This document shows positions 1 to 64,000 of a stretch of DNA of 64,000 nucleotides, in pieces (within the stretch, counting starts at the first letter, position 1; the number at the start of each line of letters is the position of its first letter). This stretch comes from Firmicutes bacterium UBA3738. Lineage in GTDB: Bacteria > Bacillota > Clostridia > Peptostreptococcales > Anaerovoracaceae. The notes beneath the pieces were generated by a model. It was not told the DNA's origin. It searched no databases and saw only the letters and a program-made list of their open reading frames with translations. The stretch is from the NCBI GenBank assembly GCA_002372505.1, contig DFGY01000062.1, forward strand, positions 28,322 to 92,321. Direction: 5' to 3'. The translations under genes and the position numbers were made by a program.

Positions 1-39
1 TCTCGCAAATGCTTTTCTTTTTGCATACGGAATAATCAT
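1..39 (-). CDS. 5' end of a gene running off the left edge (partial)
   Basis: Minus-strand ATG at 37-39 with GGAGGG (complement of 47-52) 7 nt upstream. Only 13 codons are visible. Confidence 0.3.
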   Translation of the reverse strand, partial: MIIPYAKRKAFAR

Positions 40-446
40 TTTCTTTCCCTCCAAGATTACTCTAATGACTTTTATTTATTCGCTTTTTTATTCCCTAAAA
101 AGCTATATGCTTTTCTGTGGGTCACTCACATTTTTACTATTCTGTGAGTTGATATTCTATTTGCTTTCTTTATGAATGCTCGTCCATATAAAAACAAAGA
201 TACACATGCCTTATCTGCACATCGTATCCCTTCTATTTCCCCCTTGCAATATTGAAAACACTCGTTTCCTTTTATAATTCGTATTTAGTGTATCATATTT
301 GTCAAATAATTAAAAGAAGTATTATTTGACTTTTTTGTTTGGTACTATGCTTGATATCGGTATGTGTCATTACCTTTTACTAACTTTGGTATACCTCTGA
401 TCCTCAGATAAAAAATGCTTGCCCTCGCTTGTTATATTAAGCAACA

Positions 447-470
447 GGAGATCCAATGATTTGGATCTCC
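447..470 (-). terminator. Hairpin downstream of the giant surface-protein gene
   Basis: Perfect 10-bp stem GGAGATCCAA / TTGGATCTCC with a 4-nt loop, 43 nt past the stop at 513. The T-tract is weak. Confidence 0.45.
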
Positions 471-512
471 TGAACTTGATTTAAGAGTAAGTTTTAATAG
501 ATTACTTCTGCT

Positions 513-3500
513 CTATTTCACAGTTACTTTGACTGTCTTGGCTATGCCGTTCTGAGCTATTACGTAGATCATCGCGGTGCCCTTTGTCTTGGCTGTAAGC
601 TTACCCTTTGCGTTTACTGTCACTACCTTCGGGTTCGTTGATTCGAAGCGGATATTTACGTGCTTTCTAACTTTGGTCTTCTTAGCCTTCTTTATTGTCG
701 CCTTGAGCTTTGTGCTCTTAACGAGTGCCTTAGGTGTGCTTCCGGCTTTGAGAGTGACTTTCGAAGTCTTCTTCCACTTTTTGATCTTCTTGCCGGCTTT
801 GTTGACCTTAGCTTTTGCTATCACGCTCTTCGGATTTGCCTTCTTCTTGCTGCCCTTTGTTGCTACGTGAACCACTTTGGAAGTCGATACCACGGTATCG
901 TTCTTATCGAGAGCAACCATGATGAACTTGTAATAAGTCTTCTTCTTGAGTTTCTTTCCGGCTATCTTCTTGACATTCAATGTATTCTTTGAAGCACCGA
1001 GCGTCTTGATCTTCTTAAACTTGTTCTTCTTTCCACAGGCGTTCCCGTAAATGACGTATTTCTTTGTTCCTTTTACTTTCTTCCATGTGAGATTTACACT
1101 CTTCTTTGTCTGCTTTGTTGACTTAAGCTTGAGCGGTGCGTATTTTGATCCTGCAGGATCCTTATCGCTCTTTGCTTTCAGTATAGCATTTTCAGCCACA
1201 TCTGCTGAAGCACCCTTTCCAACAGCTGTTCCGTCTTCGCCCTTCTTGCGTGTCTTATCGTCCTTCTTACCAGATTCTTTCTTACCTGGCTTTTTGGCTG
1301 CATCGTATGTTTCCTTTGCCTTCTTTATAGCAGCAACTGCATCATCAACCTGCTGCTGTGTAGATTTCGGGCTGTCCAATACAGCCTGTGCTTTTTCAAT
1401 GGCGTCATCTAAAGCCTTCTTTTCTGCCGGTGTTGTGTACCTGTCAGCAGGGTCAACATCCTTTCCGTCAGCGGATGTCTTAACTCCGTTTTCTGCATCC
1501 TTCGCTGCTTTGATAGCATTGCTAAGCGGTGTTGGATCGACCTTACCTGTGGAGCGTGTCTCAGTGTGGTCTTTATTATTAGCGCACACGCGTGTCTCTT
1601 CTCCTTCTGCACCGATGGTGGCAGGAGTAGTTTCTTTCCAGTCGCCCCATTCATGGTCTTTCCATATTGCCTTTACGGTCGTGTTTGCTGTTATGGTGAC
1701 TTTGTCTCCGGGTTGCTTCTTTTCGGCATCATTGGTGCCAACCTGAACTTCCCAGGCCTCCAGATCGCACTTTCCTTCCGGTGCAGTGAATGTGCTTTCA
1801 GGAAGCTCGTAGTCTGTATTCTCCTCTACTTCTTTGGCATCCATGTTTCCTGAACCGCCATTGGCATCAAATGATACCTTGTACTGATTTACATTCCATT
1901 TGGCAATCAGCTTCATATCATCTGTAACGGGAGTGGATTCGATATCCCACGGAGCACCATCCTCTGTAGTCCATTCGAACTCATGGTCTTCCTTTACCGG
2001 TTTTCTGACGTCGTCAGCTATTTTGCCGATAGGCTTGTTGTATTCAACATTCTGGCTTCCCAGTTCTTCTTCACCGTTGTAATAGGTTACTTTATACTCA
2101 CGGGGAACTACCTTCGCGTACAGGTGGATATTCTCAGCTATAGGTGTTGAGAAATCAAATGGGGTTTCTAAACTTTCATCCGTGAACCAGCATGTATCCG
2201 CAGTTTCTTTACTGTAGAGCTTATATGCTTTCAGCAGATCCAGGCCTGCAAGTTCATACAGATCTTCCGTCGGATCGTAAGCTTTAGAACCATTCTCCGC
2301 CTTATAGCTATCCTCATACACGCCTTCATCTGTCGGATCATTCTCATCAGGATCCCATTTCAGCGTGTACGTTACAGTGTGTTTATTCTCATCTTCACTC
2401 CATTTCGCATAAAGTGTTGTGTCTTCCGTCAACGCTGATGATTTCAGATACGGCTTTGTGCAATCCTTGTCCGTGAACCAACCGCCAAAGAAATATCCAT
2501 CTATTGATGGCTCATTATCAAGCTTCGTAGGTGTGCCACCGTATGCTACCTTTTCCTCTTCCGGAACGCCGGTTGCTGTTTCGCCTTCCGGTGCATTGCC
2601 ATCGTATTTTACTGTTACCTGAGCAAAGTTTGCCAGAATCGCAACATCTGCATCCGGCATTGTGAAGGAATATTTATTGTCACCTATCTTGTTTGGTGTG
2701 AACGATTCGCCAACCGATGAATCCGATTTGACCGGAATCGCCATAATCTCTTTTAGACCATATCCGTTCGCCGGTGTAACAGTCAAGGTAACGAGTTTTC
2801 CGTATTCTACTTCCTTGTAGCTGTACTTGTAACCTTTTCCTTCTTCTGTAACTTCATCAACTTCATCGCCTTCTTCTATTTTTATGGAACCGTTCGCGGT
2901 GGGCGCAACCTTTACTTCCGTTTGCTCTACCCCGTCTTCATCTACAAAAGATTCTTCTCCTAGAGTAAAGTCAATAGCCATGGCGGCTGCCGTGTACTTG
3001 TTAGCAGTCCACTTAGCATACAGTACCAGATTATCATTAACGGTCGCACCGAAATCGTAGGCATTGTTGCAAGCCTTGTCGGTGAACCAACCTTCAAAGG
3101 TATAGCCAGTAGCTGTAGGAACTTGCGGAACCTTCACCGACGCACCAGCTGGAACGTTTTGCTTTTCAGGTGCGCCGCCATGGCCATTCACGTTGAACTG
3201 CACGGAATACAAGTCACGTTTGTCCACATGACTTTCATCTTTTTTGCATACGCGCTGTTGCTCGCCCTTCTCATTACCTGAAGGCTCCTTGGTGGTAGTC
3301 CAATCGCCCCAGTCATGACCGGTTGCATTGATGAGGACATCTTCCTCTTGGACCTCGCTTTTACCTTCGGCGTCAGAGAAGTACTTGCCGCAATCTGTGC
3401 ATCTGTAGTGCTCTTTCCATCCGTAATTGTCACAAGTCGGATCTTTCGCATCGTAATGCATAAGGTCGTGTTCCGTGGCTGTAACGGTAAGCCATTCCGC

Positions 3501-5870
3501 CTTATTTTGGTCATTTACAGGGTAAACCTTATTACCCTCGTTATTAATAACGTACGGCCGTACTTTGTATGTGCCCGGCTTGGTGAACGTCACATCACCT
3601 GTGCTGCCATTTACCCGGATGCCTGAGCTTTCCGGCTCACGACTATCCCAGTAAACCTGAGTTTCCAGTATCTTGTCGTCACCATCGGTCACTTCATATG
3701 TAAATTCGTTATGCAGATTGATCGGCTTTTTATAATAGCCGGTATAGCTTCCTTCAGCAGTGACCTTCGGATCGTCCAGCCCAATATTCACAACTTGTAT
3801 TTTCACAATCGGGGTTTCGATATCCGATCCAGCTTCAGCGAAAACCTGACCTTCGGGATGATCTTTCGTCTTTGCTGTTGCACCCGGTTTGAATTTCCAC
3901 GTCATGTAGATTGTGCCGCCGGTCGTATTTTCCTTAGGTTTAAGCTCCTCACCTTCGATTGTAACAGGATCGTCAGACAGCAGGCTTCCATCATCTTCGA
4001 TTACACCATTTTCATCGCAGCGGTTCCATTCACCCCAGTCCGGATTGAATCCATAGAAAGCTACATTGTACTTGTTGTAGCCTTCCAATGGGAAAGAATC
4101 ACGATTCAGCGTGTTGTTGGTGTACAAAACATAATTCGTCTTCGGAGTCCTTACGGAGGCGAGATCGTACAGAGGATAGAGCTCATCCACATTAGAGCTG
4201 GTCTTATCCTGCTCGACTGAAACCTTTCCCGGTGTCTCGTAGAAGTAATTGGTTGACGCAAGACTTTTGAGATCAAACTTGTATTTGTTTAAGTAATTCT
4301 CCACGTCATTCCAGTTGATGCCATTGCTCTTGGTAAACCCGCTTCCGGTGCTGTGAGATTCGAAGGTGCGTCCGTTTGAAGAGTCGTAATTTGCAACCGA
4401 TTTGTTGGTAACAATGCGGCTGTACAGATCGTCAGTTGCGGCACACCCGTAGGATGTGTCTGTCTCATCCTTGGTATCGAACTTTATGACGAGGGACTGC
4501 TTATCGTAAATCGATGGGTTTATGCCACCGTCACCAGCCATACTGACGTCGCCACTTATAGCAAAGAGTGCCACCTTATAGCTTAGGATGACCGGCTGCT
4601 GATAGTTATGAGTGAAAGTGGTAGTTGTTGTCGTCTGAGTGGTATTTGTAGCCGTATGAGGAGGAAGCGAGATAGTAGTCTCAACTGCCTTGCTTACCTC
4701 TTTAGATGTGCTGTGTCCCATTTCGGCACCCATTGCACCGCCCATTTCCCAGGCAGCGCCCCAGTCCATACCTAATGAAAGGGTTGTTGACTCACTATCG
4801 GTGGATGAGCCCATACCAAACGTGTCGTCATCCCAAAAACTCGAATACTCGCTTGTCTCGGTTGTGCTCATACCAATATTAGCACCTATGTTTTGCTGCA
4901 TATTAAAGGATGCCAGACCGGAAAGCGTTGTGCTGGTCGTCTCAGTAACGGAATCTCCCAGCAAAGCGGAATGCATTATATCCTGCTGCTGATTGTTGGT
5001 GATGTCGCTAGAATTGTTGCCTTTTTTAGTTGTTTCGGCATTAGCCCCACAACTAACATATTCAAGATTTTTTGCAGCTACCGGCACAGGTTCAAAGTCA
5101 TAGAATGCTATACCGAAAGACACGTAATCATATTCTTTAGATGCGCCTTTGCAGTTTATGGAAGTCAAGATATTGGTAAAACCTGTCGTCGCAGTGTCGT
5201 CATCCAAGCCGCTAAGTCTGTCTTCGCCATTTTCATCCACGCCCAGGATTTCATCGACTGTGACAGGGCTGCTCTTTTGGATATCATAAATCGCCTGTCC
5301 CATCATTTTGCGTGCATCGGACAGTTTTGAGATCTGCTTTACGCCGGAGACGACAAACTGATCCCAGTTCTGCTCTCCCGCACGGGACGGGTACGTTTGC
5401 TTGAACTTGTCAGCAAGGCTATAGCAGCTCCAATTCTCATCTATGTACTTGCCATTTTCGCCATTTTCGCTTCTGACTCTGTTATAATAGGCATCAAATC
5501 CATCCTTGCTCATGCAGTCGCCATTGTTTAGATGGCCGTAAAGGTCGACCAGCTGGCCCGCCTGATCGCGGAAGATGGAGGTCGCGACTTCACTCCATTG
5601 AGGCAACAGCTTGTTCTTCACGATATTTTGAATGCTGCTGGCGTTTAGTGTGAATGTCGGCTTGCCGGAATCGTTCCCCAAGCTTTTATAGTTGAATTTT
5701 CCATCAAGCTTGAAGGAATCGATTCGCCGACCTTCGTCAAAAATCTTATCTTTCTGTTCCGTGGCTGTCATCTCGCCCGACTCTGTGTCAGCATATGCTG
5801 TAGACATCGGAGCTAGCATGATTGCCACGGCAACCAACATGACTAAAATCAGTTTTTGTCGATTTATCAT
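513..5870 (-). CDS. Giant secreted cell-surface protein (1785 aa) with Listeria-Bacteroides-type (Flg_new) repeats and a C-terminal lysine-rich Fn3-like + Big_2 module
   Basis: N-terminal signal peptide (MINRQKLILVMLVAVAIMLAPMSTAYA). Repeated GYTFEGWFTDK...LYAKW / GYFFGGWFTDK...LYAKW units. C-terminal LTWKKVKGTKKYVIYG segment and VTVNAKGKLTAKTKGTAMIYV Big_2-like end. Confidence 0.85.
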   Translation of the reverse strand: MINRQKLILVMLVAVAIMLAPMSTAYADTESGEMTATEQKDKIFDEGRRIDSFKLDGKFNYKSLGNDSGKPTFTLNASSIQNIVKNKLLPQWSEVATSIFRDQAGQLVDLYGHLNNGDCMSKDGFDAYYNRVRSENGENGKYIDENWSCYSLADKFKQTYPSRAGEQNWDQFVVSGVKQISKLSDARKMMGQAIYDIQKSSPVTVDEILGVDENGEDRLSGLDDDTATTGFTNILTSINCKGASKEYDYVSFGIAFYDFEPVPVAAKNLEYVSCGANAETTKKGNNSSDITNNQQQDIMHSALLGDSVTETTSTTLSGLASFNMQQNIGANIGMSTTETSEYSSFWDDDTFGMGSSTDSESTTLSLGMDWGAAWEMGGAMGAEMGHSTSKEVSKAVETTISLPPHTATNTTQTTTTTTFTHNYQQPVILSYKVALFAISGDVSMAGDGGINPSIYDKQSLVIKFDTKDETDTSYGCAATDDLYSRIVTNKSVANYDSSNGRTFESHSTGSGFTKSNGINWNDVENYLNKYKFDLKSLASTNYFYETPGKVSVEQDKTSSNVDELYPLYDLASVRTPKTNYVLYTNNTLNRDSFPLEGYNKYNVAFYGFNPDWGEWNRCDENGVIEDDGSLLSDDPVTIEGEELKPKENTTGGTIYMTWKFKPGATAKTKDHPEGQVFAEAGSDIETPIVKIQVVNIGLDDPKVTAEGSYTGYYKKPINLHNEFTYEVTDGDDKILETQVYWDSREPESSGIRVNGSTGDVTFTKPGTYKVRPYVINNEGNKVYPVNDQNKAEWLTVTATEHDLMHYDAKDPTCDNYGWKEHYRCTDCGKYFSDAEGKSEVQEEDVLINATGHDWGDWTTTKEPSGNEKGEQQRVCKKDESHVDKRDLYSVQFNVNGHGGAPEKQNVPAGASVKVPQVPTATGYTFEGWFTDKACNNAYDFGATVNDNLVLYAKWTANKYTAAAMAIDFTLGEESFVDEDGVEQTEVKVAPTANGSIKIEEGDEVDEVTEEGKGYKYSYKEVEYGKLVTLTVTPANGYGLKEIMAIPVKSDSSVGESFTPNKIGDNKYSFTMPDADVAILANFAQVTVKYDGNAPEGETATGVPEEEKVAYGGTPTKLDNEPSIDGYFFGGWFTDKDCTKPYLKSSALTEDTTLYAKWSEDENKHTVTYTLKWDPDENDPTDEGVYEDSYKAENGSKAYDPTEDLYELAGLDLLKAYKLYSKETADTCWFTDESLETPFDFSTPIAENIHLYAKVVPREYKVTYYNGEEELGSQNVEYNKPIGKIADDVRKPVKEDHEFEWTTEDGAPWDIESTPVTDDMKLIAKWNVNQYKVSFDANGGSGNMDAKEVEENTDYELPESTFTAPEGKCDLEAWEVQVGTNDAEKKQPGDKVTITANTTVKAIWKDHEWGDWKETTPATIGAEGEETRVCANNKDHTETRSTGKVDPTPLSNAIKAAKDAENGVKTSADGKDVDPADRYTTPAEKKALDDAIEKAQAVLDSPKSTQQQVDDAVAAIKKAKETYDAAKKPGKKESGKKDDKTRKKGEDGTAVGKGASADVAENAILKAKSDKDPAGSKYAPLKLKSTKQTKKSVNLTWKKVKGTKKYVIYGNACGKKNKFKKIKTLGASKNTLNVKKIAGKKLKKKTYYKFIMVALDKNDTVVSTSKVVHVATKGSKKKANPKSVIAKAKVNKAGKKIKKWKKTSKVTLKAGSTPKALVKSTKLKATIKKAKKTKVRKHVNIRFESTNPKVVTVNAKGKLTAKTKGTAMIYVIAQNGIAKTVKVTVK

Positions 5871-6215
5871 TTTCTCCTCCTTAATTTAATAACTTTACAA
5901 TCTTCTAAAATGTTCCTCTTGATTAATACATCTTGACTTAACTTGTACTTATAATTGTATCACTTTTTTTCAGTTCAAACAAATGATAATGCGGGAGTTT
6001 GATACGGGAGCTTGACAGTCGAAAAGCGAAAAAATTTGTCGCACATAAGAAAGGCGGTTAGGTACACATAGCGTGCCCAACCGCCCATTCGCGTCGCACT
6101 TGCATCTGACTTGCTTAGGTCTAGAACTTAGATCAGCCATTTTAGATTATATGAGCCCTTTCTCTTTGGCCAGGTCGTACTTGGCCGCCGCCAGGGAATC
6201 GGCTATTGCCATGGT

Positions 6216-6242
6216 GCGTTTCACGGGGACAGGCTTTTTGTT
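6216..6242. repeat. Dispersed 27-nt element, copy 1 (GCGTTTCACGGGGACAGGCTTTTTGTT)
   Basis: Exact reverse complement of the copy at 12477-12504. Confidence 0.8.
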
Positions 6243-6285
6243 GCACCAGAAAATGTCAAAAGATGAAAAGGGGTCAGACCCCCTG

Positions 6286-7011
6286 TCACCTTTTTTTCGG
6301 TGCCGGGTCGGTGAGCTCCGGAATGGCTCCTCCGGCAACTGCCCAGAAATATAGGCTGGCTACGCTGCAGTACGGTGAAAGTCTGCGGCGGTACTTTTCG
6401 AATTTTTTCTTGTCCAACTCGCGATGGCGGTAGACCATTCTCATTCCTCGGCGGATAGCCAAGTCGCCGTAGCTTAGAATGTCCGGACGCTGCAGGCAGA
6501 AGAGAAGCAGCATCTCCGCAGTCCACACACCGATTCCTTTAAGAGCGGAAAGCGCCTCAATGGCTTCTTCATCACTCATGTCTTTCAGCGCTTTGATGTC
6601 GAACTCGCCGGAGTGAACCTTCCCGGCAAAATCCTTGATGTACTCTACCTTCCGGAAAGACAGGCCGACTGATTGTAGCTCCTCGTTAGTCAGCGCACAA
6701 ATCTGATCGGCTGTGACCAGCGCTCGGGAACCCTCGACTGCTGCTGTTTCTGATGTATTGGGCTCTATTCCTGACTGCCCTCGTTTATCGTCCGAAAGCA
6801 GGTTGAGAAACCTGTTCCAAATTGTGACCTGCGCTTTTGTCGAAATCTGCTGACCTACAATCTGGTGTACCACAGACGTAAAAAGATCAGGCTCCGTGCG
6901 CCTCTTAATCGGCCCGACCTTATCTATTATTTCCGCAAGCTTCTTGTCCTTGCTCTTCAGATATTCAATTTCATTTTCGCCATATTTGAAATACATAACT
7001 TTATTATACAC
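6286..7011 (-). CDS. DNA-3-methyladenine glycosylase II family protein (HhH-GPD, AlkA-like)
   Basis: HhH motif LKGIGVWTAEM followed by the YGDLAIRRG Asp region. Length and layout are typical of AlkA-type glycosylases. The stop TGA lies inside a GGTGACAGGGGG hairpin. Confidence 0.8.
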   Translation of the reverse strand: MYNKVMYFKYGENEIEYLKSKDKKLAEIIDKVGPIKRRTEPDLFTSVVHQIVGQQISTKAQVTIWNRFLNLLSDDKRGQSGIEPNTSETAAVEGSRALVTADQICALTNEELQSVGLSFRKVEYIKDFAGKVHSGEFDIKALKDMSDEEAIEALSALKGIGVWTAEMLLLFCLQRPDILSYGDLAIRRGMRMVYRHRELDKKKFEKYRRRLSPYCSVASLYFWAVAGGAIPELTDPAPKKR

Positions 7012-7015
7012 GACT

Positions 7016-7042
7016 GCGTTTCACAGGGACAGGCTTTTTGTT
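7016..7042. repeat. Dispersed 27-nt element, copy 2 (GCGTTTCACAGGGACAGGCTTTTTGTT)
   Basis: One mismatch to copy 1. Sits immediately left of the 84-bp tandem array. Confidence 0.8.
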
Positions 7043-7056
7043 CCGCCCAGGTGTCA

Positions 7057-7440
7057 GCGCGGCATGTTTGTAATGTTTTTTAGGAGAAACATGTCGCTGA
7101 GGTCCCGCTCTGGCTGCTGGTCGATTGGCAGTCCTGGTTTTGCGACATGTTTGCAGTGATTTCTTAGGTGAAACATGTCGCTGAGGCCCTGCTCTGGCTG
7201 TTGGTCGATTGTCAGTCCTGACTTTGCGACATGTTTGCAGTGATTTCTTAGGTGAAACATGTCGCTGATGTCCTGCTCTGGCTGTTGGTCGATTGTCAGT
7301 CCTGACTTTGCGACACGTTTGCAGTGATTTCTTAGGACAAACGTGTCGCTGAGGTTCTGCTCTGGCTGATCTCCGGTTGCCTGCCCTGTCTTAGCGACAT
7401 GTTTGTGCTCGTTTTTGATTGCAAACATGTCGGCACGCTC
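7057..7440. repeat. Tandem repeat, about 4.5 units of 84 bp, each holding an 11-bp-stem hairpin
   Basis: GCGAC unit starts at 7142, 7226, 7310 and 7394 (period 84 each), with a diverged first unit from 7057. Arms are GCGACATGTTT / AAACATGTCGC around an 18-nt loop. Confidence 0.9.
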
Positions 7441-7465
7441 TTGTCTTGGCTATCCGCCGCCCACT

Positions 7466-7509
7466 CAAAAGAGACAGGCTGTTTCAAAAGACCTGTCCCT
7501 GTGTAGCGC
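7466..7509. repeat. Dispersed element, inverted and extended copy (GAGACAGGCTGTTTCAAAAGACCTGTCCCTGTGTAGCGC)
   Basis: The right end CCTGTCCCTGTGTAGCGC is close to the reverse complement of copy 2. It also contains a GACAGG...CCTGTC inverted repeat. Confidence 0.7.
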
Positions 7510-7658
7510 TCTATGGAACGCTCCTTATTCCGCTCGGCGAAGCCCGCTGCTGCCCGCCGGCCCCAACCCCAGCCGGCGAAGGCAGCTATAGAGCGAGGCT
7601 GAGCCGTAAGCGGAATCCAAGAGCCCAGTTGAGGGCGATTGGATATGCATTGCCAAAC

Positions 7659-7702
7659 CAAAAGAGACAGGCTGTTTCAAAAAGCCTGTCCCTGTGTAAC
7701 GC
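7659..7702. repeat. Dispersed element, second inverted and extended copy
   Basis: CAAAAGAGACAGGCTGTTTCAAAAAGCCTGTCCCTGTGTAACGC, near-identical to 7466-7509. Confidence 0.7.
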
Positions 7703-7715
7703 TGTCAGATGTTGG

Positions 7716-7749
7716 CAAAAGGTGACAAGAGAACCGTCCCCCTGTCATC
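7716..7749 (-). terminator. Rho-independent terminator of tyrS
   Basis: Minus strand reads GATGACAGGGGGACGGTTCTCTTGTCACC followed by TTTTG. The hairpin starts at the stop codon. Confidence 0.7.
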
Positions 7750-9079
7750 AAATCTCGACGATGTGCTTTTTCTTTTTGCCTTTTTCGACGAGGAGTTTGC
7801 CGTCTTCGAACATGTCGGTTGTGACGGTGGCTTTGCGGTCGGTGATTTTCTGGCCGCCGATGGTGACGCCGCCCTGGTCGATGGTGCGGAAGGCTTCGCT
7901 GTTGGAGTCTGCCAGACCCAGCTTGTTCAGTAGGGCTGCGACGCCGTAGCCTTCGCCTTCAAATTCGGAAGCGTCCATCTTTGTGGTGGGCATGTTTGCG
8001 CTCATGCCACCGCCGCCAAATGCAGCGCGGGCGCCTTCCTGGGCTTTTGTTGCTTCTTCTTCGCCGTGTACCAGCTTGGTTACTTCAAAGGCCAGTACTT
8101 CCTTGGCGTGATTTATTTCCTGACCTTCCAGTGCGGAGAGGCGGTTAACCTCGTCCATGGGAAGGAATGTGAGCATTCTCAGGCACTTGTTTACGTCTGC
8201 GTCCTCTACGTTTCTCCAGTACTGGTAGAAGTCGTAGGGGGTAGTCCTGGAGCCGTCCAGCCACAGTGCACCGGCCTGGGTCTTGCCCATCTTCTGGCCT
8301 GTGCTGGTTGTGAGCAGAGCCATGGTCATGCCGTATACCTGCTTCTGGCAGGCCTTACGTGTCAGCTCGACGCCGGCGATAATGTTGGACCACTGGTCGT
8401 TGCCGCCGAACTGCATCTTTATGTCGATGTCGCGGGCCATTACCATGAAGTCGTAGCCCTGCATGAGCATGTAGTTGAATTCGAAGAATGAGAGACCGTT
8501 TTCTCTCGCCATTCTCTGCTTGAATGCCTCGGCCTGAAGCATTGTGTTTACGTTAAAGTGTGTGCCGATTTCGCGGACGAATTCGACGTAGTTGAGGGGT
8601 CTGAGCCACTCTGCGTTGTTTACGGAAATGGCCATGCCCGGCTCGGGAGTTTTGTTCTCTTTGCCCGGCTGGTATACGCCATTGTTGCCTTCATACTTCC
8701 ACTCGTCGTCGAAGTCCAGGAAGCGCTCGAAGAGCTTCTTGAACTGGGCGCAGTTGTCGTCGATTGTCTGTACGTCCATAACCTGGCGCATGTCGGTTCT
8801 GCCGGAAGGGTCGCCTACCATGCCGGTGCCGCCGCCCAGAAGAACTACAGGTGTGTGGCCGTACTTCTGCATGTACATCATGATGATGATCTGCATGAAG
8901 TGTCCTACGTGAAGGCAGTCCGCTGTCGGGTCGAAGCCTATGTAGAATTTGATTTTCTCTTTTCCGAGAAGGTCTCTGATTTCCTCTTCATGGGTGCACT
9001 GCTCAATGAAGCCGCGCTCCATGAGGACGTCGAAAACGTTTTCTTTATCGCTTACGCTATCGGGAATAAAGTTTTTCAT
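7748..9079 (-). CDS. tyrS: Tyrosine--tRNA ligase
   Basis: Class I motifs HVGH (..CLHVGHFMQ..) and KMGKT (KMSKS equivalent), plus a C-terminal S4-like domain. ATG confirmed at 9077-9079. Confidence 0.93.
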   Translation of the reverse strand: MKNFIPDSVSDKENVFDVLMERGFIEQCTHEEEIRDLLGKEKIKFYIGFDPTADCLHVGHFMQIIIMMYMQKYGHTPVVLLGGGTGMVGDPSGRTDMRQVMDVQTIDDNCAQFKKLFERFLDFDDEWKYEGNNGVYQPGKENKTPEPGMAISVNNAEWLRPLNYVEFVREIGTHFNVNTMLQAEAFKQRMARENGLSFFEFNYMLMQGYDFMVMARDIDIKMQFGGNDQWSNIIAGVELTRKACQKQVYGMTMALLTTSTGQKMGKTQAGALWLDGSRTTPYDFYQYWRNVEDADVNKCLRMLTFLPMDEVNRLSALEGQEINHAKEVLAFEVTKLVHGEEEATKAQEGARAAFGGGGMSANMPTTKMDASEFEGEGYGVAALLNKLGLADSNSEAFRTIDQGGVTIGGQKITDRKATVTTDMFEDGKLLVEKGKKKKHIVEI

Positions 9080-9140
9080 TTATCTGTTTTGCCCGGCGCT
9101 ATTGCCGGAGCAAATTCTCCTTTCTATTTTTTGCTATAAC

Positions 9141-9770
9141 TTACTTCGTGCCGTAGAGTCTGTCGCCTGCATCTCCCAGTCCGGGGACGATGTAAGCGTT
9201 CTCATTTAGGCGCTCGTCCTTGGCTGCTATGTAAATGTCGATGTCCGGGTGGGCTTCCTGCAGAGCCTGGATTCCTTCGGGAGCTGCAATGAGGCACATG
9301 AATGTAATGTTCTTGCCCCCCAGCTTCTTGATGAAGTCCACTGCTGCTACTGCACTGCCGCCGGTGGCCAGCATTGGGTCAACTACGAAGATTCTTCTGC
9401 TGGTCAGGTCCTCGGGCATCTTGCAGTAATAGTCGTGAGGCTCGTGAGTCACCGGGTCGCGGTAAAGGCCTACGTGGCCGACTTTCGCCGTGGGAATGAG
9501 CTCCAGCAGTCCTTCCACCAGTCCCAGGCCTGCTCTTAAGATCGGCACGATGGCGATGGATTTGCTGGGAAGCATCTTCACCGTAGTGGGACAAATGGGT
9601 GTCTCGATTTCCTTTTCTTCCAGATCCAGGTCTCGGAGGGCCTCATAGCCCATGAGGAGAGAAATCTCCTTAACGAGCTCGCGGAAATCCTTTGTGTTGG
9701 TTTCCTTCATTCTCAGCATTGCTGTCTTGTGCTGGATTAACGGGTGATCAGATACATATACTTTTCCCAT
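9141..9770 (-). CDS. upp: Uracil phosphoribosyltransferase
   Basis: [16 protein letters not shown]-terminus, PRPP-binding [12 protein letters not shown]-terminal [15 protein letters not shown]. Confidence 0.95.
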
Positions 9771-9791
9771 AAGTCTTCTCCTTCCTTGTGC

Positions 9792-10226
9792 CTACATTTC
9801 GTCGAGCATGTCAGTGCGGTTCTTGTGTCTTCCGCCTTCGAACTCAGTATTCAGCCAGGCTTCCAATATTTCAAGAGCCAGTGTGGTCTCTGTCAGGCGG
9901 CCGCCCAGAGCCAGCATGTTGGCGTTGTTGTGCTGCCGGGAAAGCTTGGCCATTTCCACGGAAGTGCACAGGGCGCACCTGATTCCTTTGACTTTGTTGG
10001 CGGCAATGGAAATGCCTATGCCGCTGCCGCAGACGACGATTCCCCGGTCAGCCTTGCCTGAGGCAACCATCTCCGCGCACTTTTTTCCAAAAAGGGGATA
10101 GTCAACGGACACGGGGGAATCCGTACCGCAGTCTATCACCTCCACATCTTTCGAAAACAAATAACCTATGATTATTTCCTTTAGTTCAAAGCCGCCATGA
10201 TCGCTGGCGACGGCTATTTTCTCCAT
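9792..10226 (-). CDS. rpiB: Ribose-5-phosphate isomerase B
   Basis: IAVASDHGGFELK and GIVVCGSGIGISIAANK motifs; 144 aa. Confidence 0.93.
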   Translation of the reverse strand: MEKIAVASDHGGFELKEIIIGYLFSKDVEVIDCGTDSPVSVDYPLFGKKCAEMVASGKADRGIVVCGSGIGISIAANKVKGIRCALCTSVEMAKLSRQHNNANMLALGGRLTETTLALEILEAWLNTEFEGGRHKNRTDMLDEM

Positions 10227-10272
10227 CTGTCGCTACTCTCTTTCGTTTACGGGGCACCTGCCGGCGCCCTAA

Positions 10273-11286
10273 TTATACCTTAGCAATATTGTATCCTGCG
10301 GACTTGAGCATGCGGTTCATTACCGCGAAGCCAACGCCGTTCACGTCGCTTAGGGCTCCTGCCAGAATGATGTCCACGCCCTGCTTGTCCATATCTCTTA
10401 ATTCCGCGAAGAAGCTGTGGGCCGCTTCGATGAAGTCCTGCTCTTCGAAGAATAGAATTCCTACTTTGTTGCCCAGCTTTTCGTTGAGGCCGCGGAGGCG
10501 GTTGATTTCCTTCTTTACTGCCTCGCGCTCACCTTCCACAATGAGCATCTCCGCCTTGGGGGCATAGTGCTTGTACTTCATTCCGGGGGACTTGGGCTTG
10601 AATTCGTCGCCACGCTCTTCCATGTCCCTCGGGTCCACGTTCAGTGTGGGGTCGTAGCCGACTTCCTTGCCGATGGCAGCTTCCACCTGCTCGGCTGTAA
10701 TGATTCCCGGTCTGAGAATCATGGGCTTTTCCGCGGACATGTCAAGAACCGTGGACTCGATGCCCACTCTGCAGTCGTCGCCTTTTAGAATGATGTCCAC
10801 CTTGCCGTTGAGGTCGTCGATTACGTCCTGAGCTCTCGTAGGGCTGGGCTTGCCGGAAAGGTTGGCGCTTGGGCCTGCCACGGGTACGCCGGATGCCTCT
10901 ATGAGGGCGCGGGCTACTTCGCTATCGGGAAGGCGCACGCCTACTGTGTCCAGGCCGCCTGTAGTCTCGTTGGGGACGCCTTCTTTGCGCTTCACGATTA
11001 TGGTAAGGGGGCCGGGCCAGAAGTTGTCGATTACGTTTACTATGTCGGCGCTGAGCATGGGGGTCAGCTGGCCGATGTCGGAAGCTCTGGCAATGTGGAC
11101 GATCATGGGATTGTCGCTGGGTCTGCCTTTGGCTTCGTAGACTTTCTTTACTGCCACGGGATCCAGTGCGTTGGCGCCCAGGCCGTAGACTGTCTCCGTG
11201 GGGAATGCAACGAGGCCGCCGTCAGCCAGGACCTTCGCCGCCAGTTCAATGTTTTCCTTGGTCGGTTCTAAAATTTTCGTTTCCAT
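10273..11286 (-). CDS. tsaC: L-threonylcarbamoyladenylate synthase (long Sua5/YwlC form)
   Basis: FPTETVYGLGANA motif and a C-terminal Sua5 domain. The ywlC-rpiB-upp neighbourhood is conserved in Firmicutes. Confidence 0.9.
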   Translation of the reverse strand: METKILEPTKENIELAAKVLADGGLVAFPTETVYGLGANALDPVAVKKVYEAKGRPSDNPMIVHIARASDIGQLTPMLSADIVNVIDNFWPGPLTIIVKRKEGVPNETTGGLDTVGVRLPDSEVARALIEASGVPVAGPSANLSGKPSPTRAQDVIDDLNGKVDIILKGDDCRVGIESTVLDMSAEKPMILRPGIITAEQVEAAIGKEVGYDPTLNVDPRDMEERGDEFKPKSPGMKYKHYAPKAEMLIVEGEREAVKKEINRLRGLNEKLGNKVGILFFEEQDFIEAAHSFFAELRDMDKQGVDIILAGALSDVNGVGFAVMNRMLKSAGYNIAKV

Positions 11287-11397
11287 TTTAAATCTTTCTC
11301 TTTGCTAAATAATTTTCCGATTGCGCTTCGTTCACGCATCGCTCCGAACATTATATCACAATTGGAACGCCATACAACTGCGAGAATAAAAAAGGGG

Positions 11398-12441
11398 TTA
11401 ATCCTTTGCCAGGTCATAGTACAGATCCGGGTCAGCGTACATTACGTGAGGCTCGAATCCTCTGGTGAGGTAGTGCTGGATTCGAGCGCGACGCAGGCTC
11501 AATTTAACTCTTTTATATTTATATTTAATTTCATCGATGGAGCCGCCTCGATATTTTTTTTCAATCTTCACCCTCCCCTTTGCGCTGCCGCTCTTATAGA
11601 ATTTATACTTGTATTTATCATCATAGTCTTTTACCGTCAGGTAAGGCATTTCAAAGGGATCCAGGTGGAGACTGTCCTTTACCTTGTATTTTCGATTGTA
11701 TTGCTGATTATATTTTTCATAACCGCCAAACTCGTAATCCTTATATTTCCCGTATCTATATATTTTGTTTTTCTTGACTTTGTATTTAAGCTTCACTGCT
11801 GCATACTTTAATGGCTTTTTGTTTTTTTCGCCGAAACGGTTCCTGTAACTTGTATTTGTAATTCTCGTAAGCCAGCCGCGCTTATTATACTTAGCCGTGC
11901 TTTTTAGCCACAACCTGCCTTTCCAATCGTAGTGACGCATTTCGGTCATTTTGCCTTTTTTGTACTTGAATGTATACCGCACGCCATCTACCAGATTTCG
12001 ATATTCCTTCAACCTGCCGGTCTTTGTGAATACATACCTTTCCTCAAGAATGTATTTCTTCTTGCTCTTGTTGTAGCTACCCTTTGTGACTGTTCTACCT
12101 TTGTTTGAGTAGGTAAATTTATCGGGGGATTTACCGGTTTCCTTCGCACGGGTAAGGCGTCTTTTCCCTCCGTAATAGTAATTAATTGTAATCTTGCCGA
12201 AAAAGTATTTAAACCGAATCAGTTCCCCGGTCTTCTTATATTTGAATTCACGTATTTTTTCAAACTTATCCTTCACGGAGCCCCTGTAGTACTCCTTTGT
12301 CATAACCACTCTGTACCCGGCGGACTTGGCCTGGGCCGTGTCCGCTATGCCGGGAATGCCCGCCGGCATGCCAAAAATCAGCGACATGGTAATCGCCGCC
12401 GCCATCACAATGGTGAGTAAACGTTTACTTGCTTTTCTCAT
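11398..12441 (-). CDS. Secreted, highly basic K/Y-rich beta-hairpin-repeat protein (paralog A)
   Basis: Signal peptide MRKASKRLLTIVMAAAITMSL. The ATG at 12441 with a GAGAGG RBS is preferred over the TTG at 12456. Recurrent xTGxL / YxKxG units (KKTGELIRF, TKTGRLKEY, NKRGWLTRI). Paralogous to 12506-13528. Confidence 0.75.
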   Translation of the reverse strand: MRKASKRLLTIVMAAAITMSLIFGMPAGIPGIADTAQAKSAGYRVVMTKEYYRGSVKDKFEKIREFKYKKTGELIRFKYFFGKITINYYYGGKRRLTRAKETGKSPDKFTYSNKGRTVTKGSYNKSKKKYILEERYVFTKTGRLKEYRNLVDGVRYTFKYKKGKMTEMRHYDWKGRLWLKSTAKYNKRGWLTRITNTSYRNRFGEKNKKPLKYAAVKLKYKVKKNKIYRYGKYKDYEFGGYEKYNQQYNRKYKVKDSLHLDPFEMPYLTVKDYDDKYKYKFYKSGSAKGRVKIEKKYRGGSIDEIKYKYKRVKLSLRRARIQHYLTRGFEPHVMYADPDLYYDLAKD

Positions 12442-12476
12442 ATCAATACCTCTCAACTATGTGCCTCTAACTAGTG

Positions 12477-12504
12477 AAACAAAAAGCCTGTCCCCGTGAA
12501 ACGC
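12477..12504. repeat. Dispersed 27-nt element, copy 5 (reverse orientation)
   Basis: AACAAAAAGCCTGTCCCCGTGAAACGC. Confidence 0.8.
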
Positions 12505-12505
12505 T

Positions 12506-13528
12506 TTACTCAGATGCCAGATGTTCGTACCACACCTCGTCGGTCATCATTATCGCTTCATCAAAGTAGCCTGTCAGGTAGTGCTGGATGCGGGCTCTGC
12601 GGTCGCTCATCTTCACTTTCTTGTATTTGTATTTAATCTCATTGTAAAAGCTTTTTCCATCGTAGCTTTTCACACTCTTTACAAGTCCGCGGAAAGCGCC
12701 ATGTTTGTAGAATTTGTATTTGTATCTCATATCGCCATCTTTCACCGGCAGGTATGGCATTTCAAACGGGTCGGTGTAGAGATTTCCTCTTACCTTGTAC
12801 TTCTTGCGATATTTTGTGGTTACTTTATAGGTGCCGCCCTCGCTATATTCCTTATACTTGCCGTATCGATACACATACTTTTTACCGATCTTGTATGTGA
12901 ATCTGGCCGACACTTCTTTCCTTGGCTTCTTGAACTTTGTTCCACCAAAGAACCTGTAATAGGTATTGCTAAGCTTTGTGAGCCAGCCGCGCTTGTTGTA
13001 TTTTGCTCTATTTTTCAGCCACAGCTTGCCTTTCCTATCATAATGGCGCATCTCCACCAATCTGCCTTTTTTGTATCTGAGCACATATCTCTCGCCACCT
13101 ACCACATCATGATATTCCTTCACCCTGCCGGTCTTTGTGAATTTATATTTTTCAACAATACGGAATTTTTTATCGTGCTTATAGTAATATCCGCACTTTA
13201 CAGTTCTGCCGCCACCTGAATAGAAGAATTTTGTATCGGGAATGCCTGCATCTTTCAGCCTGATGATACGTCTCTTTTCCCCATAATAGTATTTGATTAT
13301 TTCTTTCGACACATAGTCATAGTCACGAAACCAGGTCAGCTCGCCTGTCTTCTTGTACTTTCTCACATACTTTTTATAAAATTTTCCCCTTGGCGTATCC
13401 CTTTTATATTCGTGGGTAACCAGGAATCTGGTCTTCTCGGACTTGGCTGCCGCCTTTTCCCCGAAAACCCCGGGCACGGTTATTGCCAGAGCCATTGCCA
13501 GTATTACCAATATGATTCTTACTTTCAT
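12506..13528 (-). CDS. Secreted, highly basic K/Y-rich beta-hairpin-repeat protein (paralog B)
   Basis: Signal peptide MKVRIILVILAMALAITVPG. Colinear similarity to 11398-12441 (YKKTGEL, YYYGxKRR, FTKTGRxKEY, MRHYDxKGxLWLK, KYNKRGWLT, DPFEMPYL, RRARIQHYLT). Its ATG overlaps the upstream stop (ATGA at 13525-13528). Confidence 0.8.
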   Translation of the reverse strand: MKVRIILVILAMALAITVPGVFGEKAAAKSEKTRFLVTHEYKRDTPRGKFYKKYVRKYKKTGELTWFRDYDYVSKEIIKYYYGEKRRIIRLKDAGIPDTKFFYSGGGRTVKCGYYYKHDKKFRIVEKYKFTKTGRVKEYHDVVGGERYVLRYKKGRLVEMRHYDRKGKLWLKNRAKYNKRGWLTKLSNTYYRFFGGTKFKKPRKEVSARFTYKIGKKYVYRYGKYKEYSEGGTYKVTTKYRKKYKVRGNLYTDPFEMPYLPVKDGDMRYKYKFYKHGAFRGLVKSVKSYDGKSFYNEIKYKYKKVKMSDRRARIQHYLTGYFDEAIMMTDEVWYEHLASE

Positions 13529-14508
13529 TTTCTCACCACCACCTTACACCAGCCTATGAACATGGGCGTCTCATCTTCCACTTGGTCGAATACACCGATA
13601 TATCTTGTGCCCGTTGCAATAGCCTCTATTATACCGGTCCACTCGCCATCTTCTTCTTCGAATCTGAGAACTGTGTCATCATTTGAACCATCGCCAAGCA
13701 ATAGGCTCGGGTCATTTTTATATTCATCCAGCTCCGCCTTCGTTTCACATATGACTGTGTAGATATACGTTCCGCTAATAAGATAGTCAAATATATCCAG
13801 ATAATCATAATCCTCGTCACCTAACTTTAGCTTTTCCGTCTTGCCATTGGCCTCGAACTCCGGGGGGATCACTTTGATTCTGAGATAACCTAAGTGCCTG
13901 GTCTCTTTCTTGTATATTTCCTTTACGGCAACTTTGACTGTGCCGACTGTCCTGGCTACGATAATTGTGCCCCCGGCAGTGACTGTCAGGCGGCTTTTGT
14001 CCATGGAAGTGAATACGTACCTGGCCTTGGGTAGTTTGTTCTTAATGTAGAAATCGAGATTGTCGCTCTCAGGATTACGCGCTCTATATATTTCAATCGT
14101 GTCTTTATCCAGGGTGGCATTTAAAACTCTGATTGTGAGAATGGCCTTTCTGGTCTTGCCCTTGTAGCGCTCCTTTATTGTAATCTTCGCCCTGCCGGCT
14201 CTGACGCCGCGTATTACGCCCTTCTTGCTTACCGTCGCAACTTTTTTGTTGCCGGACCTGTAGGTGTATTTCGCTTTGGAATGGTAATATCTGATGGCGT
14301 ATATGGCGCTGGTCTTTTCATCCCGTAGAAGTGTGTCGACCTTGTAATCCAGCTTGAGGGTGCGGGTTTTTGACTTGGCCAGGGCCGTGTCCGCCTGGCC
14401 GGGAATGCCCGCTATGCCGGGAGTGCCCGCCGGCATGCCAAAAATCAGCGACATGGTAATCGCCGCCGCCATCAAAATGGTGAGTAAACGTTTACTTGCT
14501 TTTCTCAT
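13525..14508 (-). CDS. Secreted protein with Big_2-like domains
   Basis: Signal peptide almost identical to that of 11398-12441. ATVSKKGVIRGVRAGRAKITI-type Big_2 signature. The ATG at 14508 is preferred over the TTG at 14523. Confidence 0.75.
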   Translation of the reverse strand: MRKASKRLLTILMAAAITMSLIFGMPAGTPGIAGIPGQADTALAKSKTRTLKLDYKVDTLLRDEKTSAIYAIRYYHSKAKYTYRSGNKKVATVSKKGVIRGVRAGRAKITIKERYKGKTRKAILTIRVLNATLDKDTIEIYRARNPESDNLDFYIKNKLPKARYVFTSMDKSRLTVTAGGTIIVARTVGTVKVAVKEIYKKETRHLGYLRIKVIPPEFEANGKTEKLKLGDEDYDYLDIFDYLISGTYIYTVICETKAELDEYKNDPSLLLGDGSNDDTVLRFEEEDGEWTGIIEAIATGTRYIGVFDQVEDETPMFIGWCKVVVRK

Positions 14509-14544
14509 ATCAATACCTCTCAACTATGTGCCTCGAACTAGTGA

Positions 14545-14570
14545 AACAAAAAGCCTGTCCCCGTGAAACG
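14545..14570. repeat. Dispersed 27-nt element, copy 6
   Basis: AACAAAAAGCCTGTCCCCGTGAAACG, part of the duplicated leader. Confidence 0.8.
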
Positions 14571-14642
14571 GGTTATTCCGTTGCCAGGTGACAGGGGGGA
14601 CGGCTCTTGTCACCATTTGCTAATTTCTATCATCCCCATAAC

Positions 14643-15665
14643 TTATATCGCTGCAAAGTCCTGCACCCAGTAGCAAGCACCTTTATGCATGTATCCGGCT
14701 ATTCCCACGCAGTTGAATTCTTTGTTAAGCATGTTACGCCTGTGACCCTGACCGTCAAATGATTCATTGGTCTCTTTCCAGTCCTCCGTGGCTTCATTTA
14801 TATCAGTCTGCCAGGCCGCAATATTTTCACCCATGGCATAGCATCCACCCGGAAATGCGCTAAAGCAACTTCCGCCATCCGGTCTCGTGTGGCTGAATTT
14901 CGTTGCAATCTCTTTTGCGCGAATGCGCGCCGTTTTTTCAAGGGCCACATTTTTGGCGAGGGGCTGAAGAGTAACTTCCCCCGCTTTATTGAATGAAATT
15001 TTGTTTTTGTTATCTTTGGCCCAGAACCATACCCCGGGACTGGTTCTGAAATTATTAAGTGAATCGTAACCGGCCGATACATCTATAAATCCGTTTACAA
15101 ACAACTTGCATTGTACCGACTGTCCACGGTTTTTTGCTGTAATAGTCACAATGCCCGGTTTCTTTGCAGTGATTGTGCCGTTCGATACTGTCGCAACTTC
15201 GTTATCGCTTGACTTCCAGATAACCGTGCCAACAGCGTTTTTTATTCTAATAGCCTTCGGCTTGCCATTTTCCATGGTCAGTTCACTTTTCTCCAGCTTT
15301 ATTCTCTTAATGGTAATGGACTTTACAGCACTGAATTTACCTTTCTTTTTTCCGTTTACTGCACGAACCTTAAACTGCGTCTTTACATCGTATTCAACCG
15401 TTGAAGATAGAACCCTCTTTGACTTCGGCAGTGTTTTTATGAGCTTCCACTTTGCGCTTCCGGACTTTCTGTATACCTGATACTTCTTCACATTCTTCGA
15501 AAGCTTCTTCCATGTGACTTTAACCTTATTGGTGCTCACGCACTTGACCGTCTGGATCTTAACCTTGCCGGGCTTCTTTACCGCCGCTGACGCTTCTCCC
15601 GGAATGAGCAAGCCCGCGCACAGTACCATAGATAGCATTAGTGACACTATTATTCTTCTTTTCAT
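14643..15665 (-). CDS. Secreted CAP/SCP (YkwD-like) domain protein with N-terminal Fn3-like and Big_2 domains
   Basis: Signal peptide. KVKVTWKKLSKNVKKYQVYRK (Fn3-like). ATVSNGTITAKKPGIVTI (Big_2). C-terminal HTRPDG...GENIAAW...GHRRNMLN...VGIAGY (CAP). Confidence 0.8.
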   Translation of the reverse strand: MKRRIIVSLMLSMVLCAGLLIPGEASAAVKKPGKVKIQTVKCVSTNKVKVTWKKLSKNVKKYQVYRKSGSAKWKLIKTLPKSKRVLSSTVEYDVKTQFKVRAVNGKKKGKFSAVKSITIKRIKLEKSELTMENGKPKAIRIKNAVGTVIWKSSDNEVATVSNGTITAKKPGIVTITAKNRGQSVQCKLFVNGFIDVSAGYDSLNNFRTSPGVWFWAKDNKNKISFNKAGEVTLQPLAKNVALEKTARIRAKEIATKFSHTRPDGGSCFSAFPGGCYAMGENIAAWQTDINEATEDWKETNESFDGQGHRRNMLNKEFNCVGIAGYMHKGACYWVQDFAAI

Positions 15666-16175
15666 AGATGATCTCCTCCCGCTTCGCTATTTAGGAACTA
15701 CTATAACTAGCTTTTCAATTAATGTAATTATAACTTATAAACATCTCCTTGTCATTCAAATGGAATACTTATCCCTTTGACGAGGATGTGGGAGTATGTG
15801 ACTTCGATATACGGCATTTTTACGAAAAATTCTATTGGATAGCATGCCTGACGGCAATCCGTATTCAGCTTTCTTTGCTTCTTATTATTTTTTCACTTCT
15901 TTTATTGCTGAAGAAATTGTGAAAATTGTTTTAACGTTTTTGGGTTTCGCACCGCAAACCAGTCTGATTCCAAACATGGTTGTTCACTTCAATTCCCTGT
16001 GGTCGTTGAAAGTACTTTCACTCCTCATACCTTATTGTATTTGTTGAAAGTTTTTTCAGCAACAGCTGCCACTAAACTTTATTCTTGCAATATCGGACTG
16101 GTAAATTAGCTTCGCAGACTCAGTAAAATGTTGAAATCTTTTTTACACAATGCCTCATATCTCCATTTGTGAAAC

Positions 16176-16430
16176 CTAATTACAGAATCGCTTGTTTTGA
16201 TATGAATATAAAAAGATGACAGGGGGGCCTGTCATCTGGATTCCTTCGCCGTCTGTAGTTACTGTCTCAGTTGTTTTAACACCGAGTTTCAATTCTTTTG
16301 CCACATCCTTATCCACGGCACTGACCTTACAAGTACTAAACATCAATATCAGTACCAACAAACCAACAAGTGCCATTATTGGCATCATATTCTTCATCTT
16401 ATCTAACGTTATTGCTTTAATGTAATTCAT
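16176..16430 (-). CDS. Small hypothetical membrane/secreted protein (84 aa)
   Basis: Strong RBS GGAAGGAG before the ATG at 16430 and a hydrophobic N-terminal segment. A perfect terminator hairpin (16215-16236) lies inside the 3' end, so the real product may be shorter or the ORF may be untranslated past that point. Confidence 0.45.
   Translation of the reverse strand: MNYIKAITLDKMKNMMPIMALVGLLVLILMFSTCKVSAVDKDVAKELKLGVKTTETVTTDGEGIQMTGPPVIFLYSYQNKRFCN
16210..16236 (-). terminator. Rho-independent terminator ending the 16.9-16.2 kb transcription unit
   Basis: GATGACAGG-GGGG-CCTGTCATC, a perfect 9-bp stem, followed on the minus strand by TTTTT. Confidence 0.7.
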
Positions 16431-16491
16431 AGTAGGTCTCCTTCCATATTCAATTCTCCGTTATTTCTATCTTCTGGCAAACCCATAGCCG

Positions 16492-16914
16492 TCAGAGCTT
16501 TTTTATTTGTCTTGTCTCATTCTGAAAGTCGATCTCGGCCCCCTCTTCAGCTACTGCCAGTTTTATGAACAGCTTTTCTTTTTTGCCGATTTTAATATCG
16601 TGCACATGATGGTACAATTCCATCAGCGTCCTTTCCCACATAGCAAAGGAAGCATGCTCTAAATAGCTCTTGTTCCTTATTTTCATGATAATATTGCCAT
16701 TAGTCTCCATTTCAGCCTTTTCTCCGACCGCCATGATGCCCAGTGCTTTTTTCCCTTCACCCACCGATAATCCGGTATTCCCGGTTGCTTCATCCATGAG
16801 CCATCTGCCCGCTTCTTCAGAGTCGGTAAACTCTCTCCATTTTTCTTCATCTGCGCCATTCATTATTACCTTAAGAGTTTCGGTGACTTTTACTGTTCCT
16901 GTTTTTTCGCTCAT
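16492..16914 (-). CDS. Hypothetical protein (140 aa)
   Basis: ATG at 16914. Preceded by the shared operator plus an extended -10 (TGTATAAT). No recognisable motif. Confidence 0.65.
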   Translation of the reverse strand: MSEKTGTVKVTETLKVIMNGADEEKWREFTDSEEAGRWLMDEATGNTGLSVGEGKKALGIMAVGEKAEMETNGNIIMKIRNKSYLEHASFAMWERTLMELYHHVHDIKIGKKEKLFIKLAVAEEGAEIDFQNETRQIKKL

Positions 16915-16978
16915 ATTATTTTTCCTTTCTTGTTGCTATTGGATCATCTTTTCTATGATTGAATTATACAAATACAAA

Positions 16979-16995
16979 GCTCAATTTTTTGAGCA
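16979..16995. promoter_or_regulatory. Operator palindrome site 1 (GCTCAA-N4-TTGAGCA), 10 nt upstream of a TATAAT facing the 140-aa gene
   Basis: Minus strand reads TGCTCAAAAAATTGAGC-TTTGTATTTG-TATAAT. About 35 nt are shared with site 3. Confidence 0.7.
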
Positions 16996-16996
16996 T

Positions 16997-18526
16997 TTAC
17001 CGGTTATTCGTTTTTTCTTTCAGATATTTCCGCACGATTTCTACATCCTCCGGCAATGCAGGGCGATTGTATTTCTGCACCATCTGCCTGATGCAATATG
17101 CCCCTCTTTCGCGCCCGAATTCGATGGTATATTCACGCCCATCTATGTCCCAGTGAAAAATTGCTATTTTGTCATTACGCACTTTGCTCCTATAGTTAAA
17201 CACACAATTGTGTTGTCTTTCTCCTTCATCATATAGTGCAGGCGTACTGTCGATCATTTTGAAGTCGTCAGGCAGCAGCTCTTTCAGTTCAAGAAACTTG
17301 CTGTCTTCTGCCAGCAAGGGCTGTTTGAACTCTGCTTCATTTATCTGAGCATAGCGAACCATCTGATCCCTTGCAGCGTCATGGGCATTTTCCAGAGCAC
17401 GTGGCCTGGTTTTTCGGAGAGAGATGAGTTCTCCCGTATCTATACAAAGCTCTCCGTAGTCTCTTGCAATGAATTCGAACCTTTTGAATATTCTTTTCGG
17501 TATATCTTCAGCTGTCTCGAACAATCTGTTAGCATAATATCGTACTAAAAAATCTGACAAAGCCCACTTGATCATTACAGGGTCTGAAAAGTTCTTCACA
17601 CCGGCGCCAATCCATTCCATGAATTCATCCTTCGGAATCGATAGAAGCAATCCCCAGTCAGCCGGCTTTATGAATTCAGCAACCTTCGTCACATACCAGG
17701 AATAATTCATGTTTTTTCTGTTGTAGTTGATCATTAAAGGCTGTTCTGATTCGCCTCTGATCAGTTCATCCGGCGTTCTGTATTTACATGCGTCGTGAAT
17801 CTTGATGGGGTTTGCGAAGTAGTGGTCACTTCTTATTGTCCTTGCAACATCTTTAAGTATCTTCTTTTCTTCGCCCAACATCATAAAGATGTCGGCCAGC
17901 ACATTTCTGAAACTTTCATTGCGCATGAGCAACCTGTTGAGAAATGAAGTGAATCTGAAATAGTAAAAAGTGTTATTGAATCCACTCCAGTACAGTTCAC
18001 CATCCTCTCTTAAATGCATGTTCAATACTGGTCTGTACGTTGTCTTGACTTTCATGGCCGGCTTACCATATGTGCTGCGAAATTCAATCCCTGTTATGGG
18101 ATGGAATACAAGCGTTATGTAATCCATATAGCCGGAAGGCATCTTTTTCTTTTTCAGAGCTACAAGCATATCAAGTTCTAACATCTTCTTTTTTTCCACT
18201 GACTCATCGTAATAATTCATGTATATGTTGTGTGGTGCTCCGGCTTTTTTGAAAAAATCACTTTCCAGACTTGTCCAATAGTCATAATACCAGTCCCATC
18301 TTTCAGTATTGTAAAAGTAGTCGACATTGCTTTTGCGACCGCCGAATACATATTTCGAATCATGATGGTCATAGTATCTTGACACTATTTCTTTTACTGT
18401 ATTTATATCCATTTCAGCGCTCACTTTCTCTTTGATCTTTACTATCGGATTCTTTCTTGTTCTTACTGTCTGTCTCTTTGTCCTGATCCAATATGTCCAG
18501 GATGTCGCCACATGGGGTTTCTCCAT
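16997..18526 (-). CDS. PcfJ-like domain protein (509 aa)
   Basis: The C-terminal DEGERQHNCVFNYRSKVRNDKIAIFHWDIDGREYTIEF resembles the PcfJ-family C-terminal motif (EG..xHCV..Y...G...I). This is a recognition-level call. Starts 3 nt after the upstream stop. Confidence 0.55.
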   Translation of the reverse strand: MEKPHVATSWTYWIRTKRQTVRTRKNPIVKIKEKVSAEMDINTVKEIVSRYYDHHDSKYVFGGRKSNVDYFYNTERWDWYYDYWTSLESDFFKKAGAPHNIYMNYYDESVEKKKMLELDMLVALKKKKMPSGYMDYITLVFHPITGIEFRSTYGKPAMKVKTTYRPVLNMHLREDGELYWSGFNNTFYYFRFTSFLNRLLMRNESFRNVLADIFMMLGEEKKILKDVARTIRSDHYFANPIKIHDACKYRTPDELIRGESEQPLMINYNRKNMNYSWYVTKVAEFIKPADWGLLLSIPKDEFMEWIGAGVKNFSDPVMIKWALSDFLVRYYANRLFETAEDIPKRIFKRFEFIARDYGELCIDTGELISLRKTRPRALENAHDAARDQMVRYAQINEAEFKQPLLAEDSKFLELKELLPDDFKMIDSTPALYDEGERQHNCVFNYRSKVRNDKIAIFHWDIDGREYTIEFGRERGAYCIRQMVQKYNRPALPEDVEIVRKYLKEKTNNR

Positions 18527-18529
18527 ATA

Positions 18530-19456
18530 TCAATTCAAAGCCACCTTTGCGATGCTGTTTACGATGTGCTCGCTGCGTTCTCTTATAAGCCGCGCCGCGG
18601 TACTGAAAAATGTTTTCCAGTCTTCATCATTATCGGGATATGGTATTTCCAGCGAATGCCCCGGGAAGAACGGTATTGGCAGATAGTTTTCATCGACCAT
18701 AGACAGCAGCATATTCTTCTCAACAAATGTTCTCCAGCATCCGAAGTGATCCAGCCATGCTTTGGCATACGATATCTCTCTTTTGCCTTCATCCCGGCTC
18801 TTTATACAAAACAGTTTCCTGAGCGGATCGGTATCCGGTATCGTCTGATCCCTATTCGGATCGTGACTGGTGTGGATATCATAATACTCTTTGATTGCCA
18901 TGAGGCAAAGATCCGTCTGGTCATAAGCCGCAAGATAATCAGGTGCTCCGGTGTAGCCTGTCCTTGCGCAGTTGAATCCTCTGGGCACCGGCATGAAGTT
19001 GCCGATAGTATGGCTTACTGCGAGGAAATCCATCGCACCGGCTTTTTCAAGTCTGGCACGACACTCTTTCGAGAATTCTCCCTCTGCTGACAGCAGCTGA
19101 TAAGTGCCTGTCTTTTTTCCGCAAGACAGCCCGAGAAATTTCTTTAACGGTGACCATGCAGATGTAAGCGTATCGCTGAATTCCGCGAGATTCTCAGCTT
19201 CTCTTCTTACCGGGAATTCATCGAGGATCTGCTTTGAATAATCAGAGCTGTCACAGTCAAACAGCCTTATCTCACTGGATGCGCAGATATTGCCCATGAG
19301 CCAGTACAGACATATCTTCTGCAGCGGATCCAGTGCATCCCAGTCACTGCCGATGCTATCCTTTATATCACAGACATGATCGAGCCATCTCATCATCTCG
19401 CCACCTATCTCGTTTTTCACATCGTATTGTGCATTAATTTTTTTGTTGTTTTTCAT
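18530..19456 (-). CDS. Hypothetical protein (308 aa)
   Basis: ATG at 19456 with an AAAGGAAAA RBS. Tightly packed within the operon. No recognisable motif. Confidence 0.65.
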   Translation of the reverse strand: MKNNKKINAQYDVKNEIGGEMMRWLDHVCDIKDSIGSDWDALDPLQKICLYWLMGNICASSEIRLFDCDSSDYSKQILDEFPVRREAENLAEFSDTLTSAWSPLKKFLGLSCGKKTGTYQLLSAEGEFSKECRARLEKAGAMDFLAVSHTIGNFMPVPRGFNCARTGYTGAPDYLAAYDQTDLCLMAIKEYYDIHTSHDPNRDQTIPDTDPLRKLFCIKSRDEGKREISYAKAWLDHFGCWRTFVEKNMLLSMVDENYLPIPFFPGHSLEIPYPDNDEDWKTFFSTAARLIRERSEHIVNSIAKVALN

Positions 19457-19502
19457 TGTTTTTTCCTTTCTATTCTATCTCTTACGAACCACAATAACTT
19501 GT

Positions 19503-20048
19503 CTATCTGGAACCCCTTATTTCTTGCATTACCCCTATCGACTCTTTTGCCTTGTCAAAATCCAGGGTTCCACAGATATATCCGACTATGGAGTAGCACA
19601 GATCGCCCATCATATGCGGGCAAAAGTTTAGAATGTACCACATCGTATCAGTGAAATATTTCTCTAGCATTTCATATCTGATAAGCGTTCCGCTGTATAC
19701 GTCTTTGTTTTCTTCATCGTATATAATCGTGCGGTCATACAGCGTATCCATCTGATATGTTACATTGCCATTTATATAATTCATGATGCGCGCCGCTCTC
19801 TCATCGCCATGCCCGTCTTCAGCCTCTATTGGCTGGCAATAGTATGTCTGGCAATACATGTGTTCATCTTTGAACCTGATGCTTGTCTCGACCACTTTGC
19901 TGATCACATTGTCATCTTCAGTGGCAAAATACAGAGTATCAATATCCTCCATATCTTTCAGACAGCCGTCTTCATTCAGCGGTCTGTACCCTATATTTGC
20001 TTTTTTGAAGTAATCTTTTACAAGCGACAGTGCTTCTTTCTTGTTCAT
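19503..20048 (-). CDS. Hypothetical protein (181 aa)
   Basis: The ATG at 20048 directly abuts the stop of the small upstream ORF (TAAATG). No confident family assignment. Confidence 0.65.
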   Translation of the reverse strand: MNKKEALSLVKDYFKKANIGYRPLNEDGCLKDMEDIDTLYFATEDDNVISKVVETSIRFKDEHMYCQTYYCQPIEAEDGHGDERAARIMNYINGNVTYQMDTLYDRTIIYDEENKDVYSGTLIRYEMLEKYFTDTMWYILNFCPHMMGDLCYSIVGYICGTLDFDKAKESIGVMQEIRGSR

Positions 20049-20192
20049 TTACATCTCCCCTCTCATCACTTTGTTCAGATTATTTATGGCGATTTTCCTT
20101 ATTTCTTTTTTTATTACTTTTTCGTATTCTGCGTTGCCTTTCTGTGTTTTGACATGATTAAGTTCGAATAACAAGCTTTTCATTTTGCTCAT
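20049..20192 (-). CDS. Small basic ORF (47 aa; MSKMKSLLFELNHVKTQKGNAEYEKVIKKEIRKIAINNLNKVMRGEM), not in the supplied ORF track
   Basis: Translated by hand. Strong RBS AAAGGAGG 7 nt before the ATG at 20192. The stop TAA is immediately followed by the ATG of the next gene. Confidence 0.5.
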   Translation of the reverse strand: MSKMKSLLFELNHVKTQKGNAEYEKVIKKEIRKIAINNLNKVMRGEM

Positions 20193-20239
20193 ATGAGATA
20201 CCTCCTTTCGTAATTTCTGATTCAATTATATCTATGCGA

Positions 20240-20257
20240 TGCTCAAAAAATTGAGCA
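20240..20257. promoter_or_regulatory. Operator palindrome site 2 (TGCTCAAAAAATTGAGCA), 10 nt upstream of a TATAAT facing the minus-strand four-gene operon
   Basis: Minus strand reads TGCTCAATTTTTTGAGC-ATCGCATAGA-TATAAT, then the RBS and the ATG at 20192. Confidence 0.7.
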
Positions 20258-20361
20258 TTGATATCTTTTTTGGGAGATTATTATTAAATTTTTTGAAACG
20301 GCGGCATCAAAGCACATATTTCGCATATCGCTTAATAAAAGTGCAGGAACTGCTGGATTTA

Positions 20362-20370
20362 TGCTATAAT
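20362..20370 (+). promoter_or_regulatory. Extended -10 (TGCTATAAT) for the HipA-like gene
   Basis: TGnTATAAT lies 30 nt upstream of the ATG at 20400 and is followed by RBS AAAGGAGGAG. Confidence 0.5.
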
Positions 20371-20399
20371 ACTGAGAACATCGGAAAGGAGGAGCGCGA

Positions 20400-21419
20400 A
20401 TGAAACTGCACATAATGTCCGCAGATAATGAAGTGGCGGTGTTGACTGATTCAGGTCTCACCATTATTGATCCTGCGCTCTGTCCTATGTTCATCAAGAG
20501 AACAAACGATGTCCACACATGGATCAGTAGCAGAGCTATAGAGGGCGTCCGTTCGAATTCCCGCATACTGAAAAAAGTCCATGGGCTGTCTCGTTTCGCT
20601 TCTGACTACGATACTGCTATGGCTTACAATGCGGCCTGCGTCACGGATAACTTCTGGGTCCGCACAGGATCCGAGACATGGGACGATATCCGGTTCACTA
20701 ATGATATCTACTTTCGCATGGCTCTGGACAGTGACAACGAAATGATAGGCAAAGCTCCTTCAAGAACGCCGGAGCTTACCAATATCGGCACACAGGAAAA
20801 AGGCTGGCGCCTCATCGGTGATGAATGGTGGCTATACAAAAGAGAGCCGGACTTTCAGCAAAAGGCAGAAATCCTGACATACCGCATTGGCCGGTTGCTG
20901 GGTTTTGATATGGCGCACTACGAGATGGATGGCGACTATATCCGCACTCTCGATTTCACAAAAGGCGAATATAATCTCCAGCATGCTGACGCTGTAATGC
21001 ACGGCAAGCTGGAAGATGATTATGAATATAATTACGATAAGCTGATGGCAATGGGTCCGGCACTTGCCTCACAGTATCTGGACATCATTTACCTTGACTC
21101 ACTGATGAACAACGTTGATCGCCATCTGAAGAATTACGGCTTTCTCACTTCGCAGGAGGATGGCAGCATTATCAAAATGGCGCCAAACTACGATAACAAC
21201 ATGAGTCTGTACGGATACCCCGGATGTCTTGGCAGTGACCGGTGCGGCGGATTGATGAAGTTCTTTACAGATTTCCTGACAAACAAAGGCATCAAATACG
21301 AGACACCCGAACTGAAAAAAAATGATCTGCTGGATCTTTGCAAAGGATTTGACAGGCCGGAAGAACTGGTCCGCTACATAATGGCCGGACAGGAAGTCGT
21401 GCAGCAATGTTGTGTGTAA
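20400..21419 (+). CDS. HipA-family serine/threonine kinase-like protein (short, 339 aa)
   Basis: GTQEKGW (HipA P-loop-like GxQxK motif), catalytic-loop NNVDRHLKNYGFL (compare HipA DxHxKN), and APNYDNN. Confidence 0.7.
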   Translation: MKLHIMSADNEVAVLTDSGLTIIDPALCPMFIKRTNDVHTWISSRAIEGVRSNSRILKKVHGLSRFASDYDTAMAYNAACVTDNFWVRTGSETWDDIRFTNDIYFRMALDSDNEMIGKAPSRTPELTNIGTQEKGWRLIGDEWWLYKREPDFQQKAEILTYRIGRLLGFDMAHYEMDGDYIRTLDFTKGEYNLQHADAVMHGKLEDDYEYNYDKLMAMGPALASQYLDIIYLDSLMNNVDRHLKNYGFLTSQEDGSIIKMAPNYDNNMSLYGYPGCLGSDRCGGLMKFFTDFLTNKGIKYETPELKKNDLLDLCKGFDRPEELVRYIMAGQEVVQQCCV

Positions 21420-21540
21420 AATCAAAACACACTCCAACTGTTGCAGGTAATTGTACTCTTTTCACATTATCCATTTTAGGTTAAGAGTGCTTTGCCAAAT
21501 AAGTTTGATCTCCGACATATAACGGAACGAAAGGGATAAT

Positions 21541-22776
21541 ATGAAAATGAAAGATAAATGGTTCGAACGAGGTGGATTTCTTTATGATATAACGAAGGAG
21601 TATGGGCGGTTAAGGAAAAAGGACATCAAGGACATCATAGATAATCCAAATAATAATAAATCTGATCTTGATTTTTATGAAATCCTTTTTCTTAATAACC
21701 TTGATAATGTCGCCAAAAATTTTATTACTCGTAGAATCCCCAAAAATGTTAACTCTGTGTCTATTTTTCATACGTGCTTTAATTGGAAGAGTCAAAATAA
21801 TAATGAAAAGAAATTACCTATTATTGATGAATTAAAATCATTTGCAAACACAAACTTTATATATAAACTTCCGGGTGATTGGGATACGGATAGATTGTTG
21901 AGATATTCTTTTCGATGGGATGCTGCACCTAATTATTGGCCACATGTTGAACAACTGCGTTATTCAATTTGTGAAATTAAGAAAAACTATCCACAATATA
22001 ATTATAATAATTGGAATGCAGTTGCAACAAAATCAAGCAGCGCAGAAAAATGGATTCTAAAGGGCAATAATAAAGACACTAGTATGGAAATAGAACTCTC
22101 CTCAGATATATGTACCGGCAAATCTATTGTGGCCGATATTAGTATTATCCCTAGCATGACAAAAAATATTGGACCGAAAAAATTAAAGGAATACATATCT
22201 GATAATGTCAACAAGTTTTATTATCTTGAACCTTTTCTTAATGTGATGTACACATGTGGAAATATGACAACAATACCAAATATAAAAGGATCTAATAAAG
22301 GCGGAGGCAATGATCGCTGGGACGCAAAACTACAAAATATTAAAGACTTTATTGTGGAAGGCAAAGGGAAAAAAATAGGAATAACTTTATACGAAATCTA
22401 CAATAAGAAAAACGAACCCTGGAAACAATACGTCATCGAGCATTATATGAACGACTATGTAAACAAAGACTGGAATGTAAAAAATATTCAATCACCAGAG
22501 GTTGTGTTACAGAAAGATGAAGAACCATCAGCTCGCGGAAACGAAGAAACCTTTTATATAAACGCTGCTAAACTCATCATCCAGCGTGGTTACCGTATAT
22601 ACTATCAATACGAACGAGATAACGAGGGAAAAATCAAATATAAAGATGACAAGCCAGTCAGAAACAAAGACCTCTTCAATGAGGATCTATCTTTCATATG
22701 CAAAGCCAAAGATGAATTGCAAGAAGCATTTAAAGCAGTCGGGATTCCGGAAAACAAACTAGATATAATAGAATAA
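21541..22776 (+). CDS. Hypothetical protein (411 aa), markedly AT-rich gene
   Basis: The ORF has an AAAGGGA RBS. The first 60 nt hold 20/60 G+C by hand count. N/K/I/Y-rich with no recognisable motif. Confidence 0.65.
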   Translation: MKMKDKWFERGGFLYDITKEYGRLRKKDIKDIIDNPNNNKSDLDFYEILFLNNLDNVAKNFITRRIPKNVNSVSIFHTCFNWKSQNNNEKKLPIIDELKSFANTNFIYKLPGDWDTDRLLRYSFRWDAAPNYWPHVEQLRYSICEIKKNYPQYNYNNWNAVATKSSSAEKWILKGNNKDTSMEIELSSDICTGKSIVADISIIPSMTKNIGPKKLKEYISDNVNKFYYLEPFLNVMYTCGNMTTIPNIKGSNKGGGNDRWDAKLQNIKDFIVEGKGKKIGITLYEIYNKKNEPWKQYVIEHYMNDYVNKDWNVKNIQSPEVVLQKDEEPSARGNEETFYINAAKLIIQRGYRIYYQYERDNEGKIKYKDDKPVRNKDLFNEDLSFICKAKDELQEAFKAVGIPENKLDIIE

Positions 22777-22777
22777 C

Positions 22778-22806
22778 CGGTGGTCACGTAGCTTGCATGA
22801 CCACCG
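22778..22806. terminator. Bidirectional terminator hairpin between convergent genes
   Basis: CGGTGGTCA-11 nt-TGACCACCG, a perfect 9-bp stem, between the stop at 22776 (+) and the stop at 22839 (-). Confidence 0.6.
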
Positions 22807-22838
22807 ATTAGAGAGCACAGAGTATCCTTTGAAAACTC

Positions 22839-23993
22839 TTACTTTTTCCCCTCTTTCATAACCCCATACATCTCAGCCATCTGTTTGATCCTGTTTTGTA
22901 TTTCTTCCCTGACTTCCTCAGGTTCCAGGACTTCCATCTTTTCTGCATGCTGAAGAGCGAAGTTTATCATTCCGTAAGGAGAACACAACACTTGGACCAG
23001 ATCGTAGTTCTTGTCGTTCTTATCAGGTCCGAGATATTCGTACTTGTCACCAAAAGCGGCGAACAAAAAATTGTATTCAGGCTCGATGGATTTCCCGTAC
23101 TGATCTTTTTTACTTAGTACTCTTAGCGTCATGTACTGCGGCTTATCGTAAGACATACCAAGATGTGTAAGTGTATATTCCGAATCCCAATGCTGAGGCA
23201 TATTTTCGACTTCTCTCTTAGGTATCCGTTTCGATTCTGTTTTGCTTACATCCGACATAAGATCCACGCGCAGTATATATGTGTTCTTGTATTTTTCGTT
23301 TGCTGCCAGCAGATAGTATTTCCCATCATTGGCCACAATATAGTACGGACTGGCAATCCTTTCATAATTACCCGCAGGAGCCAGTTTTCTTTCACGTGTG
23401 TACCCGTTGAATCTATATTTGATCTGGACATTTTCATCTATAGCCTGTTGTATCGTCCTGAGGTTGTCTCTCAGCTGCTGTATGTCATATTTCGGGGTCT
23501 CATATATCTTGCAGACATTACTGGCGCTTGCTTTGTAGTGTTTAGAAGCGAATTTTTCTTCAAGTGTCTTTATCAGTTTATCCGCTCTTTCCGGTTCCAT
23601 GGTACGAGAGAAGTTTATGGCTTCTACCATACTGCTGATATCTTCATGAGAAAACTCGGGATTATAATACAGATTACTCACTTGAAGATAATCTTTTTCA
23701 AATTCTTCTGTATCACCAGCTTCCCCGTACACAGCTTTGTAATCATCAAAAACGATTCGCCAGTCATCGTCCGGAAGAGGTATATCATTCTCATCCAGAT
23801 TCATTGCATCTGCAAGATTAACAAGAAATGTATGCACCGTAGTCCGGTTGCCCAGGTTAATATTCTTTCCTTCGAAATACTCTCTTATATCCTTTAGATT
23901 GATTTTGTGATCCGGATCCGGATCCGTATTTTTCTTAAGATACTCCAGAAACATAATAGTGCGTCTGGTCTGATTTATCTTTTCCCCTTTCAT
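22839..23993 (-). CDS. HTH + WYL-domain transcriptional regulator (BrxR/CapW/PafBC-like architecture)
   Basis: N-terminal winged-helix-like region (RRTIMFLEYLKKNT...LKDIREYF). Central WYL-like core (ASPYYIVANDGKYYLLAANEKYKNTYILRVDLMSDV). Strong RBS GGGAGGA. Divergent from the AAA+ gene and shares operator site 3. Confidence 0.6.
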   Translation of the reverse strand: MKGEKINQTRRTIMFLEYLKKNTDPDPDHKINLKDIREYFEGKNINLGNRTTVHTFLVNLADAMNLDENDIPLPDDDWRIVFDDYKAVYGEAGDTEEFEKDYLQVSNLYYNPEFSHEDISSMVEAINFSRTMEPERADKLIKTLEEKFASKHYKASASNVCKIYETPKYDIQQLRDNLRTIQQAIDENVQIKYRFNGYTRERKLAPAGNYERIASPYYIVANDGKYYLLAANEKYKNTYILRVDLMSDVSKTESKRIPKREVENMPQHWDSEYTLTHLGMSYDKPQYMTLRVLSKKDQYGKSIEPEYNFLFAAFGDKYEYLGPDKNDKNYDLVQVLCSPYGMINFALQHAEKMEVLEPEEVREEIQNRIKQMAEMYGVMKEGKK

Positions 23994-24054
23994 AATGATC
24001 CTCCCTGAAACAAAGGCTTGTGGATTTTTCGCCTCTTTATATTATATCATGTAC

Positions 24055-24071
24055 GCTCAAAAAATTGAGCA
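24055..24071. promoter_or_regulatory. Operator palindrome site 3 (GCTCAAAAAATTGAGCA) in the divergent WYL / AAA+ promoter region
   Basis: Plus direction reads TTGAGC-ATTGTATTTG-TATCAT. Minus direction reads TTGAGC-GTACATGA-TATAAT. Confidence 0.7.
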
Positions 24072-24127
24072 TTGTATTTGTATCATTATAGCATAATCTA
24101 CATTTCAAACAATCAGCGGAGGGAAAA

Positions 24128-26179
24128 ATGATATTAAAAAAAATTGAATTTGAAATAGCCAGCAAGGAAATATCACAAGCTGTATCCGGCAGATTCGATA
24201 ACGACTATTCAAAGCGTGTAGAATACATCCGTTTGCTGGGAAGTCTGAATGAGCAGCTGATGAAATCATTCAAAGGATCCGGTAATACTTTTTTTGCGGC
24301 GCTGACTAAAGGAGTGGATAACAGGATGTCTGCCATTTTAGCTTATGACATCAAAACCCACACTGAACAGGAATGCATATCGATCATTTCAAAAGTTATA
24401 GGCAAAGCCAAGATACTTTCCTGCCGTGAAATCACGATCACGGACTTTTCAGCGAAGCTGGGAGAGGTAGAAGGTATTCCAACAAACTCCATTATTCACA
24501 CACTTGGTCTGGACATATATGCCACTGCTTCCCTTTTTCATAGTCCTGCGTATGAAATATCTGAAGACATCAAGGACAAGAAAAGATACCCTAAAGAAAA
24601 GTGTCTTATGGAAGCGAAAAAAATCATGGCATCAAAAAGTTTTTTGGATGAAATAAGCCGGATCTATTCAAGGAAAAACACAAGGAAATACTACGGCCAC
24701 CCTGTGCACTATTACATTTCTGCCGGCTCCTGCGGAGCTGCAAAAGATATCACTGATATTCTAATTACAGCACTTCTGCACAACAACAGACTTCCCGGGG
24801 GCCGAGTCACAACAGTCAGCAACATTACTGATAAAGCATCGAAAGAAGTCAACTTCAAAAACATATTTCCGTCATGCCGTGGCGGCACCGTGATCGTAGA
24901 TCTTTCAGCGGAATACGAGATAAACAACTACGCAACAGGATATTTATCAATTGCAAAGGAACTGGGTAATCAGCTCGGCAAATACGGAAATGATACCCTG
25001 TTCATTTTCGTCGACATATCCGGCAGCTCAGTGATACGCGGCGAGACTCTGACAGGGATCCTGGCAAACGGAGATATAATTGAGATCGAAGAGGGCTACG
25101 GCGACTACCGGCAGGCAGTTTCATATCTCCGTGATCTGGCGCAAAGAAGCGAATTCAGTCAGTACGCCGACGATGATCTGCAAACTTATCTTCCCGAAAA
25201 AGAATCATATAATGTTTCTGATATTTTTTTCGCTTACGAGAGATGGTACGGCAAGGGGCTCAAAACTCATATTTATCCTGCTTATGCCGAAATAGATACA
25301 TATCATATCGAGGCCGAAAAACCGAAGAGCAGACCCTATGACAAACTGATGGAAATGATCGGGCTCGATGATATAAAAAAGACCATTGACCGGGTCATAG
25401 ATTCATCAAAGATCCAGACTATACGGCATGACATGGGATTATCGTCCGTCGTTACCCTTCCCCATATGATGTTCTACGGCAATCCCGGCTCTGCGAAAAC
25501 CAGCGTTGCCAGGCTGATGGCTCAGATTCTCAAAGAAGAAGGGGTTCTAAAAAGCGGCCATCTCGTCGAATGTTCCCGAAGCGACTTGGTCGGAAAGTAT
25601 GTGGGATGGACCGCTCAAATAGTAGAAGACAAATTCAAATCTGCCAAAGGTGGTATACTGTTCATAGACGAGGCTTATTCCCTTGCCGATGGCAGCAATA
25701 CTTACGGACAGGAAGCAATCAATATGATAGTTCAGCTGATGGAGAACTACAGAAACGATGTTCTGGTCGTCTTTGCAGGATATCCGGAGAAAATGAAAGA
25801 CTTCATCCGCACCAACGAAGGTCTGAAGAGCAGGATCGCCTTTCATCTGCATTTTAAAGATTATGACCCTGAGGAGATGGTCAGCATACTCAAGCTGATG
25901 GCCAAAGAAAAGGAATTGAATCTCACTGCAGGAGCACTAAATAAATGCAGATCCGTTTTCGAAGAAGTCTGCTGTCTCTCTGATTTTGGCAATGGAAGAT
26001 ACGCCCGGAATCTCCTAGAACAGGCTCAGATGAATCAAGCGGAAAGGCTCTTTCGGATCGGCGAACCAAAAGAGATTACAAAAGAAGATATCAAGTTGAT
26101 AAAAGCATGCGACATAGAATCCGTGAAGCAGATGGGCAATGAACCTGAAAAAATCAAAAAAATTGGATTCAGTATATAA
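24128..26179 (+). CDS. AAA+ ATPase (SpoVK/CbbX-type C-terminal module) with a long N-terminal region holding a degenerate second NTPase-like module
   Basis: Walker A GNPGSAKTS and Walker B GGILFIDEAYSL in the C-terminal module. The N-terminal YYISAGSCGAAKD...GGTVIVDL looks like a decayed P-loop/Walker B pair. Confidence 0.8.
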   Translation: MILKKIEFEIASKEISQAVSGRFDNDYSKRVEYIRLLGSLNEQLMKSFKGSGNTFFAALTKGVDNRMSAILAYDIKTHTEQECISIISKVIGKAKILSCREITITDFSAKLGEVEGIPTNSIIHTLGLDIYATASLFHSPAYEISEDIKDKKRYPKEKCLMEAKKIMASKSFLDEISRIYSRKNTRKYYGHPVHYYISAGSCGAAKDITDILITALLHNNRLPGGRVTTVSNITDKASKEVNFKNIFPSCRGGTVIVDLSAEYEINNYATGYLSIAKELGNQLGKYGNDTLFIFVDISGSSVIRGETLTGILANGDIIEIEEGYGDYRQAVSYLRDLAQRSEFSQYADDDLQTYLPEKESYNVSDIFFAYERWYGKGLKTHIYPAYAEIDTYHIEAEKPKSRPYDKLMEMIGLDDIKKTIDRVIDSSKIQTIRHDMGLSSVVTLPHMMFYGNPGSAKTSVARLMAQILKEEGVLKSGHLVECSRSDLVGKYVGWTAQIVEDKFKSAKGGILFIDEAYSLADGSNTYGQEAINMIVQLMENYRNDVLVVFAGYPEKMKDFIRTNEGLKSRIAFHLHFKDYDPEEMVSILKLMAKEKELNLTAGALNKCRSVFEEVCCLSDFGNGRYARNLLEQAQMNQAERLFRIGEPKEITKEDIKLIKACDIESVKQMGNEPEKIKKIGFSI

Positions 26180-26181
26180 AA

Positions 26182-26199
26182 TGCTCAATTTTTTGGGCA
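26182..26199. promoter_or_regulatory. Operator palindrome site 4 (TGCTCAATTTTTTGGGCA, one arm mismatch), 10 nt upstream of a TATAAT
   Basis: TTGGGC-ATACGGTCGC-TATAAT, then RBS AAAGGAG and the ATG at 26265. Confidence 0.6.
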
Positions 26200-26264
26200 T
26201 ACGGTCGCTATAATTAACATTGAAAGTTGATTTCATAGCATTCTTAAATAAAGGAGCATTCGAA

Positions 26265-26642
26265 ATGAGTAACAAAAGAAAATACGAACCTATCGAGACT
26301 TATCGCTACAATAATGTTTGTAAGAATTGCAAAAACATCTATTATTATTTTAAAGACGAAGAATATGCTATAATTAAATGCGAGCATAATGTGGCGACCT
26401 GCCTGCTCAACGGAGCCATGCAATTTGTTTATCGGAAACCCGGAGAAGAACTAATCAAATCTGAAGTGCCCCTGCATATTTGTAAGAATTGCAAAAACAC
26501 ATATTATGATTTAGAAGACGACGGATATGTTCTTAAATGCAGGCATAATATGGCAGGCTGCCTGTCCAACGATGCCACGCATTTTGTTTACCGGAAACCC
26601 GGAGAGGAAATCGCCAAATCCGATGTGATTCTATCCGAATAA
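26265..26642 (+). CDS. Small Cys-rich protein with two tandem zinc-ribbon-like repeats (125 aa)
   Basis: Internal duplication: CKNCKNIYYYFKDEEYAIIKCEHNVATCL..FVYRKPGEE versus CKNCKNTYYDLEDDGYVLKCRHNMAGCL..FVYRKPGEE. The ATG at 26265 with RBS is preferred over the TTG at 26220. Confidence 0.7.
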   Translation: MSNKRKYEPIETYRYNNVCKNCKNIYYYFKDEEYAIIKCEHNVATCLLNGAMQFVYRKPGEELIKSEVPLHICKNCKNTYYDLEDDGYVLKCRHNMAGCLSNDATHFVYRKPGEEIAKSDVILSE

Positions 26643-26681
26643 TTCGTATATTGTTATAAATGATAAGGACAGGGAATTGAA

Positions 26682-26960
26682 ATGTTTGATAATAAAGTAA
26701 TCAAGAAAATAATAGCTTCAGGATGTGATGAGTCTTTTATAGAGGATGTGCATTCTTTATTCGATATTGTTCGATGTGATGACTGCCATACCCAAAAAGA
26801 AAAAGAACTCATCGTTTACAATTGTAAAAGCACTGTGGAAAGAATCAATGCTGTGGCAGAAGAGAAAGGCTTTGAAAGGTTTTATACAAAAGATGAACAC
26901 ATCGATTTTGAGAAAGATTTAAGAGATTATGTATTGGGCGTAGTCAAGCAAATGATGTAA
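26682..26960 (+). CDS. Hypothetical small protein (92 aa)
   Basis: ORF in the same operon; contains CDDCH and further Cys residues. No family recognised. Confidence 0.55.
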   Translation: MFDNKVIKKIIASGCDESFIEDVHSLFDIVRCDDCHTQKEKELIVYNCKSTVERINAVAEEKGFERFYTKDEHIDFEKDLRDYVLGVVKQMM

Positions 26961-26981
26961 TAATTCAGGAGATCAAATGAT

Positions 26982-27614
26982 ATGGAGAAAAAGATTCTGG
27001 CTTTGACAAAAGACGGAAAGTTAGCATTTTGCTCAGCAAAACCAGATGGTAGATGCAAAGACAGGTGCGATCACGCAGACCACCAAAAGTTTTATCAGAC
27101 AGCTCAGGATTTTATAACGCAATTAGGCATGAACGGGATCAAGCTTGAGAAAGATGATGAAATAAAGAGAGCTGTGTATTTAAAACGGAATATTGAAAAT
27201 CTGCACTTTCCAACAGATTATCATAAGAAATTGAAAGAAGATATCAGTTGGATAAAATATATCATTACTAACAATCCGGCACAGGAAAAGAACTCGAGAA
27301 TAATAAAAAACTATTATGAGTTCATTTACAAGTCTGATGCACTATTTGCAGTAATAGGCTATAGCGCATCAGGTATTAAAGATAAGCAAGAACAATATAA
27401 GCAGATAGATAGCAAGCGAAGAGATTTTCATAATGCCACACTTGGAGCTTTTGCTTCTATGGTTGCAGATTGCAAGCAAAAAATCGGTATAGATATTTAT
27501 GACAAAGATTATAAAGAGATATTAAAAGCACAGAGTGAATACGGAGGGGAACGAACCAGGGTCGCCAACTATCTGTATGATGTCATCAAATATTATAATG
27601 ATGTTGACGATTAG
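26982..27614 (+). CDS. Hypothetical protein (210 aa) with an N-terminal Cys/His cluster
   Basis: CSAKPDGRCKDRCDHADH cluster near the N-terminus. RBS AGGAGA upstream. Confidence 0.6.
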   Translation: MEKKILALTKDGKLAFCSAKPDGRCKDRCDHADHQKFYQTAQDFITQLGMNGIKLEKDDEIKRAVYLKRNIENLHFPTDYHKKLKEDISWIKYIITNNPAQEKNSRIIKNYYEFIYKSDALFAVIGYSASGIKDKQEQYKQIDSKRRDFHNATLGAFASMVADCKQKIGIDIYDKDYKEILKAQSEYGGERTRVANYLYDVIKYYNDVDD

Positions 27615-27647
27615 CTTTATTCAATCTTTTTTTAATCCATCTTGAAT

Positions 27648-27785
27648 GAAAAACAGGGGTAATTAGGGGGTATATTATGGATTTCCGCCAAAATGAAAAA
27701 TCCTCGGAACGCTTGAATTTCCAAGGATTTTTTTATGGTCGGAGAGACAGGATTTGAACCTGCGGCCACCTGACCCCCAGTCAGG
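27648..27785 (-). repeat. att-like copy C: the 3' 50 nt of tRNA-Pro (27736-27785, identical) plus a copy of its terminator/flank
   Basis: 27736-27785 is identical to 44395-44444. 27648-27735 is near-identical to 44307-44394. Confidence 0.9.
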
Positions 27786-27821
27786 GTGAGACCGTCGTGA
27801 TTTCAATGCTTTCAGCGATTG

Positions 27822-27856
27822 TTTCCACCACGATTTCCACCACAGTTTCCACCACT
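27822..27856. repeat. Three direct repeats TTTCCACCAC (period 12-13), arm-type-site-like
   Basis: Copies at 27822-27831, 27834-27843 and 27847-27856, 36 nt right of core copy C. Confidence 0.8.
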
Positions 27857-28014
27857 AAATTTTTCCAAATGTATAAATATGCGCGATTCCGGATAGTGCA
27901 AAGCGATCTCTACATTAGCGATTTTAATAATATGCAGTAAACATCAGCTTACCAATTACACTAAGCATTCCATTTCTATTTCAAATACATATGAGTCGCT
28001 CATCAATATCTATA

Positions 28015-29640
28015 TTAAAATCTAAAGGGCTCTTTTTTACGACCAGCCGCAAAATCGATTTCTTCGAAAAGAGCGCGACATTTTTCATATTGCGATAGCT
28101 TCAGTTGTTCTATAACATCATCGACATATTTTTCACCATGTTCGAGTTTTATCAATCCCTTAATATACTCTGCTGCCTCATGATAGATTTTTCTGCTTTT
28201 TTCTCCAGTAAGCGAAGAAAAGAAACTATTTGTAAAAAACTTTTTCAATTCAGGCTCATACTTCTCTGCAAGAAAATCTACATTTCTTATTATTTCAAAT
28301 CGACTCCCTTTCTCATTAAGCAAATTGAACAGCTTTTCTTTTTCGTCAGTGAATCTATACAACGTTACCAGATGGCCAAGATTTTTCGTGAGCTTTTCTA
28401 TTCTTTTTTCACATTCTGATAACCAGCCTGCATCCTTTAAATGTTGCAGCGGAACTGTATCATTATTGTTCAGATAATCATATAAATAGTACTCTTTCAA
28501 GATTTCTTTATCACCACATTTTTCATACAACTTATTTAACAAGAATGGAATGTACTGTTTGTTGTATAGTGGTTTTTTATTTATTTCTTTCGATATGGCA
28601 CAATAAAGCCCTTTGACATCAGGTGCACTCTCTATGCAAAAGCAGATATACTCTTTGTACTTTGCATTTTTGATCATAGTACTTACCATGTCATCCATTT
28701 CGGGCTTTTCAATAATGCAAATTGCAATAAGCACATTTGATTTTGGGCACGTATTTCGAATCCCCATTGATTTCAAACGAGCGAACCGATCATTCAAACC
28801 GGTTACATATTGTTTCTTCTGTTCTTTGGATAAATGCTTTGATAAATGCTCTGCGATCCATCGATAATCATCATACACCGCCAGATCATCTTTCATGAAA
28901 AGTTCATTCAAATCGCTTCTATATTCTTTATTTCTCCATAGAGATGATATTTTTCTCTTTTCCACATCGCTTAGCATAGGCTGAGAATAGTCTTTCCATT
29001 CACTGTCATTATCTCTCTGTAGAAGGATCAAGCGAGAATTCAGTTTGTCTAATAGAACACTGGCTCCATTTTTATTGCCGATAAATTCTGAATACCTATG
29101 CTTCAGATATTTGTTGAAAGTCTCTTTTTTGTCTTTCATCAATTCAACACGAAGAATCATCCTTAATTCTTCCGGTGTCATATTGTCTAGAAAATCATCC
29201 AGTAGCTCATCATAATACAAAATGCCAAATCCTTCATTCAACAATTTTGTCAGAGAACTATTACAAATCCTGCTCTTATCCAGTGAATATTCCATTTCTC
29301 TTTCTTCTTCATAATAGTCATGGTTGGTCTCCCTGCAATCATCATAGTCTTCATAATAGTCAGCCTTTTCCGGAAAGGCGGCCATCCATAATGCTGCCAT
29401 ATGCTTGCACATATTTCCGCTTTCCGCATACGGACAATCACAACTGGATTTAAGTGGTTCATTTATTTTAATTGTCACTGAATAGGGCTTGTCTTCGCTT
29501 CCCTCAACCAGTCCTTTGTATTCATAAGTATCTGTTTGCTCTATTTCCAGCACAAAATCGCGAGAATAATAATCATATCCTCTGGCTACGATTCTTTCAT
29601 CAAAGTAACTCATATAGCTATTGACTTTTTCTTTGGTCAT
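28015..29640 (-). CDS. SWIM zinc-finger domain protein (541 aa)
   Basis: N-terminal CDCPYAESGNMCKHMAALW (CxCxnCxH SWIM signature). The rest is helical and K/E/Y-rich. RBS GGAGAG. Confidence 0.75.
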   Translation of the reverse strand: MTKEKVNSYMSYFDERIVARGYDYYSRDFVLEIEQTDTYEYKGLVEGSEDKPYSVTIKINEPLKSSCDCPYAESGNMCKHMAALWMAAFPEKADYYEDYDDCRETNHDYYEEEREMEYSLDKSRICNSSLTKLLNEGFGILYYDELLDDFLDNMTPEELRMILRVELMKDKKETFNKYLKHRYSEFIGNKNGASVLLDKLNSRLILLQRDNDSEWKDYSQPMLSDVEKRKISSLWRNKEYRSDLNELFMKDDLAVYDDYRWIAEHLSKHLSKEQKKQYVTGLNDRFARLKSMGIRNTCPKSNVLIAICIIEKPEMDDMVSTMIKNAKYKEYICFCIESAPDVKGLYCAISKEINKKPLYNKQYIPFLLNKLYEKCGDKEILKEYYLYDYLNNNDTVPLQHLKDAGWLSECEKRIEKLTKNLGHLVTLYRFTDEKEKLFNLLNEKGSRFEIIRNVDFLAEKYEPELKKFFTNSFFSSLTGEKSRKIYHEAAEYIKGLIKLEHGEKYVDDVIEQLKLSQYEKCRALFEEIDFAAGRKKEPFRF

Positions 29641-29664
29641 TTTTTCTCTCCAGAAGATTTGTTT

Positions 29665-30972
29665 TCAATCTTTCAAGCATCCTACAGGAATCACTTTTAC
29701 TCCATTTTCTGTTGTATAAGCCATTGGAGCATTCCCACATATTATGATAAGGAGCGATGGCTCTCGATATTCTATCCCCGGATGCGCTTCATTCAACCTG
29801 GCCTTTTCATTATGTTCACGTATAACCTTAGTAAATTTTATCAAGTTCTCTTCCGCTGCCGGCACAGCATTTGATCCTGTTTTTATTTCAATCAAGGCAT
29901 AACGCCCATCGTTTAACTGCAGTACTGCATCTGCCTCAAGCCCATTGCTGTCGCTATAATGCATCAGTCTGGCATCGTGTGCTTGTGCAAAAACAAGAAG
30001 GTCCCTAAGCACCATATTTTCGAAGGCATGACCAAACAAATCAAGATCATTATTAAAATAGTCCGGAGATACACCCAACGAAGCCAGCGCGATAGACGGA
30101 TCAATGAATATATGCTTCTTTGCAGCTCTAATCGATGTCTTTGAACGTATTTGTGGTGTCCATGCATCGATATCCTTTAATACGAATAATTTTTCAAGAG
30201 CTGTAATGTATGACGAAATTGTGACATCCGACATGTCATGATTTGACCGAACATCCGAATATATATTCTTTCTCTTCGCAAGTGTTGCCATATTTCTGGC
30301 ATAAGACCAAATAATCGTCCTAGCCCATTCCTGATTTCGTTTCACATCATCGATCGTACTAATATCCTTTAGATATATTTGTTTAAAATAATCTCTTGCA
30401 ATTTCAAGCTTTGACGCATCCGAAGAGAGCGCCAGGCATCTTGGCCAGCCACCCCTGCAGACCGCAAAAAACAACTCCTCTAACTTTGTATTACACTTCT
30501 GCCCATCAATAATAAAGTCTTCATCGTCAAACAGTTTCTTCAACGAAATCGAGCCATTCGATTCTCCTGTCTCATACAAGGTCATTGGATACATCATAAT
30601 ACTTGTAATCCTTCCGGTGCCTGTATGCGGTGTATCCACATCTTTGCTGGTTGAACCTGTAAGATAGTATTCCCCAACAGACTCCGGCTCATCATCACAA
30701 GCTTTTCTTATCGCGCCCCATATTTTAGGAGCATCTTGCCATTCATCAAAAAGAATTGGCTTTTCATTATTCAAAAATAGTTTGGGCGAGGTGTTTGCAA
30801 CAGCCAGATAGCCTTCTCTCCTTTCTTCGTCCTGAAACTCTATAATTGTCTTGCAGCGTTCCTGTGAAGTACGCGTCTTGCCGCATCCTTTTGGCCCAAT
30901 TATATTTATCGCATTAAACGCTTCTTTTTTCTTATCGATCTCTGAATCTACGATTCTTCGTATATAGTCCAT
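29665..30972 (-). CDS. AAA_14-type ATPase with a C-terminal DUF4143 (PD-(D/E)xK-like) domain
   Basis: Walker A GPKGCGKTR, Walker B ILFDEWQD, C-terminal DGRYALIEIKTGSN (D..ExK-like). Confidence 0.8.
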   Translation of the reverse strand: MDYIRRIVDSEIDKKKEAFNAINIIGPKGCGKTRTSQERCKTIIEFQDEERREGYLAVANTSPKLFLNNEKPILFDEWQDAPKIWGAIRKACDDEPESVGEYYLTGSTSKDVDTPHTGTGRITSIMMYPMTLYETGESNGSISLKKLFDDEDFIIDGQKCNTKLEELFFAVCRGGWPRCLALSSDASKLEIARDYFKQIYLKDISTIDDVKRNQEWARTIIWSYARNMATLAKRKNIYSDVRSNHDMSDVTISSYITALEKLFVLKDIDAWTPQIRSKTSIRAAKKHIFIDPSIALASLGVSPDYFNNDLDLFGHAFENMVLRDLLVFAQAHDARLMHYSDSNGLEADAVLQLNDGRYALIEIKTGSNAVPAAEENLIKFTKVIREHNEKARLNEAHPGIEYREPSLLIIICGNAPMAYTTENGVKVIPVGCLKD

Positions 30973-31035
30973 GCACTTTCATTCTCCCTTTCATATGTCT
31001 ATTATTCCACAGACAAGGCGAAACATCAAGTTGTG

Positions 31036-31106
31036 TTTTGTGTTTTTCGACTATTTTGTTTTGTGTTTTTCGACTATTTTGTTTTGCGTTTTTCGACTAT
31101 TTTATT
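31036..31106. repeat. Three tandem 23-bp direct repeats (TGTGTTTTTCGACTATTTTGTTT) upstream of the ATPase gene
   Basis: CGACTATTTT occurs at 31048, 31071 and 31094 (period 23). Confidence 0.85.
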
Positions 31107-31150
31107 TTGCAAGTTGTCAAAGTAGGTTTTCCAAGGATTATTGATGGCCT

Positions 31151-31252
31151 AAGAGACAGGATTGGCAGCCTGCGGCCACCTGACCCCCAGTCAGTACTTA
31201 GTTGCTTATTTTTCAATGGCTATACGGTTTATGGCAACCTATATGGCAACCT
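31151..31252 (-). repeat. att-like copy E: degenerate tRNA-Pro 3' fragment plus type-2 arm (TATGGCAACC x2)
   Basis: AAGAGACAGGATTGGCAGCCTGCGGCCACCTGACCCCCAGTCAG, followed by TACTTAGTTGCTTATTTTTCAATGGCTATACGGTTTATGGCAACCTATATGGCAACC. Confidence 0.8.
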
Positions 31253-31428
31253 AATAATTGACGGAATTATCAAATGCTTATTATGTTGATTATTATTGAA
31301 TTGACAGCATCCAAAATCAAATGATTCAAATTCAACCTATGCAAAATACACAAAGAGAACAAAAGGACATGGTACAAACAGTATTTCTATAAAGTGCGTT
31401 TACAAAAAAGTAAAATAGCATGACAGAA

Positions 31429-31464
31429 AAATGAGGCGGAAGTTTTTTCGGATCCGCCTCATTT
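31429..31464 (-). terminator. Rho-independent terminator of the membrane-protein gene
   Basis: AAATGAGGCGGA / TCCGCCTCATTT, a 12-bp stem, followed on the minus strand by a TTTTTCTG tract. Confidence 0.7.
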
Positions 31465-31524
31465 GCTTTTAAACTTAATAGTCGTTAATATGTCTCGCTG
31501 CAATGCGTCCTGTGCGGGTGCTGC

Positions 31525-32166
31525 TTACAGCATATTCTTTGTCTGACTCAGCACCTTAAGGAAAAGGATGTAAGCGATCACAGATACAACTGCGATAACG
31601 ATGGCGATTATACCTGCTATTACCACCATTTCTTTTGCACTTATGAATGCCAGTACGACTCCCAGCAGAATGGATACGACATACAGCGCCGTGATTAATT
31701 TTACCGTGCTGGAAGCCAGTTTTTCAACATGTTCATCTCCTACTCTCTTTGCCAGAAAACCGCAGCCCTGGATGATATATATGGTTACCATAAGGTTGCA
31801 GAAATTGCTAAGTACGCCGGTTATATCTTTTGCCATCTCGTTATTTCCAAAGAATCCGGCTACAAACGCAACTACCAGTCCGCCTATCAGAAAAGCCATT
31901 GCTTTTTTGAACTCGGGTTCTTCCTTGGATGCTCTGCTTATACCGACGACCTGGAATATGAAAGCTAAAACCACAGCAGCCAAGCCTAGTATCGCTACCA
32001 ATCCTATTCCGGCCATTCCGCCTTCTGTAATATTCGTTGCACCTCCGTTAGTAGCGGATATTACAATGATCACGCTTGAAACTGCTGCCAGAATAATCGC
32101 ACATATACTCAGGATCTCACCGATGTAGATCAATCCGACGCCTTTTTTTGCACTATTCAATTCCAT
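31525..32166 (-). CDS. Polytopic membrane protein (about 6 TM), unknown function
   Basis: Hydrophobic throughout. The ATG at 32166 with RBS AAGGAAG is preferred over the GTG at 32175. Confidence 0.7.
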   Translation of the reverse strand: MELNSAKKGVGLIYIGEILSICAIILAAVSSVIIVISATNGGATNITEGGMAGIGLVAILGLAAVVLAFIFQVVGISRASKEEPEFKKAMAFLIGGLVVAFVAGFFGNNEMAKDITGVLSNFCNLMVTIYIIQGCGFLAKRVGDEHVEKLASSTVKLITALYVVSILLGVVLAFISAKEMVVIAGIIAIVIAVVSVIAYILFLKVLSQTKNML

Positions 32167-32611
32167 TTTTACCACTTCCTTTTTTTTTCGTTATTTTCGA
32201 ATCCTTGATGCAGGCATTTAACGATGCCTTCAAACTCGTTTGATAGTTATATTTTATAATTCCACTAGTATTTTAACACATATTCTCTTCATTAGCCACT
32301 TCTTGTTGTTAGACGCTGCGGGAAAAAGGGAAATTTATCAAGTTAACACCAAAAGAAAAAAATGAAAAGAGCATTGACGGAATGAAGATATACACTGAAG
32401 AACAGGAGGTGCGTATGAATCGGTTGCACAACTTGCAGCTGCTTTTTCTTCGGTGGGGATCAAATGCCGGGATATCCACCATCCCAAACCACTCTTTTCG
32501 TCAAGAAACAGTAAAAAGTCAATTGCCCGAGTCATTTGACAATAAGAGAATTGCATTGATACAATATATTTTATATATGAATTAACAACAGCAGCGGAGG
32601 AGTTTTACGAT

Positions 32612-35600
32612 ATGAATGACACGAAAAATATAAGATGGCACTTGATACTGGTCGCCTTTGGTATTTTGCTGGGAGTGATGATCACGCTTCTTGGCGGTAT
32701 CACAGGATCTGTTGCTCATGCCGAAGATGGTGACAAAGCTGACCGCACGATCATCTATTATAATGATGGCGCTTCTTCCGAAGAAACCAATATGGCGTGC
32801 AGTGACATGCTGATGGAGGCGATGGCTGCCAAATTTGACAGCAAAAAGATCCGCTTTATTGTGATGACAGGAGGCTCCTTGAAATGGCATCTGGATCCCA
32901 GATATCTACGCGACAAGAATGGCGAAGCGGATAAGATCGATGCGATCAGCACCGAATACAATCAGGTCTGGGAGCTGTTCGGTGCCACTGATACCAGCGA
33001 AGGTTACATGAAATTGATCGATGGTGACGGCGTAACGGGCGTTGAAGTCAAGTCCGAAGATGAGCTGATGAATAATCCGAACACGTTAAAAACCTTCATC
33101 AATTTTGCGAAAAATTATGCTCCGGCTGAAAAATATGATCTTATCATGCTCGACCACGGCAGCGGTCCGGGACATGGTTATGGTTTGGATGACCATGATA
33201 CGGTAAATCCGAATAAAAAATTGCATGTCTATGAAATGCGTCAGGCTATTTCCGAGTGTGATGTGATTCAGCAAGGCGGGAAATTCGATATGATCTTTCT
33301 TGAGTGCTGCATGAACGGAAATTTTGAGACACTTCTTGCTCTGCAGGATTATGCGGACTATTTTATAGGCTCTCCTGATGTTGACCCCATAAATTCTGTG
33401 GAATATACGGACGTACTGAACTATCTGAATGAAAATCCTGCCATGGACGCGAAGTTACTTGGCAAAAAAATGGTGGATGTCTTCCATGATTATTTTGAAA
33501 GTCATATGGAGGAGAGATCCCTTGGCAAAGCTGTCCAATTATCCTTGGTTGACACGGCAAAGTTTAAGGATAGCGGGATCCTGAATCGAATGCAGCAAAT
33601 CGCCGAGACGCTGAGATCGGAGGCCGCCGGTAAAAGATTTTATGATGAGATCCGTTCCTCACAGGATGATTACAGAACATATTATAGTTATTTGCAGGAT
33701 ATGAGTACCCTGGCAGAGCAGCTGGGGATCAATATAAAGGAGTCTGATTTTCAGAATCCAGAAATGAAAAACAGTTATACGGATGATGCGATCCAGGTTC
33801 AAAACATATTAGGAGATACGGATGTCATCTATTCTAAATATACTAGCGATTCCAGGAAAGATGATGTGATATTCGGAAGAGACGAACAGGGAAAGATAAC
33901 AGTAAAAGTCGAAAAAAACCCGGCAGGCGGATTGAATATCTTTTTCCCAAACATGCACATGAGCAATATCCCCGCTGAAATAGTGCACTATATTGATGCA
34001 ATGAAGAAACTTGCAGACAAGTTGGCGGAGGATCCTAATGATGATCCTAAGGTCGAGGCTTTTATCACGACCTACAGGCAGGCAGTCATAGATTACGCGC
34101 TGATCTACGAGATCGGTACAGCTGTTTCCAATATCGTGGACAGCGAAGGTTATGACGGAACCGTTGATTTGAACAAAATCAGGGAATACTTCGAAGCAGA
34201 GGATCAAAAATTAGTGGACCAGGGATTAGAAAGCGAAAATCAATGGGGTTCGATCTCACATATCATCGATGAAAGTGATAGAAAAGATTCAGGGTGGCTT
34301 AACGAGATCATCGAGATCCAGAAGAAAGAAGTAATAAACCCAAAGAACGTTGCGATCCGGAAGACAGACAAGGATTATCTCATCGATATTACGAACACAC
34401 CTCAGAAGATCATCGGCGTTCCTGAGCTTCGTTTAAGCGCAAAGATATCGCATCAGTCTTCTGAAGAAGGATTTGATTTCTTGTATCCAGATCCACTGAT
34501 CGTATATACAGGCGAGCTGGCAGCGGATGCTATGCAGGACGTCAGCTCTTTTGAAGAATTTATTGGCGGAAATCATTCTGCTTACAGGGTCCCGCTGCAT
34601 GACGGGCAGTGGTATGCGGTAAAAGATTCTAATGGAAAAATACACCCTGCGAGCATCGCGTCAGATCGGTCGGTTTATGCAGCGTTTAAGTTTAAAGACG
34701 GCACAAATAAAGGTGGAGAGCTGCATTTTGACGCACAGGGGAAGGCAAAACATATTTATCTCGATGGTGATACAAAGCCCATCGACCTTGAGATCTACAA
34801 AGATCCCGTGAAAGTGACGCTGATGAATCACTCCAGTAATGCGGGAATGGTTTCCGGGGAATTTGAGATCAGCGGGACAAATTCCAGATTGGTAAGAGCA
34901 CCTTATAAAGATCTGAATATCAAATCTGTTGATGCCAAGCTGTATATCTGTGATATTTACGGAGTGGGACACGAGATCGCGCTTCCGGATTTCAGAACAA
35001 AGGCAACCATAACGACCGCGCCAGTCGGTAAGACCGGGCTGACTTACACAGGTAAGGCTCAGGCACTTGTCAAAGCAGGAAAAGCCAAAGGCGGCACGAT
35101 GCAGTACGCGCTTGGTAAAAATGCGAAGGACGCGCCGACTTCCGGATGGAGCGCATCCATACCGAAAGGAACAAAGGCCGGAACATATTACGTCTGGTAC
35201 AAGGTCGCAGGCGATAAGAACCATATCGATACTGTACCGAAATGTATCATAGTAAAGATCTCAAAAGCCATCACTAAAGTAACAGTCAATGCAAAGGCTG
35301 TCACTGCAAATACAGTAGCCAAGATGGTGGCAAAGGGCAAAAATGCCATGACCATTTCCTGGTCGGTGGTAAAGAATGCCGACGGATACGATGTGTTCTT
35401 CGCACGCTGCAACCACCACGGCAAGAAAATAAAAATGAAAAAGGTAAAGACCTTTAACAGCAACACGAAAACGAGCTACACAAAGAAAGGTCTTAAGAAA
35501 GGCGCATCTTACAAGGCTAAAGTCAGAGCCTTTGTCAAGGTAAAGGGCAAGAAAAAGTACATCATGACCAGCCCGGCAATGCACGCATTCGCAGGTAACG

Positions 35601-35887
35601 GAACAAAGAGATACACCAACGCTAAGAGCGTCAGTGTGAAGAAAAACAGCATCACACTGAAAAAGGGCAAGACCTACAAAATCAAAGCCACAGTGAAAAA
35701 AGCAAATAAAAACAAGAAACTCATGCCCGCGAAGCATATGAAGAAACTGCGCTACAGTAGCATGAACAAGAAAATAGCAACAGTTTCCAAGACCGGCATA
35801 ATAAAAGCCAAAGCCAAAGGCAAATGCATCATCTACGTTTACGCCCACAACGGCATCGGCAAACTGGTTAACGTAACAGTCAAGTAA
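32612..35887 (+). CDS. Secreted clostripain-like (peptidase C11) protein with a C-terminal lysine-rich Fn3-like + Big_2 module (1091 aa)
   Basis: Signal/TM segment. LDHGSGPGHGYGLDD (catalytic His region) and FLECCMNGN (catalytic Cys region). C-terminal MTISWSVVKNADGYDVFF and ATVSKTGIIKAKAKGKCIIYV. Confidence 0.8.
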   Translation: MNDTKNIRWHLILVAFGILLGVMITLLGGITGSVAHAEDGDKADRTIIYYNDGASSEETNMACSDMLMEAMAAKFDSKKIRFIVMTGGSLKWHLDPRYLRDKNGEADKIDAISTEYNQVWELFGATDTSEGYMKLIDGDGVTGVEVKSEDELMNNPNTLKTFINFAKNYAPAEKYDLIMLDHGSGPGHGYGLDDHDTVNPNKKLHVYEMRQAISECDVIQQGGKFDMIFLECCMNGNFETLLALQDYADYFIGSPDVDPINSVEYTDVLNYLNENPAMDAKLLGKKMVDVFHDYFESHMEERSLGKAVQLSLVDTAKFKDSGILNRMQQIAETLRSEAAGKRFYDEIRSSQDDYRTYYSYLQDMSTLAEQLGINIKESDFQNPEMKNSYTDDAIQVQNILGDTDVIYSKYTSDSRKDDVIFGRDEQGKITVKVEKNPAGGLNIFFPNMHMSNIPAEIVHYIDAMKKLADKLAEDPNDDPKVEAFITTYRQAVIDYALIYEIGTAVSNIVDSEGYDGTVDLNKIREYFEAEDQKLVDQGLESENQWGSISHIIDESDRKDSGWLNEIIEIQKKEVINPKNVAIRKTDKDYLIDITNTPQKIIGVPELRLSAKISHQSSEEGFDFLYPDPLIVYTGELAADAMQDVSSFEEFIGGNHSAYRVPLHDGQWYAVKDSNGKIHPASIASDRSVYAAFKFKDGTNKGGELHFDAQGKAKHIYLDGDTKPIDLEIYKDPVKVTLMNHSSNAGMVSGEFEISGTNSRLVRAPYKDLNIKSVDAKLYICDIYGVGHEIALPDFRTKATITTAPVGKTGLTYTGKAQALVKAGKAKGGTMQYALGKNAKDAPTSGWSASIPKGTKAGTYYVWYKVAGDKNHIDTVPKCIIVKISKAITKVTVNAKAVTANTVAKMVAKGKNAMTISWSVVKNADGYDVFFARCNHHGKKIKMKKVKTFNSNTKTSYTKKGLKKGASYKAKVRAFVKVKGKKKYIMTSPAMHAFAGNGTKRYTNAKSVSVKKNSITLKKGKTYKIKATVKKANKNKKLMPAKHMKKLRYSSMNKKIATVSKTGIIKAKAKGKCIIYVYAHNGIGKLVNVTVK

Positions 35888-35936
35888 TCAAAGGATGTAA
35901 TCAGTTGATTCAGAAATTAAAACTCAAAATCTAAAA

Positions 35937-35956
35937 CAGGACGCTTTCGCGTCCTG
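35937..35956 (+). terminator. Terminator of the clostripain-like gene
   Basis: CAGGACGC-TTTC-GCGTCCTG followed by CTTT. Confidence 0.65.
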
Positions 35957-35966
35957 CTTTAGATAT

Positions 35967-36145
35967 AGGGGGGTATATTATGGATTTCCGTCAAAAAGAA
36001 AAAACCTCGGAATGCTTGAAATTCCAAGGATTTTTTGATTGTCGGAGAGACAGGATTTGAACCTGCGGCCACCTGACCCCCAGTCAGTACTTGGCTGCTT
36101 ATTTTTCAATGGCTGCACGGTTTATGGCAACCTATATGGCAACCC
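35967..36145 (-). repeat. att-like copy B: terminator-flank copy + tRNA-Pro 3' 47 nt (36041-36087) + type-2 arm (TATGGCAACC at 36123 and 36135)
   Basis: Direct alignment to 44320-44441 and to the arms of copies D and E. Confidence 0.9.
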
Positions 36146-36187
36146 GTGTTTTCAGTCGAACAATACTCAAAACCTTGTCATATATAT

Positions 36188-36772
36188 TTATAAATTAATT
36201 CCGGTCAAGTCAGATATTTCGCTCTTATCCCAGTTTTCATTTTCCCAAAAGAAAAATTCTTCTTTTCTCTTCTTAAATATCCTGAACGGTTCATCTGTAT
36301 TATCATAAATATGCAGTACATCGCAAACCTTTATTAACTCTGGAATAAGCGCAAGTGACTTTTGATACCTGCTGCGAATCTTGTCTTCGGGAACACCATG
36401 ACCTCCGGATTGCTCTCTTGATTCCACACGGAAAACATTAATGCTGGGATCTGCAGTCAACACAAATATACAACGTACAAAATATCCTTGTTCCTTTGCT
36501 CTTTTGATAAGTTCTAAATTCCGTTCTGTAGACAAGACAGTTTCAAATGTAAAATCGATTCCCTGCTTTAGGGAATCCTCTCTTAATGATTCAGCAATCT
36601 TAGCAGCCTCAATATCGCTGCAATGTGTTGTTTTCTTTATTTCATCAGCATTAATATATGGCTCAATTATCTTTGCTAATTTAGTGATTGTAGTTTTTCC
36701 GCTTCCGTTGGGTCCGGCAAAAACAATCAACTCTGGACACTTCTGATTATTCGGCATATTTTCTGCTCCCAT
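36188..36772 (-). CDS. Zeta-toxin/PezT-family P-loop kinase
   Basis: Walker A GPNGSGKTT near the N-terminus; about 190 aa; overlaps a small upstream ORF. An alternative ATG lies at 36757. Confidence 0.7.
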   Translation of the reverse strand: MGAENMPNNQKCPELIVFAGPNGSGKTTITKLAKIIEPYINADEIKKTTHCSDIEAAKIAESLREDSLKQGIDFTFETVLSTERNLELIKRAKEQGYFVRCIFVLTADPSINVFRVESREQSGGHGVPEDKIRSRYQKSLALIPELIKVCDVLHIYDNTDEPFRIFKKRKEEFFFWENENWDKSEISDLTGINL

Positions 36773-36938
36773 CCGGGTATTCTAAATACGCCTTCTTTTT
36801 TTCCTTATCGTATCCGGCAATTGGTGCGCCTATGGCTCTTTTAATTTCGTTATCTATCTGAATCGCTTTTTTAAATCTTTCTGTTAGCTCATCATCTGAT
36901 ATTCCACACATGGAATCAAGTTCATTAGATTCATTCAT
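36747..36938 (-). CDS. Small acidic protein, putative cognate antitoxin (63 aa from the ATG at 36938)
   Basis: Overlaps the toxin start. GGAGGG RBS 7 nt before the ATG at 36938; the longest ORF extends to 36971. No family recognised; the call rests on position. Confidence 0.5.
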   Translation of the reverse strand: MNESNELDSMCGISDDELTERFKKAIQIDNEIKRAIGAPIAGYDKEKKKAYLEYPDGSRKYAE

Positions 36939-37051
36939 CTCGTTTCCCTCCATTACTTGATTATATAGCATTTATTTACCCTGCACAATTACTATGATTT
37001 AGAAACAAGCAAAAACCCTTGGAAAAAGTACATTTTTCAACGGTTTTATTC

Positions 37052-37158
37052 TGGTCGGAGAGACAGGATTTGAACCTGCGGCCACCTGACCTCCAGTCAG
37101 GTCTTGGCTGCTTATTTTTCAATGGCTGCACGGTTTATGGCAACCTATGTGGCAACCC
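37052..37158 (-). repeat. att-like copy D: tRNA-Pro 3' 50 nt (one mismatch) + type-2 arm
   Basis: 37052-37101 matches 44395-44444 except for the T at 37092. The arm TCTTGGCTGCTTATTTTTCAATGGCTGCACGGTTTATGGCAACCTATGTGGCAACCC follows. Confidence 0.9.
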
Positions 37159-37200
37159 GCCATGTTTGTGCAGATTGGAATATCCTTATATCAGGAATTG

Positions 37201-38934
37201 TCAACCGGCCAGCTGATTCTTGATTAGGCTCCTGTATACTTCATTACCTTTATACAGTTCGTCATGGGTGCCCATTCCAACTAGCCTTCCGTCATCCATA
37301 ACGATTATTCTGTCCGCCGACATGATGGTGGAAAGTCTATGGGCTATCATTACAACAGTCTTATCCTTTAGCTGCACTGCCAGTATCCTTTGCATGTACA
37401 GTTCATTTTCCGCATCGAGATTCGACACCGACTCATCCAGTATCACTATCGGTGCATCCCGAAGTAGCGTCCGTGCTATTGCAACTCTTTGCTTTTGGCC
37501 ACCTGACAGCTTGAATCCCCGCTCTCCGGTTACGGTGTCATAACCTTCCGGAAGTTCCATGATGAAGGTGTCTGCGTTAGCCTTCGCCGCAGCCTCTCTC
37601 ACTTCTTCCTCACTGGCCTCCGGGCGACCCAACCTGATGTTCTCGGCAATGCTGGTATGGAAGAGATATGTCTCCTGAGAAGCGGCGCTGACCATGTGTC
37701 TCAGCTCCGCAACACTGTACTCTCTTATGTCACTTCCGCCTATTGTTATGGCTCCCTCTACAGGATCCCAGTATCTCAGTATGAGATTTGCGCAGGTGCT
37801 CTTTCCCGCTCCGGAATGGCCTACCAGCACAACGGTTTCCCCGGGGACTATGTCAAAGGTCACATCGTGCAGAACGTCGGGGGAGCCGGCCTCGTAACAA
37901 AAGCGGACATTTTCAAATCCGATTCCCACGCTGCCTATATCCGCCTTCTTGCTACCTTCGTCCTTAATTGCAGGCTCTTCCTCCAGCAGATTTCTAACCC
38001 TGTTTGATGCCGCGAAAACCACTCCCAGTTCCTGAGCCACGGTGGTCAGTTCCAACACCGGTCCCAGTATTACCGTTGACAGCATTACCGCAACAGGATA
38101 CATCACCGTTTCCATTCTTCCGTTAACAACCAGCCAGGCAGACAGGATCATCACTGCAACGGTGAACAGTCCGCAGATTATCTGAGTCGCCATGGACTGG
38201 CCGCCCTTTAATCTGCCATATTTATACTGCTCTTTATATAGTCCATCCATGGAATCATTTATTTCTTTCATTCTGCGGCCTTCAGCCCCCAGCATCACCA
38301 GTTCTCTTATGCCCTGTATGCTCTCAACCATGATCACATTGGATTCAGCCAGGGACTCTCTTACACCGGCGCCCTGTTCCTCCGCTCTTTTTCCCATCTT
38401 GTACGGGACAGCCATCAGGCAAAGAGCGGCAGCAGCAACGAGAAGAGACAGCAGAGGATTAACAAACAACAGCGCTCCCATTATCAGAACCGTCAGCAAT
38501 ATGGCGATGAGGAAACTGCTGAAAGTATGGGCAAGAAATATTTCCAATATCTCCACATCCGCCACAAAGGCCTGGCCGATTTGACCGGTCTGTTTTCGCA
38601 GCGTGTATGCCGGGGCAATTTCCCCCAGTTTGTTATATATGTCAAGCCTGAAATTTCGGATTACTCTAAAAGCCACATCATGGGCAAAATACATTTCGCC
38701 AAAATGACCTGCCGCCCGCAGGAGAATGCAAAGAACCAGACCTCCCACCAGCAGACCGATGTTTTCCGGCTGTCCTTTCCCCACTACCATTCCGGCAATA
38801 TAGGAAGTAAGGCCGGCAATCCCAATTACGGATCCCTGCTTTAAAAAGGCGCTTATCATAGCCAGTGTCATCTCCCCGCTGTATGGCTTTATATTCCTGC
38901 AGAGATTTACTATGTTCTTTTTTCTATCGGACAT
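37201..38934 (-). CDS. ABC transporter, fused permease/ATP-binding (exporter-type half transporter)
   Basis: N-terminal 6-TM domain. Walker A GHSGAGKST, signature LSGGQKQR, Walker B IVILDE. Confidence 0.9.
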   Translation of the reverse strand: MSDRKKNIVNLCRNIKPYSGEMTLAMISAFLKQGSVIGIAGLTSYIAGMVVGKGQPENIGLLVGGLVLCILLRAAGHFGEMYFAHDVAFRVIRNFRLDIYNKLGEIAPAYTLRKQTGQIGQAFVADVEILEIFLAHTFSSFLIAILLTVLIMGALLFVNPLLSLLVAAAALCLMAVPYKMGKRAEEQGAGVRESLAESNVIMVESIQGIRELVMLGAEGRRMKEINDSMDGLYKEQYKYGRLKGGQSMATQIICGLFTVAVMILSAWLVVNGRMETVMYPVAVMLSTVILGPVLELTTVAQELGVVFAASNRVRNLLEEEPAIKDEGSKKADIGSVGIGFENVRFCYEAGSPDVLHDVTFDIVPGETVVLVGHSGAGKSTCANLILRYWDPVEGAITIGGSDIREYSVAELRHMVSAASQETYLFHTSIAENIRLGRPEASEEEVREAAAKANADTFIMELPEGYDTVTGERGFKLSGGQKQRVAIARTLLRDAPIVILDESVSNLDAENELYMQRILAVQLKDKTVVMIAHRLSTIMSADRIIVMDDGRLVGMGTHDELYKGNEVYRSLIKNQLAG

Positions 38935-40660
38935 TTTTAATCTCCTCCTGGGCTTTTACGAGTTCATGATATATGCCATCCGCGGCAATCAGCTCTTCGT
39001 GGGTTCCCTGCTCTGCCACCCTTCCGCCATCCATTACGATTATGTTGTCCGCATTTCGGATGGTGGATAATCTATGCGCAACGATTACAGCAGTCTTTCT
39101 TCCCGACAGCTCGTCGATGGCCGTCTGGATCAGCTTTTCGCTTTCAGCATCCACACTGGCTGTGGCTTCGTCAAAAATGAGAATCGGTGAATCTTTCAGT
39201 ATGGCTCTGGCTATGGATATTCTCTGGCGTTCGCCTCCGGAAATAGTGAGACCACGCTCACCCACTTCCGTGTTGTATCCCTCCGGAAGCTTTTGTATAA
39301 AATCATGAGCTCCGGCCATCACCGCCGCTTCTCTCACCTCTCTGTCCGTGGCCTCGGGGCGAGACATTCTGATGTTTTCAGCGATAGTTCCGTGGAACAA
39401 AAAAGTGTCCTGAAACACTGCGCCGATGCACCCTTGCATATATCCAAGACTATAGTCTCTCATGTCCATTCCGTTGATGGTTATTTTGCCTTCATCGGGA
39501 TCGTAGAATCTCATGATCAGACTTACAAGGGTGGATTTACCGCAGCCGGATCTGCCGACTATTGCTGTTTTGCTGCCGGCAGGTATTTTCAAAGAGACGT
39601 TTTTAAGAACATCCTCATTTCCCGTATATGAAAAAGAGACATTTTCAAGTTCAATTTCGGGCCTGTCTCCAATCCCAGATAAGGCCGCATCTGTCTTATC
39701 CTGGATTTCAGGTTCCGTGTCCATTAAGGCAAACAACCCTTCTGCAGTTGACAACCCCAAAAATGAGGAGTGCCAGTATCTGTTCAGATCAAACAGCGGG
39801 CGGGCACACTCAATGGTCAAAAAGAGGAATACGGTTATAGCCTGAGGCTCCATCATTCCCGCGTTCGCTCGCAGCGCCGCCACAACCACAGTCATGGAAG
39901 AAGTGACCGATGTCAGCACCAGCATTATGGATGCGTTTGACAGAGAAATCCCGGTGTTCTTTATGGATCTCTTCCAAAAAGAAGTCGCTTCCTTTGTCAG
40001 ATTCTCCCCCATGGTCTTTTCCGCATCAAGGGTTTTAAGTGTGGTTATTCCCTGCACTGCATCGATATACTGGGCCGTAAGCCTTGAATAGTCCGTCCAG
40101 TAATCGCCGATGTTTTTCTCAACTACAGGTATCGTCACAATAGGCACCAGAACGCATAGCACCATTGCAGCTATCAGAATCCATGATGTAACCCCATCAT
40201 ATCGAATCAAATAAAAGAATGAAAAAATTCCAACAGAAAGGACGGTAAAGACCTGGGGCACAAAGCTTACATAAAAGTGTTCCAAAGCCTCAACCCCGTC
40301 CAGCACCAGGGAAGTGAGTTCGCCGCTGCGGCGCTGATTCATCTGCCCCGGCCCAAGTCTGAACATGTGCTCAAGGACCTTCTTCCTTATTATCCCTTTT
40401 ATCTTCTGAGCCATGGTCTTTGTGTATGTCTCGCTCTTCATCATAAGAAGGCTCCTTATGATAATAGCCAGCACAACAACCACAAGGGAAGTTCCTATTT
40501 GTCTCATGTCCATCGAAGTGAACATGAGATTTACAACCCTTGCCATAAATACCGCTTGAGCAAGATAGGTAGCAGCAATTGCTATCCCCATCAAACTCTT
40601 TCCCGCTATTTCTCTTTTGATGTCGCTGAGAAAAGTCAGCAGTCTTACATACACATTCAT
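38924..40660 (-). CDS. ABC transporter, fused permease/ATP-binding (heterodimer partner)
   Basis: Walker A GRSGCGKST, signature ISGGERQR, Walker B ILIFDE. Overlaps the downstream partner by 11 nt. Confidence 0.9.
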   Translation of the reverse strand: MNVYVRLLTFLSDIKREIAGKSLMGIAIAATYLAQAVFMARVVNLMFTSMDMRQIGTSLVVVVLAIIIRSLLMMKSETYTKTMAQKIKGIIRKKVLEHMFRLGPGQMNQRRSGELTSLVLDGVEALEHFYVSFVPQVFTVLSVGIFSFFYLIRYDGVTSWILIAAMVLCVLVPIVTIPVVEKNIGDYWTDYSRLTAQYIDAVQGITTLKTLDAEKTMGENLTKEATSFWKRSIKNTGISLSNASIMLVLTSVTSSMTVVVAALRANAGMMEPQAITVFLFLTIECARPLFDLNRYWHSSFLGLSTAEGLFALMDTEPEIQDKTDAALSGIGDRPEIELENVSFSYTGNEDVLKNVSLKIPAGSKTAIVGRSGCGKSTLVSLIMRFYDPDEGKITINGMDMRDYSLGYMQGCIGAVFQDTFLFHGTIAENIRMSRPEATDREVREAAVMAGAHDFIQKLPEGYNTEVGERGLTISGGERQRISIARAILKDSPILIFDEATASVDAESEKLIQTAIDELSGRKTAVIVAHRLSTIRNADNIIVMDGGRVAEQGTHEELIAADGIYHELVKAQEEIKNVR

Positions 40661-40749
40661 TTAACCAAAATACCACAAACACAGAGACAACGGATGCCGT
40701 GAAGGCAGCATCCGTCATCATTAATAATGAACACTAATATTTGTTTACT

Positions 40750-41748
40750 CTATTCAAACAGGTCAGGATAGAATGCCTTTGCCAGTTTTTCAACAGTGTA
40801 TGCCATTCTGTCTCCCGGCAGAACGCTTTCCAGTTCTATTGTGGCAAACTTGTCCTTCTTTACGCAGTCAAGCTTTGACAAAACCGGGTTTGTTTTTATT
40901 TCCTTTTTCTTTTCTTCAACTGACGGTGAATCGTAGTCGTGGATGAGAATTACATCAGGCTCTCTCTTGATGGCTTCTTCATAGCTGACTGTGATCCAAT
41001 CCTTTTCAGTCTGATCTTCAAAGACATTCTTTCCGCCGGCAAGGCCGATAAGAAGTGTTTCAAAGTTTGTTCCGGAACATGTGAATACTCCATCGTTACC
41101 GCTGTCATATACCAGAACCTTAACGGGCTCCTGATCCTTAACCTTGTCTTCTACTGCCTTTATTCTGTCCTGCTGGCCCTTTATGAATTCTTCAGCCTTA
41201 TCTTCGATCTGGAAGATCTTGCCGATTGCGCGAATCTCTTCATACTGGTCTTCAAGACTCTTTGCCTGGTTAACCAGCACGTTCATTCCCTTCTTTTCAA
41301 CTTCTTCGATTACCAGGCCTTCTTCACCGATTTCCCAGTCAAGGGTATAGATAAAGTCCGCACCGGATGAGAGAATTGCCTCTCTTGTTGCTGATGAATG
41401 ATTCAGTTCTTTGATCTTATCAACTTCTTCTTTATATTCATCAAGAGGTCCTCTTGAGTGGTTAACAAGGGATCTGCCTATTACCTTGTCACCAAGGCCG
41501 AGAGCAACAAACAGTTCTGTACAGTTTGGTCCCAGTGTAAGAACCTTTTCAGGCATCTTTTCAACCACTACGTCTCTGTCGTAGTTCTTGACCTTTACAG
41601 GATATCCTGCCGCATCCCCTGCCGCAGAAGTGCTGGCTGAGCCGGCATCGGAGCTTGCCTTGTCTGCATCGCTGCCGCCACAGCCTGCAAATGTCATCAT
41701 GGCCATTGCAAGGCACATTATCAGTGCAATCAGTTTTCTTTTCTTCAT
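40750..41748 (-). CDS. ABC importer substrate-binding lipoprotein (Fe-siderophore/cobalamin type)
   Basis: Lipobox TFAGCGG. Size and neighbourhood (FecCD permease, FecE-like ATPase). Confidence 0.8.
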   Translation of the reverse strand: MKKRKLIALIMCLAMAMMTFAGCGGSDADKASSDAGSASTSAAGDAAGYPVKVKNYDRDVVVEKMPEKVLTLGPNCTELFVALGLGDKVIGRSLVNHSRGPLDEYKEEVDKIKELNHSSATREAILSSGADFIYTLDWEIGEEGLVIEEVEKKGMNVLVNQAKSLEDQYEEIRAIGKIFQIEDKAEEFIKGQQDRIKAVEDKVKDQEPVKVLVYDSGNDGVFTCSGTNFETLLIGLAGGKNVFEDQTEKDWITVSYEEAIKREPDVILIHDYDSPSVEEKKKEIKTNPVLSKLDCVKKDKFATIELESVLPGDRMAYTVEKLAKAFYPDLFE

Positions 41749-41815
41749 TCTTGTTACCTCTTTTTTGTCCTTTCTTCTTTAAAAATAATTGACTCTTATT
41801 TATAATTCAGCACAC

Positions 41816-42679
41816 TTAATGTGAATGTTCGTGCGCATCACCATCATGTTCATGCTCTATAGGCTGAGCCCAGTCATGTGCATGTTCTTCGGTATGACCC
41901 ATTCCACCTCTTTCTTTGTCCGGAATGAATGTGATGTTCAGCCGTCCGGTCTTTGAATTCATCTCTGTGGCACATTCAACTCCGTAGACTTCTTTAATTA
42001 TTTCCGGGGTGAGCACTTCCTCCGGCTTGCCCTCATAGCGCACCTGACCCTCGTCAAGGATATACAGTCTGTCGCAGTAAAGAGCCGCCATATTAAGATC
42101 GTGGATGGCTGCCAGCACCGTGGCATTTATGTGTCTGACGAAGTCGAATATCTGCATCTGGTAGCTGATGTCCAGATGATTCGTGGGCTCGTCCAGCACC
42201 AGAAAATCGCATTCCTGAGCCGTTGCTCTGGCGATTATCACTCGCTGCTTTTCACCGCCGGAAAGGTGCAGATAGTTTCTCTTTGCCATGTGCTCCATTC
42301 CAACATGAGCAAGGGCGTGTTTAATTATTTCCTTGTCTTCTTTTGTGTCGATGTCGAACATCCTTTTGTGAGGTGTTCTGCCCATGGCCACGATTTCCTC
42401 CACCTTGAAGTTAAAAGGAACATCGTTTTCCTGACCCACAACAGCCATTCTCAGCGCCGACTCTTTGTGGGTCATAGTCAGCAGATTCTCCCCGTCTATG
42501 ATTATCTCGCCTTTATCCGGCGTCAGGGCTCTGTAGACATTCTTGAGAAGTGTGGACTTGCCGCTGCCGTTTGGTCCGATGAGCCCAACGAACTCCCCTT
42601 CTCTGACCTGTATGGAGACATTGCTGATCGCATCCTTTTCCCCGTAGGAATAATCAAGATTTTTTACTTCCAATTTCAT
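41816..42679 (-). CDS. ABC importer ATP-binding protein (FecE/BtuD-like) with a His-rich C-terminal tail
   Basis: Walker A GPNGSGKST, signature LSGGEKQR, tail HTEEHAHDWAQPIEHEHDGDAHEHSH. Confidence 0.9.
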   Translation of the reverse strand: MKLEVKNLDYSYGEKDAISNVSIQVREGEFVGLIGPNGSGKSTLLKNVYRALTPDKGEIIIDGENLLTMTHKESALRMAVVGQENDVPFNFKVEEIVAMGRTPHKRMFDIDTKEDKEIIKHALAHVGMEHMAKRNYLHLSGGEKQRVIIARATAQECDFLVLDEPTNHLDISYQMQIFDFVRHINATVLAAIHDLNMAALYCDRLYILDEGQVRYEGKPEEVLTPEIIKEVYGVECATEMNSKTGRLNITFIPDKERGGMGHTEEHAHDWAQPIEHEHDGDAHEHSH

Positions 42680-42691
42680 GACTATCCCTCC

Positions 42692-43717
42692 TTACACAAG
42701 ACCCTTGTTACTGCGTCTTAACATATATATGAATATCGGGCCGCCGATGATGGCAGTGAGTATACCCACGGGAAGTTCCTCCGGCGCTATGATTATCCTG
42801 GCCACCGCATCAACCCAGATAACCAGGATCCCGCCGAGAAGCGCCGCTATGGGCAGCACTTTTCTATGATCCCCTCCTACAAGAAGCCGGGTGAAGTGCG
42901 GCACCATAAGACCTACAAAGCCAATGGTTCCGCTGACTGAAATGGTAACGCCGGCGATGAGAGAAGCCACCAAAACCAGTTCCTTTTGCATGCGCCTTAC
43001 ATTTACGCCCAGTGCTCCGGCACTTTCATCTCCCAAAAGCAGAAGATTGAGCCCTCTGTAATTCAGCATCAGCCATGTGATGCAAAGTGCAAGAATTATC
43101 AGTGGAAGTTTAAGGTATGCCCACTTGGCACCGGCCAGTGATCCGGACATCCAAAACTCCGCATTGTGCAGTCCCAGTGCATTTGGCGCCCCCAGTTTTA
43201 TGACGCTGGTTACGCCATCCATTATCATGGAGATAGCCACACCGGAAAGCAGCAGATACGTTACATTTATACGACCTCTGACTCTCGATAGAATATAGAC
43301 AAGTGTGATTGTAATGGCCGCGCCTATGAATGCGCTGATGGCCAGTCTGTATGTTCCAAAGAATGCGAATGCCCCAAAGAGCATGCACAGAGTTGCAAAG
43401 GCCGCAGCTCCTGATGATACGCCCAGAATAAATGGATCCGCCAGATTGTTTCTCACAAGTGCCTGCATGGTAACGCCGCAGACAGCGAGAGATGCGCCAA
43501 CAACCATTCCAAGACAGACTCTTGGCATTCTAAGGGTCCAGACCACATCCTCCGCCACCGGTTCCCAGTCATGAACAACACTGTCTGAAAGTCCGGGTAT
43601 GTGACTGATGAGTATCTTTGCAGTGGTTGCCGGATCCACGGAAACAGGCCCAATGCCCGTTGCCGTTAATATGGTAATAACACTCAAAATCATCAATAGG
43701 ATGACCACGAGTTTCAT
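42692..43717 (-). CDS. FecCD-family ABC importer permease
   Basis: Polytopic, with a typical FecCD C-terminus (GILTAIIGGPIFIYMLR). The start at MKLVVILL (43717) is preferred; the longest ORF reaches 43795. Confidence 0.85.
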   Translation of the reverse strand: MKLVVILLMILSVITILTATGIGPVSVDPATTAKILISHIPGLSDSVVHDWEPVAEDVVWTLRMPRVCLGMVVGASLAVCGVTMQALVRNNLADPFILGVSSGAAAFATLCMLFGAFAFFGTYRLAISAFIGAAITITLVYILSRVRGRINVTYLLLSGVAISMIMDGVTSVIKLGAPNALGLHNAEFWMSGSLAGAKWAYLKLPLIILALCITWLMLNYRGLNLLLLGDESAGALGVNVRRMQKELVLVASLIAGVTISVSGTIGFVGLMVPHFTRLLVGGDHRKVLPIAALLGGILVIWVDAVARIIIAPEELPVGILTAIIGGPIFIYMLRRSNKGLV

Positions 43718-44276
43718 CTTGACTTCACCGAATTCGTTTTTAAAAAAATTACTTTTCAAAGTTTGCCCCCTTATGCTTATCTCTCTTTGTACCATGCTAT
43801 TTTACACGGCTCTTCCGGATGAACAAGCCCCCCGGGGGGGTTATTGAAAGCAAAAACTCAATAGTTCAGATCTAATCTCTTCTTCCGTATCCCTTATTAT
43901 GTTCAACAGTTCCCCGGCGGAGATTCGCATGGCGCCTCTCATCCATGCATCCTGCTGTACCAGGCGGTCAGAGAAGACAACATATATTCGTCTATCTTTC
44001 TCGGCTTTCGCCATCTGCCCGATTTTCACATCAGCGAGTTCTCCTGCTGCAGTGTATATTGCATCCACGCCGGTATAGCTTTCCCTGCTGCCTTCTCCCG
44101 GCACCTTCTATCCCTTGTGATGTTATTCTAAAATTGCGATGCTTTTGAGCATATCTTCCCTTTGGCATAATCCTGTCATGAATAGCATCGAAAAATGGTA
44201 ATAGCGTGATATGAGCCGCCCGAGAAAACAGCATTCATGCAAAAAATGAATATATATTCATTACGGATTTCTGGAT

Positions 44277-44299
44277 TTTGCCACCTTATTTGCCACCAC
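44277..44299. repeat. Two direct repeats TTTGCCACC(AC), period 12, arm-type-site-like
   Basis: Copies at 44277-44285 and 44289-44299. The motif is nearly the same as TTTCCACCAC at 27822-27856. Confidence 0.75.
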
Positions 44300-44354
44300 G
44301 GTTAGGGAAAAACAGGGGTAATTAGGGGGTATATTATTGATTTCCGTCAAAAAG

Positions 44355-44391
44355 AAAAATCCTCGGAATGCTTGAACTTCCAAGGATTTTT
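44355..44391 (-). terminator. Terminator of tRNA-Pro
   Basis: Minus strand reads AAAAATCCTTGGAA-9 nt-TTCCGAGGATTTTT followed by CTTTTT. Confidence 0.75.
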
Positions 44392-44394
44392 TGC

Positions 44395-44471
44395 TGGTCG
44401 GAGAGACAGGATTTGAACCTGCGGCCACCTGACCCCCAGTCAGGTGCGCTACCAAACTGCGCCACTCCCCG
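44395..44471 (-). tRNA. tRNA-Pro (anticodon GGG), CCA encoded
   Basis: Folded by hand as a 77-nt cloverleaf. Acceptor CGGGGAG/CTCTCCG, D arm GCGC-AGTTTGGTA-GCGC, anticodon arm CCTGA-CTGGGGG-TCAGG, variable TGGCC, T arm GCAGG-TTCAAAT-CCTGT, then A-CCA. Confidence 0.92.
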
Positions 44472-44594
44472 GCAATTTTGGTTATTCATGTTTGCTGCGC
44501 TGATGCGTAGTCTTTTATTCGCATGTAATAGTTTAATGTATGTTCGCCCTAAAATCAATGTTTTTTTGTCTTTGTGTTGTAACCTGGTAGTCTA

Positions 44595-44984
44595 TATGGT
44601 CAAAAAAGCACAAAAAATGATAATACCGACTGCTTCTGCTTAGTTCACCTGCTTCCGTACGCTTCCATCTTCTGCTACCTTGTACATGTGGGAGTTCTTA
44701 CTGTCCTGCACCTAATGCTTTGTCGACAATTATTACTTCTTACTTCCCACGACTGCTCCGGCACCTTGAAGTTTTCACTGTACCAATACCGTTCGTCTTC
44801 GCGACGAGGGCGTGACTTTAAACTCTTCAGTCGGCACTATATTTGTGATGTTGAGCTATTCACCTGGTGGCTCCACCTCCCTTCATTCCGGAACTCCATC
44901 CTCCGGTGAATCTTCTTTTCTCTTTTCTCTATTGCTTCTTCTATATCATCGAGGGCTTGCGCCCTACGTTTAATCCTTCCTTGT
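44595..44984 (-). ncRNA. Candidate structured non-coding RNA upstream of tRNA-Pro; class undetermined and 3' end uncertain, possibly co-transcribed with the tRNA
   Basis: No minus-strand ORF of 60 aa or more between 44472 and 45090. Purine-rich on the minus strand. GNRA-capped hairpin GGGC-GCAA-GCCC (44952-44965), CGUC-GCGAA-GACG (44794-44806) and CCGGA-9 nt-UCCGG. Long-range complementarity CCGACTG/CAGTCGG. Confidence 0.35.
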
Positions 44985-44990
44985 GTGATT

Positions 44991-45019
44991 ATATTAACAC
45001 ACCAATTTGGCTATTGCAA
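44991..45019 (-). promoter_or_regulatory. Sigma-70-like promoter for the candidate ncRNA
   Basis: -35 TTGCAA (45019-45014), 17-nt spacer, -10 TAATAT (44996-44991, overlapping TATAAT at 44993-44988). Confidence 0.45.
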
Positions 45020-45090
45020 GAATTATCTGAAATTTCTTTATGTTTATTTATGTTCGAATTCTACTGTAGTGGTAGGTGATATTCTCGCGC

Positions 45091-45124
45091 AAAAAGATGA
45101 CAGGAGAACCGTCCCCTTGTCATC
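45091..45124 (-). terminator. Rho-independent terminator of the acyl-CoA synthetase gene
   Basis: Minus strand reads GATGACAAGGGGACGGTTCTCCTGTCATC followed by TTTTT. The stop TGA is the first part of the stem. Confidence 0.75.
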
Positions 45125-46889
45125 TTTTTTGTTTGGCGATTTCTTCTTTTTCCAGGACGGTGTAGGCGACTTTGCCGACGAGGGTCTGGGGGAGTTCTTT
45201 GCGGTATTCGAATTCGTAGGGCATGGCGTAGCGAGCGATGTTCTTGCGGCAGTGTTCTTCGATGTCTTTCTGTACTGCGGCTGTGGGCTCGATGCCGTCT
45301 TTAAGCACTACGAAGGCTTTGACCTTTTGCATTTTGTATTCGTCGGGGACGCCGATGACTGTGCTCATGAGGACGTTTTCGTTGGCGTCGATGACGTTCT
45401 CCAGCTGGGATGGGTAAATGGAATAGCCGGAGGATACGATCATTCTCTTCAGGCGCTGCTTGAAGTAGATGAATCCTTCCTCGTCCATGACTCCCAAGTC
45501 GCCGGTGTGTAGCCAGGTAAGGCCGTCCGGGTGCTTCTGCAGTGTGGAGGCTGTCTCCTCCGGTGCGTCCAGGTATCCCTTCATGACGGAAGGGCCGCTG
45601 ATGCAGATCTCACCTTCCTCGCCGAAGTCCACTTCCACCTTGGTACTGGGCTTGACAATTTTGTAGTATGTGTCCGGGAATGGAATCCCGATGCTGCCTA
45701 CTTTATGGTAGTCCTTGGGCGTCAGGCAGCTGGCTGTTACGCATTCCGTAAGGCCGTAGCCTTCTCTGACCTGGACGTTGGCGCCGTGAGCGTGAAGGAA
45801 GTCGTCGACTTTCTTTTTGAGTTCCACGGACAGAGAGTCGCCGCCGGAGAATACGCCCTTCAGGCAGGAAAGATCCAGGCCCTCGACTTTCTTACTACGC
45901 AGCAGAGCTTCATATAATGTAGGAACTCCTGCGATATAGTTTGGTTTCACCTGTCCCAGCAGCTTGGCGTAGGTTTCTACGCTGAACTGAGGCACCAGGT
46001 GGCACACACAGCCTGCAATGAGCATGGTGTGAATGCCGACCCCAAGGCCGAAGCCATGGAATACAGGCATAATAGAAAGCATTTTCTCACCGGCTGTAAT
46101 GATACGGCTGGCTGCCCCGGTCTGCATTCCCAGAGCGTTAAAGTTTAGGTTTGTAAGAAGGATGCCCTTCATGGTACCTGTGGTGCCGCCGCTGTAGAGA
46201 ATTGCGGCAGCCTCGCTGGCGTGCTTTGCCACGTGGTACTCCCCATGGTAAGAGCGACCCATCTCAATAAATTTTTTATACTTAACAGTCCCTGCCTCAT
46301 TGGGGACCTTCTTGATTTTACGTCCTTTTGTGAGTTTGAAGCCTAGCTTCAGAGCTCCGGTTATTTCATCGCCTATTGACGCTGCGATAATAGTTTCAAG
46401 GGCCGGAGCCGCCTCCTTAGCCTTTCTGACCTTGGGATAGAAGGCATCCAGAGTGAGGATGGCCTTGCTCTTGGAAAGGTTCAGGAAGTACTCAATTTCC
46501 TTCTCCGCAGACAGAGGGTGCACCATGTTCGAAATGGCCCCTACCATATTGATTGCGTAGAACATAATGATGGCCTGGGGAGTATTGGGCATGCAAATGG
46601 TCACCTTGTCCCCTTCATTTATGCCGATGGCCTTGAGAGCTCTGGCGCACTCTTCGATGCGGACGATGAACTCTGCGTAGGTGGCACTGGTGTTCATAAA
46701 TTCATAGGCCGTGTAATCGGAATAGTTCTCCGCGTTGCGAATGATGAGGTCTACCATAGAGCAGTCAGGATACTCCAGATGAGCCGGCACCTTTTCGTCG
46801 GCGCCGTACCAGGGAGTCCTGACCTCTGTCTGTGGTTGCTCAAGCTTTGTATTGTCTATGTGTGCAATTTTCTTCTTCTTAGTAGTCAT
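45120..46889 (-). CDS. AMP-dependent acyl-CoA synthetase/ligase (long-chain-fatty-acid--CoA ligase-like)
   Basis: AMP-binding motifs YSGGTTGTMKG and REGYGLTEC; 589 aa. Confidence 0.9.
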   Translation of the reverse strand: MTTKKKKIAHIDNTKLEQPQTEVRTPWYGADEKVPAHLEYPDCSMVDLIIRNAENYSDYTAYEFMNTSATYAEFIVRIEECARALKAIGINEGDKVTICMPNTPQAIIMFYAINMVGAISNMVHPLSAEKEIEYFLNLSKSKAILTLDAFYPKVRKAKEAAPALETIIAASIGDEITGALKLGFKLTKGRKIKKVPNEAGTVKYKKFIEMGRSYHGEYHVAKHASEAAAILYSGGTTGTMKGILLTNLNFNALGMQTGAASRIITAGEKMLSIMPVFHGFGLGVGIHTMLIAGCVCHLVPQFSVETYAKLLGQVKPNYIAGVPTLYEALLRSKKVEGLDLSCLKGVFSGGDSLSVELKKKVDDFLHAHGANVQVREGYGLTECVTASCLTPKDYHKVGSIGIPFPDTYYKIVKPSTKVEVDFGEEGEICISGPSVMKGYLDAPEETASTLQKHPDGLTWLHTGDLGVMDEEGFIYFKQRLKRMIVSSGYSIYPSQLENVIDANENVLMSTVIGVPDEYKMQKVKAFVVLKDGIEPTAAVQKDIEEHCRKNIARYAMPYEFEYRKELPQTLVGKVAYTVLEKEEIAKQKR

Positions 46890-47754
46890 ATCCCGGATCC
46901 TCCTTCACCGGAAGCTCCAGGCATTCCGGATGTTCAATATATTCCTTTAGCAATTTGACGCATCTGGCAAAGTAAAAGCCGTCAGCGATTCTTTCGTCCA
47001 GCGTAATTCCAAAGTTTACGACATCTCTGATTTCAGTCTCGCCGTCCTTGTTCAGCACCGGCGCTTTATGAATCTCACCGATAGTCACCATAATGGAAGT
47101 GGTGCCGTAGTTGTTCAGATGATGATAAGGTGCGTCGCACTTTACGCTGCCCAGGTTGGACAACATAAGGGTGGCGTAGTTGGAATCGTCCTTGGTAATG
47201 GACTCAGGCACCCAGCCGTGAAAGTCCATGATTCTGAAGGCCTGCATGAAGAGCCTCTGGCCGAAGCGTGGCAGCTTCATGTAGAAGTCAAAGGCGGAAT
47301 CAATTCCTACAGGCTTGCCGTCTCTGAGATCGCTGGCGTCGCCGATAATGGTCTTGCATGTGTCATTCAAAGTCTGATTTTCATCTATGGGCATGACCAG
47401 GAGCAGCTCCTCGGACTTGTCCTCGAACTTGCGCCTTACCACGAAGGCCATGGTGATTTCGTTTCTGTCGTAAATCCTCCGTCCCTGAATGAATCTGTTG
47501 AGCAGCGGTCTGTGGTAGATCAGCTTGCCCAGGGCGTGGACAAAAAGATGGAAGGGGGTCATCTTAAACTCAGCACCCTCTCCATTGTGTTCTTCTACGT
47601 ATTTCAACACATTGGTAACATCGAACTGTTCCTGGATATATACCTCTGCGTCGCATCTGTTGGGGAATAGATTAGTCATTATGGCATGGAGTCCGTCTAT
47701 GTCACGGACACGCGTACCGTCCTTTCGGTCACCCCACCTTTTCTTCTTCTTCAT
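46879..47754 (-). CDS. 2-oxoacid dehydrogenase E2-type acyltransferase catalytic-domain-like protein
   Basis: The C-terminal ITLDERIADG aligns to the E2/CAT DHRxxDG motif, with Glu in place of His. The ATG at 47754 with RBS AGGAAGGAAAG is preferred over the TTG at 47799. Overlaps the downstream ligase gene by 11 nt. Confidence 0.7.
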   Translation of the reverse strand: MKKKKRWGDRKDGTRVRDIDGLHAIMTNLFPNRCDAEVYIQEQFDVTNVLKYVEEHNGEGAEFKMTPFHLFVHALGKLIYHRPLLNRFIQGRRIYDRNEITMAFVVRRKFEDKSEELLLVMPIDENQTLNDTCKTIIGDASDLRDGKPVGIDSAFDFYMKLPRFGQRLFMQAFRIMDFHGWVPESITKDDSNYATLMLSNLGSVKCDAPYHHLNNYGTTSIMVTIGEIHKAPVLNKDGETEIRDVVNFGITLDERIADGFYFARCVKLLKEYIEHPECLELPVKEDPGYDY

Positions 47755-47883
47755 TTTGATTGTTCTTTCCTTCCTAAAAGCTGTCGAAAATCTTTCCAAG
47801 ATATATTATCAATGAACACAAGGAAATACAAGTGTAGTTTTTTTCCTTTGTACATACTGCCCTCCCCGTGATATAATGTCTGC

Positions 47884-49878
47884 ATGTTAGAATCACTTGA
47901 TAAATCCGGGCAGGGAATAATGGAGGCGCTGGCCACACTGTTTGACTCATACCCGGCACTGGCTACATACTATACGACTGCCGCAAGGTGGATCTTTGTG
48001 GGACTGGCTGTTTTTATTCTTGGAAAGACGGCTCTGTCTCTTTTGGCGAGAAGAAATCCATCGGAAATCTGGGCCTATCTCCGCCTGCCTGATGGCAGCG
48101 TAAGGCCTCTCACCCACTGGGAAAACGTTATCGGGCGCGCACGGAGCTCCGATATTGTAATAGATGTAATGACCGTGTCCAGGAATCACGGCACCTTGAG
48201 CCGTGACCAGTACGGCAACTGGCGGTATAACGACCTGGGCTCCAAAGGGGGATCCCTCATTAATGGAAGGTCCGTGTACCAGTCCACTCCCGTGGAAATG
48301 GGCGACACCATTACCCTTGGAGGCGCAGACTGCATTCTCGTACCGCCCAGCCTCAAAGAAAAACAAGAAAACATCAAGCAAAGATTAAGGAGCACAAGGG
48401 GCGTCCTCCCCTGGTCTCCCATCATTGCCATTACCATATTTCAGATAATGACAGTCATGCAACTCTTCGCATCAAAAGGCAGCAAGCTGCCCTTTACGGT
48501 GCTGCTGTCATTCCTGCTGCTCACCATAGTAATGTGGGCATACTGCATATTCCTACGAATAATGAGTAACCGGGCCTTTGAAATGGAGGCCATCGCCTTT
48601 TTCCTATGTACTCTCAGTCTGGCTGTGGTATCCACATCGGAGCCGGAGTCGACATTTAAGCAGTTCATTGCAATAGTAATAGGAATAATTATCTATACCG
48701 TCATGATGTTCTTCATAAGGAACCTGGAGAGAGGCGTGAAAATCAGGAACCTGCTCATGATTATCAGCGTGGCTCTGCTGCTCTTTAACGTGGTCTTCGG
48801 GGAAGAGCGAAACGGCGCCACAGCATGGGTCAGCATCGGCGGCTACAACATGCAGCCATCGGAGCTTGTAAAAATCGCATTCATATTCATCGGCTCCGCC
48901 ACCTTGGATGAACTATACGAAAAGCGGAACCTGACTGTATTCATGATATTCTCTATATTCTGCCTGGGATGCCTGGCTCTCATGAACGACTTCGGTACTG
49001 CTCTCATATTCTTCGTAACCTTCCTGATTATTTCATTCCTCAGGAGCGGAGAATTCACAAAGCTCATACTTGTCCTTGGAGTCTGCGCCGTCGGCGGCCT
49101 AATGGCCATACGATTCGTAGGGCACATTGCCAACAGATTCGCCACCTGGGGACATGTGTGGGATTATCCTGATGCAGGAGGCTTCCAGCAGGTAAGGGCT
49201 ATGTCAGCCGGCGCCAGCGGCGGCCTGGCGGGAGTAGGCGCGGGAAATGGCTGGTTCAAAAGCATTTTCGCATCTAACGCCGACCTAGTATTCTGCTACA
49301 TCCAAGAGGAATGGGGTCTCATCATCGCCATACTGGCGGTGCTGGCAATTATAATTCTCGGACTATACGCGGTACGCTCAATTAAATCCGGGCGTTCCAC
49401 TTTCTATACAATTGCGGCTTGCTCCGCTACGTCACTGCTCATATTCCAGTCCACACTCAACGTACTGGGTACTGTGGACGTACTTCCCTTTACGGGAGTC
49501 ACACTGCCCTTCGTATCCAACGGCGGAACCAGTATGATGTCCAGCTGGGGACTGCTGGCCTTCCTTAAGGCGGCTGACACGAGACAGGGCGCCAGCATAG
49601 CCGTAAAAGACGATTCAGAAGATAACGATGAACTCTTCATCGAAGACTATATCGCCATGGCAGACGAAGAGGCCTCGGAGCAGAGACTGGCTCAGGCCCA
49701 AAAGACACAGAGGACTCGCAGTCCTCATGGACAGTCTCAGCCCGGCCCGCAGACCCGCAGCACCAGACCTGCACCCAAGCAGCGTCAGCCGGAGCAGGGC
49801 AGGCCGAGGAATCCAAACCTGCGTCAGGGCGATGTTGAAATTACTGATTTTTCACAGCTGGAGGACGATGATCTATGA
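47884..49878 (+). CDS. FHA domain fused to a SEDS-family (FtsW/RodA) peptidoglycan polymerase
   Basis: FHA core NVIGRARSSDIVIDVMTVSRNHGTLS...GSKGGSLINGRSV. Ten-TM SEDS body. Disordered Q/P/R-rich tail. An alternative start lies at 47920. Confidence 0.85.
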   Translation: MLESLDKSGQGIMEALATLFDSYPALATYYTTAARWIFVGLAVFILGKTALSLLARRNPSEIWAYLRLPDGSVRPLTHWENVIGRARSSDIVIDVMTVSRNHGTLSRDQYGNWRYNDLGSKGGSLINGRSVYQSTPVEMGDTITLGGADCILVPPSLKEKQENIKQRLRSTRGVLPWSPIIAITIFQIMTVMQLFASKGSKLPFTVLLSFLLLTIVMWAYCIFLRIMSNRAFEMEAIAFFLCTLSLAVVSTSEPESTFKQFIAIVIGIIIYTVMMFFIRNLERGVKIRNLLMIISVALLLFNVVFGEERNGATAWVSIGGYNMQPSELVKIAFIFIGSATLDELYEKRNLTVFMIFSIFCLGCLALMNDFGTALIFFVTFLIISFLRSGEFTKLILVLGVCAVGGLMAIRFVGHIANRFATWGHVWDYPDAGGFQQVRAMSAGASGGLAGVGAGNGWFKSIFASNADLVFCYIQEEWGLIIAILAVLAIIILGLYAVRSIKSGRSTFYTIAACSATSLLIFQSTLNVLGTVDVLPFTGVTLPFVSNGGTSMMSSWGLLAFLKAADTRQGASIAVKDDSEDNDELFIEDYIAMADEEASEQRLAQAQKTQRTRSPHGQSQPGPQTRSTRPAPKQRQPEQGRPRNPNLRQGDVEITDFSQLEDDDL

Positions 49879-51245
49879 AGAAACTAGAGAGAAGAGCAAT
49901 ACTGTGCCTGGCCCTCGTCCTCGTGCTCCTCGGAGGTATCGGCTACTACGTGACCAGACTCGTAGAGTATGGCGGCGACTGGGTCAGCTACCCGGCCAAC
50001 AAGCACATTTACAATAACGGCTACATTGCCAAGGGAGTAATCTACGATCGCAACGGCAAGCTCCTGGTGAAGAACAATTCCGAGGGCAAGAAGGTATATA
50101 ACGACACGGAGGGAATACGCCGCGCCACAGTTCATGTGGTGGGAGATAAGGTCGGAAACATTGCCACCGGTGCCAACATTGTCTTTGCCGACAAGCTGGT
50201 AGGCTATAACTTTATCGACGGCACCTACACCACCAACGACAAGAGCCGTGAGCTTTACCTTACCATTGATGCAGACGTGTGCCGCACAGCCAACCAGGCT
50301 CTGGATGGAAGGGACGGCACTGTTGGCGTATACAATTACAAGACCGGCGAGATCATCTGCATGGTCAGCTCGCCTAATTACGATCCCAACAATCCGCCGG
50401 AGGTCAGCTCCGACGACGACTCGGGGATCTACATAAACAAATTCATCAGCAACCGCACGGTGCCCGGCTCCACATTCAAGCTCATTACCGCCACGGCGGC
50501 CATTGACACCATGGATGATTACGAAGACTTCACCTACACCTGCAAGGGCTTCGAGCAGTACGGCAAGGCCAAGGTTGACCGGGTTAAGTGCGCTTATCCT
50601 CACGGAACTGTGGATATACAGAAGGCACTGGAGGTGTCCTGCAACTGCGCCTTCGGCAAGCTGGCCTCGGAAGTAGGCCAGAAAAAGATGGAGGAATACA
50701 CACAGAGAGCAGGTCTTCTGGGCAGGTATTCCATTGACGGAATAATGACTCTGCCCAGCTCCATAGAATTTACCAGCGGCGGCGTCAGCCTGGCATGGGC
50801 AGGCATCGGTCAGTACCACGACCTGGTGAACCCCTGCTCCATGATGGTCTACATGGGAGCTATCGCAAATCACGGTGAGGCGCCCATTCCGAGAATTCTG
50901 TCCAAGATGAAGCTGCCTAGCGGCCTTCCCGGCAGCGTAGGCGACACTCAGATGACGGATGAGCTTATTAACGCCGACACGGCGAAGACTCTGGCCCGCT
51001 ACATGCGTCTTAACGTTGAGAACAACTACGGGTCATACAACTTCCCGGATCTAAAACTCTACGCCAAGTCCGGTACAGCCGAGCTGGGGGACGACAAGTC
51101 TCCTCACGCCTGGTTCGTAGGCTTCATCAAGAATGAAGACTATCCCTACGCCTTCGTCTGCCTGGTTGAGAACGGCGGACGCGGTGCGGAAGTAGCCGGC
51201 AACGTTGCCAATCAGGTGCTTCAGAAAATTATAGGCAACGATTAA
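49875..51245 (+). CDS. Class B penicillin-binding protein (transpeptidase)
   Basis: STFK (PGSTFKLITA), SCN (VSCNCAF) and KSG (AKSGTAE) motifs. ATGA overlap with the SEDS gene. Confidence 0.9.
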   Translation: MKKLERRAILCLALVLVLLGGIGYYVTRLVEYGGDWVSYPANKHIYNNGYIAKGVIYDRNGKLLVKNNSEGKKVYNDTEGIRRATVHVVGDKVGNIATGANIVFADKLVGYNFIDGTYTTNDKSRELYLTIDADVCRTANQALDGRDGTVGVYNYKTGEIICMVSSPNYDPNNPPEVSSDDDSGIYINKFISNRTVPGSTFKLITATAAIDTMDDYEDFTYTCKGFEQYGKAKVDRVKCAYPHGTVDIQKALEVSCNCAFGKLASEVGQKKMEEYTQRAGLLGRYSIDGIMTLPSSIEFTSGGVSLAWAGIGQYHDLVNPCSMMVYMGAIANHGEAPIPRILSKMKLPSGLPGSVGDTQMTDELINADTAKTLARYMRLNVENNYGSYNFPDLKLYAKSGTAELGDDKSPHAWFVGFIKNEDYPYAFVCLVENGGRGAEVAGNVANQVLQKIIGND

Positions 51246-51301
51246 TAATTGTGATACAATGTCCGAGGAAAAATACTTTATAATTTTCACCGGAGGTATC
51301 A

Positions 51302-52339
51302 ATGAAACGCAAATCTAGCAAATCCAATGTAGCAGTCATAGTTTTAGTTATAGCTATAATAATAGCCGCAGGTGTACTTGTTTATGTCCTGGCATCAAAT
51401 TCCGGCGACAAAAAAGAGGAACCTGCAAAGAAAGTAGAAAAGGAAGTGGTCAAGAGCGACATCAATCCCCTGACAGGCCTCAAGCTCACAGGAGACGAGC
51501 TCACAAGACCCTTCATAGTATCCACGGGTAACGATAACGCAGCTGCCCGTCCACAGTCGGGACTGTCCCAGGCTGACATTATGTACGAAGTACCCATAGA
51601 AGGCGGCGGCAGCAGATACGAGCCCATCTACTACTCACAGCAGCCCGGACTGGTTGGTGAAATAAGGAGCATCAGACCTTACATCATCAACATCGCCAGA
51701 GAGTACAAGGCAGTCCTGGTTCACAACGGCAAGAGCCCTCAGGCCAAGAAACTGTTCCACACAATCGACAGACTTTCCACAGCCGGACACTTCGATATAT
51801 TCCACCACGAGGACAGACCACCGGAAGGCAACTTCTTCTCCAGTGGCGACCTCATTGTAAAGAGAATGAAGAAGAGAGGATTCTACAAGCCTCAGGAGCT
51901 GAGAACATTCCAGTGGCTGGAAAAGGATGCGGCTCCCGAAGGCAAGGACATGAAGGACGCAACCAACATCACAGTTAACTACGCAGACTTTACATACAAC
52001 ACATTCAAGTACGACCCGGAGACAAAGCTCTACACCAAGTATGTAAACGACGAGACCATGATAGACTACAACAACCAGAAGGCCATTACCTGCGCCAACA
52101 TCCTGGTTCAGGAAGTCCCCTTCAAGACCTACGACGAGCAGCGTCTCAACATCGACATGACCAAGGGCGGCAAGGCCACCATGTTCACACAGGGTAAGGT
52201 TGTAAAGGGCAAGTGGTCCCGCAAGGATCTTGACTCACCGACTATATTCTCCGACGGAGACGGAAAGGAATTCAAGATGACGCCGGGTAACACCTGGGTA
52301 CAGTTAATCGATAGCACGGTAAAATTCGAATACAAATAG
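51302..52339 (+). CDS. DUF3048 (YerB-like) domain protein
   Basis: N-terminal anchor, then RPFIVSTGNDNAAARPQSGLSQADIMYEVPIEGGGSRYEPIY, typical of DUF3048. Confidence 0.75.
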   Translation: MKRKSSKSNVAVIVLVIAIIIAAGVLVYVLASNSGDKKEEPAKKVEKEVVKSDINPLTGLKLTGDELTRPFIVSTGNDNAAARPQSGLSQADIMYEVPIEGGGSRYEPIYYSQQPGLVGEIRSIRPYIINIAREYKAVLVHNGKSPQAKKLFHTIDRLSTAGHFDIFHHEDRPPEGNFFSSGDLIVKRMKKRGFYKPQELRTFQWLEKDAAPEGKDMKDATNITVNYADFTYNTFKYDPETKLYTKYVNDETMIDYNNQKAITCANILVQEVPFKTYDEQRLNIDMTKGGKATMFTQGKVVKGKWSRKDLDSPTIFSDGDGKEFKMTPGNTWVQLIDSTVKFEYK

Positions 52340-52362
52340 AGCTTACAAACAGAGAGCAAATT

Positions 52363-52611
52363 ATGAAACATACATTTATTCCATCTGGCGTTTGTTCCAG
52401 AAAGATTGACTTCGAAATTGAGGACGGAGCAGTCAAAAATATAGAATTCACAGGAGGCTGCGACGGAAATCTGAAGGCCATCAGCATTCTTGCAGAGGGA
52501 ATGCAGGTTGATGAAGTAATAGAAAAACTGGCCGGCAACACCTGCGGTCACAAGGACACATCGTGCGCAGACCAGTTTACTATGGCTCTCCGTCAGGCTC
52601 TCGCCGAGTAA
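52363..52611 (+). CDS. TSCPD-domain small protein (TIGR03905-like, 4-Cys)
   Basis: GVCSRKIDFEIEDG..I..IEFTGGCDGN......NTCG.K.TSCADQ pattern. Confidence 0.8.
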   Translation: MKHTFIPSGVCSRKIDFEIEDGAVKNIEFTGGCDGNLKAISILAEGMQVDEVIEKLAGNTCGHKDTSCADQFTMALRQALAE

Positions 52612-52613
52612 AT

Positions 52614-54227
52614 TTATTTACCGAATACAACTCTTACAGTATGTCTTTTAGTAACCTTCTTAAAGACATACTTATTTTTTAGCTTCTTTTTCTTGCCGTC
52701 GATTTTCACGCTCTTGATTTTGTATCCGGCCTTGGGAGTGATATTTACAACGAACTTCTTGCCGTACTTGACTTTGGTTGACTTTGTAATAGAGCCCTTT
52801 CCTCTTTGCTTTGTCTTAACCAGGAATTTCTTTATGCATCTATCTGCCTTGGCGATGTAGCTTTCCGCCGTTAGCTGGAGTTCTTCCACATCGTACTTTT
52901 CAACCTTGTTCATTGCGGCGACGCCTTTTTTAATTACGGTCTTTACCTTGCCCTGGGAATATTTTTTCTTGTTTTTCTTTTTTGTGTAGGACTTCAGCTT
53001 CTTCGTCGTGCTCTTCTTAAGGTCGTTAAATTCCTTCTTGGCCTTGGGCACGGTTTTAAGATTTTTCTTGAGCTCGGCAATGACGCCGTACACTTCGTAC
53101 TTCTTGGTGGCACTTTGTATTATGCTCTTTGCCGTCTGGAAATATGATTCCACCAGAGTCCATTTAGCTGCGGAATAATTGTACTGGCTGTAGCCACTGG
53201 TAAGGGCATTGTACTCCTTCGCAACCTTGAGGAAGTCGTCCATGGTCATATCCGGGCAGCTGACGCCTGTCTTCTTTATGAGGGCGGCCAGCTGCTTGTC
53301 TCCCGCCCTGTATATTGCATCCACATCTTCTATCTTATCAAGAGTGACTGTCTTGAATTTTTGGATATTCTTTTTCAGCTTATCCTTGTTAGCCTTGCTC
53401 CCCACCATATCCAGCTGCTTGTCCACGTAGATATTGAGTCTATCAATTACCTCTAGGCGTGCCATTTCGACCTGGTCTTTATTGTAAATGGGCTCACCTT
53501 CTGCTTCCACCAATATCCAGCCCTCTTCATCTTCTTCGGGAATGAGAGGAATGAGAATGCTTTCTTCATCTTCGCCGAAGGAAAATTTTATTTCCTCGAA
53601 CCAATCCGGGACGGTTGCGGATACAGCCTGAGCCAGCTTGGAATAAATCTCCTCAGCCAGAATCATGTAGTCTCTGAATGTCTTTATTTCCTTGAGAGCC
53701 TTGTTGGCCTCGTAAATTAAATTCTGAATTTTACCCCAGTAAAAATCGTTAAAGTCCTTTCTGTTAAGCAGTGATTTGTAAGTCTTAATCTCCTTGCCCA
53801 GATCCCTCTTCATTACTTTAAGGTCGCTTTTGCTCTTAGCGTAATGCTTTATCAAGGAGCCCAGTCTGGCCATGAGGTTGATTTCCTCTTCGATTTTCGG
53901 AGACAGATTTACGAAGATTCCATCGGTGGTAAACAGCTCCTGAGGAGTCTTCGCCGACTCTATCATTTTTTGGGATCTATTATATGAATCCTGAATTTCC
54001 TTCCACACATCAGCGCAGTAGAAAGACTTGTCCTTCACATATTCCTCGTAGGCTTCGTCCAGGAATTCCATCACGAACCCCTTGTCCTCCTTCAGGGAGT
54101 CATTTGTAGGCATAGCCTTGGTATTGGCTATTCTCATTCCCCCGGAGGCATGAGCCTCAGCTCCGAAAGCGGGAGTGAGGGAACAAACAAGACATGCCGC
54201 AAGTACAATTGAAATTATCTTTTTCAT
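52614..54227 (-). CDS. Secreted hypothetical protein with a lysine-rich C-terminal Ig-like domain (537 aa)
   Basis: Signal peptide MKKIISIVLAACLVCSLTPAFGAEAHA. Helical K/E-rich body. Lies 16 nt downstream of the S8 protease gene. Confidence 0.7.
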   Translation of the reverse strand: MKKIISIVLAACLVCSLTPAFGAEAHASGGMRIANTKAMPTNDSLKEDKGFVMEFLDEAYEEYVKDKSFYCADVWKEIQDSYNRSQKMIESAKTPQELFTTDGIFVNLSPKIEEEINLMARLGSLIKHYAKSKSDLKVMKRDLGKEIKTYKSLLNRKDFNDFYWGKIQNLIYEANKALKEIKTFRDYMILAEEIYSKLAQAVSATVPDWFEEIKFSFGEDEESILIPLIPEEDEEGWILVEAEGEPIYNKDQVEMARLEVIDRLNIYVDKQLDMVGSKANKDKLKKNIQKFKTVTLDKIEDVDAIYRAGDKQLAALIKKTGVSCPDMTMDDFLKVAKEYNALTSGYSQYNYSAAKWTLVESYFQTAKSIIQSATKKYEVYGVIAELKKNLKTVPKAKKEFNDLKKSTTKKLKSYTKKKNKKKYSQGKVKTVIKKGVAAMNKVEKYDVEELQLTAESYIAKADRCIKKFLVKTKQRGKGSITKSTKVKYGKKFVVNITPKAGYKIKSVKIDGKKKKLKNKYVFKKVTKRHTVRVVFGK

Positions 54228-54242
54228 TTTATCCCTCCTCTC

Positions 54243-56669
54243 CTATTTCTTCTTTGCCTTTGGGACCTTTACTTTAACTACGTTGGAGAAGCCGTACTTG
54301 CCCGCCTTTCCATTGCGCACGTATCTGGCTCTGACCTTGTAGTAATAAGTCTTGCCCTTCTTTACTTTCTTGTCTTTGTAAAGGGCCTTGTTAGCCTTTA
54401 CCGTTTTGACTACTTTGTATTTTCCCTTTTTCTTTGTGGCTCTTAGTATGTCGTAGCCTTTGGTCTTGGGAATCTTCTTCCACTTAAGGGTCACAGTCTT
54501 CCTGGTCTTTTTCTTGACCTTGAGTCCGTAGTCACCTTTGCCTTTGTAATTCTTCTTGGTGATAACCAGCTTTTTCTTGTAGGTGGTAATGCTGCCGCCT
54601 TCTTCAGAATCCCAGCTGACCATTGCGAAGATGTATACGCCGCCGGCCTTCTTGGCTTTGACCTTTCCGTTCTTGTCCACGCTTGCCAGCTCCCGGTTGC
54701 CTGACTCCCACTTCACCTTGTAGTCCGGCATAACCTTTCCTGTGGAATCTTTGACACTGGCTGCATAGTTATATGTCTCTCCCACGCGCAGCCATGTGCT
54801 CCACTTGGTGATCTCAATTTTTGCAGGGGGCCTAATTACAGTGATCTGCACCTTCGCTTCTTTGCCGTTGTATGTGCGGGCGGAAACTGTAGCCGTGCCG
54901 ATACCTCTGGCTGTCATGAATCCCTGGTCGTCTACGGTTACAACGTTCCAGTCTGAGCTGCTCCAGTACACCTCCGTGTTGGTTACGGTCCTGTTAGGCT
55001 CCAGCCTTACTGCGCTCATGAGCTTGGATGAGGTCTCTCCCAAGAATATGGTTCTGTCCTTTTCATCAAGGTCTATTGTGATGCTCTGGGGGTCCACGCT
55101 CTGTCTTACCTGGACCTCACAGGAATCGGTCTTGCCTCCGGCTGTGACTCTGATAGTCGTACTGCCTGGCTTTCTGCCCTGGACGATGCCTTTGTCGGAG
55201 ACTGTTGCTATGGAAGGGTCGTCGCTGGTCCATGTTACCTTGGCGTTGCTGTTGGCGGGAAGAATAAGGGTCTCAAGACCTACGCCTTCGTCGTAGTATT
55301 TAACGTCTCCGCCGTAAAGGGTGTTGTCCGTATTCTCTACTTCGACTTCTACTATGGGCTTTGCCTTATCCTTCTTTATTTCAATTCTGTCCACTGCACT
55401 CGTAGGCGCCATCTTTGCTGCCTTGACGGCCGCCAGAGCATCAATCATGCCGTAGCCCAGTTCGTTGTTTTCGTAATAATTTGCACTGGCGCCTTTAGGG
55501 GTCTTTACCGCTGTGGCGCAGATTATATTCCTCACCTGAGCAGGTGTAAGATCCGGATTTACATCAAGCATAAGGGCGCATACTCCGGCAACGACGGGTG
55601 ACGCCATGGACGTACCTGTCATTTTGGCGTAAAAGTTATTGGGGATTGTGCTTGTAATATTTGTCCCCGGTGCGGAAATATCTTTGGCCCAACCGTAGTT
55701 TGTATATCCTTCTCTGTAGCCTTCCTGGTTGATATTGCAGACGCTTATTACCTCTTTTATATCCGATGGGTCTGAGTACTCGTCCCAGTCATCGTTACCT
55801 GAGGCTGCTACGAATACGACGCCCTTGTCGTAATATGCCTGCTTGATAATGGAATTGTTGATGCGGTCCCTTACGTCGGCACCGTAGCTCATGTTTATTA
55901 CCTTGGCTCCGTTCTTAACGGCGTAGTTCATGGCTGTAATGAGATTGTAGGTGGTCATGGTGTATCCATCTTCACTGTTGGCCACAACCATAATGTCGCA
56001 CAGATCGTTCTTGGTGCCGCTGGCAACGCCGGCTCCACCTTTACCGTTGCCGTAGGTGGCTCCGATTATTCCCGTAACGTGGGTGCCGTGACTGCCTGTA
56101 TCTTCATCTCCATCTGTTATCTTGCCGGCCACGGAGCGCTTGTAATGGCTCACGTTAGCCTGCAGATCCTCGTGATGGGTGTCTACGCCGGTGTCCAGGA
56201 CGGCAACCTTGGTCGTCTGCTTCTTTGCAGACTCAACCTCCGCCCAGGCCTGACGTACATTAATCATATCCATGTGGTACTGATATCTTTTCGCCGTCTT
56301 ATCCGAAAGATAAGGATCGTTGGCCTTCACTTTATATACGAAGTTGGGCTGGGCATAGAGTACCTTCTTCTCTCCTTCTACCTTGCTCATTGCCTGATCA
56401 AGAGACTCGCCCCCTTCTACTGTGGCCAGGGCAATCTTTTCGTCTCCCACTTTGGCCACATCATCTAAGGATGCGTCATTGCGATCCAGTATTTTGTCAA
56501 TTTTCTTGTTGGAAACGCCTTCATCAAAGACTACCAGCATTTCCCTCTCATCAAAATTAATCCCTGTGGCATTTTCCTCGGCTGCGAGGGATGAAACCGG
56601 CGCAGACCATGTGGCTACAATTACCGCCAGGGACAGGGCAAGGGTTCTTTTTAATATGCTACTTTTCAT
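54243..56669 (-). CDS. Secreted S8 (subtilisin-family) serine peptidase with Big_2 repeats and a C-terminal lysine-rich Fn3-like domain
   Basis: Catalytic triad motifs VAVLDTGVDTHHEDL, HGTHVTGIIGA and GTSMASPVVAG. Big_2 (ATVSDKGIVQGRKPGSTTIRV). TVTLKWKKIPKTKGYDILR. Confidence 0.92.
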   Translation of the reverse strand: MKSSILKRTLALSLAVIVATWSAPVSSLAAEENATGINFDEREMLVVFDEGVSNKKIDKILDRNDASLDDVAKVGDEKIALATVEGGESLDQAMSKVEGEKKVLYAQPNFVYKVKANDPYLSDKTAKRYQYHMDMINVRQAWAEVESAKKQTTKVAVLDTGVDTHHEDLQANVSHYKRSVAGKITDGDEDTGSHGTHVTGIIGATYGNGKGGAGVASGTKNDLCDIMVVANSEDGYTMTTYNLITAMNYAVKNGAKVINMSYGADVRDRINNSIIKQAYYDKGVVFVAASGNDDWDEYSDPSDIKEVISVCNINQEGYREGYTNYGWAKDISAPGTNITSTIPNNFYAKMTGTSMASPVVAGVCALMLDVNPDLTPAQVRNIICATAVKTPKGASANYYENNELGYGMIDALAAVKAAKMAPTSAVDRIEIKKDKAKPIVEVEVENTDNTLYGGDVKYYDEGVGLETLILPANSNAKVTWTSDDPSIATVSDKGIVQGRKPGSTTIRVTAGGKTDSCEVQVRQSVDPQSITIDLDEKDRTIFLGETSSKLMSAVRLEPNRTVTNTEVYWSSSDWNVVTVDDQGFMTARGIGTATVSARTYNGKEAKVQITVIRPPAKIEITKWSTWLRVGETYNYAASVKDSTGKVMPDYKVKWESGNRELASVDKNGKVKAKKAGGVYIFAMVSWDSEEGGSITTYKKKLVITKKNYKGKGDYGLKVKKKTRKTVTLKWKKIPKTKGYDILRATKKKGKYKVVKTVKANKALYKDKKVKKGKTYYYKVRARYVRNGKAGKYGFSNVVKVKVPKAKKK

Positions 56670-56820
56670 TCTGTCCTCCCCAACTCATAATCTAACTTAC
56701 TATTATTACATCTACTTTATCATACAGACTGCATATTGACAACAAATTCACAGGTTGATTTTTGGACATTTTACGCTATTATTGTAGATATAAGGATGGA
56801 TGAATATAAGGACGGTAATT

Positions 56821-58044
56821 ATGAAACGCGCACTTGTGCTCAGCGGCGGCGGCAGCCGGGGCGCCTATCAGATCGGCGTCTGGCAGGCCATGCGAGAGCT
56901 GGGAATGGATATAGATATAGTGACAGGAACCTCCGTAGGCGCCATAAATGCGTCTATGGTTGTTACCGATGCCTTCGACACGGTGCGTGAGCTGTGGAAG
57001 GACGTTGAGACAAACATGATCTTCGACCTGGATAACGAAAGCCGCTATAACGAGGCGAAGACGGAGATTGTGAGAAACACCCGGGGCTTCATGGGAATGC
57101 CTGTTGCCGAGGCCTTAAGCTACGCAAAATACACAGTTACCCAGGGCGGAGCCGGCTCAGATGGTCTCCTGGGAATAATAGAAAAGTATCTGGATCTGGA
57201 TGTCTTCTACTCTTCCCCTGTGGAGTTCGGACTGGTGACGGCACAGCTGCCTAAGTTCAAGGGACACTATCTGTTCAAGGAAGATATCCCGAGGGAAAAG
57301 CTTCATCGCTACATTCTGTCCAGTGCATCCTGCTTTCCCGCCGCCCGGTACATGAAGATAGACGGCATGCGCCTGGTGGACGGAGGCTACGCCGATAACC
57401 TGCCAATAGATATGGCCATGGAAAAAGGCGCAACGGACATGGTAGCCGTAAACATGGAGGCCATAGGAATCGTAAAGGAAGAAAGCCTTGAGCGGGCAAA
57501 GAGTAAGCTTAATAGTTTCACCTACATAACCAGCCCCTGGGAGCTGGGGAATTTCCTGTGCTTTGACCCGGACACCAACAAGCGCAACATTATACTGGGC
57601 CACTTTGACGCCATGAAGGCCTTCGGAAAGCTGGATGGCCATTACTATACCTTCGAGAAAGGCGCCATACCCAAAAGACTGCTAGGCAGAGCCGATGCTG
57701 CGGCTAGAATATTCCAGCTGGATTATCTAAAGACCTACACTGCAGACGCACTGAACGATGCCCTTGCAGCCAAGGTGAAGACCGCCGTCGCCGCCAGGGA
57801 GCGCCAGGTGGAAAAGCTGCTGCCCATCGGCCGCATGATGCCCAAGTCCTCTGCCAACCAGCTGGTGGCAGCCATGAGGAATCGCTTCTCCCAGGACATT
57901 CTCACCTGCGTCATTGCAGCGGATCTAAAAGAAAAGGAGGCACGCAGTGCCTTCCTCGGTAAATACTTATTCCATAGACTTAAGACTGAAGTTCTCGCAG
58001 CGGCCTATCTTTTGAGCGACTACGACCTGCGCAGACTAGTCTGA
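56821..58044 (+). CDS. Patatin-like phospholipase
   Basis: GGGSRGAYQIGV (oxyanion hole), GTSVGA (GxSxG), LVDGGYADN (Asp of the dyad). The ATG at 56821 with an AAGGA RBS is preferred over 56800. Confidence 0.88.
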   Translation: MKRALVLSGGGSRGAYQIGVWQAMRELGMDIDIVTGTSVGAINASMVVTDAFDTVRELWKDVETNMIFDLDNESRYNEAKTEIVRNTRGFMGMPVAEALSYAKYTVTQGGAGSDGLLGIIEKYLDLDVFYSSPVEFGLVTAQLPKFKGHYLFKEDIPREKLHRYILSSASCFPAARYMKIDGMRLVDGGYADNLPIDMAMEKGATDMVAVNMEAIGIVKEESLERAKSKLNSFTYITSPWELGNFLCFDPDTNKRNIILGHFDAMKAFGKLDGHYYTFEKGAIPKRLLGRADAAARIFQLDYLKTYTADALNDALAAKVKTAVAARERQVEKLLPIGRMMPKSSANQLVAAMRNRFSQDILTCVIAADLKEKEARSAFLGKYLFHRLKTEVLAAAYLLSDYDLRRLV

Positions 58045-58585
58045 GATTGTACTCGCAAACCTTTGCCACGGGAGTCTTTTCCAATGCGTGAGCTATGGCC
58101 ACGGCAATGGCTATTCCCACTGTGAACTGTAAAATGTTCATGGGCACTCCTGCAAGAGGCACTATGAAGCTGCCGTACATAAGGCTCTCTGCAAAGTAGT
58201 AACCGGCTACCATTAGTACGCCGCCTATTACCATGCCTACAGCCTCCATAGCCGCAAAGCCGGCTCCTTTAAATTCCTTCTTCATGGCCCACTCTATGAA
58301 GAGTCCAACCGACGCCGCCATAAGGCCCTTGGCCAGGAATGTGACGGGAGCGTATATGGCATATCCGCCCATTAGGTCTGCTAAAGCCGAGCCGATAGCT
58401 GCAGCCAGGGCGCCGTATCTCCAACCAAGCACCAGTACCGCCAGGAATATCATGCAGTCTCCCAGGTGAATGTAACCTTGGGTGGCCGGCACGGGGATTC
58501 TTATGATGAAGGTCATGAGCATTATCAAGCTGCTCATGAGGGCCGTTATTACAAGTTTGTTTATTCTCTTATCTGCTTTTCTCAT
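57980..58585 (-). CDS. ECF-transporter S component-like membrane protein
   Basis: About 6 TM; RIPVPATQGYIHLGDCMIF...ALADLMGGYAIYAP is typical of ECF S components. Divergent from a MocR-type regulator, so a vitamin B6-related substrate is only an inference. Confidence 0.7.
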   Translation of the reverse strand: MRKADKRINKLVITALMSSLIMLMTFIIRIPVPATQGYIHLGDCMIFLAVLVLGWRYGALAAAIGSALADLMGGYAIYAPVTFLAKGLMAASVGLFIEWAMKKEFKGAGFAAMEAVGMVIGGVLMVAGYYFAESLMYGSFIVPLAGVPMNILQFTVGIAIAVAIAHALEKTPVAKVCEYNLRLVCAGRSRSKDRPLRELQS

Positions 58586-58711
58586 TGTCTGTACCTTTGT
58601 ACCTTTCTTTATTCACCGCCCTTTCCCGGGCTGTGTACATTCTACGCCTCATGTGTTATTATTAAAATACACAATTTATATTATTTTTATATATACAGAT
58701 GGAGAACAGCA

Positions 58712-60088
58712 ATGAAAGCAATAATGCCTGATTTCGATAAAGAAAGTGGCGCACCGCTGTATTTACAGCTCTTTGAATATATCAAGGACGCCATACTGTC
58801 CGGAGAGACTGTATACGGAGAAAAACTCCCTTCTTTAAGAAATCTGTCAGAGTCCCTATCCATTAGCATTACCACGGCGGAGCAGGCCTACGCCCAGCTG
58901 GAGGTTGAGGGCTACATAGCCAGCAGGCCCCGCTCCGGATATTTCGTCAGGGACATATACCAGCCCCGGTCCCGGGAGGATGGTCGGGGAGCCGATGTGG
59001 ACACCATTCCCGCAAGCCTTGAGGCGCCTGCCATTGAGGAACCGGATATGGTCTTTGACCTTTCCACCTTCGACTTTGCCAAGTGGAAGAAGTGCGTCTC
59101 CCGGGTGCTGACGGACTACCAGAGCAATCTGCTCTTCGAGGGGGATCCTCAAGGGGAAGAGCTGCTGCGCTACGAGGTGTCCAGATACCTTTACTCCTCC
59201 CGCGGAGTCAGATGCAACCCGGACAGCGTCCTCATTGCCGCCGGTACTCAGCAGATTACATCTATTCTTGCCACCATGCTCAGGCAGCTTAAAATCGATC
59301 ACGTATCCGTGGAGGAGCCGGGCTACCAGCCGGTAATTACCAGCTTTGCAAACCGGGGCTTTGCTCTTTCCCACATTCCCGTACGGGCTGACGGCATAGA
59401 CATTGAGCGCCTGCCGGGGAACATCAGAAGCGCCGTCTACACCAGCCCTTCCAATCAATTCCCCACCGGCGCCGTCATGCCTATACGCCGCAGATACGAG
59501 CTGTTGGAATGGGCAACGAAGAACGACAGCTACATAATCGAAGACGACTACGACAGCGAGCTGAGATACATAGGCAAGCCTATTCCCGCTCTTCAGGGGC
59601 TGGACGCAAAAGACAGAGTCATATACCTGGGCTCCTTTTCTTCCACCCTCTTCTCGGCGATTAAGATCAGCTACATGGTCATGCCGGCAGCACTGCAGGG
59701 CACATTCCGCACCATAGCCGGCCAGTACACCCAGACCTGTTCCAAGACGGAGCAGCTGGCTCTGGGTCTCTTCATGGAGCAGGGCTCCTACCAGACGGGC
59801 ATAAAGAAGCTGCGTCGCTTAAACGGGCAGAAGCTGCAGGCGGTCATCGCCGCCTTTTCCGGGGCGCAGAGAGTAGAGACCGTAAACACTCACTCCGGCA
59901 TAAACATTATCCTGAAGGTTAAAACCCGCAAAAGCGGGGTAACATTACAAAAGGAGGCGGAAGAGCTGGGACTTCTGGCCGTGCCTCTGAGGGAGGAAAA
60001 AGGCGTGCAGCATATGAATTTTTATTTCAGCCAGCTCCCCCTTTTGGAAATACCAAAGCTCATTGAAGCCTTGCTGGAAAAATGGTAA
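58712..60088 (+). CDS. MocR/GabR/PdxR-type regulator (GntR HTH + aminotransferase-like domain)
   Basis: N-terminal APLYLQLFEYIKDAILSGE..LPSLRNLSE (GntR wHTH) plus a class I/II aminotransferase-fold domain. The ATG at 58712 with a GGAGA RBS; the upstream ORF extension is rejected. Confidence 0.85.
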   Translation: MKAIMPDFDKESGAPLYLQLFEYIKDAILSGETVYGEKLPSLRNLSESLSISITTAEQAYAQLEVEGYIASRPRSGYFVRDIYQPRSREDGRGADVDTIPASLEAPAIEEPDMVFDLSTFDFAKWKKCVSRVLTDYQSNLLFEGDPQGEELLRYEVSRYLYSSRGVRCNPDSVLIAAGTQQITSILATMLRQLKIDHVSVEEPGYQPVITSFANRGFALSHIPVRADGIDIERLPGNIRSAVYTSPSNQFPTGAVMPIRRRYELLEWATKNDSYIIEDDYDSELRYIGKPIPALQGLDAKDRVIYLGSFSSTLFSAIKISYMVMPAALQGTFRTIAGQYTQTCSKTEQLALGLFMEQGSYQTGIKKLRRLNGQKLQAVIAAFSGAQRVETVNTHSGINIILKVKTRKSGVTLQKEAEELGLLAVPLREEKGVQHMNFYFSQLPLLEIPKLIEALLEKW

Positions 60089-60125
60089 ACTATTTTCAGA
60101 TGTAGATATTGGGAAGGAAAAAGCC

Positions 60126-60890
60126 ATGGCAAGCAACAAAACCACTACTCTCACACCGAAGCTGGTGAAGAGTGCACAAAAGGATAATCCTTTTGCGAAG
60201 CTGACGGATATTGTCTACCAGATTCTCGAATCACAAATATTGTCTATGCAGCTCCCACCGGGGACCAAGCTGCGTATTAATTCCATAGCCGAAGGCCTGG
60301 ACGTATCGGCAACGCCTGTCCGCGAGGCCATTGAAGAGCTGGAGGAAATGGGACTTGTAATCAGTTCAAAGTCCGGCACCAAGTACAAGACCTACGCAGT
60401 CTTCGACATTGACGACAAGGAAGTGGCCGATCTTTTCACCGTGCGCAAATCCATTGAAAGCACGGCGGCTTACCTATGCGCTCAGCGAAACTGGGAGGTG
60501 GACATCCAGTCACTGGAGAATCACCTTGAGGACTTTCACAATCTGTCCCAGAAATATATAGACGGCGGAGCCACCATTGAGCTCAGCGAGACGGACATTT
60601 CATTCCACAGAGCCATCGTAAGGTTCACGGACAACAGGCATCTTTACGAGATTTACGATTCACTGAGCAAGCAGCTCCAGTACCTGTCCATCAGAACCTG
60701 CGAATTTATGAAGGGTGCACCCAGAAGGGAAGACCTGCATATGCTCTACGTCCAGCACAAGGCCGTAGTCAACGCAATAAAAATGGGCTTCCCCGAACTA
60801 GCCAGGGAAGCCATGGTGTCTCATGTGGATTTCTGCGCGGAAAACTGTATTAAGAACCGCTATATTTTGGAGAAACAGTTGTCCGTTTAG
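60126..60890 (+). CDS. GntR-family regulator, FadR subfamily (FCD domain)
   Basis: VYQILESQILSMQLPPGTKLRINSIAEGLDVSATPVREAIEELEEMGLV followed by a helical FCD-like C-terminus. ATG at 60126. Confidence 0.85.
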   Translation: MASNKTTTLTPKLVKSAQKDNPFAKLTDIVYQILESQILSMQLPPGTKLRINSIAEGLDVSATPVREAIEELEEMGLVISSKSGTKYKTYAVFDIDDKEVADLFTVRKSIESTAAYLCAQRNWEVDIQSLENHLEDFHNLSQKYIDGGATIELSETDISFHRAIVRFTDNRHLYEIYDSLSKQLQYLSIRTCEFMKGAPRREDLHMLYVQHKAVVNAIKMGFPELAREAMVSHVDFCAENCIKNRYILEKQLSV

Positions 60891-62272
60891 TTGTCGGAAC
60901 TGTTTTGATCGGGCTCGTTATCGCTCGTTTGGCTGTCGCCCGATTGATTGCTGTCCGAGCCGGAGTCCGAATTTAAATATTTAGAAATGAACTCGTCTGT
61001 CATAGTTTCGTACTTAAGCTCGGCGAGTTTTTCTTTTGCGATTTCTTCGGCGCCTTCGTTATATTCTTCTTTAAAGAGCTCGTCGAAGGTCTCCTGAGTC
61101 ACGTTATCTTCGTCGGTGAAGATCCTTCTGATGCAGAGAACCTTGCGGTATCTGCAGTCGTCGGTGATTTTGACGAAGTTGTCTGTGGCATGAATCATCT
61201 TGTTGTCGCCCATATAAATTCCCACGTGGCCCGGATAAAGGACCAGGTCGCCGGGCTGCGCATCTTCGTATTCCACTTCCTCGCCTATGTTTTCCTGGGA
61301 GTAGGATGTGCGGGGAATGGTGATGCCTACCTTTTCGTAAAGGCGCATGGTGTAGCCTGAGCAGTCAGTGCCTTCTCTAAGGTCTGTGCCGCCCCAGACG
61401 TACTTCGTGCCGAGGAATCTTGTTGCGTACTGCACAAGGAGCTCGCCCTTGTCACGGGTGCTCAGCTTTGTGCCTTCATATATGACCTTGGTTACGGCCT
61501 CGTCGGTTACTTCCTGATCCAGGACCTTGCTGCCAGCGTACTCGCCGTTCTCCATGACCACGTCTTTTACTACGTGCTTGGTGCCGTCCCTTCCTGCTTC
61601 GGTGACCTTCTGCTCGCCTCTTACCAGCTCGTCGGTCTCGATAATTTTAACCTTGCGCTTTACGGTCTTGTCTTCTTCGACTACCTGATTAATCGAAACA
61701 GTAATCGGTGCCTCCTCGGCAGGACTGACCGCGTCTGCCGTATCGCTGCTCGGCGAGGATTCGTTTTCAGCTGCAGTCTGAGCTTCCTCCGATGCCGTTT
61801 CTTCTTCCACTGCTTCTTCTGCCGCTCTATCCGCCGCCTGATTCATCTTGTCGATTTTCTCTACGGCTTGCGGTGCCGTCAGGACTTCGGACTGTCTGTA
61901 GGCTGCCATTGGTGCTCTTTCAACGGTGACAATGTTCTTTACAGTGGCGTCCTGCTGCATTTTGATTGAGTCGCAGTATTTGATTCTAAGGCCCAACTCC
62001 ACCAGATCACCAGTTTCCTTGTCTTTGACGATGGCCAAAGCCCGGCCGTCGGATTTAACCAGCCATGGCTGCTGATTTATCCTCGTGATGCTTGCCGTTG
62101 CCTTGTGAGCTCCGGCATATTTAGCCTTGGCGTAGGCTGCGTCAAACTCCATGTTGCCTATCGCAACATATGCGCCCATGATTACGGCCGCCAGAAAGAA
62201 TGCCGATAGCAGTATATTCAGTTTTCCATCTTTGCCCTTTACAAAATCGGCAAATAGACATTTCTTTTCCAT
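60887..62272 (-). CDS. Cell-wall hydrolase with G5 and NlpC/P60 domains
   Basis: N-terminal TM anchor. G5-like segment (KVKIIETDELVRGEQKVTEAGRDGTKHV...KVIYEGTK). NlpC/P60 TDCSGYTMRLY...PGHVGIYMG. The ATG at 62272 with RBS GAGAGGAA. Confidence 0.85.
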   Translation of the reverse strand: MEKKCLFADFVKGKDGKLNILLSAFFLAAVIMGAYVAIGNMEFDAAYAKAKYAGAHKATASITRINQQPWLVKSDGRALAIVKDKETGDLVELGLRIKYCDSIKMQQDATVKNIVTVERAPMAAYRQSEVLTAPQAVEKIDKMNQAADRAAEEAVEEETASEEAQTAAENESSPSSDTADAVSPAEEAPITVSINQVVEEDKTVKRKVKIIETDELVRGEQKVTEAGRDGTKHVVKDVVMENGEYAGSKVLDQEVTDEAVTKVIYEGTKLSTRDKGELLVQYATRFLGTKYVWGGTDLREGTDCSGYTMRLYEKVGITIPRTSYSQENIGEEVEYEDAQPGDLVLYPGHVGIYMGDNKMIHATDNFVKITDDCRYRKVLCIRRIFTDEDNVTQETFDELFKEEYNEGAEEIAKEKLAELKYETMTDEFISKYLNSDSGSDSNQSGDSQTSDNEPDQNSSDN

Positions 62273-62427
62273 ATTATAATAATTCCTCTCTGCTAATAAC
62301 ATCCCGAAGCAAGTCGATGCGCATCCATGTTTCAGGACTTTTATTTTACTCCAACACATCCGGAAAAGTCAATGAAGCAGATTTGATATTAGATATCGAA
62401 TTTCCTCGTTTATGCTATAATATTCAC

Positions 62428-62715
62428 ATGGCTAACGATTCAGAAAAAACTTTTCATTATGTATATATTCTCGAGTGTAGCGACGGCTCTCTCTACACCG
62501 GATGGACTACGGATCTTAATGCGCGGATTGCAACGCATAACAGTGGCAAGGGCGCCAAGTATACTCGCTCACGCCTTCCTGTGCGCCTGGTTTACCATGA
62601 GACCTTCACGGATAAAATCGCCGCACAACAAAGGGAGCGCGAGATAAAGAAATTATCCCGCGCCAGAAAGCTTGAACTCATTTCGCGAAACAGTAAACCT
62701 GTCCCCGTGAATTAG
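62428..62715 (+). CDS. GIY-YIG nuclease-family small protein (UPF0213/YazA-like)
   Basis: FHYVYILECSDGSLYTGWTTDLNARIATHNSGKGAKYT. ATG at 62428. The last codons run into the dispersed CCTGTCCCCGTGAA element. Confidence 0.85.
   Translation: MANDSEKTFHYVYILECSDGSLYTGWTTDLNARIATHNSGKGAKYTRSRLPVRLVYHETFTDKIAAQQREREIKKLSRARKLELISRNSKPVPVN
62695..62711. repeat. Dispersed element, partial copy 7 (AAACCTGTCCCCGTGAA)
   Basis: Matches the core of the 27-nt element. Confidence 0.6.
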
Positions 62716-63914
62716 TAAGACACGTACCTCCCTTCTATTGGGCCTGTGTACACTTCACTTCGGAAGCCCCAGAGCGGAGCTATAGTGCTATCCATCCCCA
62801 TGCCTCCTCCATATGTGAGTTCAATATATTCGTTCTTTATTATCTGAACTTCAACCTCGACATACGTATCATAAGCTATCCGTCTGTTTATTTTTTCCGT
62901 TCCGTAATCCTCTCTTATTATTCCATAAGTAATGTGTACGTTCCCTCTCTCTCCACTTATTATCAATTCATATGGCATTTTTGCCAATGCTTCTATGCTT
63001 TTCTTGACGTCTTCAGGTATATACCTTTCAACAAACATTTTATAGTTGCCATCGTAGTCCATACTAATAGAATAGTACTCTTGTTGCTTTGCGATAAAGG
63101 ATACGACCTTGCACAGGTGCTCCCTGTTTTGTTCCATAAGTATGACTGCCATCGTCTCTATCGTTGGATTTTGCAATTCCTTCTCCGGTGGTCTTGCAAA
63201 TTCATCCACCAATGCATAGTCGTCTACCTGTACTTCGATTTTCTTGCTGTTCACTCCGTTCTGAGCTTTGGCATATACGTAACATTTGCCTGAATCTATC
63301 GGTATTACTGTTCCGTCCTTCTTTACAACTGCAATTTTCTTGTTGGTAGTGAACCATCGTACTTTTTTGTTGAATGGTCTCTTCCCCTTCTTTTCGGGAT
63401 ATACCTTCGCGTATATTTGATTATCCGCCTCTACACGAAAACTACTTGGTCTATACTTTGGATTGCAGAACAAGTCCACTTGCACCTCATCTTGATCCAC
63501 ATACACTCTTTTGGGATTTGTTATTTTCCTGTTATTGTTCTTCCAGTTTATACAGCAAACCGAATAGCTCAGCTCACTTCTTCCATACTTTCCTTCGCTT
63601 CTGACTACATAATGGTGAACCTTATGCTTCTTTAGCTTTTTATCTAGATAGTAGTTCTTCTTTGTTGTAGCTATCTTTACTGCTTTCTTCTTTGTATGAC
63701 TATACCTATATACTATGTATCTCATCGCAGTCTTGTCTTTTTTCCACGAGACTTTGATACAGCTCTCGCTTATACGCTTCGCATGCAGACCACTAGGTGC
63801 CTTTTGCATACCAGCTTTGGGCGCATCTACAGCATAGCCGTTTGGCGCAAATATTGCTACGAATGATATGAATAAAATGATAAAAAAAGGTTTGATAATA
63901 ACTTGTTTTTTCAT
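62712..63914 (-). CDS. Secreted protein with Fn3-like and Big_2-like domains
   Basis: Signal peptide from MKKQVIIKPFFIILFISFVAIFA (ATG at 63914, RBS AAGGGGG). CIKVSWKKDKTAMRYIVYRY (Fn3-like). IAVVKKDGTVIPIDSGKCYVYA (Big_2-like). Confidence 0.75.
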   Translation of the reverse strand: MKKQVIIKPFFIILFISFVAIFAPNGYAVDAPKAGMQKAPSGLHAKRISESCIKVSWKKDKTAMRYIVYRYSHTKKKAVKIATTKKNYYLDKKLKKHKVHHYVVRSEGKYGRSELSYSVCCINWKNNNRKITNPKRVYVDQDEVQVDLFCNPKYRPSSFRVEADNQIYAKVYPEKKGKRPFNKKVRWFTTNKKIAVVKKDGTVIPIDSGKCYVYAKAQNGVNSKKIEVQVDDYALVDEFARPPEKELQNPTIETMAVILMEQNREHLCKVVSFIAKQQEYYSISMDYDGNYKMFVERYIPEDVKKSIEALAKMPYELIISGERGNVHITYGIIREDYGTEKINRRIAYDTYVEVEVQIIKNEYIELTYGGGMGMDSTIAPLWGFRSEVYTGPIEGRYVSY

Positions 63915-64000
63915 TCTACTCACCCCCTTTTTAATACTTATATTCCCTATTGTAGAAATATAACAAACTCTGTCACTTGAAATCATTTCGCGAAACAGTA

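What the first reader, a model, noticed from the sequence alone, without database searches (positions are those of the whole stretch)
20400..22776. HipA-like kinase without HipB, followed by a strongly AT-rich 411-aa unknown
The 339-aa protein keeps the HipA signature motifs (GTQEKGW, VDRHLKNYGF, APNYD) but is shorter than classical HipA. Neither upstream nor downstream is there any HTH antitoxin gene. The upstream region is a divergent promoter. The next gene, 121 nt downstream on the same strand, is a compositionally deviant N/K/I-rich protein with no motif I recognise. The second gene could be an unconventional antitoxin or effector, or the kinase could act as a sensor in the island.
Basis: partly seen in the sequence, partly recalled or inferred. 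Interest (0 to 1): 0.6.

Follow-up and report, generated by a model that had tools for sequence, protein, structure and literature searches.

The report
Orphan kinase beside hypervariable DUF6994-like gene
An intact HipA/CtkA-type protein kinase with no antitoxin partner sits next to a gene that is not an orphan: it is a divergent DUF6994-like protein, its middle is swapped between otherwise near-identical copies of the island, and it travels with a WYL regulator and an AAA+ ATPase rather than with kinases.

Summary
Both ORFs are real: the kinase at 20400-21419 and the 411-aa gene at 21541-22776. The gene is AT-rich (GC 32.8% against 47.6% for the kinase).

**Kinase.** It is an intact HipA_C-type kinase under purifying selection. 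Its family profile matches H. pylori CtkA better than HipA or HipT. It belongs to a patchy Clostridia family. In 80 species-level loci that family has no conserved neighbour: no HipB, and no DUF6994, WYL or AAA+ gene.

**411-aa protein.** It is a distant DUF6994-like protein. A paralogue (308 aa) lies just upstream on the other strand.

**Hypervariability.** Seven metagenomic contigs, of which five show flanking genes, carry the same module with flanks 90-99% identical. The centre of this gene is replaced in them. Six alleles exist, 25-63% identical in the middle for all but one related pair. Flank dS is about 0.1, so this is recombinational replacement.

**Who the 411-aa gene travels with.** Relatives in independent loci sit with homologous WYL regulators and a homologous SpoVK-type AAA+ ATPase, and never with a kinase.

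**Verdict.** The two genes are probably co-transcribed neighbours, not a HipBA-like pair. The second gene is most likely the variable component of an undescribed WYL-linked conflict module. Function is untested.

The parts
18530..19456 (-). 308-aa DUF6994-like paralogue, in the leftward operon with the 58-, 181- and PcfJ-like genes
   Evidence: Weak Pfam DUF6994 hit, E 2.3e-4. The A2 profile, built without this protein, hits it at E 2.4e-20 to 5.6e-18. Shares the HTIGNFMP and W..FVEKNML motifs.
19503..20225 (-). 181-aa and 58-aa genes heading the leftward operon
   Evidence: ORFs. They are 88-95% identical in the sister contig L002. The 181-aa protein weakly resembles a 208-aa protein in the independent WYL/DUF6994/AAA locus L120, E 4.6e-4.
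20240..20257 (.). Palindromic operator-like site TGCTCAA-N4-TTGAGCA in the divergent region between the leftward operon and the kinase
   Evidence: Four sites in the window (16978, 20240, 24054, 26182) against 0.44 expected. A 20-nt stretch is identical at 20241 and 24055.
20362..20370 (+). Extended -10-like TGCTATAAT about 30 nt before the kinase start, followed by the GGAAAGGAGGAG ribosome-binding site
   Evidence: Read directly from the sequence. Consensus match only.
20400..21419 (+). 339-aa HipA_C/CtkA-type Ser/Thr kinase. Gly-rich loop NIGTQEKGW (about 128-136), K147, catalytic D240-R-H-x-K-N245, Mg-binding D265-N266
   Evidence: Pfam HipA_C. PADLOC PDC-M03A, E 1.2e-10. Family invariants retained. 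Family profile against PDB: CtkA E 2e-10, HipT(Lp) E 0.016. dN/dS 0.15-0.22.
21420..21540 (+). 121-nt spacer without a terminator-like hairpin, 97-99% identical between island copies
21541..22776 (+). 411-aa divergent DUF6994-like protein. Retains the family invariants G240, N241, R349 and the near-invariants D189, P244, D258, I346
   Evidence: Profile search: 69 relatives of 250-320 aa. Five of 39 hit Pfam DUF6994, best E 1.3e-6. Canonical DUF6994 proteins are hit back by the A2 profile. AF2 model with 71 sequences: pLDDT 77.4, pTM 0.83.
21641..22565 (+). Hypervariable, AT-rich core of the 411-aa gene (GC 31.6%), replaced between island copies
   Evidence: Nucleotide identity falls from 0.9-1.0 to 0.25-0.45, with allele-specific breakpoints. 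Mid-region aa identity is 25-63% for all allele pairs but one, a pair at 86%.
22774..22810 (.). 15-bp-stem hairpin between the convergent 411-aa and WYL genes; likely terminator
22839..23993 (-). 384-aa WYL/WCX regulator
   Evidence: Pfam WYL and WCX. PADLOC WYL, E 1.4e-21. Homologous to the WYL proteins beside DUF6994-like genes in L120 (E 6.6e-35) and L114 (E 1.9e-23).
24054..24071 (.). Second copy of the operator-like palindrome, in the WYL/AAA divergent region
24128..26179 (+). 683-aa ATPase: about 400-aa N-terminal region plus a SpoVK/CbbX/EccA-type AAA+ module
   Evidence: Pfam AAA and AAA_lid_6. NCBIfam spore_V_K E 4e-75, below cut-off. Full-length homologue in L120, E 1.1e-163.

Best explanation
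Two different things sit side by side.

(1) The 339-aa gene encodes an intact, probably active Ser/Thr kinase of the HipA_C/CtkA type. It belongs to a large, patchily distributed Clostridia family. Members of that family are normally solitary and often ride on mobile elements, next to TrbL conjugation genes, integrases or Fic genes. It is not one half of a HipBA-type pair.

(2) The 411-aa gene is a divergent DUF6994-like protein carrying insertions. It is the second such paralogue in an 8-kb module that also holds a WYL regulator, a SpoVK-type AAA+ ATPase and small Zn-ribbon proteins. Homologous WYL, DUF6994-like and AAA+ genes recur together elsewhere without any kinase.

Within this island lineage the 411-aa gene is a recombination hot spot. 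Its 5' and 3' ends are conserved. Its centre has been replaced by at least six alleles that are distant from one another and AT-rich.

Inferred, not shown: the protein is the target-contacting (specificity or effector) part of a WYL-controlled conflict or defence-like module. The kinase is a lineage-specific add-on that is co-transcribed with it and may modulate it.
For: **Kinase is intact and constrained.**
- Motifs and family invariants are retained.
- dN/dS is 0.15-0.22 between island copies.
- The family profile matches CtkA (3akj) at E 2e-10, against 0.016 for HipT(Lp).

**Kinase is solitary.**
- 217 relatives were found in species-representative genomes, and 80 loci were fetched.
- No A1/A2 (DUF6994-like) hit lies within 6 kb in any of the 80, and no WYL, AAA683 or Metallophos homologue.
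- The largest neighbour clusters hold 9 members each among the neighbours of the 80 loci: TrbL proteins and tyrosine integrases.
- Homologues at 47-56% identity sit beside DUF364, SpoIIE or HtpG-PolA genes.

**The 411-aa protein is DUF6994-like.**

**Hypervariability.**
- In seven metagenomic contigs, wherever a flanking gene is present, the kinase is 90-96% identical, WYL 85-92% and AAA 97-99%, while the 411-aa gene is 33-50% identical.
- Breakpoints are mosaic.
- There are six alleles.
- Flank dS is about 0.09-0.15, so in-situ divergence cannot explain the centre.
- GC is 31.6% in the centre against 47.6% for the kinase.

**Recurrent partners.**
- L114: a WYL gene overlaps a DUF6994-like gene by 8 nt.
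- L120/L121: a WYL gene, a relative of the 181-aa protein, a DUF6994-like gene and a full-length AAA+ homologue.
- L124: tandem DUF6994-like paralogues plus a Metallophos gene.

**Likely co-transcription.** Same strand, no terminator in the 121-nt gap, and a strong hairpin after the 411-aa gene.
Against: - No expression or functional data exist.
- Every known allele of the 411-aa family proper lies directly downstream of this kinase, so a lineage-specific functional coupling cannot be excluded.
- The WYL association rests on only three independent contexts.
- Other relatives sit beside different genes: L116 next to a 466-aa unknown, L118 next to a 1130-aa protein. Canonical DUF6994 loci showed no WYL or AAA homologue by phmmer.
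- The HNH-like nature of DUF6994 comes from the literature only. Foldseek found no significant PDB or BFVD match for my model.
- "Defence" is inferred from context alone.
Confidence: 0.55

Rival explanations
1. The kinase and the 411-aa gene form a kinase-first, two-gene toxin-antitoxin or abortive-infection module. It would be analogous to hipIN/PDC-M03, hipJS and hipMP, where the partner lies downstream. The 411-aa protein would restrain or sense for the kinase. Its hypervariable centre would recognise phage or mobile-element triggers, and its constant N- and C-terminal ends would contact the conserved kinase.
For: - The genes are on the same strand, 121 nt apart, with no terminator between them and a strong hairpin after the second gene.
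- Every allele with visible flanks follows the kinase.
- The kinase core hits six PADLOC PDC-M03A models, best E 1.2e-10.
- PDC-M03 is HipA plus a HIRAN protein.
- Downstream partners are known for the HipI, HipJ and HipM kinases.
- Constant ends with a variable centre is what a sensor docked on a fixed partner would look like.
Against: - All adjacent cases belong to one island lineage with about 93% nt identity, so they are a single observation.
- 0 of 80 kinase relatives have a DUF6994-like neighbour.
- None of the independent loci of DUF6994-like relatives has a kinase.
- The kinase keeps about 125 residues before its Gly-rich loop, unlike the core-only HipI, HipJ and HipM kinases that need a HipS-like partner.
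- No HipS or HIRAN signal was found in the 411-aa protein.
- The two genes differ by 15 points in GC.
Confidence: 0.25
2. There is no functional link at all. The kinase and the 411-aa gene are unrelated cargo genes stacked by cassette shuffling in a variable slot near a tRNA-Pro integration hotspot. The variability of the 411-aa gene reflects relaxed constraint or repeated replacement of a selfish, dispensable gene, not selection for specificity.
For:
- Flanks differ between sister contigs: PcfJ-like here, Metallophos in L002.
- Composition differs sharply between neighbouring genes.
- Both families are rare and patchy: the kinase in 6 of 401 genomes of the order and the 411-aa family in 1 of 401.
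Against: - All complete alleles keep an intact frame of 412-437 aa, and family invariants are retained.
- Homologous WYL, AAA+ and DUF6994-like genes co-occur in a very distant locus, with AAA+ identity of 33-48%.
- Four copies of one palindrome tie the promoters of the module together.
Confidence: 0.15

Closest known systems
CtkA (JHP0940) of Helicobacter pylori, PDB 3akj: Ser/Thr kinase encoded on the tfs3 ICE
   Same: It is the best solved relative of the kinase family profile: E 2e-10 over the catalytic core, including the DRH..N and APxxD motifs. It is a solitary gene carried by a conjugative element (PMC5536186). Part of the Clostridia family likewise lies beside TrbL genes.
   Different: Only the roughly 140-residue core aligns. 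The phylum is different. There is no evidence here for secretion or any host-directed role. The window copy is not next to conjugation genes, apart from a PcfJ-like gene.
HipA / HipBA type II toxin-antitoxin kinases, and the monocistronic HipH (YjjJ)
   Same: [quoted passage not shown] Like HipH it has no separate antitoxin gene.
   Different: There is no HipB, and no HTH fused as in HipH. Some relatives instead carry an N-terminal DUF6788 or another extension. No Couple_hipA hit was found. The Pfam score barely passes. The same genome has ordinary HTH-plus-kinase pairs and an HTH-fused kinase elsewhere.
hipIN / PADLOC candidate PDC-M03 (short HipA-like kinase plus a downstream HipS-HIRAN protein)
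   Same: Kinase-first order with a downstream partner that carries a nucleic-acid-related domain. PDC-M03A models hit the kinase core.
   Different: The partner here has no HipS or HIRAN signal. The kinase is not core-only. The adjacency is not conserved outside one island.
Pfam DUF6994 (PF22507), predicted HNH / type IV restriction-like beta-beta-alpha-metal fold
   Same: The 411-aa protein and the 308-aa paralogue link to this family through intermediate sequences and reciprocal profile hits. Conserved Asp residues D189 and D258 fit the family description.
   Different: The 411-aa protein itself does not reach the Pfam model. It carries an insertion of about 110 aa after residue 26 and a swapped centre. 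No nuclease-like fold was confirmed here.
WYL-regulated defence operons (BrxR of BREX, CapW of CBASS) and WYL DNA-damage regulators (DriD, PafBC)
   Same: A WYL/WCX regulator sits beside accessory genes, with a repeated palindrome at several promoters.
   Different: No BREX or CBASS gene is present. The regulated genes are not in PADLOC. The regulator's ligand and DNA binding are untested. The comparison with named regulators rests on my own knowledge.

Membership tests
HipA_C kinase superfamily (Pfam PF07804) | Score above the Pfam gathering threshold | tested here: met
   32.3 bits against a cut-off of 30.5, residues 142-270. Narrow pass.
HipA_C kinase superfamily (Pfam PF07804) | Gly-rich loop, catalytic D-x-H-x-x-N and Mg-binding D motifs | tested here: met
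   NIGTQEKGW, D240-R-H-L-K-N245 and D265-N266 are all at invariant columns of the 35-sequence family alignment. They align with the CtkA catalytic loop.
HipBA type II toxin-antitoxin module | Adjacent, co-oriented HipB-type (Cro/C1 HTH) antitoxin gene | tested here: not met
   No HTH_3, HTH_26 or HTH_31 protein lies next to the kinase. No conserved neighbour of any kind appears in 80 relatives.
HipBA type II toxin-antitoxin module | Growth arrest by the kinase, relieved by the partner | not testable with these tools
   Needs expression in a laboratory strain.
HipH (YjjJ) monocistronic kinases | N-terminal HTH domain fused to the kinase | tested here: not met
   No HTH hit in the 339-aa protein. 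A true HTH-fused kinase exists elsewhere in the genome, L015.
hipIN / PDC-M03 | Downstream partner with HipS-like and HIRAN domains | tested here: not met
   The 411-aa protein has no PADLOC or Pfam hit. Only the kinase component, PDC-M03A, matches.
DUF6994 (PF22507) | Match to the Pfam model | tested here: inconclusive
   The 411-aa protein has no direct hit. The 308-aa paralogue scores 21.4 bits against a cut-off of 27. Five of 39 profile-linked relatives hit, best E 1.3e-6. Canonical DUF6994 proteins are hit by the A2 profile at 1e-4 to 5e-8.
DUF6994 (PF22507) | HNH-like beta-beta-alpha fold with two conserved Asp residues | tested here: inconclusive
   D189 and D258 are nearly invariant. 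The confident AF2 model gave no significant Foldseek hit: best PDB E 2.5, and BFVD HNH hits at E 0.75-5.
WYL-controlled accessory module (WYL + DUF6994-like + SpoVK-type AAA+) | Co-occurrence of homologous WYL, DUF6994-like and AAA+ genes in unrelated loci | tested here: met
   L120/L121 carry all three. L114 carries WYL plus DUF6994-like, overlapping by 8 nt. Only two independent loci besides the window.

The most novel reading that the evidence does not exclude
The 8-kb block from about 18.5 to 26.7 kb is an undescribed WYL-controlled conflict (anti-phage or anti-mobile-element) system.

In it, paired DUF6994-like proteins act with a SpoVK-type AAA+ motor. One DUF6994-like subunit is an allele-swapped specificity or effector determinant. 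The population maintains at least six cassettes of it, exchanged by recombination through the conserved 5' and 3' gene ends.

In this lineage a CtkA/HipA-type kinase has been recruited as a co-transcribed plug-in. In sister copies a PPP-type phosphoesterase is present as well. Together they would gate the variable subunit by phosphorylation.
Probability: 0.25. Interest if true: 0.75.

Novelty: new variant of a known kind. Interest (0 to 1): 0.55.

Why it matters
HipA-like kinases are usually read as toxin-antitoxin toxins. This case adds evidence that a large Clostridia branch, nearer to CtkA, is solitary and mobile-element-borne, so annotating these genes as "HipA toxin" is probably misleading.

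The more interesting result concerns the neighbour. An uncharacterised DUF6994-like gene shows cassette-like allelic replacement inside an otherwise near-identical island, and it recurs with WYL regulators and a CbbX/SpoVK-type ATPase. That pattern is typical of specificity determinants in host-parasite conflict systems.

It gives a concrete handle, natural allele swaps in a fixed background, for finding out what DUF6994 proteins do.

Tried and rejected
- **First structure prediction.** AF2 on the 411-aa protein with six sequences failed (pLDDT 37.6). A 71-sequence alignment gave a usable model.
- **PDB sequence search.** A profile of the DUF6994-like family found nothing. The WYL protein found nothing useful.
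- **Viral contigs.** The scan for the 411-aa family found none.
- **Shufflon, DGR or silent-cassette explanations for the variability.** I saw no meaningful inverted or direct repeats around the variable core. There is no second copy in the genome. Alleles differ by indels and by wholesale replacement.
- **The 411-aa gene as a decaying pseudogene.** Rejected: all alleles are intact and the invariants are kept.
- **A conserved partner for the kinase family.** Rejected after clustering the neighbours of 80 loci.
Full report
**1. Observation**

The two ORFs exist as described: 20400-21419 (+, 339 aa) and 21541-22776 (+, 411 aa), 121 nt apart.
- The kinase carries NIGTQEKGW, NNVDRHLKNYGF and MAPNYDNN.
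- It passes Pfam HipA_C narrowly: 32.3 bits against a cut-off of 30.5.
- It hits six PADLOC PDC-M03A models, best E 1.2e-10.
- The 411-aa protein gave no hit in Pfam, PADLOC, NCBIfam or PHROGs.
- The 411-aa gene has 32.8% GC. The kinase has 47.6% and the genome 45.7%. The protein is K, N and I rich.
- No Cro/C1-type HTH gene is adjacent to the kinase.

Surroundings:
- Upstream lies a divergent operon: 58 aa, 181 aa, 308 aa, then a PcfJ-like protein.
- Downstream of the 411-aa gene lies a convergent WYL/WCX regulator at 22839-23993.
- Next comes a divergent 683-aa SpoVK/CbbX-type AAA+ ATPase at 24128-26179.

**2. The kinase**

*It is intact and constrained.*
- A 35-sequence family alignment shows every invariant is kept, including K147, D240, R241, H242, N245, D265 and N266.
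- A Ser or Thr sits inside the Gly-rich loop; it is T131 here.
- Between island copies dN/dS is 0.15-0.22, so the gene is under purifying selection.

*Its nearest solved relative is CtkA.*
- Against solved structures the family profile matches H. pylori CtkA (3akj) at E 2e-10.
- It matches Legionella HipT only at E 0.016.
- CtkA is a Ser/Thr kinase encoded on the tfs3 ICE (PMC5536186).

*The family is large but patchy.*
- At least 438 clusters appear in the protein collection.
- There are 217 relatives in species-representative genomes, mostly Clostridia.
- Only 6 of 401 genomes of the window's order carry it.

*The family has no conserved neighbour.* I fetched 80 loci and clustered the neighbouring genes.
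- The largest neighbour clusters hold 9 members each among the neighbours of the 80 loci. These are TrbL conjugation proteins and tyrosine integrases. Fic proteins follow with 5 members.
- Homologues at 47-56% identity sit beside DUF364, SpoIIE or HtpG-PolA genes.
- Some members carry an N-terminal DUF6788 or another extension.
- None of the 80 loci has a DUF6994-like, WYL, AAA683-like or Metallophos homologue within 6 kb.

*Comparison with named Hip families.*
- The published Hip phylogeny (PMC8262856) describes monocistronic HipH and several kinase-first operons: hipIN, hipJS and hipMP.
- PDC-M03 corresponds to HipA plus a HIRAN protein.
- This kinase fits none of these. It has no fused HTH and no HipS or HIRAN partner.
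- It also keeps about 125 residues ahead of its Gly-rich loop, unlike the core-only kinases of that group.

*Other HipA_C loci in the same genome.*
- The genome has seven HipA_C loci in all.
- Three are canonical.
- Two are divergent kinases with overlapping upstream HTH genes.
- One is an HTH-fused, HipH-like kinase.
- Ordinary arrangements therefore coexist with this orphan.

**3. The 411-aa gene is not an orphan**

- Only five close homologues exist, at 35-50% identity.
- A profile of them, searched against 1.8 billion representative proteins, finds 69 proteins of about 250-320 aa.
- These share the motifs ADIxTS, YxTIGNxxP, D...KL..IK, W..FI..NYLQDFV and IIxRGYRI.
- Five of 39 of them reach Pfam DUF6994, best E 1.3e-6.
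- Canonical DUF6994 proteins are hit back by my profile.
- The same profile was built without the window's 308-aa protein (18530-19456, minus strand). It hits that protein at E 2.4e-20. The island therefore holds two paralogues, one on each side of the kinase.
- The 411-aa protein looks like a DUF6994-like protein with an insertion of about 110 aa after residue 26. This is my inference from the alignments and the profile match at residues 17-410.
- Pfam's authors predict an HNH / type IV restriction-like beta-beta-alpha-metal core for DUF6994. They report that it lacks the catalytic His and has two invariant Asp residues (PMC11701544).
- D189 and D258 are nearly invariant in my alignments.
- With 71 sequences AF2 gives a confident single-globule model, pLDDT 77.4 and pTM 0.83.
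- Foldseek finds nothing significant for that model in PDB or BFVD. The nuclease-like assignment remains from the literature only.

**4. Hypervariability**

*The evidence.*
- Seven metagenomic contigs carry the same island: L001, L002, L003, L105, L106, L107 and the P0005 contig.
- They come from Logan, ENA and JGI data. Five of them show flanking genes.
- Where a flanking gene is present, identity to the window is as follows: kinase 90-96% aa, WYL 85-92%, AAA+ 97-99%, the 308-aa protein 94%.
- Across 18545-26682 the nucleotide identity is about 93-94%.
- The 411-aa protein, in contrast, is only 33-50% identical.
- A sliding comparison shows identity of 0.9-1.0 up to about 21640. It falls to 0.25-0.45, the random level, through about 22570, then recovers.
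- Breakpoints differ between alleles. For example, L001 shares 21557-21860 with the window, but L002 does not.

*The alleles.*
- There are six alleles.
- The first roughly 26 residues and the last roughly 70 are conserved.
- The middle is 25-63% identical for all allele pairs but one. That pair is 86% identical.
- L002 and L105 carry near-identical alleles (98% identical in the middle) in independent datasets, which argues against assembly artefacts.
- All complete alleles are intact.

*What this implies.*
- Flank dS is only 0.09-0.15.
- The centre therefore cannot have diverged in place. It has been replaced by recombination, presumably anchored in the conserved ends.
- The low GC of the centre fits import from elsewhere.
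- I found no inverted repeats, no silent copies, and no second copy in the genome.

**5. Who the 411-aa gene travels with**

*Independent loci of the wider DUF6994-like family.*
- L114 is from a different family of the same class. There a 499-aa WYL/WCX protein overlaps a 264-aa DUF6994-like gene by 8 nt.
- L120/L121 hold a 547-aa WYL protein and a 208-aa protein weakly like the window's 181-aa protein.
- The same locus also holds a 258-aa DUF6994-like gene, a 251-aa gene, and a 948-aa AAA+ ATPase.
- That ATPase is homologous to the window's ATPase over its full length, at 33-48% identity and E 1.1e-163.
- The WYL proteins of L120 and L114 are homologous to the window's, at E 6.6e-35 and 1.9e-23.
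- L124 has two DUF6994-like paralogues in tandem after a Metallophos gene.
- In sister contig L002, a PPP-type Metallophos gene follows the 308-aa orthologue where the window has the PcfJ-like gene.
- L118 also has a Metallophos gene nearby.
- None of these loci has a HipA-like kinase.

*Links within the window.*
- Four copies of the palindrome TGCTCAA-N4-TTGAGCA are present, at 16978, 20240, 24054 and 26182. Only 0.44 are expected by chance.
- They sit at promoters of the leftward operon, the AAA+ gene and the Zn-ribbon gene.
- 20 nt are identical at two of these sites.

*Earlier notes from this scan.*
- These are AI notes and unchecked. They describe a "WYL + DUF6994 + PPP phosphoesterase (+ CbbX-type AAA+)" module in other genomes.
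- My loci were found independently of those notes and agree with them.

**6. Interpretation**

*Shown.*
- The kinase is intact, constrained and solitary by family.
- The 411-aa gene is DUF6994-like, paralogous to the 308-aa gene, and recombinationally hypervariable.
- Homologous WYL, DUF6994-like and AAA+ genes recur together without kinases.

*Inferred.*
- The 411-aa protein is the variable, target-contacting part of a WYL-controlled conflict module.
- The kinase is a lineage-specific, probably co-transcribed add-on. The basis is that there is no terminator in the gap and a strong hairpin at 22774-22810.

*Alternatives.*
- A kinase-first TA or Abi pair remains possible, at about 0.25, because every allele follows the kinase. 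All those cases, however, belong to one island lineage.
- Pure coincidence of stacked cargo gets about 0.15.

*Context.*
- The island lies in a low-GC accessory stretch near a tRNA-Pro with repeated attachment-like segments.
- It sits beside SWIM (PDC-S62 hit), DUF4143-ATPase and zeta-toxin-like genes.
- That context resembles a defence island, but no function has been tested.

**7. Limits**

- The WYL association rests on few independent loci.
- The comparison with BrxR, CapW and DriD is from my own knowledge.

Noticed in passing
window 27549-27963, 31128-31194, 35969-36087, 37034-37102, 44150-44471: A repeated segment of up to about 300 bp occurs five times. The last copy overlaps the only tRNA gene, tRNA-Pro(GGG) at 44395-44471 on the minus strand. 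The same segment bounds the shared block in sister contigs L002 and L105.
   Followed up: partly
G000 contigs C6, C96, C88, C75:15209-15706, C48, C21 (loci L009-L015): The 2.0-Mb genome has seven HipA_C loci. Three are canonical. Two are divergent kinases with overlapping upstream HTH genes (L013, L014); L013 lies only about 13 kb left of the window. One is a 467-aa HTH-fused, HipH-like kinase next to thymidine kinase (L015).
   Followed up: partly
loci L035, L040, L046, L069, L074, L081, L086 and others: A subfamily of the kinase, about 461 aa with an N-terminal DUF6788-like extension, sits inside conjugation gene clusters. It lies between a TrbL_5 protein and a small membrane protein. This parallels ICE-borne CtkA of H. 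pylori.
   Followed up: partly
L002:436-1140 (-), compared with window 16997-18526: In the sister island a PPP-type Metallophos phosphoesterase follows the 308-aa orthologue, where the window has a PcfJ-like gene. The own genome has no homologue. Metallophos genes also lie near DUF6994-like genes in L118 and L124.
   Followed up: partly
window 26314-26468 and 26476-26627: The 140-aa Cys-rich protein downstream of the AAA+ gene is an internal tandem duplication: the two halves cross-match at 78-81% nt in sister contigs. Its promoter carries a copy of the operator-like palindrome at 26182-26199.
   Followed up: no
window 28015-30972 (-) and 36188-36772 (-): A SWIM zinc-finger protein that hits PADLOC candidate PDC-S62 (E 7e-10) is paired with an AAA_14/DUF4143 ATPase. 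A zeta-toxin-like P-loop protein lies further right. Both are defence-island-like cargo.
   Followed up: no
L116:4-2411: One DUF6994-like relative (P0127) lies downstream of PARG-like, HAD_SAK_2 and topoisomerase-IV-A-like fragment genes. It is followed by an RlaP nucleotidyltransferase and a second weak DUF6994-like paralogue of 288 aa.
   Followed up: no

Follow-up and report, generated by a model that had tools for sequence, protein, structure and literature searches.

A two-tier AAA+ ATPase with a ClpX-like IGF tail in a WYL-linked accessory island of a rumen Clostridia MAG, and its strain-specific Cys/His-rich neighbors

Gene content and predicted regulation of the locus

We analyzed a stretch of 64,000 nucleotides (here called the window) from the Clostridia MAG Firmicutes bacterium UBA3738. 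At the center of the locus is a forward-strand gene encoding a 683-amino-acid (aa) two-tier AAA+ ATPase (24128 to 26179). Divergent from it on the reverse strand lies the gene for a 384-aa WYL-type transcription regulator (22839 to 23993). Three small Cys/His genes follow the ATPase on the forward strand, encoding a 125-aa protein with two 4-Cys units (Zn125; 26265 to 26642), a 92-aa ORFan with four Cys (p92; 26682 to 26960), and a 210-aa ORFan with an N-terminal Cys/His cluster (p210; 26982 to 27614). These four forward-strand open reading frames (ORFs) had been described, with their motifs, in an earlier reading of the DNA alone (the sequence-only reading), and all are present. The Zn125 ORF was taken from an ATG behind AAAGGAG; an alternative TTG start would give 140 aa. 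The ATPase gene is located in a low-GC accessory island at a tRNA-Pro hotspot. An Rfam scan of positions 22500 to 28100 returned no matches, a terminator and promoter scan gave signals not above those of shuffled sequences, and no terminator was found between the ATPase and Zn125 genes.

The regulator combines a wHTH with WYL and WCX domains (Pfam WYL, 3.4e-8; WCX, 1.1e-5; PADLOC WYL, 1.4e-21), and an inverted repeat, its predicted operator, lies at its own promoter, as in the WYL family. This palindrome, GCTCAA-N4-TTGAGC, occupies positions 24055 to 24070 in the divergent WYL/ATPase promoter region. Perfect copies lie at 16979, 20241, and 24055, and a copy with one mismatch, GCTCAATTTTTTGGGC (26183 to 26198), begins 4 nt past the ATPase stop. 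Downstream of the latter, a TATAAT at 26210 to 26215 is predicted to be the promoter of the small-gene unit, so that the small genes do have an operator copy of their own, as proposed earlier, and would form a separate unit. The operator sequence of the window was not found in the loci of diverged relatives and occurs only in four contigs from ∼96.5%-identical strains (L037 to L040). WYL homologues adjoin the ATPase in 10 related loci, and the window's clade (clade support, 96/96) has 12 members, 7 of them with a WYL gene nearby. The WYL protein is predicted to bind the palindrome and to sense a signal. Because the operator recurs at four promoters and the ATPase gene diverges from the WYL gene, the ATPase is probably switched on by this signal together with the rest of the island.

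Domain structure of the ATPase

The ATPase begins with a mixed alpha/beta N-terminal domain (residues 1 to 150; 24128 to 24577; AF2 pLDDT mostly 85 to 95). A pseudo-ATPase module, D1 (residues ∼151 to 390; 24578 to 25297), has an AAA+ fold with a dead Walker A (AG[DS]xxAAxD) and a dead Walker B. It is followed by an active module of the CbbX/SpoVK/EccA type with AAA_lid_6, D2 (residues ∼400 to 670; 25325 to 26137), and by a flexible C-terminal tail that ends in KKIGFSI (26138 to 26179; IGF codons, 26162 to 26170; pLDDT, ∼50). All four segments are read from the forward strand.

The assignment of an intact SpoVK/CbbX-type module with GNPGSAKT (residues 451 to 458) and ILFIDEAY (510 to 517) was borne out, as the AAA core (PF00004, 5e-16) and the AAA_lid_6 four-helix lid (PF17866, 1.8e-15) together span residues 447 to 663. 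D2 matched CbbX in the PDB by sequence (3syk; E, 1.2e-90), and Foldseek matched it to CbbX by structure (E, 2.4e-22). Across 50 sequences, the Walker A and B motifs, the pore loop Y491-V492-G493, G551-Y552, R569, R624, and R627 are invariant. The SpoVK/CbbX/EccA clade has been defined by a sensor-1 GY and a kept second Arg finger at sensor 2 (PMC11513918). The ATPase belongs to this higher-order AAA+ clade, for it retains both the sensor-1 GY signature (FAGYP, with G551-Y552) and the second Arg finger (G621-N622-G623-R624 and R627). It is not an equivalog of CbbX, SpoVK, or EccA, since its NCBIfam scores are strong yet under all three cutoffs (CbbX TIGR02880, 220 against 459 bits; SpoVK TIGR02881, 252 against 423; EccA TIGR03922, 201 against 467). 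We also rejected an IetAS system, as IetA matched nothing but the AAA core, at 25 bits, NF042959 scored 23.6 against a cutoff of 510, and no protease family was matched among the scanned neighbors; other PADLOC systems gave weak matches confined to the AAA core.

The decayed P-loop module suspected in the N-terminal part is likewise real. Profile-profile comparison of residues 150 to 392 with residues 400 to 670 (hhalign; probability, 94%; E, 1.4e-7) paired ISAGSCGAAKD (197 to 207) with Walker A, GGTVIVDL (251 to 258) with Walker B, and DTLFIFVD with the sensor-1 strand. Every Foldseek match to the N-terminal AF2 model was an AAA+ module (RFC, TRIP13, p97-D1, and Vps4). The family-wide invariant residues of D1 are G190, H191, P192, V193, H194, Y195, A199, and A205, with no Lys or Thr among them. 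D1 is thus an AAA+ module and a homologue of the live D2; its Walker motifs are dead throughout the family. Since the Foldseek alignments, reported without query ranges, spanned only ∼250 columns and all targets were AAA+ modules, residues 1 to 150 were probably left unmatched, and no family or fold match was obtained for this domain. It presumably binds a client or an adaptor. The full model aligned with two-ring AAA+ proteins over 560 to 750 columns.

The family to which the ATPase belongs is conserved (∼685 aa), with 64 clusters matching over residues 1 to 400 (E down to 1e-90). Its hosts are Clostridia of the rumen and gut. We found 31 genome loci, and the window protein carries the family signature GHPVHY...AGDxxAAxD, which includes the dead P-loop. 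Only 2 of 201 genomes of the window's own order have it. The source genome has no AAA_lid_6 gene besides that of the ATPase, and 12 relatives have none, which indicates that there is no separate SpoVK. We conclude that this is a horizontally spread, uncharacterized family with a private N-domain, a dead D1, a live D2 with a KYVG pore loop, and a flexible tail. A dN/dS of 0.13 between the window copy and the 96.5%-identical copy in L037 indicates that the ATPase remains under purifying selection. A phage origin was considered and rejected: family members were found on just two virome contigs, of which the better, MT839804 (an entry flagged UNVERIFIED), is without phage hallmark genes. Plasmid matches were distant and on large secondary replicons. 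Gene neighbors in relatives include a DUF2779 nuclease, Metallophos, NUDIX, Tpt1, LigA-like, YodL, and DUF4262 genes.

The IGF tail and clpP adjacency in relatives

The window ATPase ends in EKIKKIGFSI, and so has the [KR]-x-Phi-G-F pattern in its final ∼12 residues. The same pattern occurs in the last 0 to 12 residues (usually 0 to 8) of 31 of 32 ATPases encoded at the loci and in ∼46 of 50 alignment rows, while the rest of the tail is variable and of low pLDDT. It is absent from five ordinary SpoVK-like AAA_lid_6 proteins (GxPGTGKT) from the same genomes. The ClpX loop of the source genome reads GEKVIGFNS. To our knowledge, all known ClpP partners carry IGF/LGF on an internal loop and not on a C-terminal tail, which is where the window ATPase has it.

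In 16 of 33 loci, clpP is directly adjacent to the ATPase gene on the same strand (17 pairs in two gene orders), with gaps of −28 to +113 nt, plus a copy at 268 nt that is apparently frameshifted. These loci are from Lachnospiraceae and Oscillospiraceae. The linked proteins are bona fide ClpPs by PF00574 (2e-77), and 14 of the 16 form one group (90/89) that is separate from both the tig-clpP-clpX copies and the second ClpPs of the same genomes. In a relative from the window's taxonomic family, one cluster contains a pair of paralogous ATPases, with tails RQIGFTA and RRIGFVA, together with a WYL gene, a soluble FtsH-like protease, and a ClpP-like gene. The window's island contains no clpP, nor does one lie beside the ATPase in most of its clade; the single clpP of the source genome is in tig-clpP-clpX on another contig. 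A published survey of the SpoVK/CbbX/EccA clade found no peptidase association and argued for chaperone roles (PMC11513918), and our literature search returned no ClpP link for the clade, only this opposite statement. Gene adjacency and the three-residue motif suggest that the ATPase docks onto ClpP.

Small Cys/His genes

The two-unit internal duplication noticed in Zn125 was recovered as a tandem repeat (TRF period, 159; 1.8 copies; 81% matches; arms, 26314 to 26468 and 26476 to 26627), though the spacing is CKNCKN-x13/12-KC-x6-C and not x18-19; in full, the 4-Cys units read C-x2-C-x16/15-C-x6-C. Between the two units, omega is ∼0.9 and every Cys is kept. A 72-aa homologue with a single unit exists elsewhere, and only three homologous clusters were found. 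The dN/dS of the gene relative to L037 is 0.41 (11 changes). Against the YgiT/MqsA zinc finger TIGR03831, Zn125 scored 18.2 bits (E, 0.0023), under the cutoff of 20.2. The Cys reported in p92 are C15, C32, C35, and C48. In p210 the predicted Cys/His cluster exists, with the spacing amended to C-x7-C-x3-C-x-H-x2-H. From these patterns, the small proteins are putative zinc ribbons or 4-Cys metal sites.

In searches covering 5.8 and 1.84 billion proteins, the three small proteins came out as ORFans. The sole match of p92 among 1.84 billion representatives was 99% identical, and p210 had one 95% cluster only. Pfam, NCBIfam, PHROGs, and PADLOC gave nothing above threshold for any of the three, sequence searches of the PDB gave chance-level matches only, and neither p210 nor p92 resembled the genes of similar size that follow the ATPase gene in L001 and L002. 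The GC content is 33% for p92 and 35.5% for p210. The p210 frame is intact in L050 (pN/pS, 0.64; 15 changes). In L037 to L040, a segment corresponding to positions 26683 to 27548 is absent, so that 26682 is joined to 27549; p92 and most of p210 are thereby deleted, and what remains is the RBS of p92 and the final ∼22 codons of p210.

Interpretation of the locus

Taken as a whole, the locus is best explained, in our view, by a WYL-controlled accessory two-tier unfoldase that feeds ClpP and is accompanied by the small genes as cargo, and we lean toward this explanation with modest confidence. The ATPase would assemble into a hexameric unfoldase, the N-terminal domain would pick clients for degradation, and the IGF-ending tails would insert into hydrophobic pockets of ClpP. 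The source genome has a single ClpP, encoded in tig-clpP-clpX, and this housekeeping copy would be the peptidase partner there; about half of the relatives would instead use a dedicated paralogue whose clpP gene shares the operon with the ATPase gene.

The sequence-only reading had attached the small proteins to the remodeller. In a single four-gene system of this kind, the zinc-ribbon proteins could serve as adaptors, clients, or regulators. The four genes are adjacent on one strand, share an operator, and have no terminator separating the ATPase from Zn125. Against this, none of the three ORFan proteins has a homologue at 35 loci encoding ATPase relatives, and the strains of L037 to L040 have lost p92 and p210 while the ATPase stays under purifying selection. 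The GC3 of p92 and p210 (31 to 35%) also departs from that of the ATPase (47%). The earlier reading had itself named nonconservation of the small ORFs as evidence against it, and the small ORFs are indeed not conserved. The diverged contig L041 bears on both sides, as an intact single-unit Zn-protein gene there lies next to the remnant of an ATPase gene that is dead and carries an in-frame stop. The ATPase-Zn125 adjacency thus occurs in two lineages with ∼22% DNA difference, for which reason Zn125 may have some functional tie with the ATPase. We regard a four-gene system as very improbable, and it is largely refuted for p92 and p210. The small Cys/His genes are strain-specific ORFan cargo, the 125-aa one recently duplicated, and not conserved partners; as lineage-specific cargo, they define no system.

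It is also conceivable that the ATPase is a protease-free remodeller pulling on one dedicated client, with the IGF tail used for autoinhibition, partner binding, or oligomer contacts and the clpP adjacency reflecting mere co-regulation. It would then resemble its nearest characterized relatives, of which CbbX reactivates Rubisco, SpoVK acts on MurG, and EccA acts on T7SS substrates. D2 is closest to CbbX, the clade has been published as dedicated chaperones without peptidases (PMC11513918), and clpP is absent near the gene in the window and most of its clade. We nevertheless consider this unlikely given the operon-tight clpP of its own lineage, found in two gene orders in both Lachnospiraceae and Oscillospiraceae, the resemblance of the tail motif to the ClpX docking loop and its absence from ordinary SpoVK-like paralogues, and the two peptidase genes in the cluster of the relative from the window's taxonomic family. 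Somewhat less unlikely is that the ATPase acts, as effector or as helper, in a WYL-controlled island for defense against phages or plasmids, or is part of an anti-defense set on a mobile-element remnant, with the ORFans, a HipA-like kinase, and other operator-linked genes as interchangeable modules. The recurrence of WYL regulators beside the window's clade, the typical accessory or conflict genes in the relatives' neighborhoods, the tRNA-Pro hotspot, and the sporadic distribution of the family agree with such a role. However, the PADLOC matches are weak and of generic AAA+ type, no IetS-type partner was present among the scanned genes, and no known defense effector is consistently linked. A role in defense is compatible with ClpP coupling and is not an alternative to it.

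Returning to the ClpP-coupled unfoldase, we tentatively propose, as a plausible step somewhat short of probable, that the family is the first ClpP-activating unfoldase from the SpoVK/CbbX/EccA clade and docks by a C-terminal IGF tail. It would be a WYL-switched, horizontally acquired enzyme that commandeers housekeeping ClpP against a specific client, and the duplicated, fast-evolving Zn protein might act as its plug-in adaptor or as a decoy. Known bacterial ClpP partners are ClpX, ClpA, ClpC, ClpE, and a few others. If the tail docks on ClpP, this set would be extended to another AAA+ lineage and another docking geometry, and the published generalization of SpoVK/CbbX/EccA-type ATPases as protease-free chaperones would need revising. 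A mobile, WYL-controlled unfoldase borrowing a host protease would then be a new regulated-proteolysis module in gut and rumen Clostridia, and it might serve in phage or plasmid conflicts.

Comparison with known systems

The regulatory arrangement resembles those of BrxR, CapW, PafBC, and DriD, in which a wHTH-WYL-WCX regulator and its target are divergently arranged and several promoters carry copies of an inverted-repeat operator, but the genes here are not those of BREX, CBASS, or the actinobacterial or Caulobacter damage regulons. CbbX, the red-type Rubisco activase (PDB 3SYK, 3SYL, and 3ZUH; TIGR02880), shares with D2 the AAA and AAA_lid_6 domains, the sensor-1 GY, two Arg fingers, and an aromatic pore loop. 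It is a single tier of ∼290 to 310 aa, whereas the window ATPase has an N-domain of 150 aa and a dead tier as well; the context also differs, as the host here is a rumen Clostridia MAG and the region studied has no Rubisco gene. We know of no docking tail in CbbX. SpoVK and EccA share the clade signatures and a variable, client-recruiting N-terminal region (PMC11513918), but the window ATPase lacks a TPR or beta-helix N-domain, and its family adjoins clpP whereas that clade was reported without peptidase partners.

In overall layout, with an N-domain followed by two stacked AAA+ tiers, the ATPase resembles ClpA, ClpC, Cdc48/p97, and Rix7. ClpA and ClpC deliver to ClpP via an IGL/LGF element of the D2 tier. 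The tiers of type II Clp/Hsp100 proteins are AAA_2, whereas both tiers of the ATPase come from a CbbX-like module, D1 being homologous to D2 and dead family-wide. Moreover, the Clp docking element is on a loop, and the motif of the window ATPase is at the very C terminus. In this respect the proposed mode, a short C-terminal tail inserted into peptidase surface pockets, would be that of PAN/Rpt, Mpa/ARC, and Cdc48. Those are classical-clade AAA+ proteins whose HbYX or GQYL tails dock on the 20S proteasome; the window's family instead pairs a ClpX-like IGF with a linked ClpP.

RESULTS

The ATPase locus and its operator copies

The ATPase gene (24128-26179, + strand) encodes 683 aa and is followed on the same strand by the genes for three small Cys/His proteins, Zn125 (26265-26642, 125 aa; ribosome-binding site AAAGGAG), p92 (26682-26960, 92 aa), and p210 (26982-27614, 210 aa), in agreement with the four ORFs called in the sequence-only reading. 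A WYL/WCX regulator gene (22839-23993, - strand) and the ATPase gene are divergently oriented. The palindrome GCTCAA-N4-TTGAGC, the putative operator of this regulator, is present in perfect copies at 16979, 20241, and 24055, and a copy with one mismatch lies at 26183, 4 nt past the ATPase stop and 11 nt ahead of a TATAAT. No terminator was found between the ATPase and the small genes. The operator copy and the TATAAT at this position indicate that the small genes have their own operator-bearing promoter; that reading had placed them under an operator copy of their own.

The operator is carried in 39-nt repeats (26162-26200, 16958-16996, and 20220-20258) that extend upstream into ATTGAATTATA-like sequence. 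The repeat at 26162 overlaps the last ATPase codons (ATT GGA TTC AGT ATA TAA, encoding IGFSI and the stop), and thus the small-gene promoter is partly made of the ATPase coding end. In other strains (L037 to L040, contigs of ∼96.5%-identical strains, and L050), the WYL-ATPase island directly abuts a tRNA-Pro gene (window 27549-27785 and 44150-44471). Those strains lack the ∼16.5 kb from 27655 to 44150, where 3'-half copies of the tRNA gene bound a set of cassettes, so the island is the tRNA-nearest element there.

Two AAA+ tiers, one of them inactive

The N-terminal 400 residues of the ATPase matched no family and are conserved across 64 clusters of proteins of ∼685 aa, from rumen and gut Lachnospiraceae, Oscillospiraceae/Ruminococcaceae, Selenomonadaceae, and others. 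An AlphaFold2 model of the whole protein built from the family alignment had a pLDDT of 85.6, and a model of the N-terminal 400 aa alone had a pLDDT of 83.4 and a pTM of 0.82. Foldseek matched the N-terminal model to AAA+ modules only, over ∼250 columns (RFC, TRIP13, p97-D1, Vps4, Rpt, and ClpA/C), and the full model to CbbX first and then to two-ring AAA+ proteins over 560 to 750 columns (Rix7, p97/Cdc48, Drg1, ClpA, ClpC, and ClpB). Residues 1 to 150 make up one more domain, well predicted and probably outside the ∼250-column matches.

The proposal that a decayed P-loop module precedes the intact one proved correct. Residues 150 to 392 align with residues 400 to 670 (hhalign probability, 94%; E = 1.4e-7), and the superposition pairs ISAGSCGAAKD with GNPGSAKT (Walker A), GGTVIVDL with GGILFIDEAY (Walker B), and DTLFIFVD with DVLVVFAGY; the profile alignment identifies the first module, D1, as a copy of the second, D2. 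The family invariants of D1 (G190, H191, P192, V193, H194, Y195, A199, and A205) include neither the Lys/Thr nor an acidic Walker B. On this conservation pattern, the decay of D1 is ancient, and D1 is a conserved pseudo-ATPase tier.

D2 is intact, with Walker A and B, the pore loop Y491-V492-G493, G551-Y552, R569, R624, and R627 all invariant. The AAA and AAA_lid_6 domains cover residues 447 to 663, and this is the only AAA_lid_6 gene in the genome. A 50-sequence profile gave E values of 1.2e-90 for CbbX structures and 1e-69 for EccA1, but scores against the NCBIfam SpoVK, CbbX, and EccA models were all well under the equivalog cutoffs, which places the ATPase in the SpoVK/CbbX/EccA clade as none of the three. 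Its dN/dS was 0.13 relative to one 96.5%-identical metagenomic copy.

ClpP is the commonest neighbor of the family

When the ORFs of 33 loci were clustered, the commonest neighbor of the family was a genuine ClpP (PF00574, 2e-77), encoded directly adjacent on the same strand. There were 17 clpP-ATPase pairs in 16 of the 33 loci, spaced -28 to +113 nt apart, or 268 nt for one apparently frameshifted copy. The order was mostly clpP followed by the ATPase; at one locus (L009) the ATPase came first, twice. The ATPase tree contains a 20-member clade that is mostly clpP linked and a 12-member set (support, 96/96) that includes the window protein, with a WYL gene nearby in seven and clpP in one. In the ClpP tree, 14 of 16 linked ClpPs form their own group (90/89), separate from the copies in tig-clpP-clpX and from the second ClpPs that these genomes encode. 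The window genome has a single clpP, in tig-clpP-clpX, so a partner here would be the housekeeping ClpP.

Sigma-70-like genes and two families of unknown function recur in the clpP-linked clade. The sigma-70-like genes regularly flank the clpP-ATPase pair (L011, L014 to L017, L026, L029, L031, and L035) and encode proteins of 261 aa (regions 2, 3, and 4) and ∼340 aa (region 4 only), hinting at a circuit in which an alternative sigma factor is controlled by regulated proteolysis; proteins of the two other families are ∼300 and ∼350 aa long.

Within the order of the window, 2 of 201 genomes carry the family, and the other one (G173) belongs to the same taxonomic family. At its locus (L052, G173:C8:54000-73000), a WYL gene (596 aa) adjoins a minus-strand cluster encoding two IGF-tailed ATPase paralogues, a 447-aa soluble protease of FtsH-like AAA+M41 type, a 189-aa ClpP-like protein (PF00574, 1e-22), a DSPc-like phosphatase, and unknown proteins of 267 and 126 aa. 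This cluster may represent the same module in a fuller form. Around other WYL-linked ATPases (L003 to L005 and L002/L033), we observed genes for Tpt1/KptA, NUDIX, LigA-like NAD ligase, Metallophos, Exo_endo_phos, DUF2779 nuclease, YpsA (SLOG), and cREC_REC proteins, a set with a flavor of nucleic acid repair or conflict. In several loci a Metallophos gene directly follows that of the ATPase, and one also lies beside an ATPase remnant on L041, a more diverged contig.

A ClpX-like tail

The last ∼25 ATPase residues are predicted to be disordered and vary in length and sequence across the family. Nevertheless, [KR]-x-(I/M/L/V/F)-G-F followed by 0 to 9 residues forms the end of ∼46 of the 50 aligned sequences, of 31 of the 32 proteins from the loci, and of both G173 paralogues. 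The window ATPase ends in KKIGFSI, and the ClpX docking loop of the same genome reads GEKVIGFNS. Five control proteins from four of the same genomes, ordinary SpoVK-like AAA_lid_6 proteins (Walker A, GxPGTGKT), had no IGF-type tail, whereas the tail was present in all family members of the comparison and in two further GNPGTAKT-type proteins. Taken with the adjacency of clpP, the tail leads us to propose that it docks on ClpP.

Two more AAA_lid_6 proteins of ∼600 aa were seen at L064 (G001:C11:74397-74579; Walker A, GNPGTAKT) and L065 (G005:C4:209275-209448). The N-terminal family profile had no match in the 3.2-kb pieces examined; one protein has an FGF tail (KKFGFA), and the other has FGF ∼10 residues before its end (QVFGFAMPKVKNCI). 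The IGF-tailed group may thus be wider than the two-tier family as defined here.

The small Cys/His proteins

The internal duplication in Zn125 was borne out (TRF period, 159; 1.8 copies; 81% matches). The Cys/His clusters are also present, with spacings slightly different from those first quoted: the Zn125 unit is C-x2-C-x16/15-C-x6-C, and p210 has C-x7-C-x3-C-x-H-x2-H. Homologues of Zn125 formed three clusters, namely, a 95% copy, a version of 72 aa with a single unit, and a fragment joined to a rimM ORF; p210 had one 95% cluster, and a search of 1.84 billion representatives with p92 gave nothing but a 99%-identical match. The dN/dS of Zn125 was 0.41 relative to L037 (11 changes), and the pN/pS of p210 was 0.64 relative to L050 (15 changes). 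The GC content of p92 is 33%, and GC3 is 31 to 35% for p92 and p210 versus 47% for the ATPase. A gene for a 411-aa unknown protein (21541-22776, + strand; GC, 33%; GC3, 31%, far under its neighbors) is compositionally similar; it, too, is probably an ORFan cassette of recent acquisition inside the operator-linked island.

In tblastn searches with all island proteins, WYL regulator homologues were found in 10 of 35 loci encoding ATPase relatives, and homologues of Zn125, p92, and p210 in none. Contigs L037 to L040 match window 22820-26682 and then resume at 27549. The ribosome-binding site of p92 and the final ∼22 codons of p210 are still present at this junction. Those strains have lost p92 and p210 by deletion, and the alternative of an insertion in the window was rejected. 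On L041, a single-unit Zn gene is intact alongside a degenerate operator, and the ATPase is reduced to residues 523 to 545 and 623 to 674 with an in-frame stop. On a metagenome contig (ERZ28614093; L042:930-1091), 162 nt that are 92.6% identical to one Zn125 repeat unit (window 26352-26513) make up the 3' terminus of an ORF resembling rimM, beside rpsP. The piece is a mobile fragment of the Zn unit or else results from chimeric assembly.

The small ORFs have kept open frames in the different strains, with weak signals of selection. As genes they are probably genuine and evolve fast, yet they are dispensable cargo. The suggested system of an ATPase with zinc-ribbon proteins is not supported, given their absence from all 35 related loci and the loss of p92 and p210 in L037 to L040. 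The comparative data say only that the ATPase family does not require the small proteins.

DISCUSSION

The sequence-only observation was confirmed, and its reading of the ATPase as two modules is supported. The object of interest is the ATPase family, of which the window holds a clpP-less, WYL-linked example. We regard the family status, the dead D1, and the cargo status of the small genes as nearly certain. For docking of the ATPase on ClpP, as suggested by its tail and its relatives' neighbors, we put the chances at about even to somewhat better.

In the mechanism that we propose, the WYL regulator would bind the four palindromes and so co-control a PcfJ-like operon, a HipA-like gene pair, its own gene with that of the ATPase, and the small-gene unit. 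The signal for making the ATPase could, by analogy with BrxR, CapW, DriD, and PafBC, be an invader or damage to DNA. The ATPase would then assemble into a hexamer of two tiers, in which D1 would be the scaffold and D2 the motor. Residues 1 to 150 would choose a client, to be passed to ClpP via the IGF tails. The small proteins could serve as clients, adaptors, or inhibitors, or they could be cargo with no relation to the ATPase. We hold this composite to be slightly favored.

A 2024 analysis of this AAA+ clade found no peptidase fusion or association, unlike in other classical AAA+ groups, and proposed dedicated chaperone roles (PMC11513918). In our full-text literature searches, we found neither a ClpP link for the clade nor the two-tier family described. 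On the reading proposed here, the family would be a variant among AAA+ unfoldase-peptidase pairs, a known kind of system. Proteasomal ATPases dock by HbYX tails, and the geometry proposed here for the ATPase tail and ClpP would resemble theirs.

Follow-up and report, generated by a model that had tools for sequence, protein, structure and literature searches.

Integrase-less gene cassettes between att-type repeats at a tRNA-Pro(GGG) gene: a probable case of tandem accretion followed by integrase loss

The tRNA-Pro(GGG) locus described here is best read as a tandem accretion of mobile elements that were built by tyrosine integrases, lost their integrase genes and kept their att sites, in the manner of cis-mobilizable elements (CIMEs). 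We give this reading a probability of about 0.75. We favored it because related strains are polymorphic at the locus, because the repeats resemble phage attP sites, and because neither the window (the whole stretch of 64,000 nucleotides that was analyzed) nor the adjoining 10 kb on its left yielded a recombinase gene. The array is real, but it is an integration hotspot of a familiar type and a known kind of system. Its host is an uncultured rumen Clostridia bacterium.

The only tRNA gene in the window was identified by ARAGORN as Pro(GGG) and matched Rfam model RF00005 at 63.8 bits (Table 1). The 50 nt at its 3' end (44395–44444) recurred with no mismatch in copy C, one mismatch in copy E and two in copy B, whereas copy D was a degenerate 3' half (93% identity over 43 nt). 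A shuffled-sequence control gave no matches to these 50 nt, and no sixth copy was detected in the window; a reversed 17-nt match inside the Sua5 gene (11058–11074) was at chance level and was rejected as a copy. Copies C and B further include a duplicate of the tRNA's downstream region, which folds as a terminator hairpin at all three places (−17.4 kcal/mol with z = −2.96 at the tRNA, −15.9 in C and −12.9 in B). Folding gave a different hairpin for copy E and none for copy D, which keeps just 17 nt of the terminator. The gene calls, repeat matches and folds confirmed what the earlier note had read from the sequence, namely one intact tRNA with four 3'-half copies, two of which (C and B) duplicate the terminator.

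Table 1. Features of the tRNA-Pro(GGG) array and adjoining block Z (window coordinates).
Feature	Position	Strand	Content
Block Z, older integrase-less element abutting the array	20326–27655	.	Assigned from homology with other strains; left limit tentative
Copy C	27648–27902	−	Terminator 27648–27735; half 27736–27785; class-1 arm (TTTCCACCAC x3, 27822–27855, at 27822, 27834 and 27846)
Cassette 1	27903–31128	−	SWIM-domain protein 28015–29640; AAA_14/DUF4143 ATPase 29665–30972
Copy D	31129–31253	−	Half ~31152–31194; T-arm variant GGCTGCCAATCC; class-2 arm (TATGGCAACC at 31230 and 31242)
Cassette 2	31254–35966	mixed	Membrane protein 31525–32175 (−); C11 peptidase 32612–35887 (+)
Copy B	35967–36146	−	Terminator-like 35967–36038; half 36039–36088; class-2 arm (TATGGCAACC at 36123 and 36135)
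Cassette 3	36147–37051	−	Zeta-toxin-like P-loop kinase 36188–36772; overlapping 74-aa putative antitoxin 36747–36971
Copy E	37052–37159	−	tRNA 3' half 37052–37101; class-2 arm (TATGGCAACC at 37136, TGTGGCAACC at 37148)
Cassette 4, exporters	37160–44149	−	Two ABC exporter genes, 37201–38934 and 38924–40660
Cassette 4, binding protein/ATPase		−	Peripla_BP_2 binding protein 40750–41748; ABC ATPase 41816–42679
Cassette 4, end		−	FecCD permease 42692–43795; truncated YacP/NYN fragment 43841–44104
Segment S	44150–44307	−	Two arm-type repeats TTTGCCACC, at 44277 and 44289
tRNA-downstream segment, P'-side of att unit	44308–44394	−	Intrinsic-terminator hairpin ~44355–44391 and T run
Intact tRNA-Pro(GGG)	44395–44471	−	Integration target; regenerated gene, right end of the array

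In the copies, identity to the tRNA ends at the 5' strand of the anticodon stem, and in the other direction it runs through the 3' end into the terminator. All copies are 3' halves that end at this stem; they share one orientation, are found downstream of the intact gene, and have foreign arm sequence in place of the 5' half. Some of the cores have also mutated: the anticodon CCC reads CTC in copy E, the T-arm is damaged in copy D, and a half in a related contig (L186) has a change in a stem. These changes look like drift rather than maintained function.

Every tRNA-half copy is flanked by 10-mers with a 12-nt period, and mapping all exact occurrences bore out the earlier claim that they form two classes. 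All three exact copies of TTTCCACCAC adjoin copy C, and TTTGCCACC occurs twice in segment S, 118 nt before the 3' end of the tRNA. In the second class, all TATGGCAACC repeats in the window belong to 12-nt-period pairs adjoining D, B or E, the one at 37148 with one mismatch. A 58-nt right-hand arm is common to D, B and E, and is 98% identical between B and E; it has a homologue in the arm of C, and TTTCAATG stands in both, 16 nt past CAGTCAG. A tRNA-half core is present at both ends of every cassette, such that attL and attR have been kept. All cassettes have arm repeats on their Y side, and those of class 1 have them on the side of segment S as well; in class-2 units (D, B and E), just one side of the core has arms.

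Phage sequences link the first of these classes to an integrase. In 38 of 94 viral (IMG/VR) contigs with the TTTCCACCAC repeat, the repeat lies directly beside the 3' end of a homologous tyrosine integrase gene, and eight of the 38 hold a complete attP, consisting of arms, terminator, tRNA 3' half, arms and then the integrase gene. One TTTCCACCAC pair lies 127 nt before the tRNA 3' end and another 109 nt after it, with the terminator hairpin and tRNA 3' half between the two pairs; the corresponding spacings in the window's units are 118 and 84–86 nt. The integrase gene that ends in the right-hand arm encodes 381 aa (PF00589, SAM_3, Phage_int_M), and in a further contig (L150) GGTGGCA repeats with a 12-nt period overlap the integrase stop codon. 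Class-1 units, which are C and S in the window and the units of the related contigs L014 and L186, have GTGGTGGAAA-type repeats in one orientation on both sides of the half and terminator; class-2 units lack this two-sided attP layout. The phage sites (L031:6214–7359 and L044:11503–12615) resemble the window in arm motif, in 12-nt period, in arms that share one orientation on both sides, in the terminator mimic and tRNA 3' half between the arms, and in their similar spacing. The phages differ in targeting another tRNA and in having the integrase gene end in the right-hand arm, a position taken by cargo genes in the window.

In phage attP sites, 10-mers of the TTTCCACCAC and TTTGCCACC class lie on either side of the terminator and half, and they reach up to or into the 3' end of the integrase gene; this supports them as predicted integrase arm-type sites. 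The arm-type motif GTGGTGG(C)AAA, with its 12-nt period, is now tied to a phage tyrosine integrase family, and the attP of that family contains a terminator mimic as well as a tRNA 3' half. The suggestion that the repeats are arm-type recombinase sites thus holds for this class; for the TATGGCAACC class, no linked integrase was found.

Pfam searches of all main ORFs in the window that encode 120 aa or more revealed no tyrosine or serine recombinase domain, as the earlier note had claimed, and tblastn with two integrases gave no match in the window. The adjoining 10 kb to the left had no recombinase gene (74 kb covered in all), and transfer genes were absent from the cassettes. Beside the arm of copy C, 8–15 codons (..IAHIYTFGKI*) might be a relic of an integrase C-terminus, but this resemblance was not significant. 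The choice first offered was between CIMEs and a fossil array. The CIME label fits the integrase-less att junctions at the tRNA; the helper integrase that would act in trans, a cognate enzyme for the tRNA-Pro(GGG) core with the arms of the array, was not found anywhere searched.

Comparison of the locus in related strains, which the earlier note had proposed, uncovered empty sites as well as other or re-ordered cassettes. Contigs L012 and L185 have an empty site consisting of block Z, segment S, terminator and intact tRNA, with no cassette. In L014 there is one different cassette of 7.5 kb (a two-component system, HTH and Fic, and a YhcG fragment), which has a half and arms at each boundary and no integrase gene, and L186 has yet another cassette with an EndoU toxin. 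Cassette 1 is present at 98.9% identity in L190 and L191 with different neighbors, and contigs assembled from other samples end precisely at the border of the repeat. Across the contigs compared, presence/absence polymorphism falls exactly at the repeat junctions. These data support the repeats as att-type junctions that site-specific integration at the tRNA would have left behind. In a related species, an element with a 439-aa integrase is found at the same tRNA, and it too has its own terminator. The arm and junction patterns had no match in 185,579 species-representative genomes, and in JGI metagenome contigs the downstream-segment pattern (GGGGGTATATTATNGATTTCCG) matched only at the same locus, so the repeats are not the generic dispersed kind that had been named as the refuting case.

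The strain data did not uphold the proposal that copy C and the intact tRNA, as the outermost pair with one arm motif, delimit one composite element: the TTTGCCACC arms beside the intact tRNA do not mark such an element here, because the same segment S stands beside the tRNA in the empty-site contigs L012 and L185. That E, B and D form an inner family within this pair could not be established, as the simplest integration orders miss the observed flanks. Segment S is in the same place in L012, L014, L185 and L186, at ~92% identity to the S of the window. In empty-site strains we take it to be the tRNA-proximal end of an older transferred block (window 22566–27655); the S of the window, being a diverged allele, may have come with another element. 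Since the 'empty' strains contain S and its arm repeats, their sites are not virgin attB. At copy C, segment S (157 bp) is deleted between 8-bp GAAAAACA repeats, and the arm of this copy is conserved to ~27902 against L014 and to 27963 against L186. The terminator of the L014 half is 99% identical to that of B, and the right-hand terminator of L014 is closest to that of C. The D-type T-arm variant GGCTGCCAATCC is also present in the half of L190.

Block Z encodes a HipA-like protein, a variable 411-aa protein, a WYL regulator, a 683-aa AAA+ ATPase and a zinc-finger duplicate ORF. Its left limit at 20326 is tentative, as it is set solely by the end of HipA-like module homology in contigs L187 and L188; homology to L185 and L186 starts at 22566. 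In other strains the block runs straight into S, the terminator and the tRNA. It is 94–98% identical in L185, whose core genes are just 68–74% identical, and judged from these values block Z is itself horizontally mobile or transferred.

If the array arose by tandem accretion, each incoming circular element would have had an attP that comprised, in this order, a first set of arm repeats, a mimic of the terminator, a duplicate of the tRNA 3' half (the 3' end up to the anticodon stem-loop) and further arm repeats. Recombination in the anticodon stem-loop would regenerate the tRNA with the terminator supplied by the element, and would push the displaced 3' half and older elements downstream. The present four cassettes and block Z would be the state reached once integrase genes were lost and att junctions kept. 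Cassettes might turn over by either of two routes: a cognate integrase provided in trans by a phage or ICE could recombine two directly repeated cores, or RecA-dependent recombination could act across the 50–300 bp repeats. No single simple order of integration into the intact tRNA yields the observed flanks; therefore, we assumed extra deletions or recombination, such as the loss of the 157-bp S at copy C and the truncation of the D terminator.

The strongest alternative is a pure fossil array, in which old prophages or islands lost the integrase and most other genes, the att units are inert, and strains differ through homologous recombination between the 50–300 bp repeats and ordinary deletions. 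We consider this explanation a serious contender that falls somewhat short of an even bet. The lack of an integrase within 74 kb, the mutated cores in E, D and the L186 half, and the class-2 units without a second arm would all be expected of it, as would the microhomology deletions (S between GAAAAACA repeats, and the truncated D terminator), the shuffling of terminator variants among positions (L014 versus B and C) and a D-like T-arm variant common to copies at different positions. Inert units are harder to reconcile with at least six different integrase-less cassettes that keep intact arm repeats at conserved spacing, with the 50/50 identity of copy C to the tRNA and the 98% identity of the B and E arms, or with the cassette seen only in L014, whose arms on both sides would make its circle a complete attP. 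Recombination in a fossil array could take the form of deletion, Campbell-type insertion, or allelic replacement following DNA uptake.

A more active system appears doubtful: integrase-less cassettes would be pooled across strains and species in a population-level exchange platform, with arms that make each circle a complete attP and a temperate-phage integrase acting in trans. If true, the locus would be a tRNA-based analogue of an integron, or its cassettes phage satellites cut down to att and cargo. Far less probable is an integron-like platform proper, in which a fixed host recombinase beside the array shuffles promoterless cassettes through tRNA-derived sites. Such a platform would account for recombinase-less cassettes with a toxin-antitoxin among them, for block Z always standing at one end, and for the minus-strand gene beside each right-hand arm, which has its stop ~40–270 nt from the arm repeats (SWIM, membrane protein, zeta toxin and ABC exporter in the window). 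However, neither flank holds an intI-like or other recombinase gene, and the unknown proteins of block Z (the 411-aa protein and the N-terminal 400 aa of the 683-aa ATPase) have no similarity to integrases. Moreover, the sites are tRNA halves with direct arm repeats of the classical attP type and not attC hairpins, the cassettes are multigene (2–6 genes) and of mixed orientation, and block Z itself appears horizontally mobile. The idea that the tRNA 3' region was duplicated in tandem on the spot, or that a generic repeat happens to be dispersed between unrelated genes, has nothing but the repetition itself in its favor and is refuted by the anatomy of the halves (always 3', in one orientation, with a foreign arm for the 5' half), by the precise absence of the intervening DNA in related strains, and by the genome and metagenome searches.

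Staphylococcal SCC and pseudo-SCC elements at rlmH (orfX) also form cassette arrays bounded by repeated integration-site sequences, and some SCC cassettes have no recombinase and depend on its supply in trans. SCC arrays use serine recombinases (Ccr) and a protein-coding target, and have no arm-type sites. The array studied here is similarly bounded by a repeated site, but it differs in its tRNA target and arm-type sites. In PMC5704250, CIMEs of the ICESt1/ICESt3 family in Streptococcus are described as having lost integration and transfer genes while retaining attL and attR, as lying in tandem at the 3' end of the target gene, and as capable of composite excision, with the integrase of a related element proposed as mobilizer. 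The CIME work of Pavlovic 2004 and Bellanger 2011 is given here as cited in that paper. Our array is like these CIMEs in its missing integrase and transfer genes, retained att sites and tandem units at the target gene's 3' end. It is unlike them in that four to five units without an integrase follow one another, and in that neither the site nor the surrounding 74 kb contains a helper ICE, IME or phage; its arm motif also points to a phage rather than an ICE integrase family; cis-mobilization here is putative.

Dehalococcoides ssrA islands form tandem arrays downstream of one small-RNA gene, with 3'-end direct repeats and a strain-variable number of units, and only 16 of 31 have an integration module; their system works with the serine recombinase DsiB, a 20-bp repeat and the tmRNA T-loop (PMC3146451). 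Tandem units, repeats of an RNA-gene 3' end and strain-variable number are all seen in our array, whereas its repeat comprises 50 nt plus terminator and arm repeats of the tyrosine-integrase type, with a crossover that would lie in the anticodon stem-loop. A regenerated tRNA, displaced 3' fragments at the ends and an anticodon-loop sublocation are shared with Islander-type tDNA islands (PMC4383910), from which the array differs in that every unit is missing its integrase gene.

The locus offers a natural example of a tRNA hotspot that gathered and reshuffled accessory genes after integrase loss. Counting all the strains and both species together, this single site holds no fewer than six different cassettes without an integrase, besides one older block. 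If still mobilized in trans, the cassettes would ride on phage integrases as minimal hitchhikers and would help defense and toxin-antitoxin genes to spread in rumen Clostridia; if not, the locus would be an ordinary decayed island array. By predicted function, the cargo includes defense candidates, a toxin-antitoxin pair, a secreted peptidase and ABC transporters. The peptidase of cassette 2 is a 1091-aa protein of the clostripain family (C11) with fn3 and Big_2 domains, and the ATPase of cassette 1 corresponds to PADLOC candidate PDC-S01. Cassette 1 also contains a 23-nt tandem repeat in 3.3 copies (31034–31109).

The 3' 50 nt of the tRNA-Pro(GGG) gene recurred three times in the same orientation, as copies C, E and B, and a degenerate fourth copy, D, was also present (see the table). 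No match to these 50 nt was obtained in shuffled sequence. No copy matched the tRNA past the anticodon-stem 5' strand (CAGTCAGG), where foreign sequence took the place of the tRNA 5' half. The tRNA is followed downstream by a segment that folds into an intrinsic terminator, and copies C and B had this segment too; copy E had a different hairpin, and copy D had merely 17 nt of the segment. Copies D, B and E had a 58-nt arm in common that ended in TATGGCAACC x2 with a 12-nt period (class 2; the repeat is labeled GGTTGCCATA and the att core CCTGACCCCCAGTCAGG). The arm of copy C was homologous to it and ended in TTTCCACCAC x3 (class 1), and TTTCAATG lay 16 nt past the core in both arm types. The coordinates and mismatches were re-found, and the earlier note's description of the tRNA, its copies and their repeats was accurate: the feature is real.

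Features of the tRNA-Pro(GGG) locus, with positions in the window
Feature	Position	Strand	Content or remark
Core genes, left of accessory DNA			Sua5, RpiB, Upp, TyrRS
17-nt reversed match to part of the tRNA anticodon arm (16/17)	11058-11074		within Sua5, near the core/accessory GC boundary
Accessory DNA left of C	down to about 11.3 kb		HipA-like, WYL regulator, AAA+ ATPase, PcfJ-like
Accessory DNA, Sua5 to block Z	11398-20048		CAP + Big_2 secreted proteins, PcfJ-like, DUF6994, several no-hit ORFs
HipA-like gene (PADLOC candidate PDC-M03A)	20326-21409		93.6% identity to L187:8886-9969
Block Z region matching L185:457-5002	22566-27655		WYL regulator, 683-aa AAA+ ATPase, zinc-finger ORF, S, terminator
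159-nt tandem duplication	26317-26609		1.8 copies, 81% identity; in ORF 26220-26642
866-bp segment	26683-27548		two small ORFs (92 aa, 210 aa), no family matches
tRNA half, copy C	27736		identical
Cassette 1	C to D		SWIM-domain protein, AAA_14/DUF4143 ATPase
23-nt tandem repeat	31034-31109		3.3 copies, 96% identity; upstream of AAA_14/DUF4143 gene
tRNA half, copy D	about 31152-31194		degenerate
Cassette 2	D to B		membrane protein, 1091-aa clostripain-family peptidase
tRNA half, copy B	36039		2 mismatches
Cassette 3 (1 kb)	B to E		zeta-toxin-like kinase, 74-aa partner
tRNA half, copy E	37052		1 mismatch
Cassette 4	E to tRNA		two ABC exporters, binding protein, ABC ATPase, FecCD permease, truncated YacP fragment
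Truncated YacP-like NYN-domain ORF (87 aa)	43841-44104		profile positions 61-138/166; at cassette 4 inner end, immediately adjoining S
Segment S	44150-44307		TTTGCCACC x2, 118 nt past the intact tRNA's 3' end
tRNA-Pro(GGG)	44395-44471	minus	sole tRNA gene of the window
Core genes, right of tRNA			acyl-CoA synthetase, FtsW, PBP

The cassette 1 ATPase matched PDC-S01, a PADLOC defence candidate, with E 2e-57. A search for a sixth, decayed tRNA copy where the accessory region begins on the left (11.3 kb, 20.3 kb) gave none, and no att-like boundary was found in 11398-20048. The 17-nt match within Sua5 is probably due to chance (E 0.03-0.1).

We compared the locus with other strains. A pattern for the tRNA-downstream segment matched three JGI metagenome contigs, and further contigs were obtained via cluster members of the flanking proteins (65 for the 683-aa ATPase); those with the exact flanking protein (L001-L003) were the same strain (99.995% identity). 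Strains of this group occur in the sheep-rumen samples SAMN02144230 and SAMN02144231, in ENA ERZ27280594, ERZ27280387 and ERZ1029111, and in JGI Ga0256404 and Ga0256407. In contigs L012 and L185, the left block (window 22566-26682 plus 27549-27655) was directly joined to S, the terminator and the intact tRNA, with no cassettes. Contig L014 had the order Z, S, terminator, half and class-1 arm, followed by a 7.5-kb cassette absent from the window (two-component system, YhcG fragment, 415-aa protein, HTH plus Fic). This cassette lacked an integrase and closed with another S, which bore TTTCCACCAC x2, then a terminator and the end of the tRNA. After the same unit, L186 carried another cassette, with an EndoU toxin. 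Contigs L190 and L191 held cassette 1 at 98.9% identity with different neighbours: a zeta-antitoxin-like gene beyond the half, and on the opposite side a YhcG gene without a D copy. Their half bore the T-arm variant that marks copy D in the window. Contigs of further samples ended exactly at the repeat border. Related strains differed at the repeats, with an empty site, other cassettes or other neighbours, which bore out the earlier reading of this site, an integration hotspot.

The earlier note's claim that the window holds no tyrosine or serine recombinase gene held. Neither domain was present in the main ORFs tested, tblastn of the window with two integrases gave no match, and a further 10 kb of source contig beyond the window had no recombinase either. 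Uncharacterised proteins were compared with Pfam, PHROGs, NCBIfam and one integrase; no recombinase signature was found in the 411-aa, L014 415-aa, SWIM 541-aa, 352-aa, 340-aa and 210-aa proteins. A search for integrase pseudogenes beside each arm gave a match restricted to arm-encoded residues, and the reading ..IAHIYTFGKI* beside an arm was suggestive of an integrase relic, though not significant.

Scanning IMG/VR for TTTCCACCACNNTTTCCACCAC gave 94 loci. At 38 of these a tyrosine integrase gene ended a few to about 270 nt from the motif, and the 38 genes were 65-100% identical to L031:6214-7359 (381 aa; PF00589 + SAM_3 + Phage_int_M). Eight loci had a complete attP and none of the eight a complete tRNA. 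The attP order was TTTCCACCAC x2, ~100 nt with a terminator hairpin, a 3' half from a different tRNA, ~60 nt, and a right-hand TTTCCACCAC x2 that overlapped the integrase stop codon. The tRNA 3' end lay 127 nt after the first arm and 109 nt before the right-hand arm, compared with 118 and 84-86 nt in the window and sister strains. Most of the 51 loci from a search for paired TTTGCCACC were noise; the one informative locus, L150, had a second phage integrase ending in GGTGGCA repeats with a 12-nt period, the TTTGCCACC variant. Phage loci pair the motif with an integrase end and a full attP, so the class-1 repeats are arm-type sites belonging to a family of phage tyrosine integrases. A terminator and a tRNA half set between arms is how that family's attP is designed. 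In two phage integrases the arm repeats lay inside the last codons, where they encoded glycine-rich tails (L031:6214-7359, ..GSGGKSGGNSKLA; L150 about 12384-13166, ..GGTMGGKKGGK).

Viral scans for the class-2 arm, the half/arm junction and the tRNA half gave 0 matches each, and the scan for core plus arm gave one chance match, in coding sequence. The class-2 arm and the junction also had 0 matches each among representative-genome contigs, a set without the window's species. Relaxing the class-2 pattern (ATGGCAACCNNNATGGCAACC) brought up 21 loci; the one candidate among them was L121, with an integrase beside GGTTGCCAT x3, but its motif was inverted relative to the tRNA piece. No integrase linked to GGTTGCCATA was found in the viral, representative-genome or relaxed scans. 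Phage integrases lie beside TTTCCACCAC- and TTTGCCACC-type arms; in these scans none was found for class 2 and none with this core.

Block Z, left of copy C, was 94-98% identical in L185, which is another species, whereas the FtsW and PBP genes of L185 were just 68-74% identical. Z was therefore itself moved horizontally, as an element that lacks an integrase and ends in S, and the comparison indicates that it passed between species at the same tRNA. In empty-site strains, S with TTTGCCACC arms was the tRNA-proximal end of block Z. S was lost from copy C by deletion between 8-bp GAAAAACA repeats, and the S allele next to the window tRNA was diverged (about 92% identity). The proposal that the TTTGCCACC arms at the tRNA could delimit a composite element was not supported, since S also borders the tRNA in empty-site strains.

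We have high confidence in an accretion origin, with site-specific integrations one after another building the array; its present units would have lost their integrase gene. The CIME-like, accretionary interpretation of the earlier note was largely right: it fits both the strain comparison and the published concept of CIMEs and tandem accretion (PMC5704250), which the window array matches. The locus is a further case of already known tDNA tandem accretion with CIME-type cassettes. It is similar to the Dehalococcoides ssrA arrays (PMC3146451), in which the integration module is kept in only 16 of 31 islands (PMC3146451). A single unique order of integration events was dropped because the flanks demand additional deletions or recombination; the copies must have recombined with one another and undergone deletions. 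Of the suggested outer C/tRNA pair with an inner family, accretion stood; the nested order was not established, and no single order fits all flanks.

Whether the cassettes are still mobilised in trans today is a separate matter, and we regard this as possible but somewhat doubtful. In favour of continuing function, many different integrase-less cassettes retain arm repeats at fixed spacing, the core of copy C is perfect, the B and E arms are 98% identical, and a circle from the L014 cassette would bear a complete attP. Against it, copies E and D and the half in L186 have mutated cores, the class-2 arms are one-sided, microhomology deletions occur at the locus, and no cognate integrase was found in representative genomes, viral scans or the further 10 kb of source contig.

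Several minor differences were seen among the compared contigs. The 866-bp segment was an indel within block Z, missing in L012, L014, L185 and L186, and each copy of the 159-nt duplication had a weak YgiT-type zinc-finger match. The L185 contig lacked AMP-binding and 2-oxoacid_dh genes. In L187 the HipA-like gene lay among unrelated metabolic genes with no tRNA nearby, and in L012 diverged sequence replaced the neighbouring 411-aa ORF; the HipA-like/411-aa region seems to be a variable module that moves separately. The Pro-type tRNA body of the empty-site strain L012 (L012:6533-6609) had a G-to-T change giving anticodon GTG, called tRNA-His by ARAGORN; either a sequencing error or a mutation of the tRNA may account for this. 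The 23-nt tandem repeat was kept in L190 and L191, there after the YhcG nuclease gene and not copy D.

Relatives at 70% identity had layouts different from the window. The P0004 species had tRNA-Lys at the equivalent position, and the P0002 species had tRNA-Pro with an integrase element of other layout and other arms. In a related species (flanking synthetase 69% identity), genes for a 439-aa integrase, a primase and an HTH protein lay 235 nt downstream of tRNA-Pro(GGG), behind an element-supplied terminator hairpin; a sister strain had other DNA there. Comparison of L009:15078-16632 with L008:15078-15400 revealed arm-like repeats, TTTGTATAATA x2 and ACTGACRAA x3, unlike the window arms, and the L009 integrase gene faced the tRNA, an att layout unlike that of the L031-type phage family.
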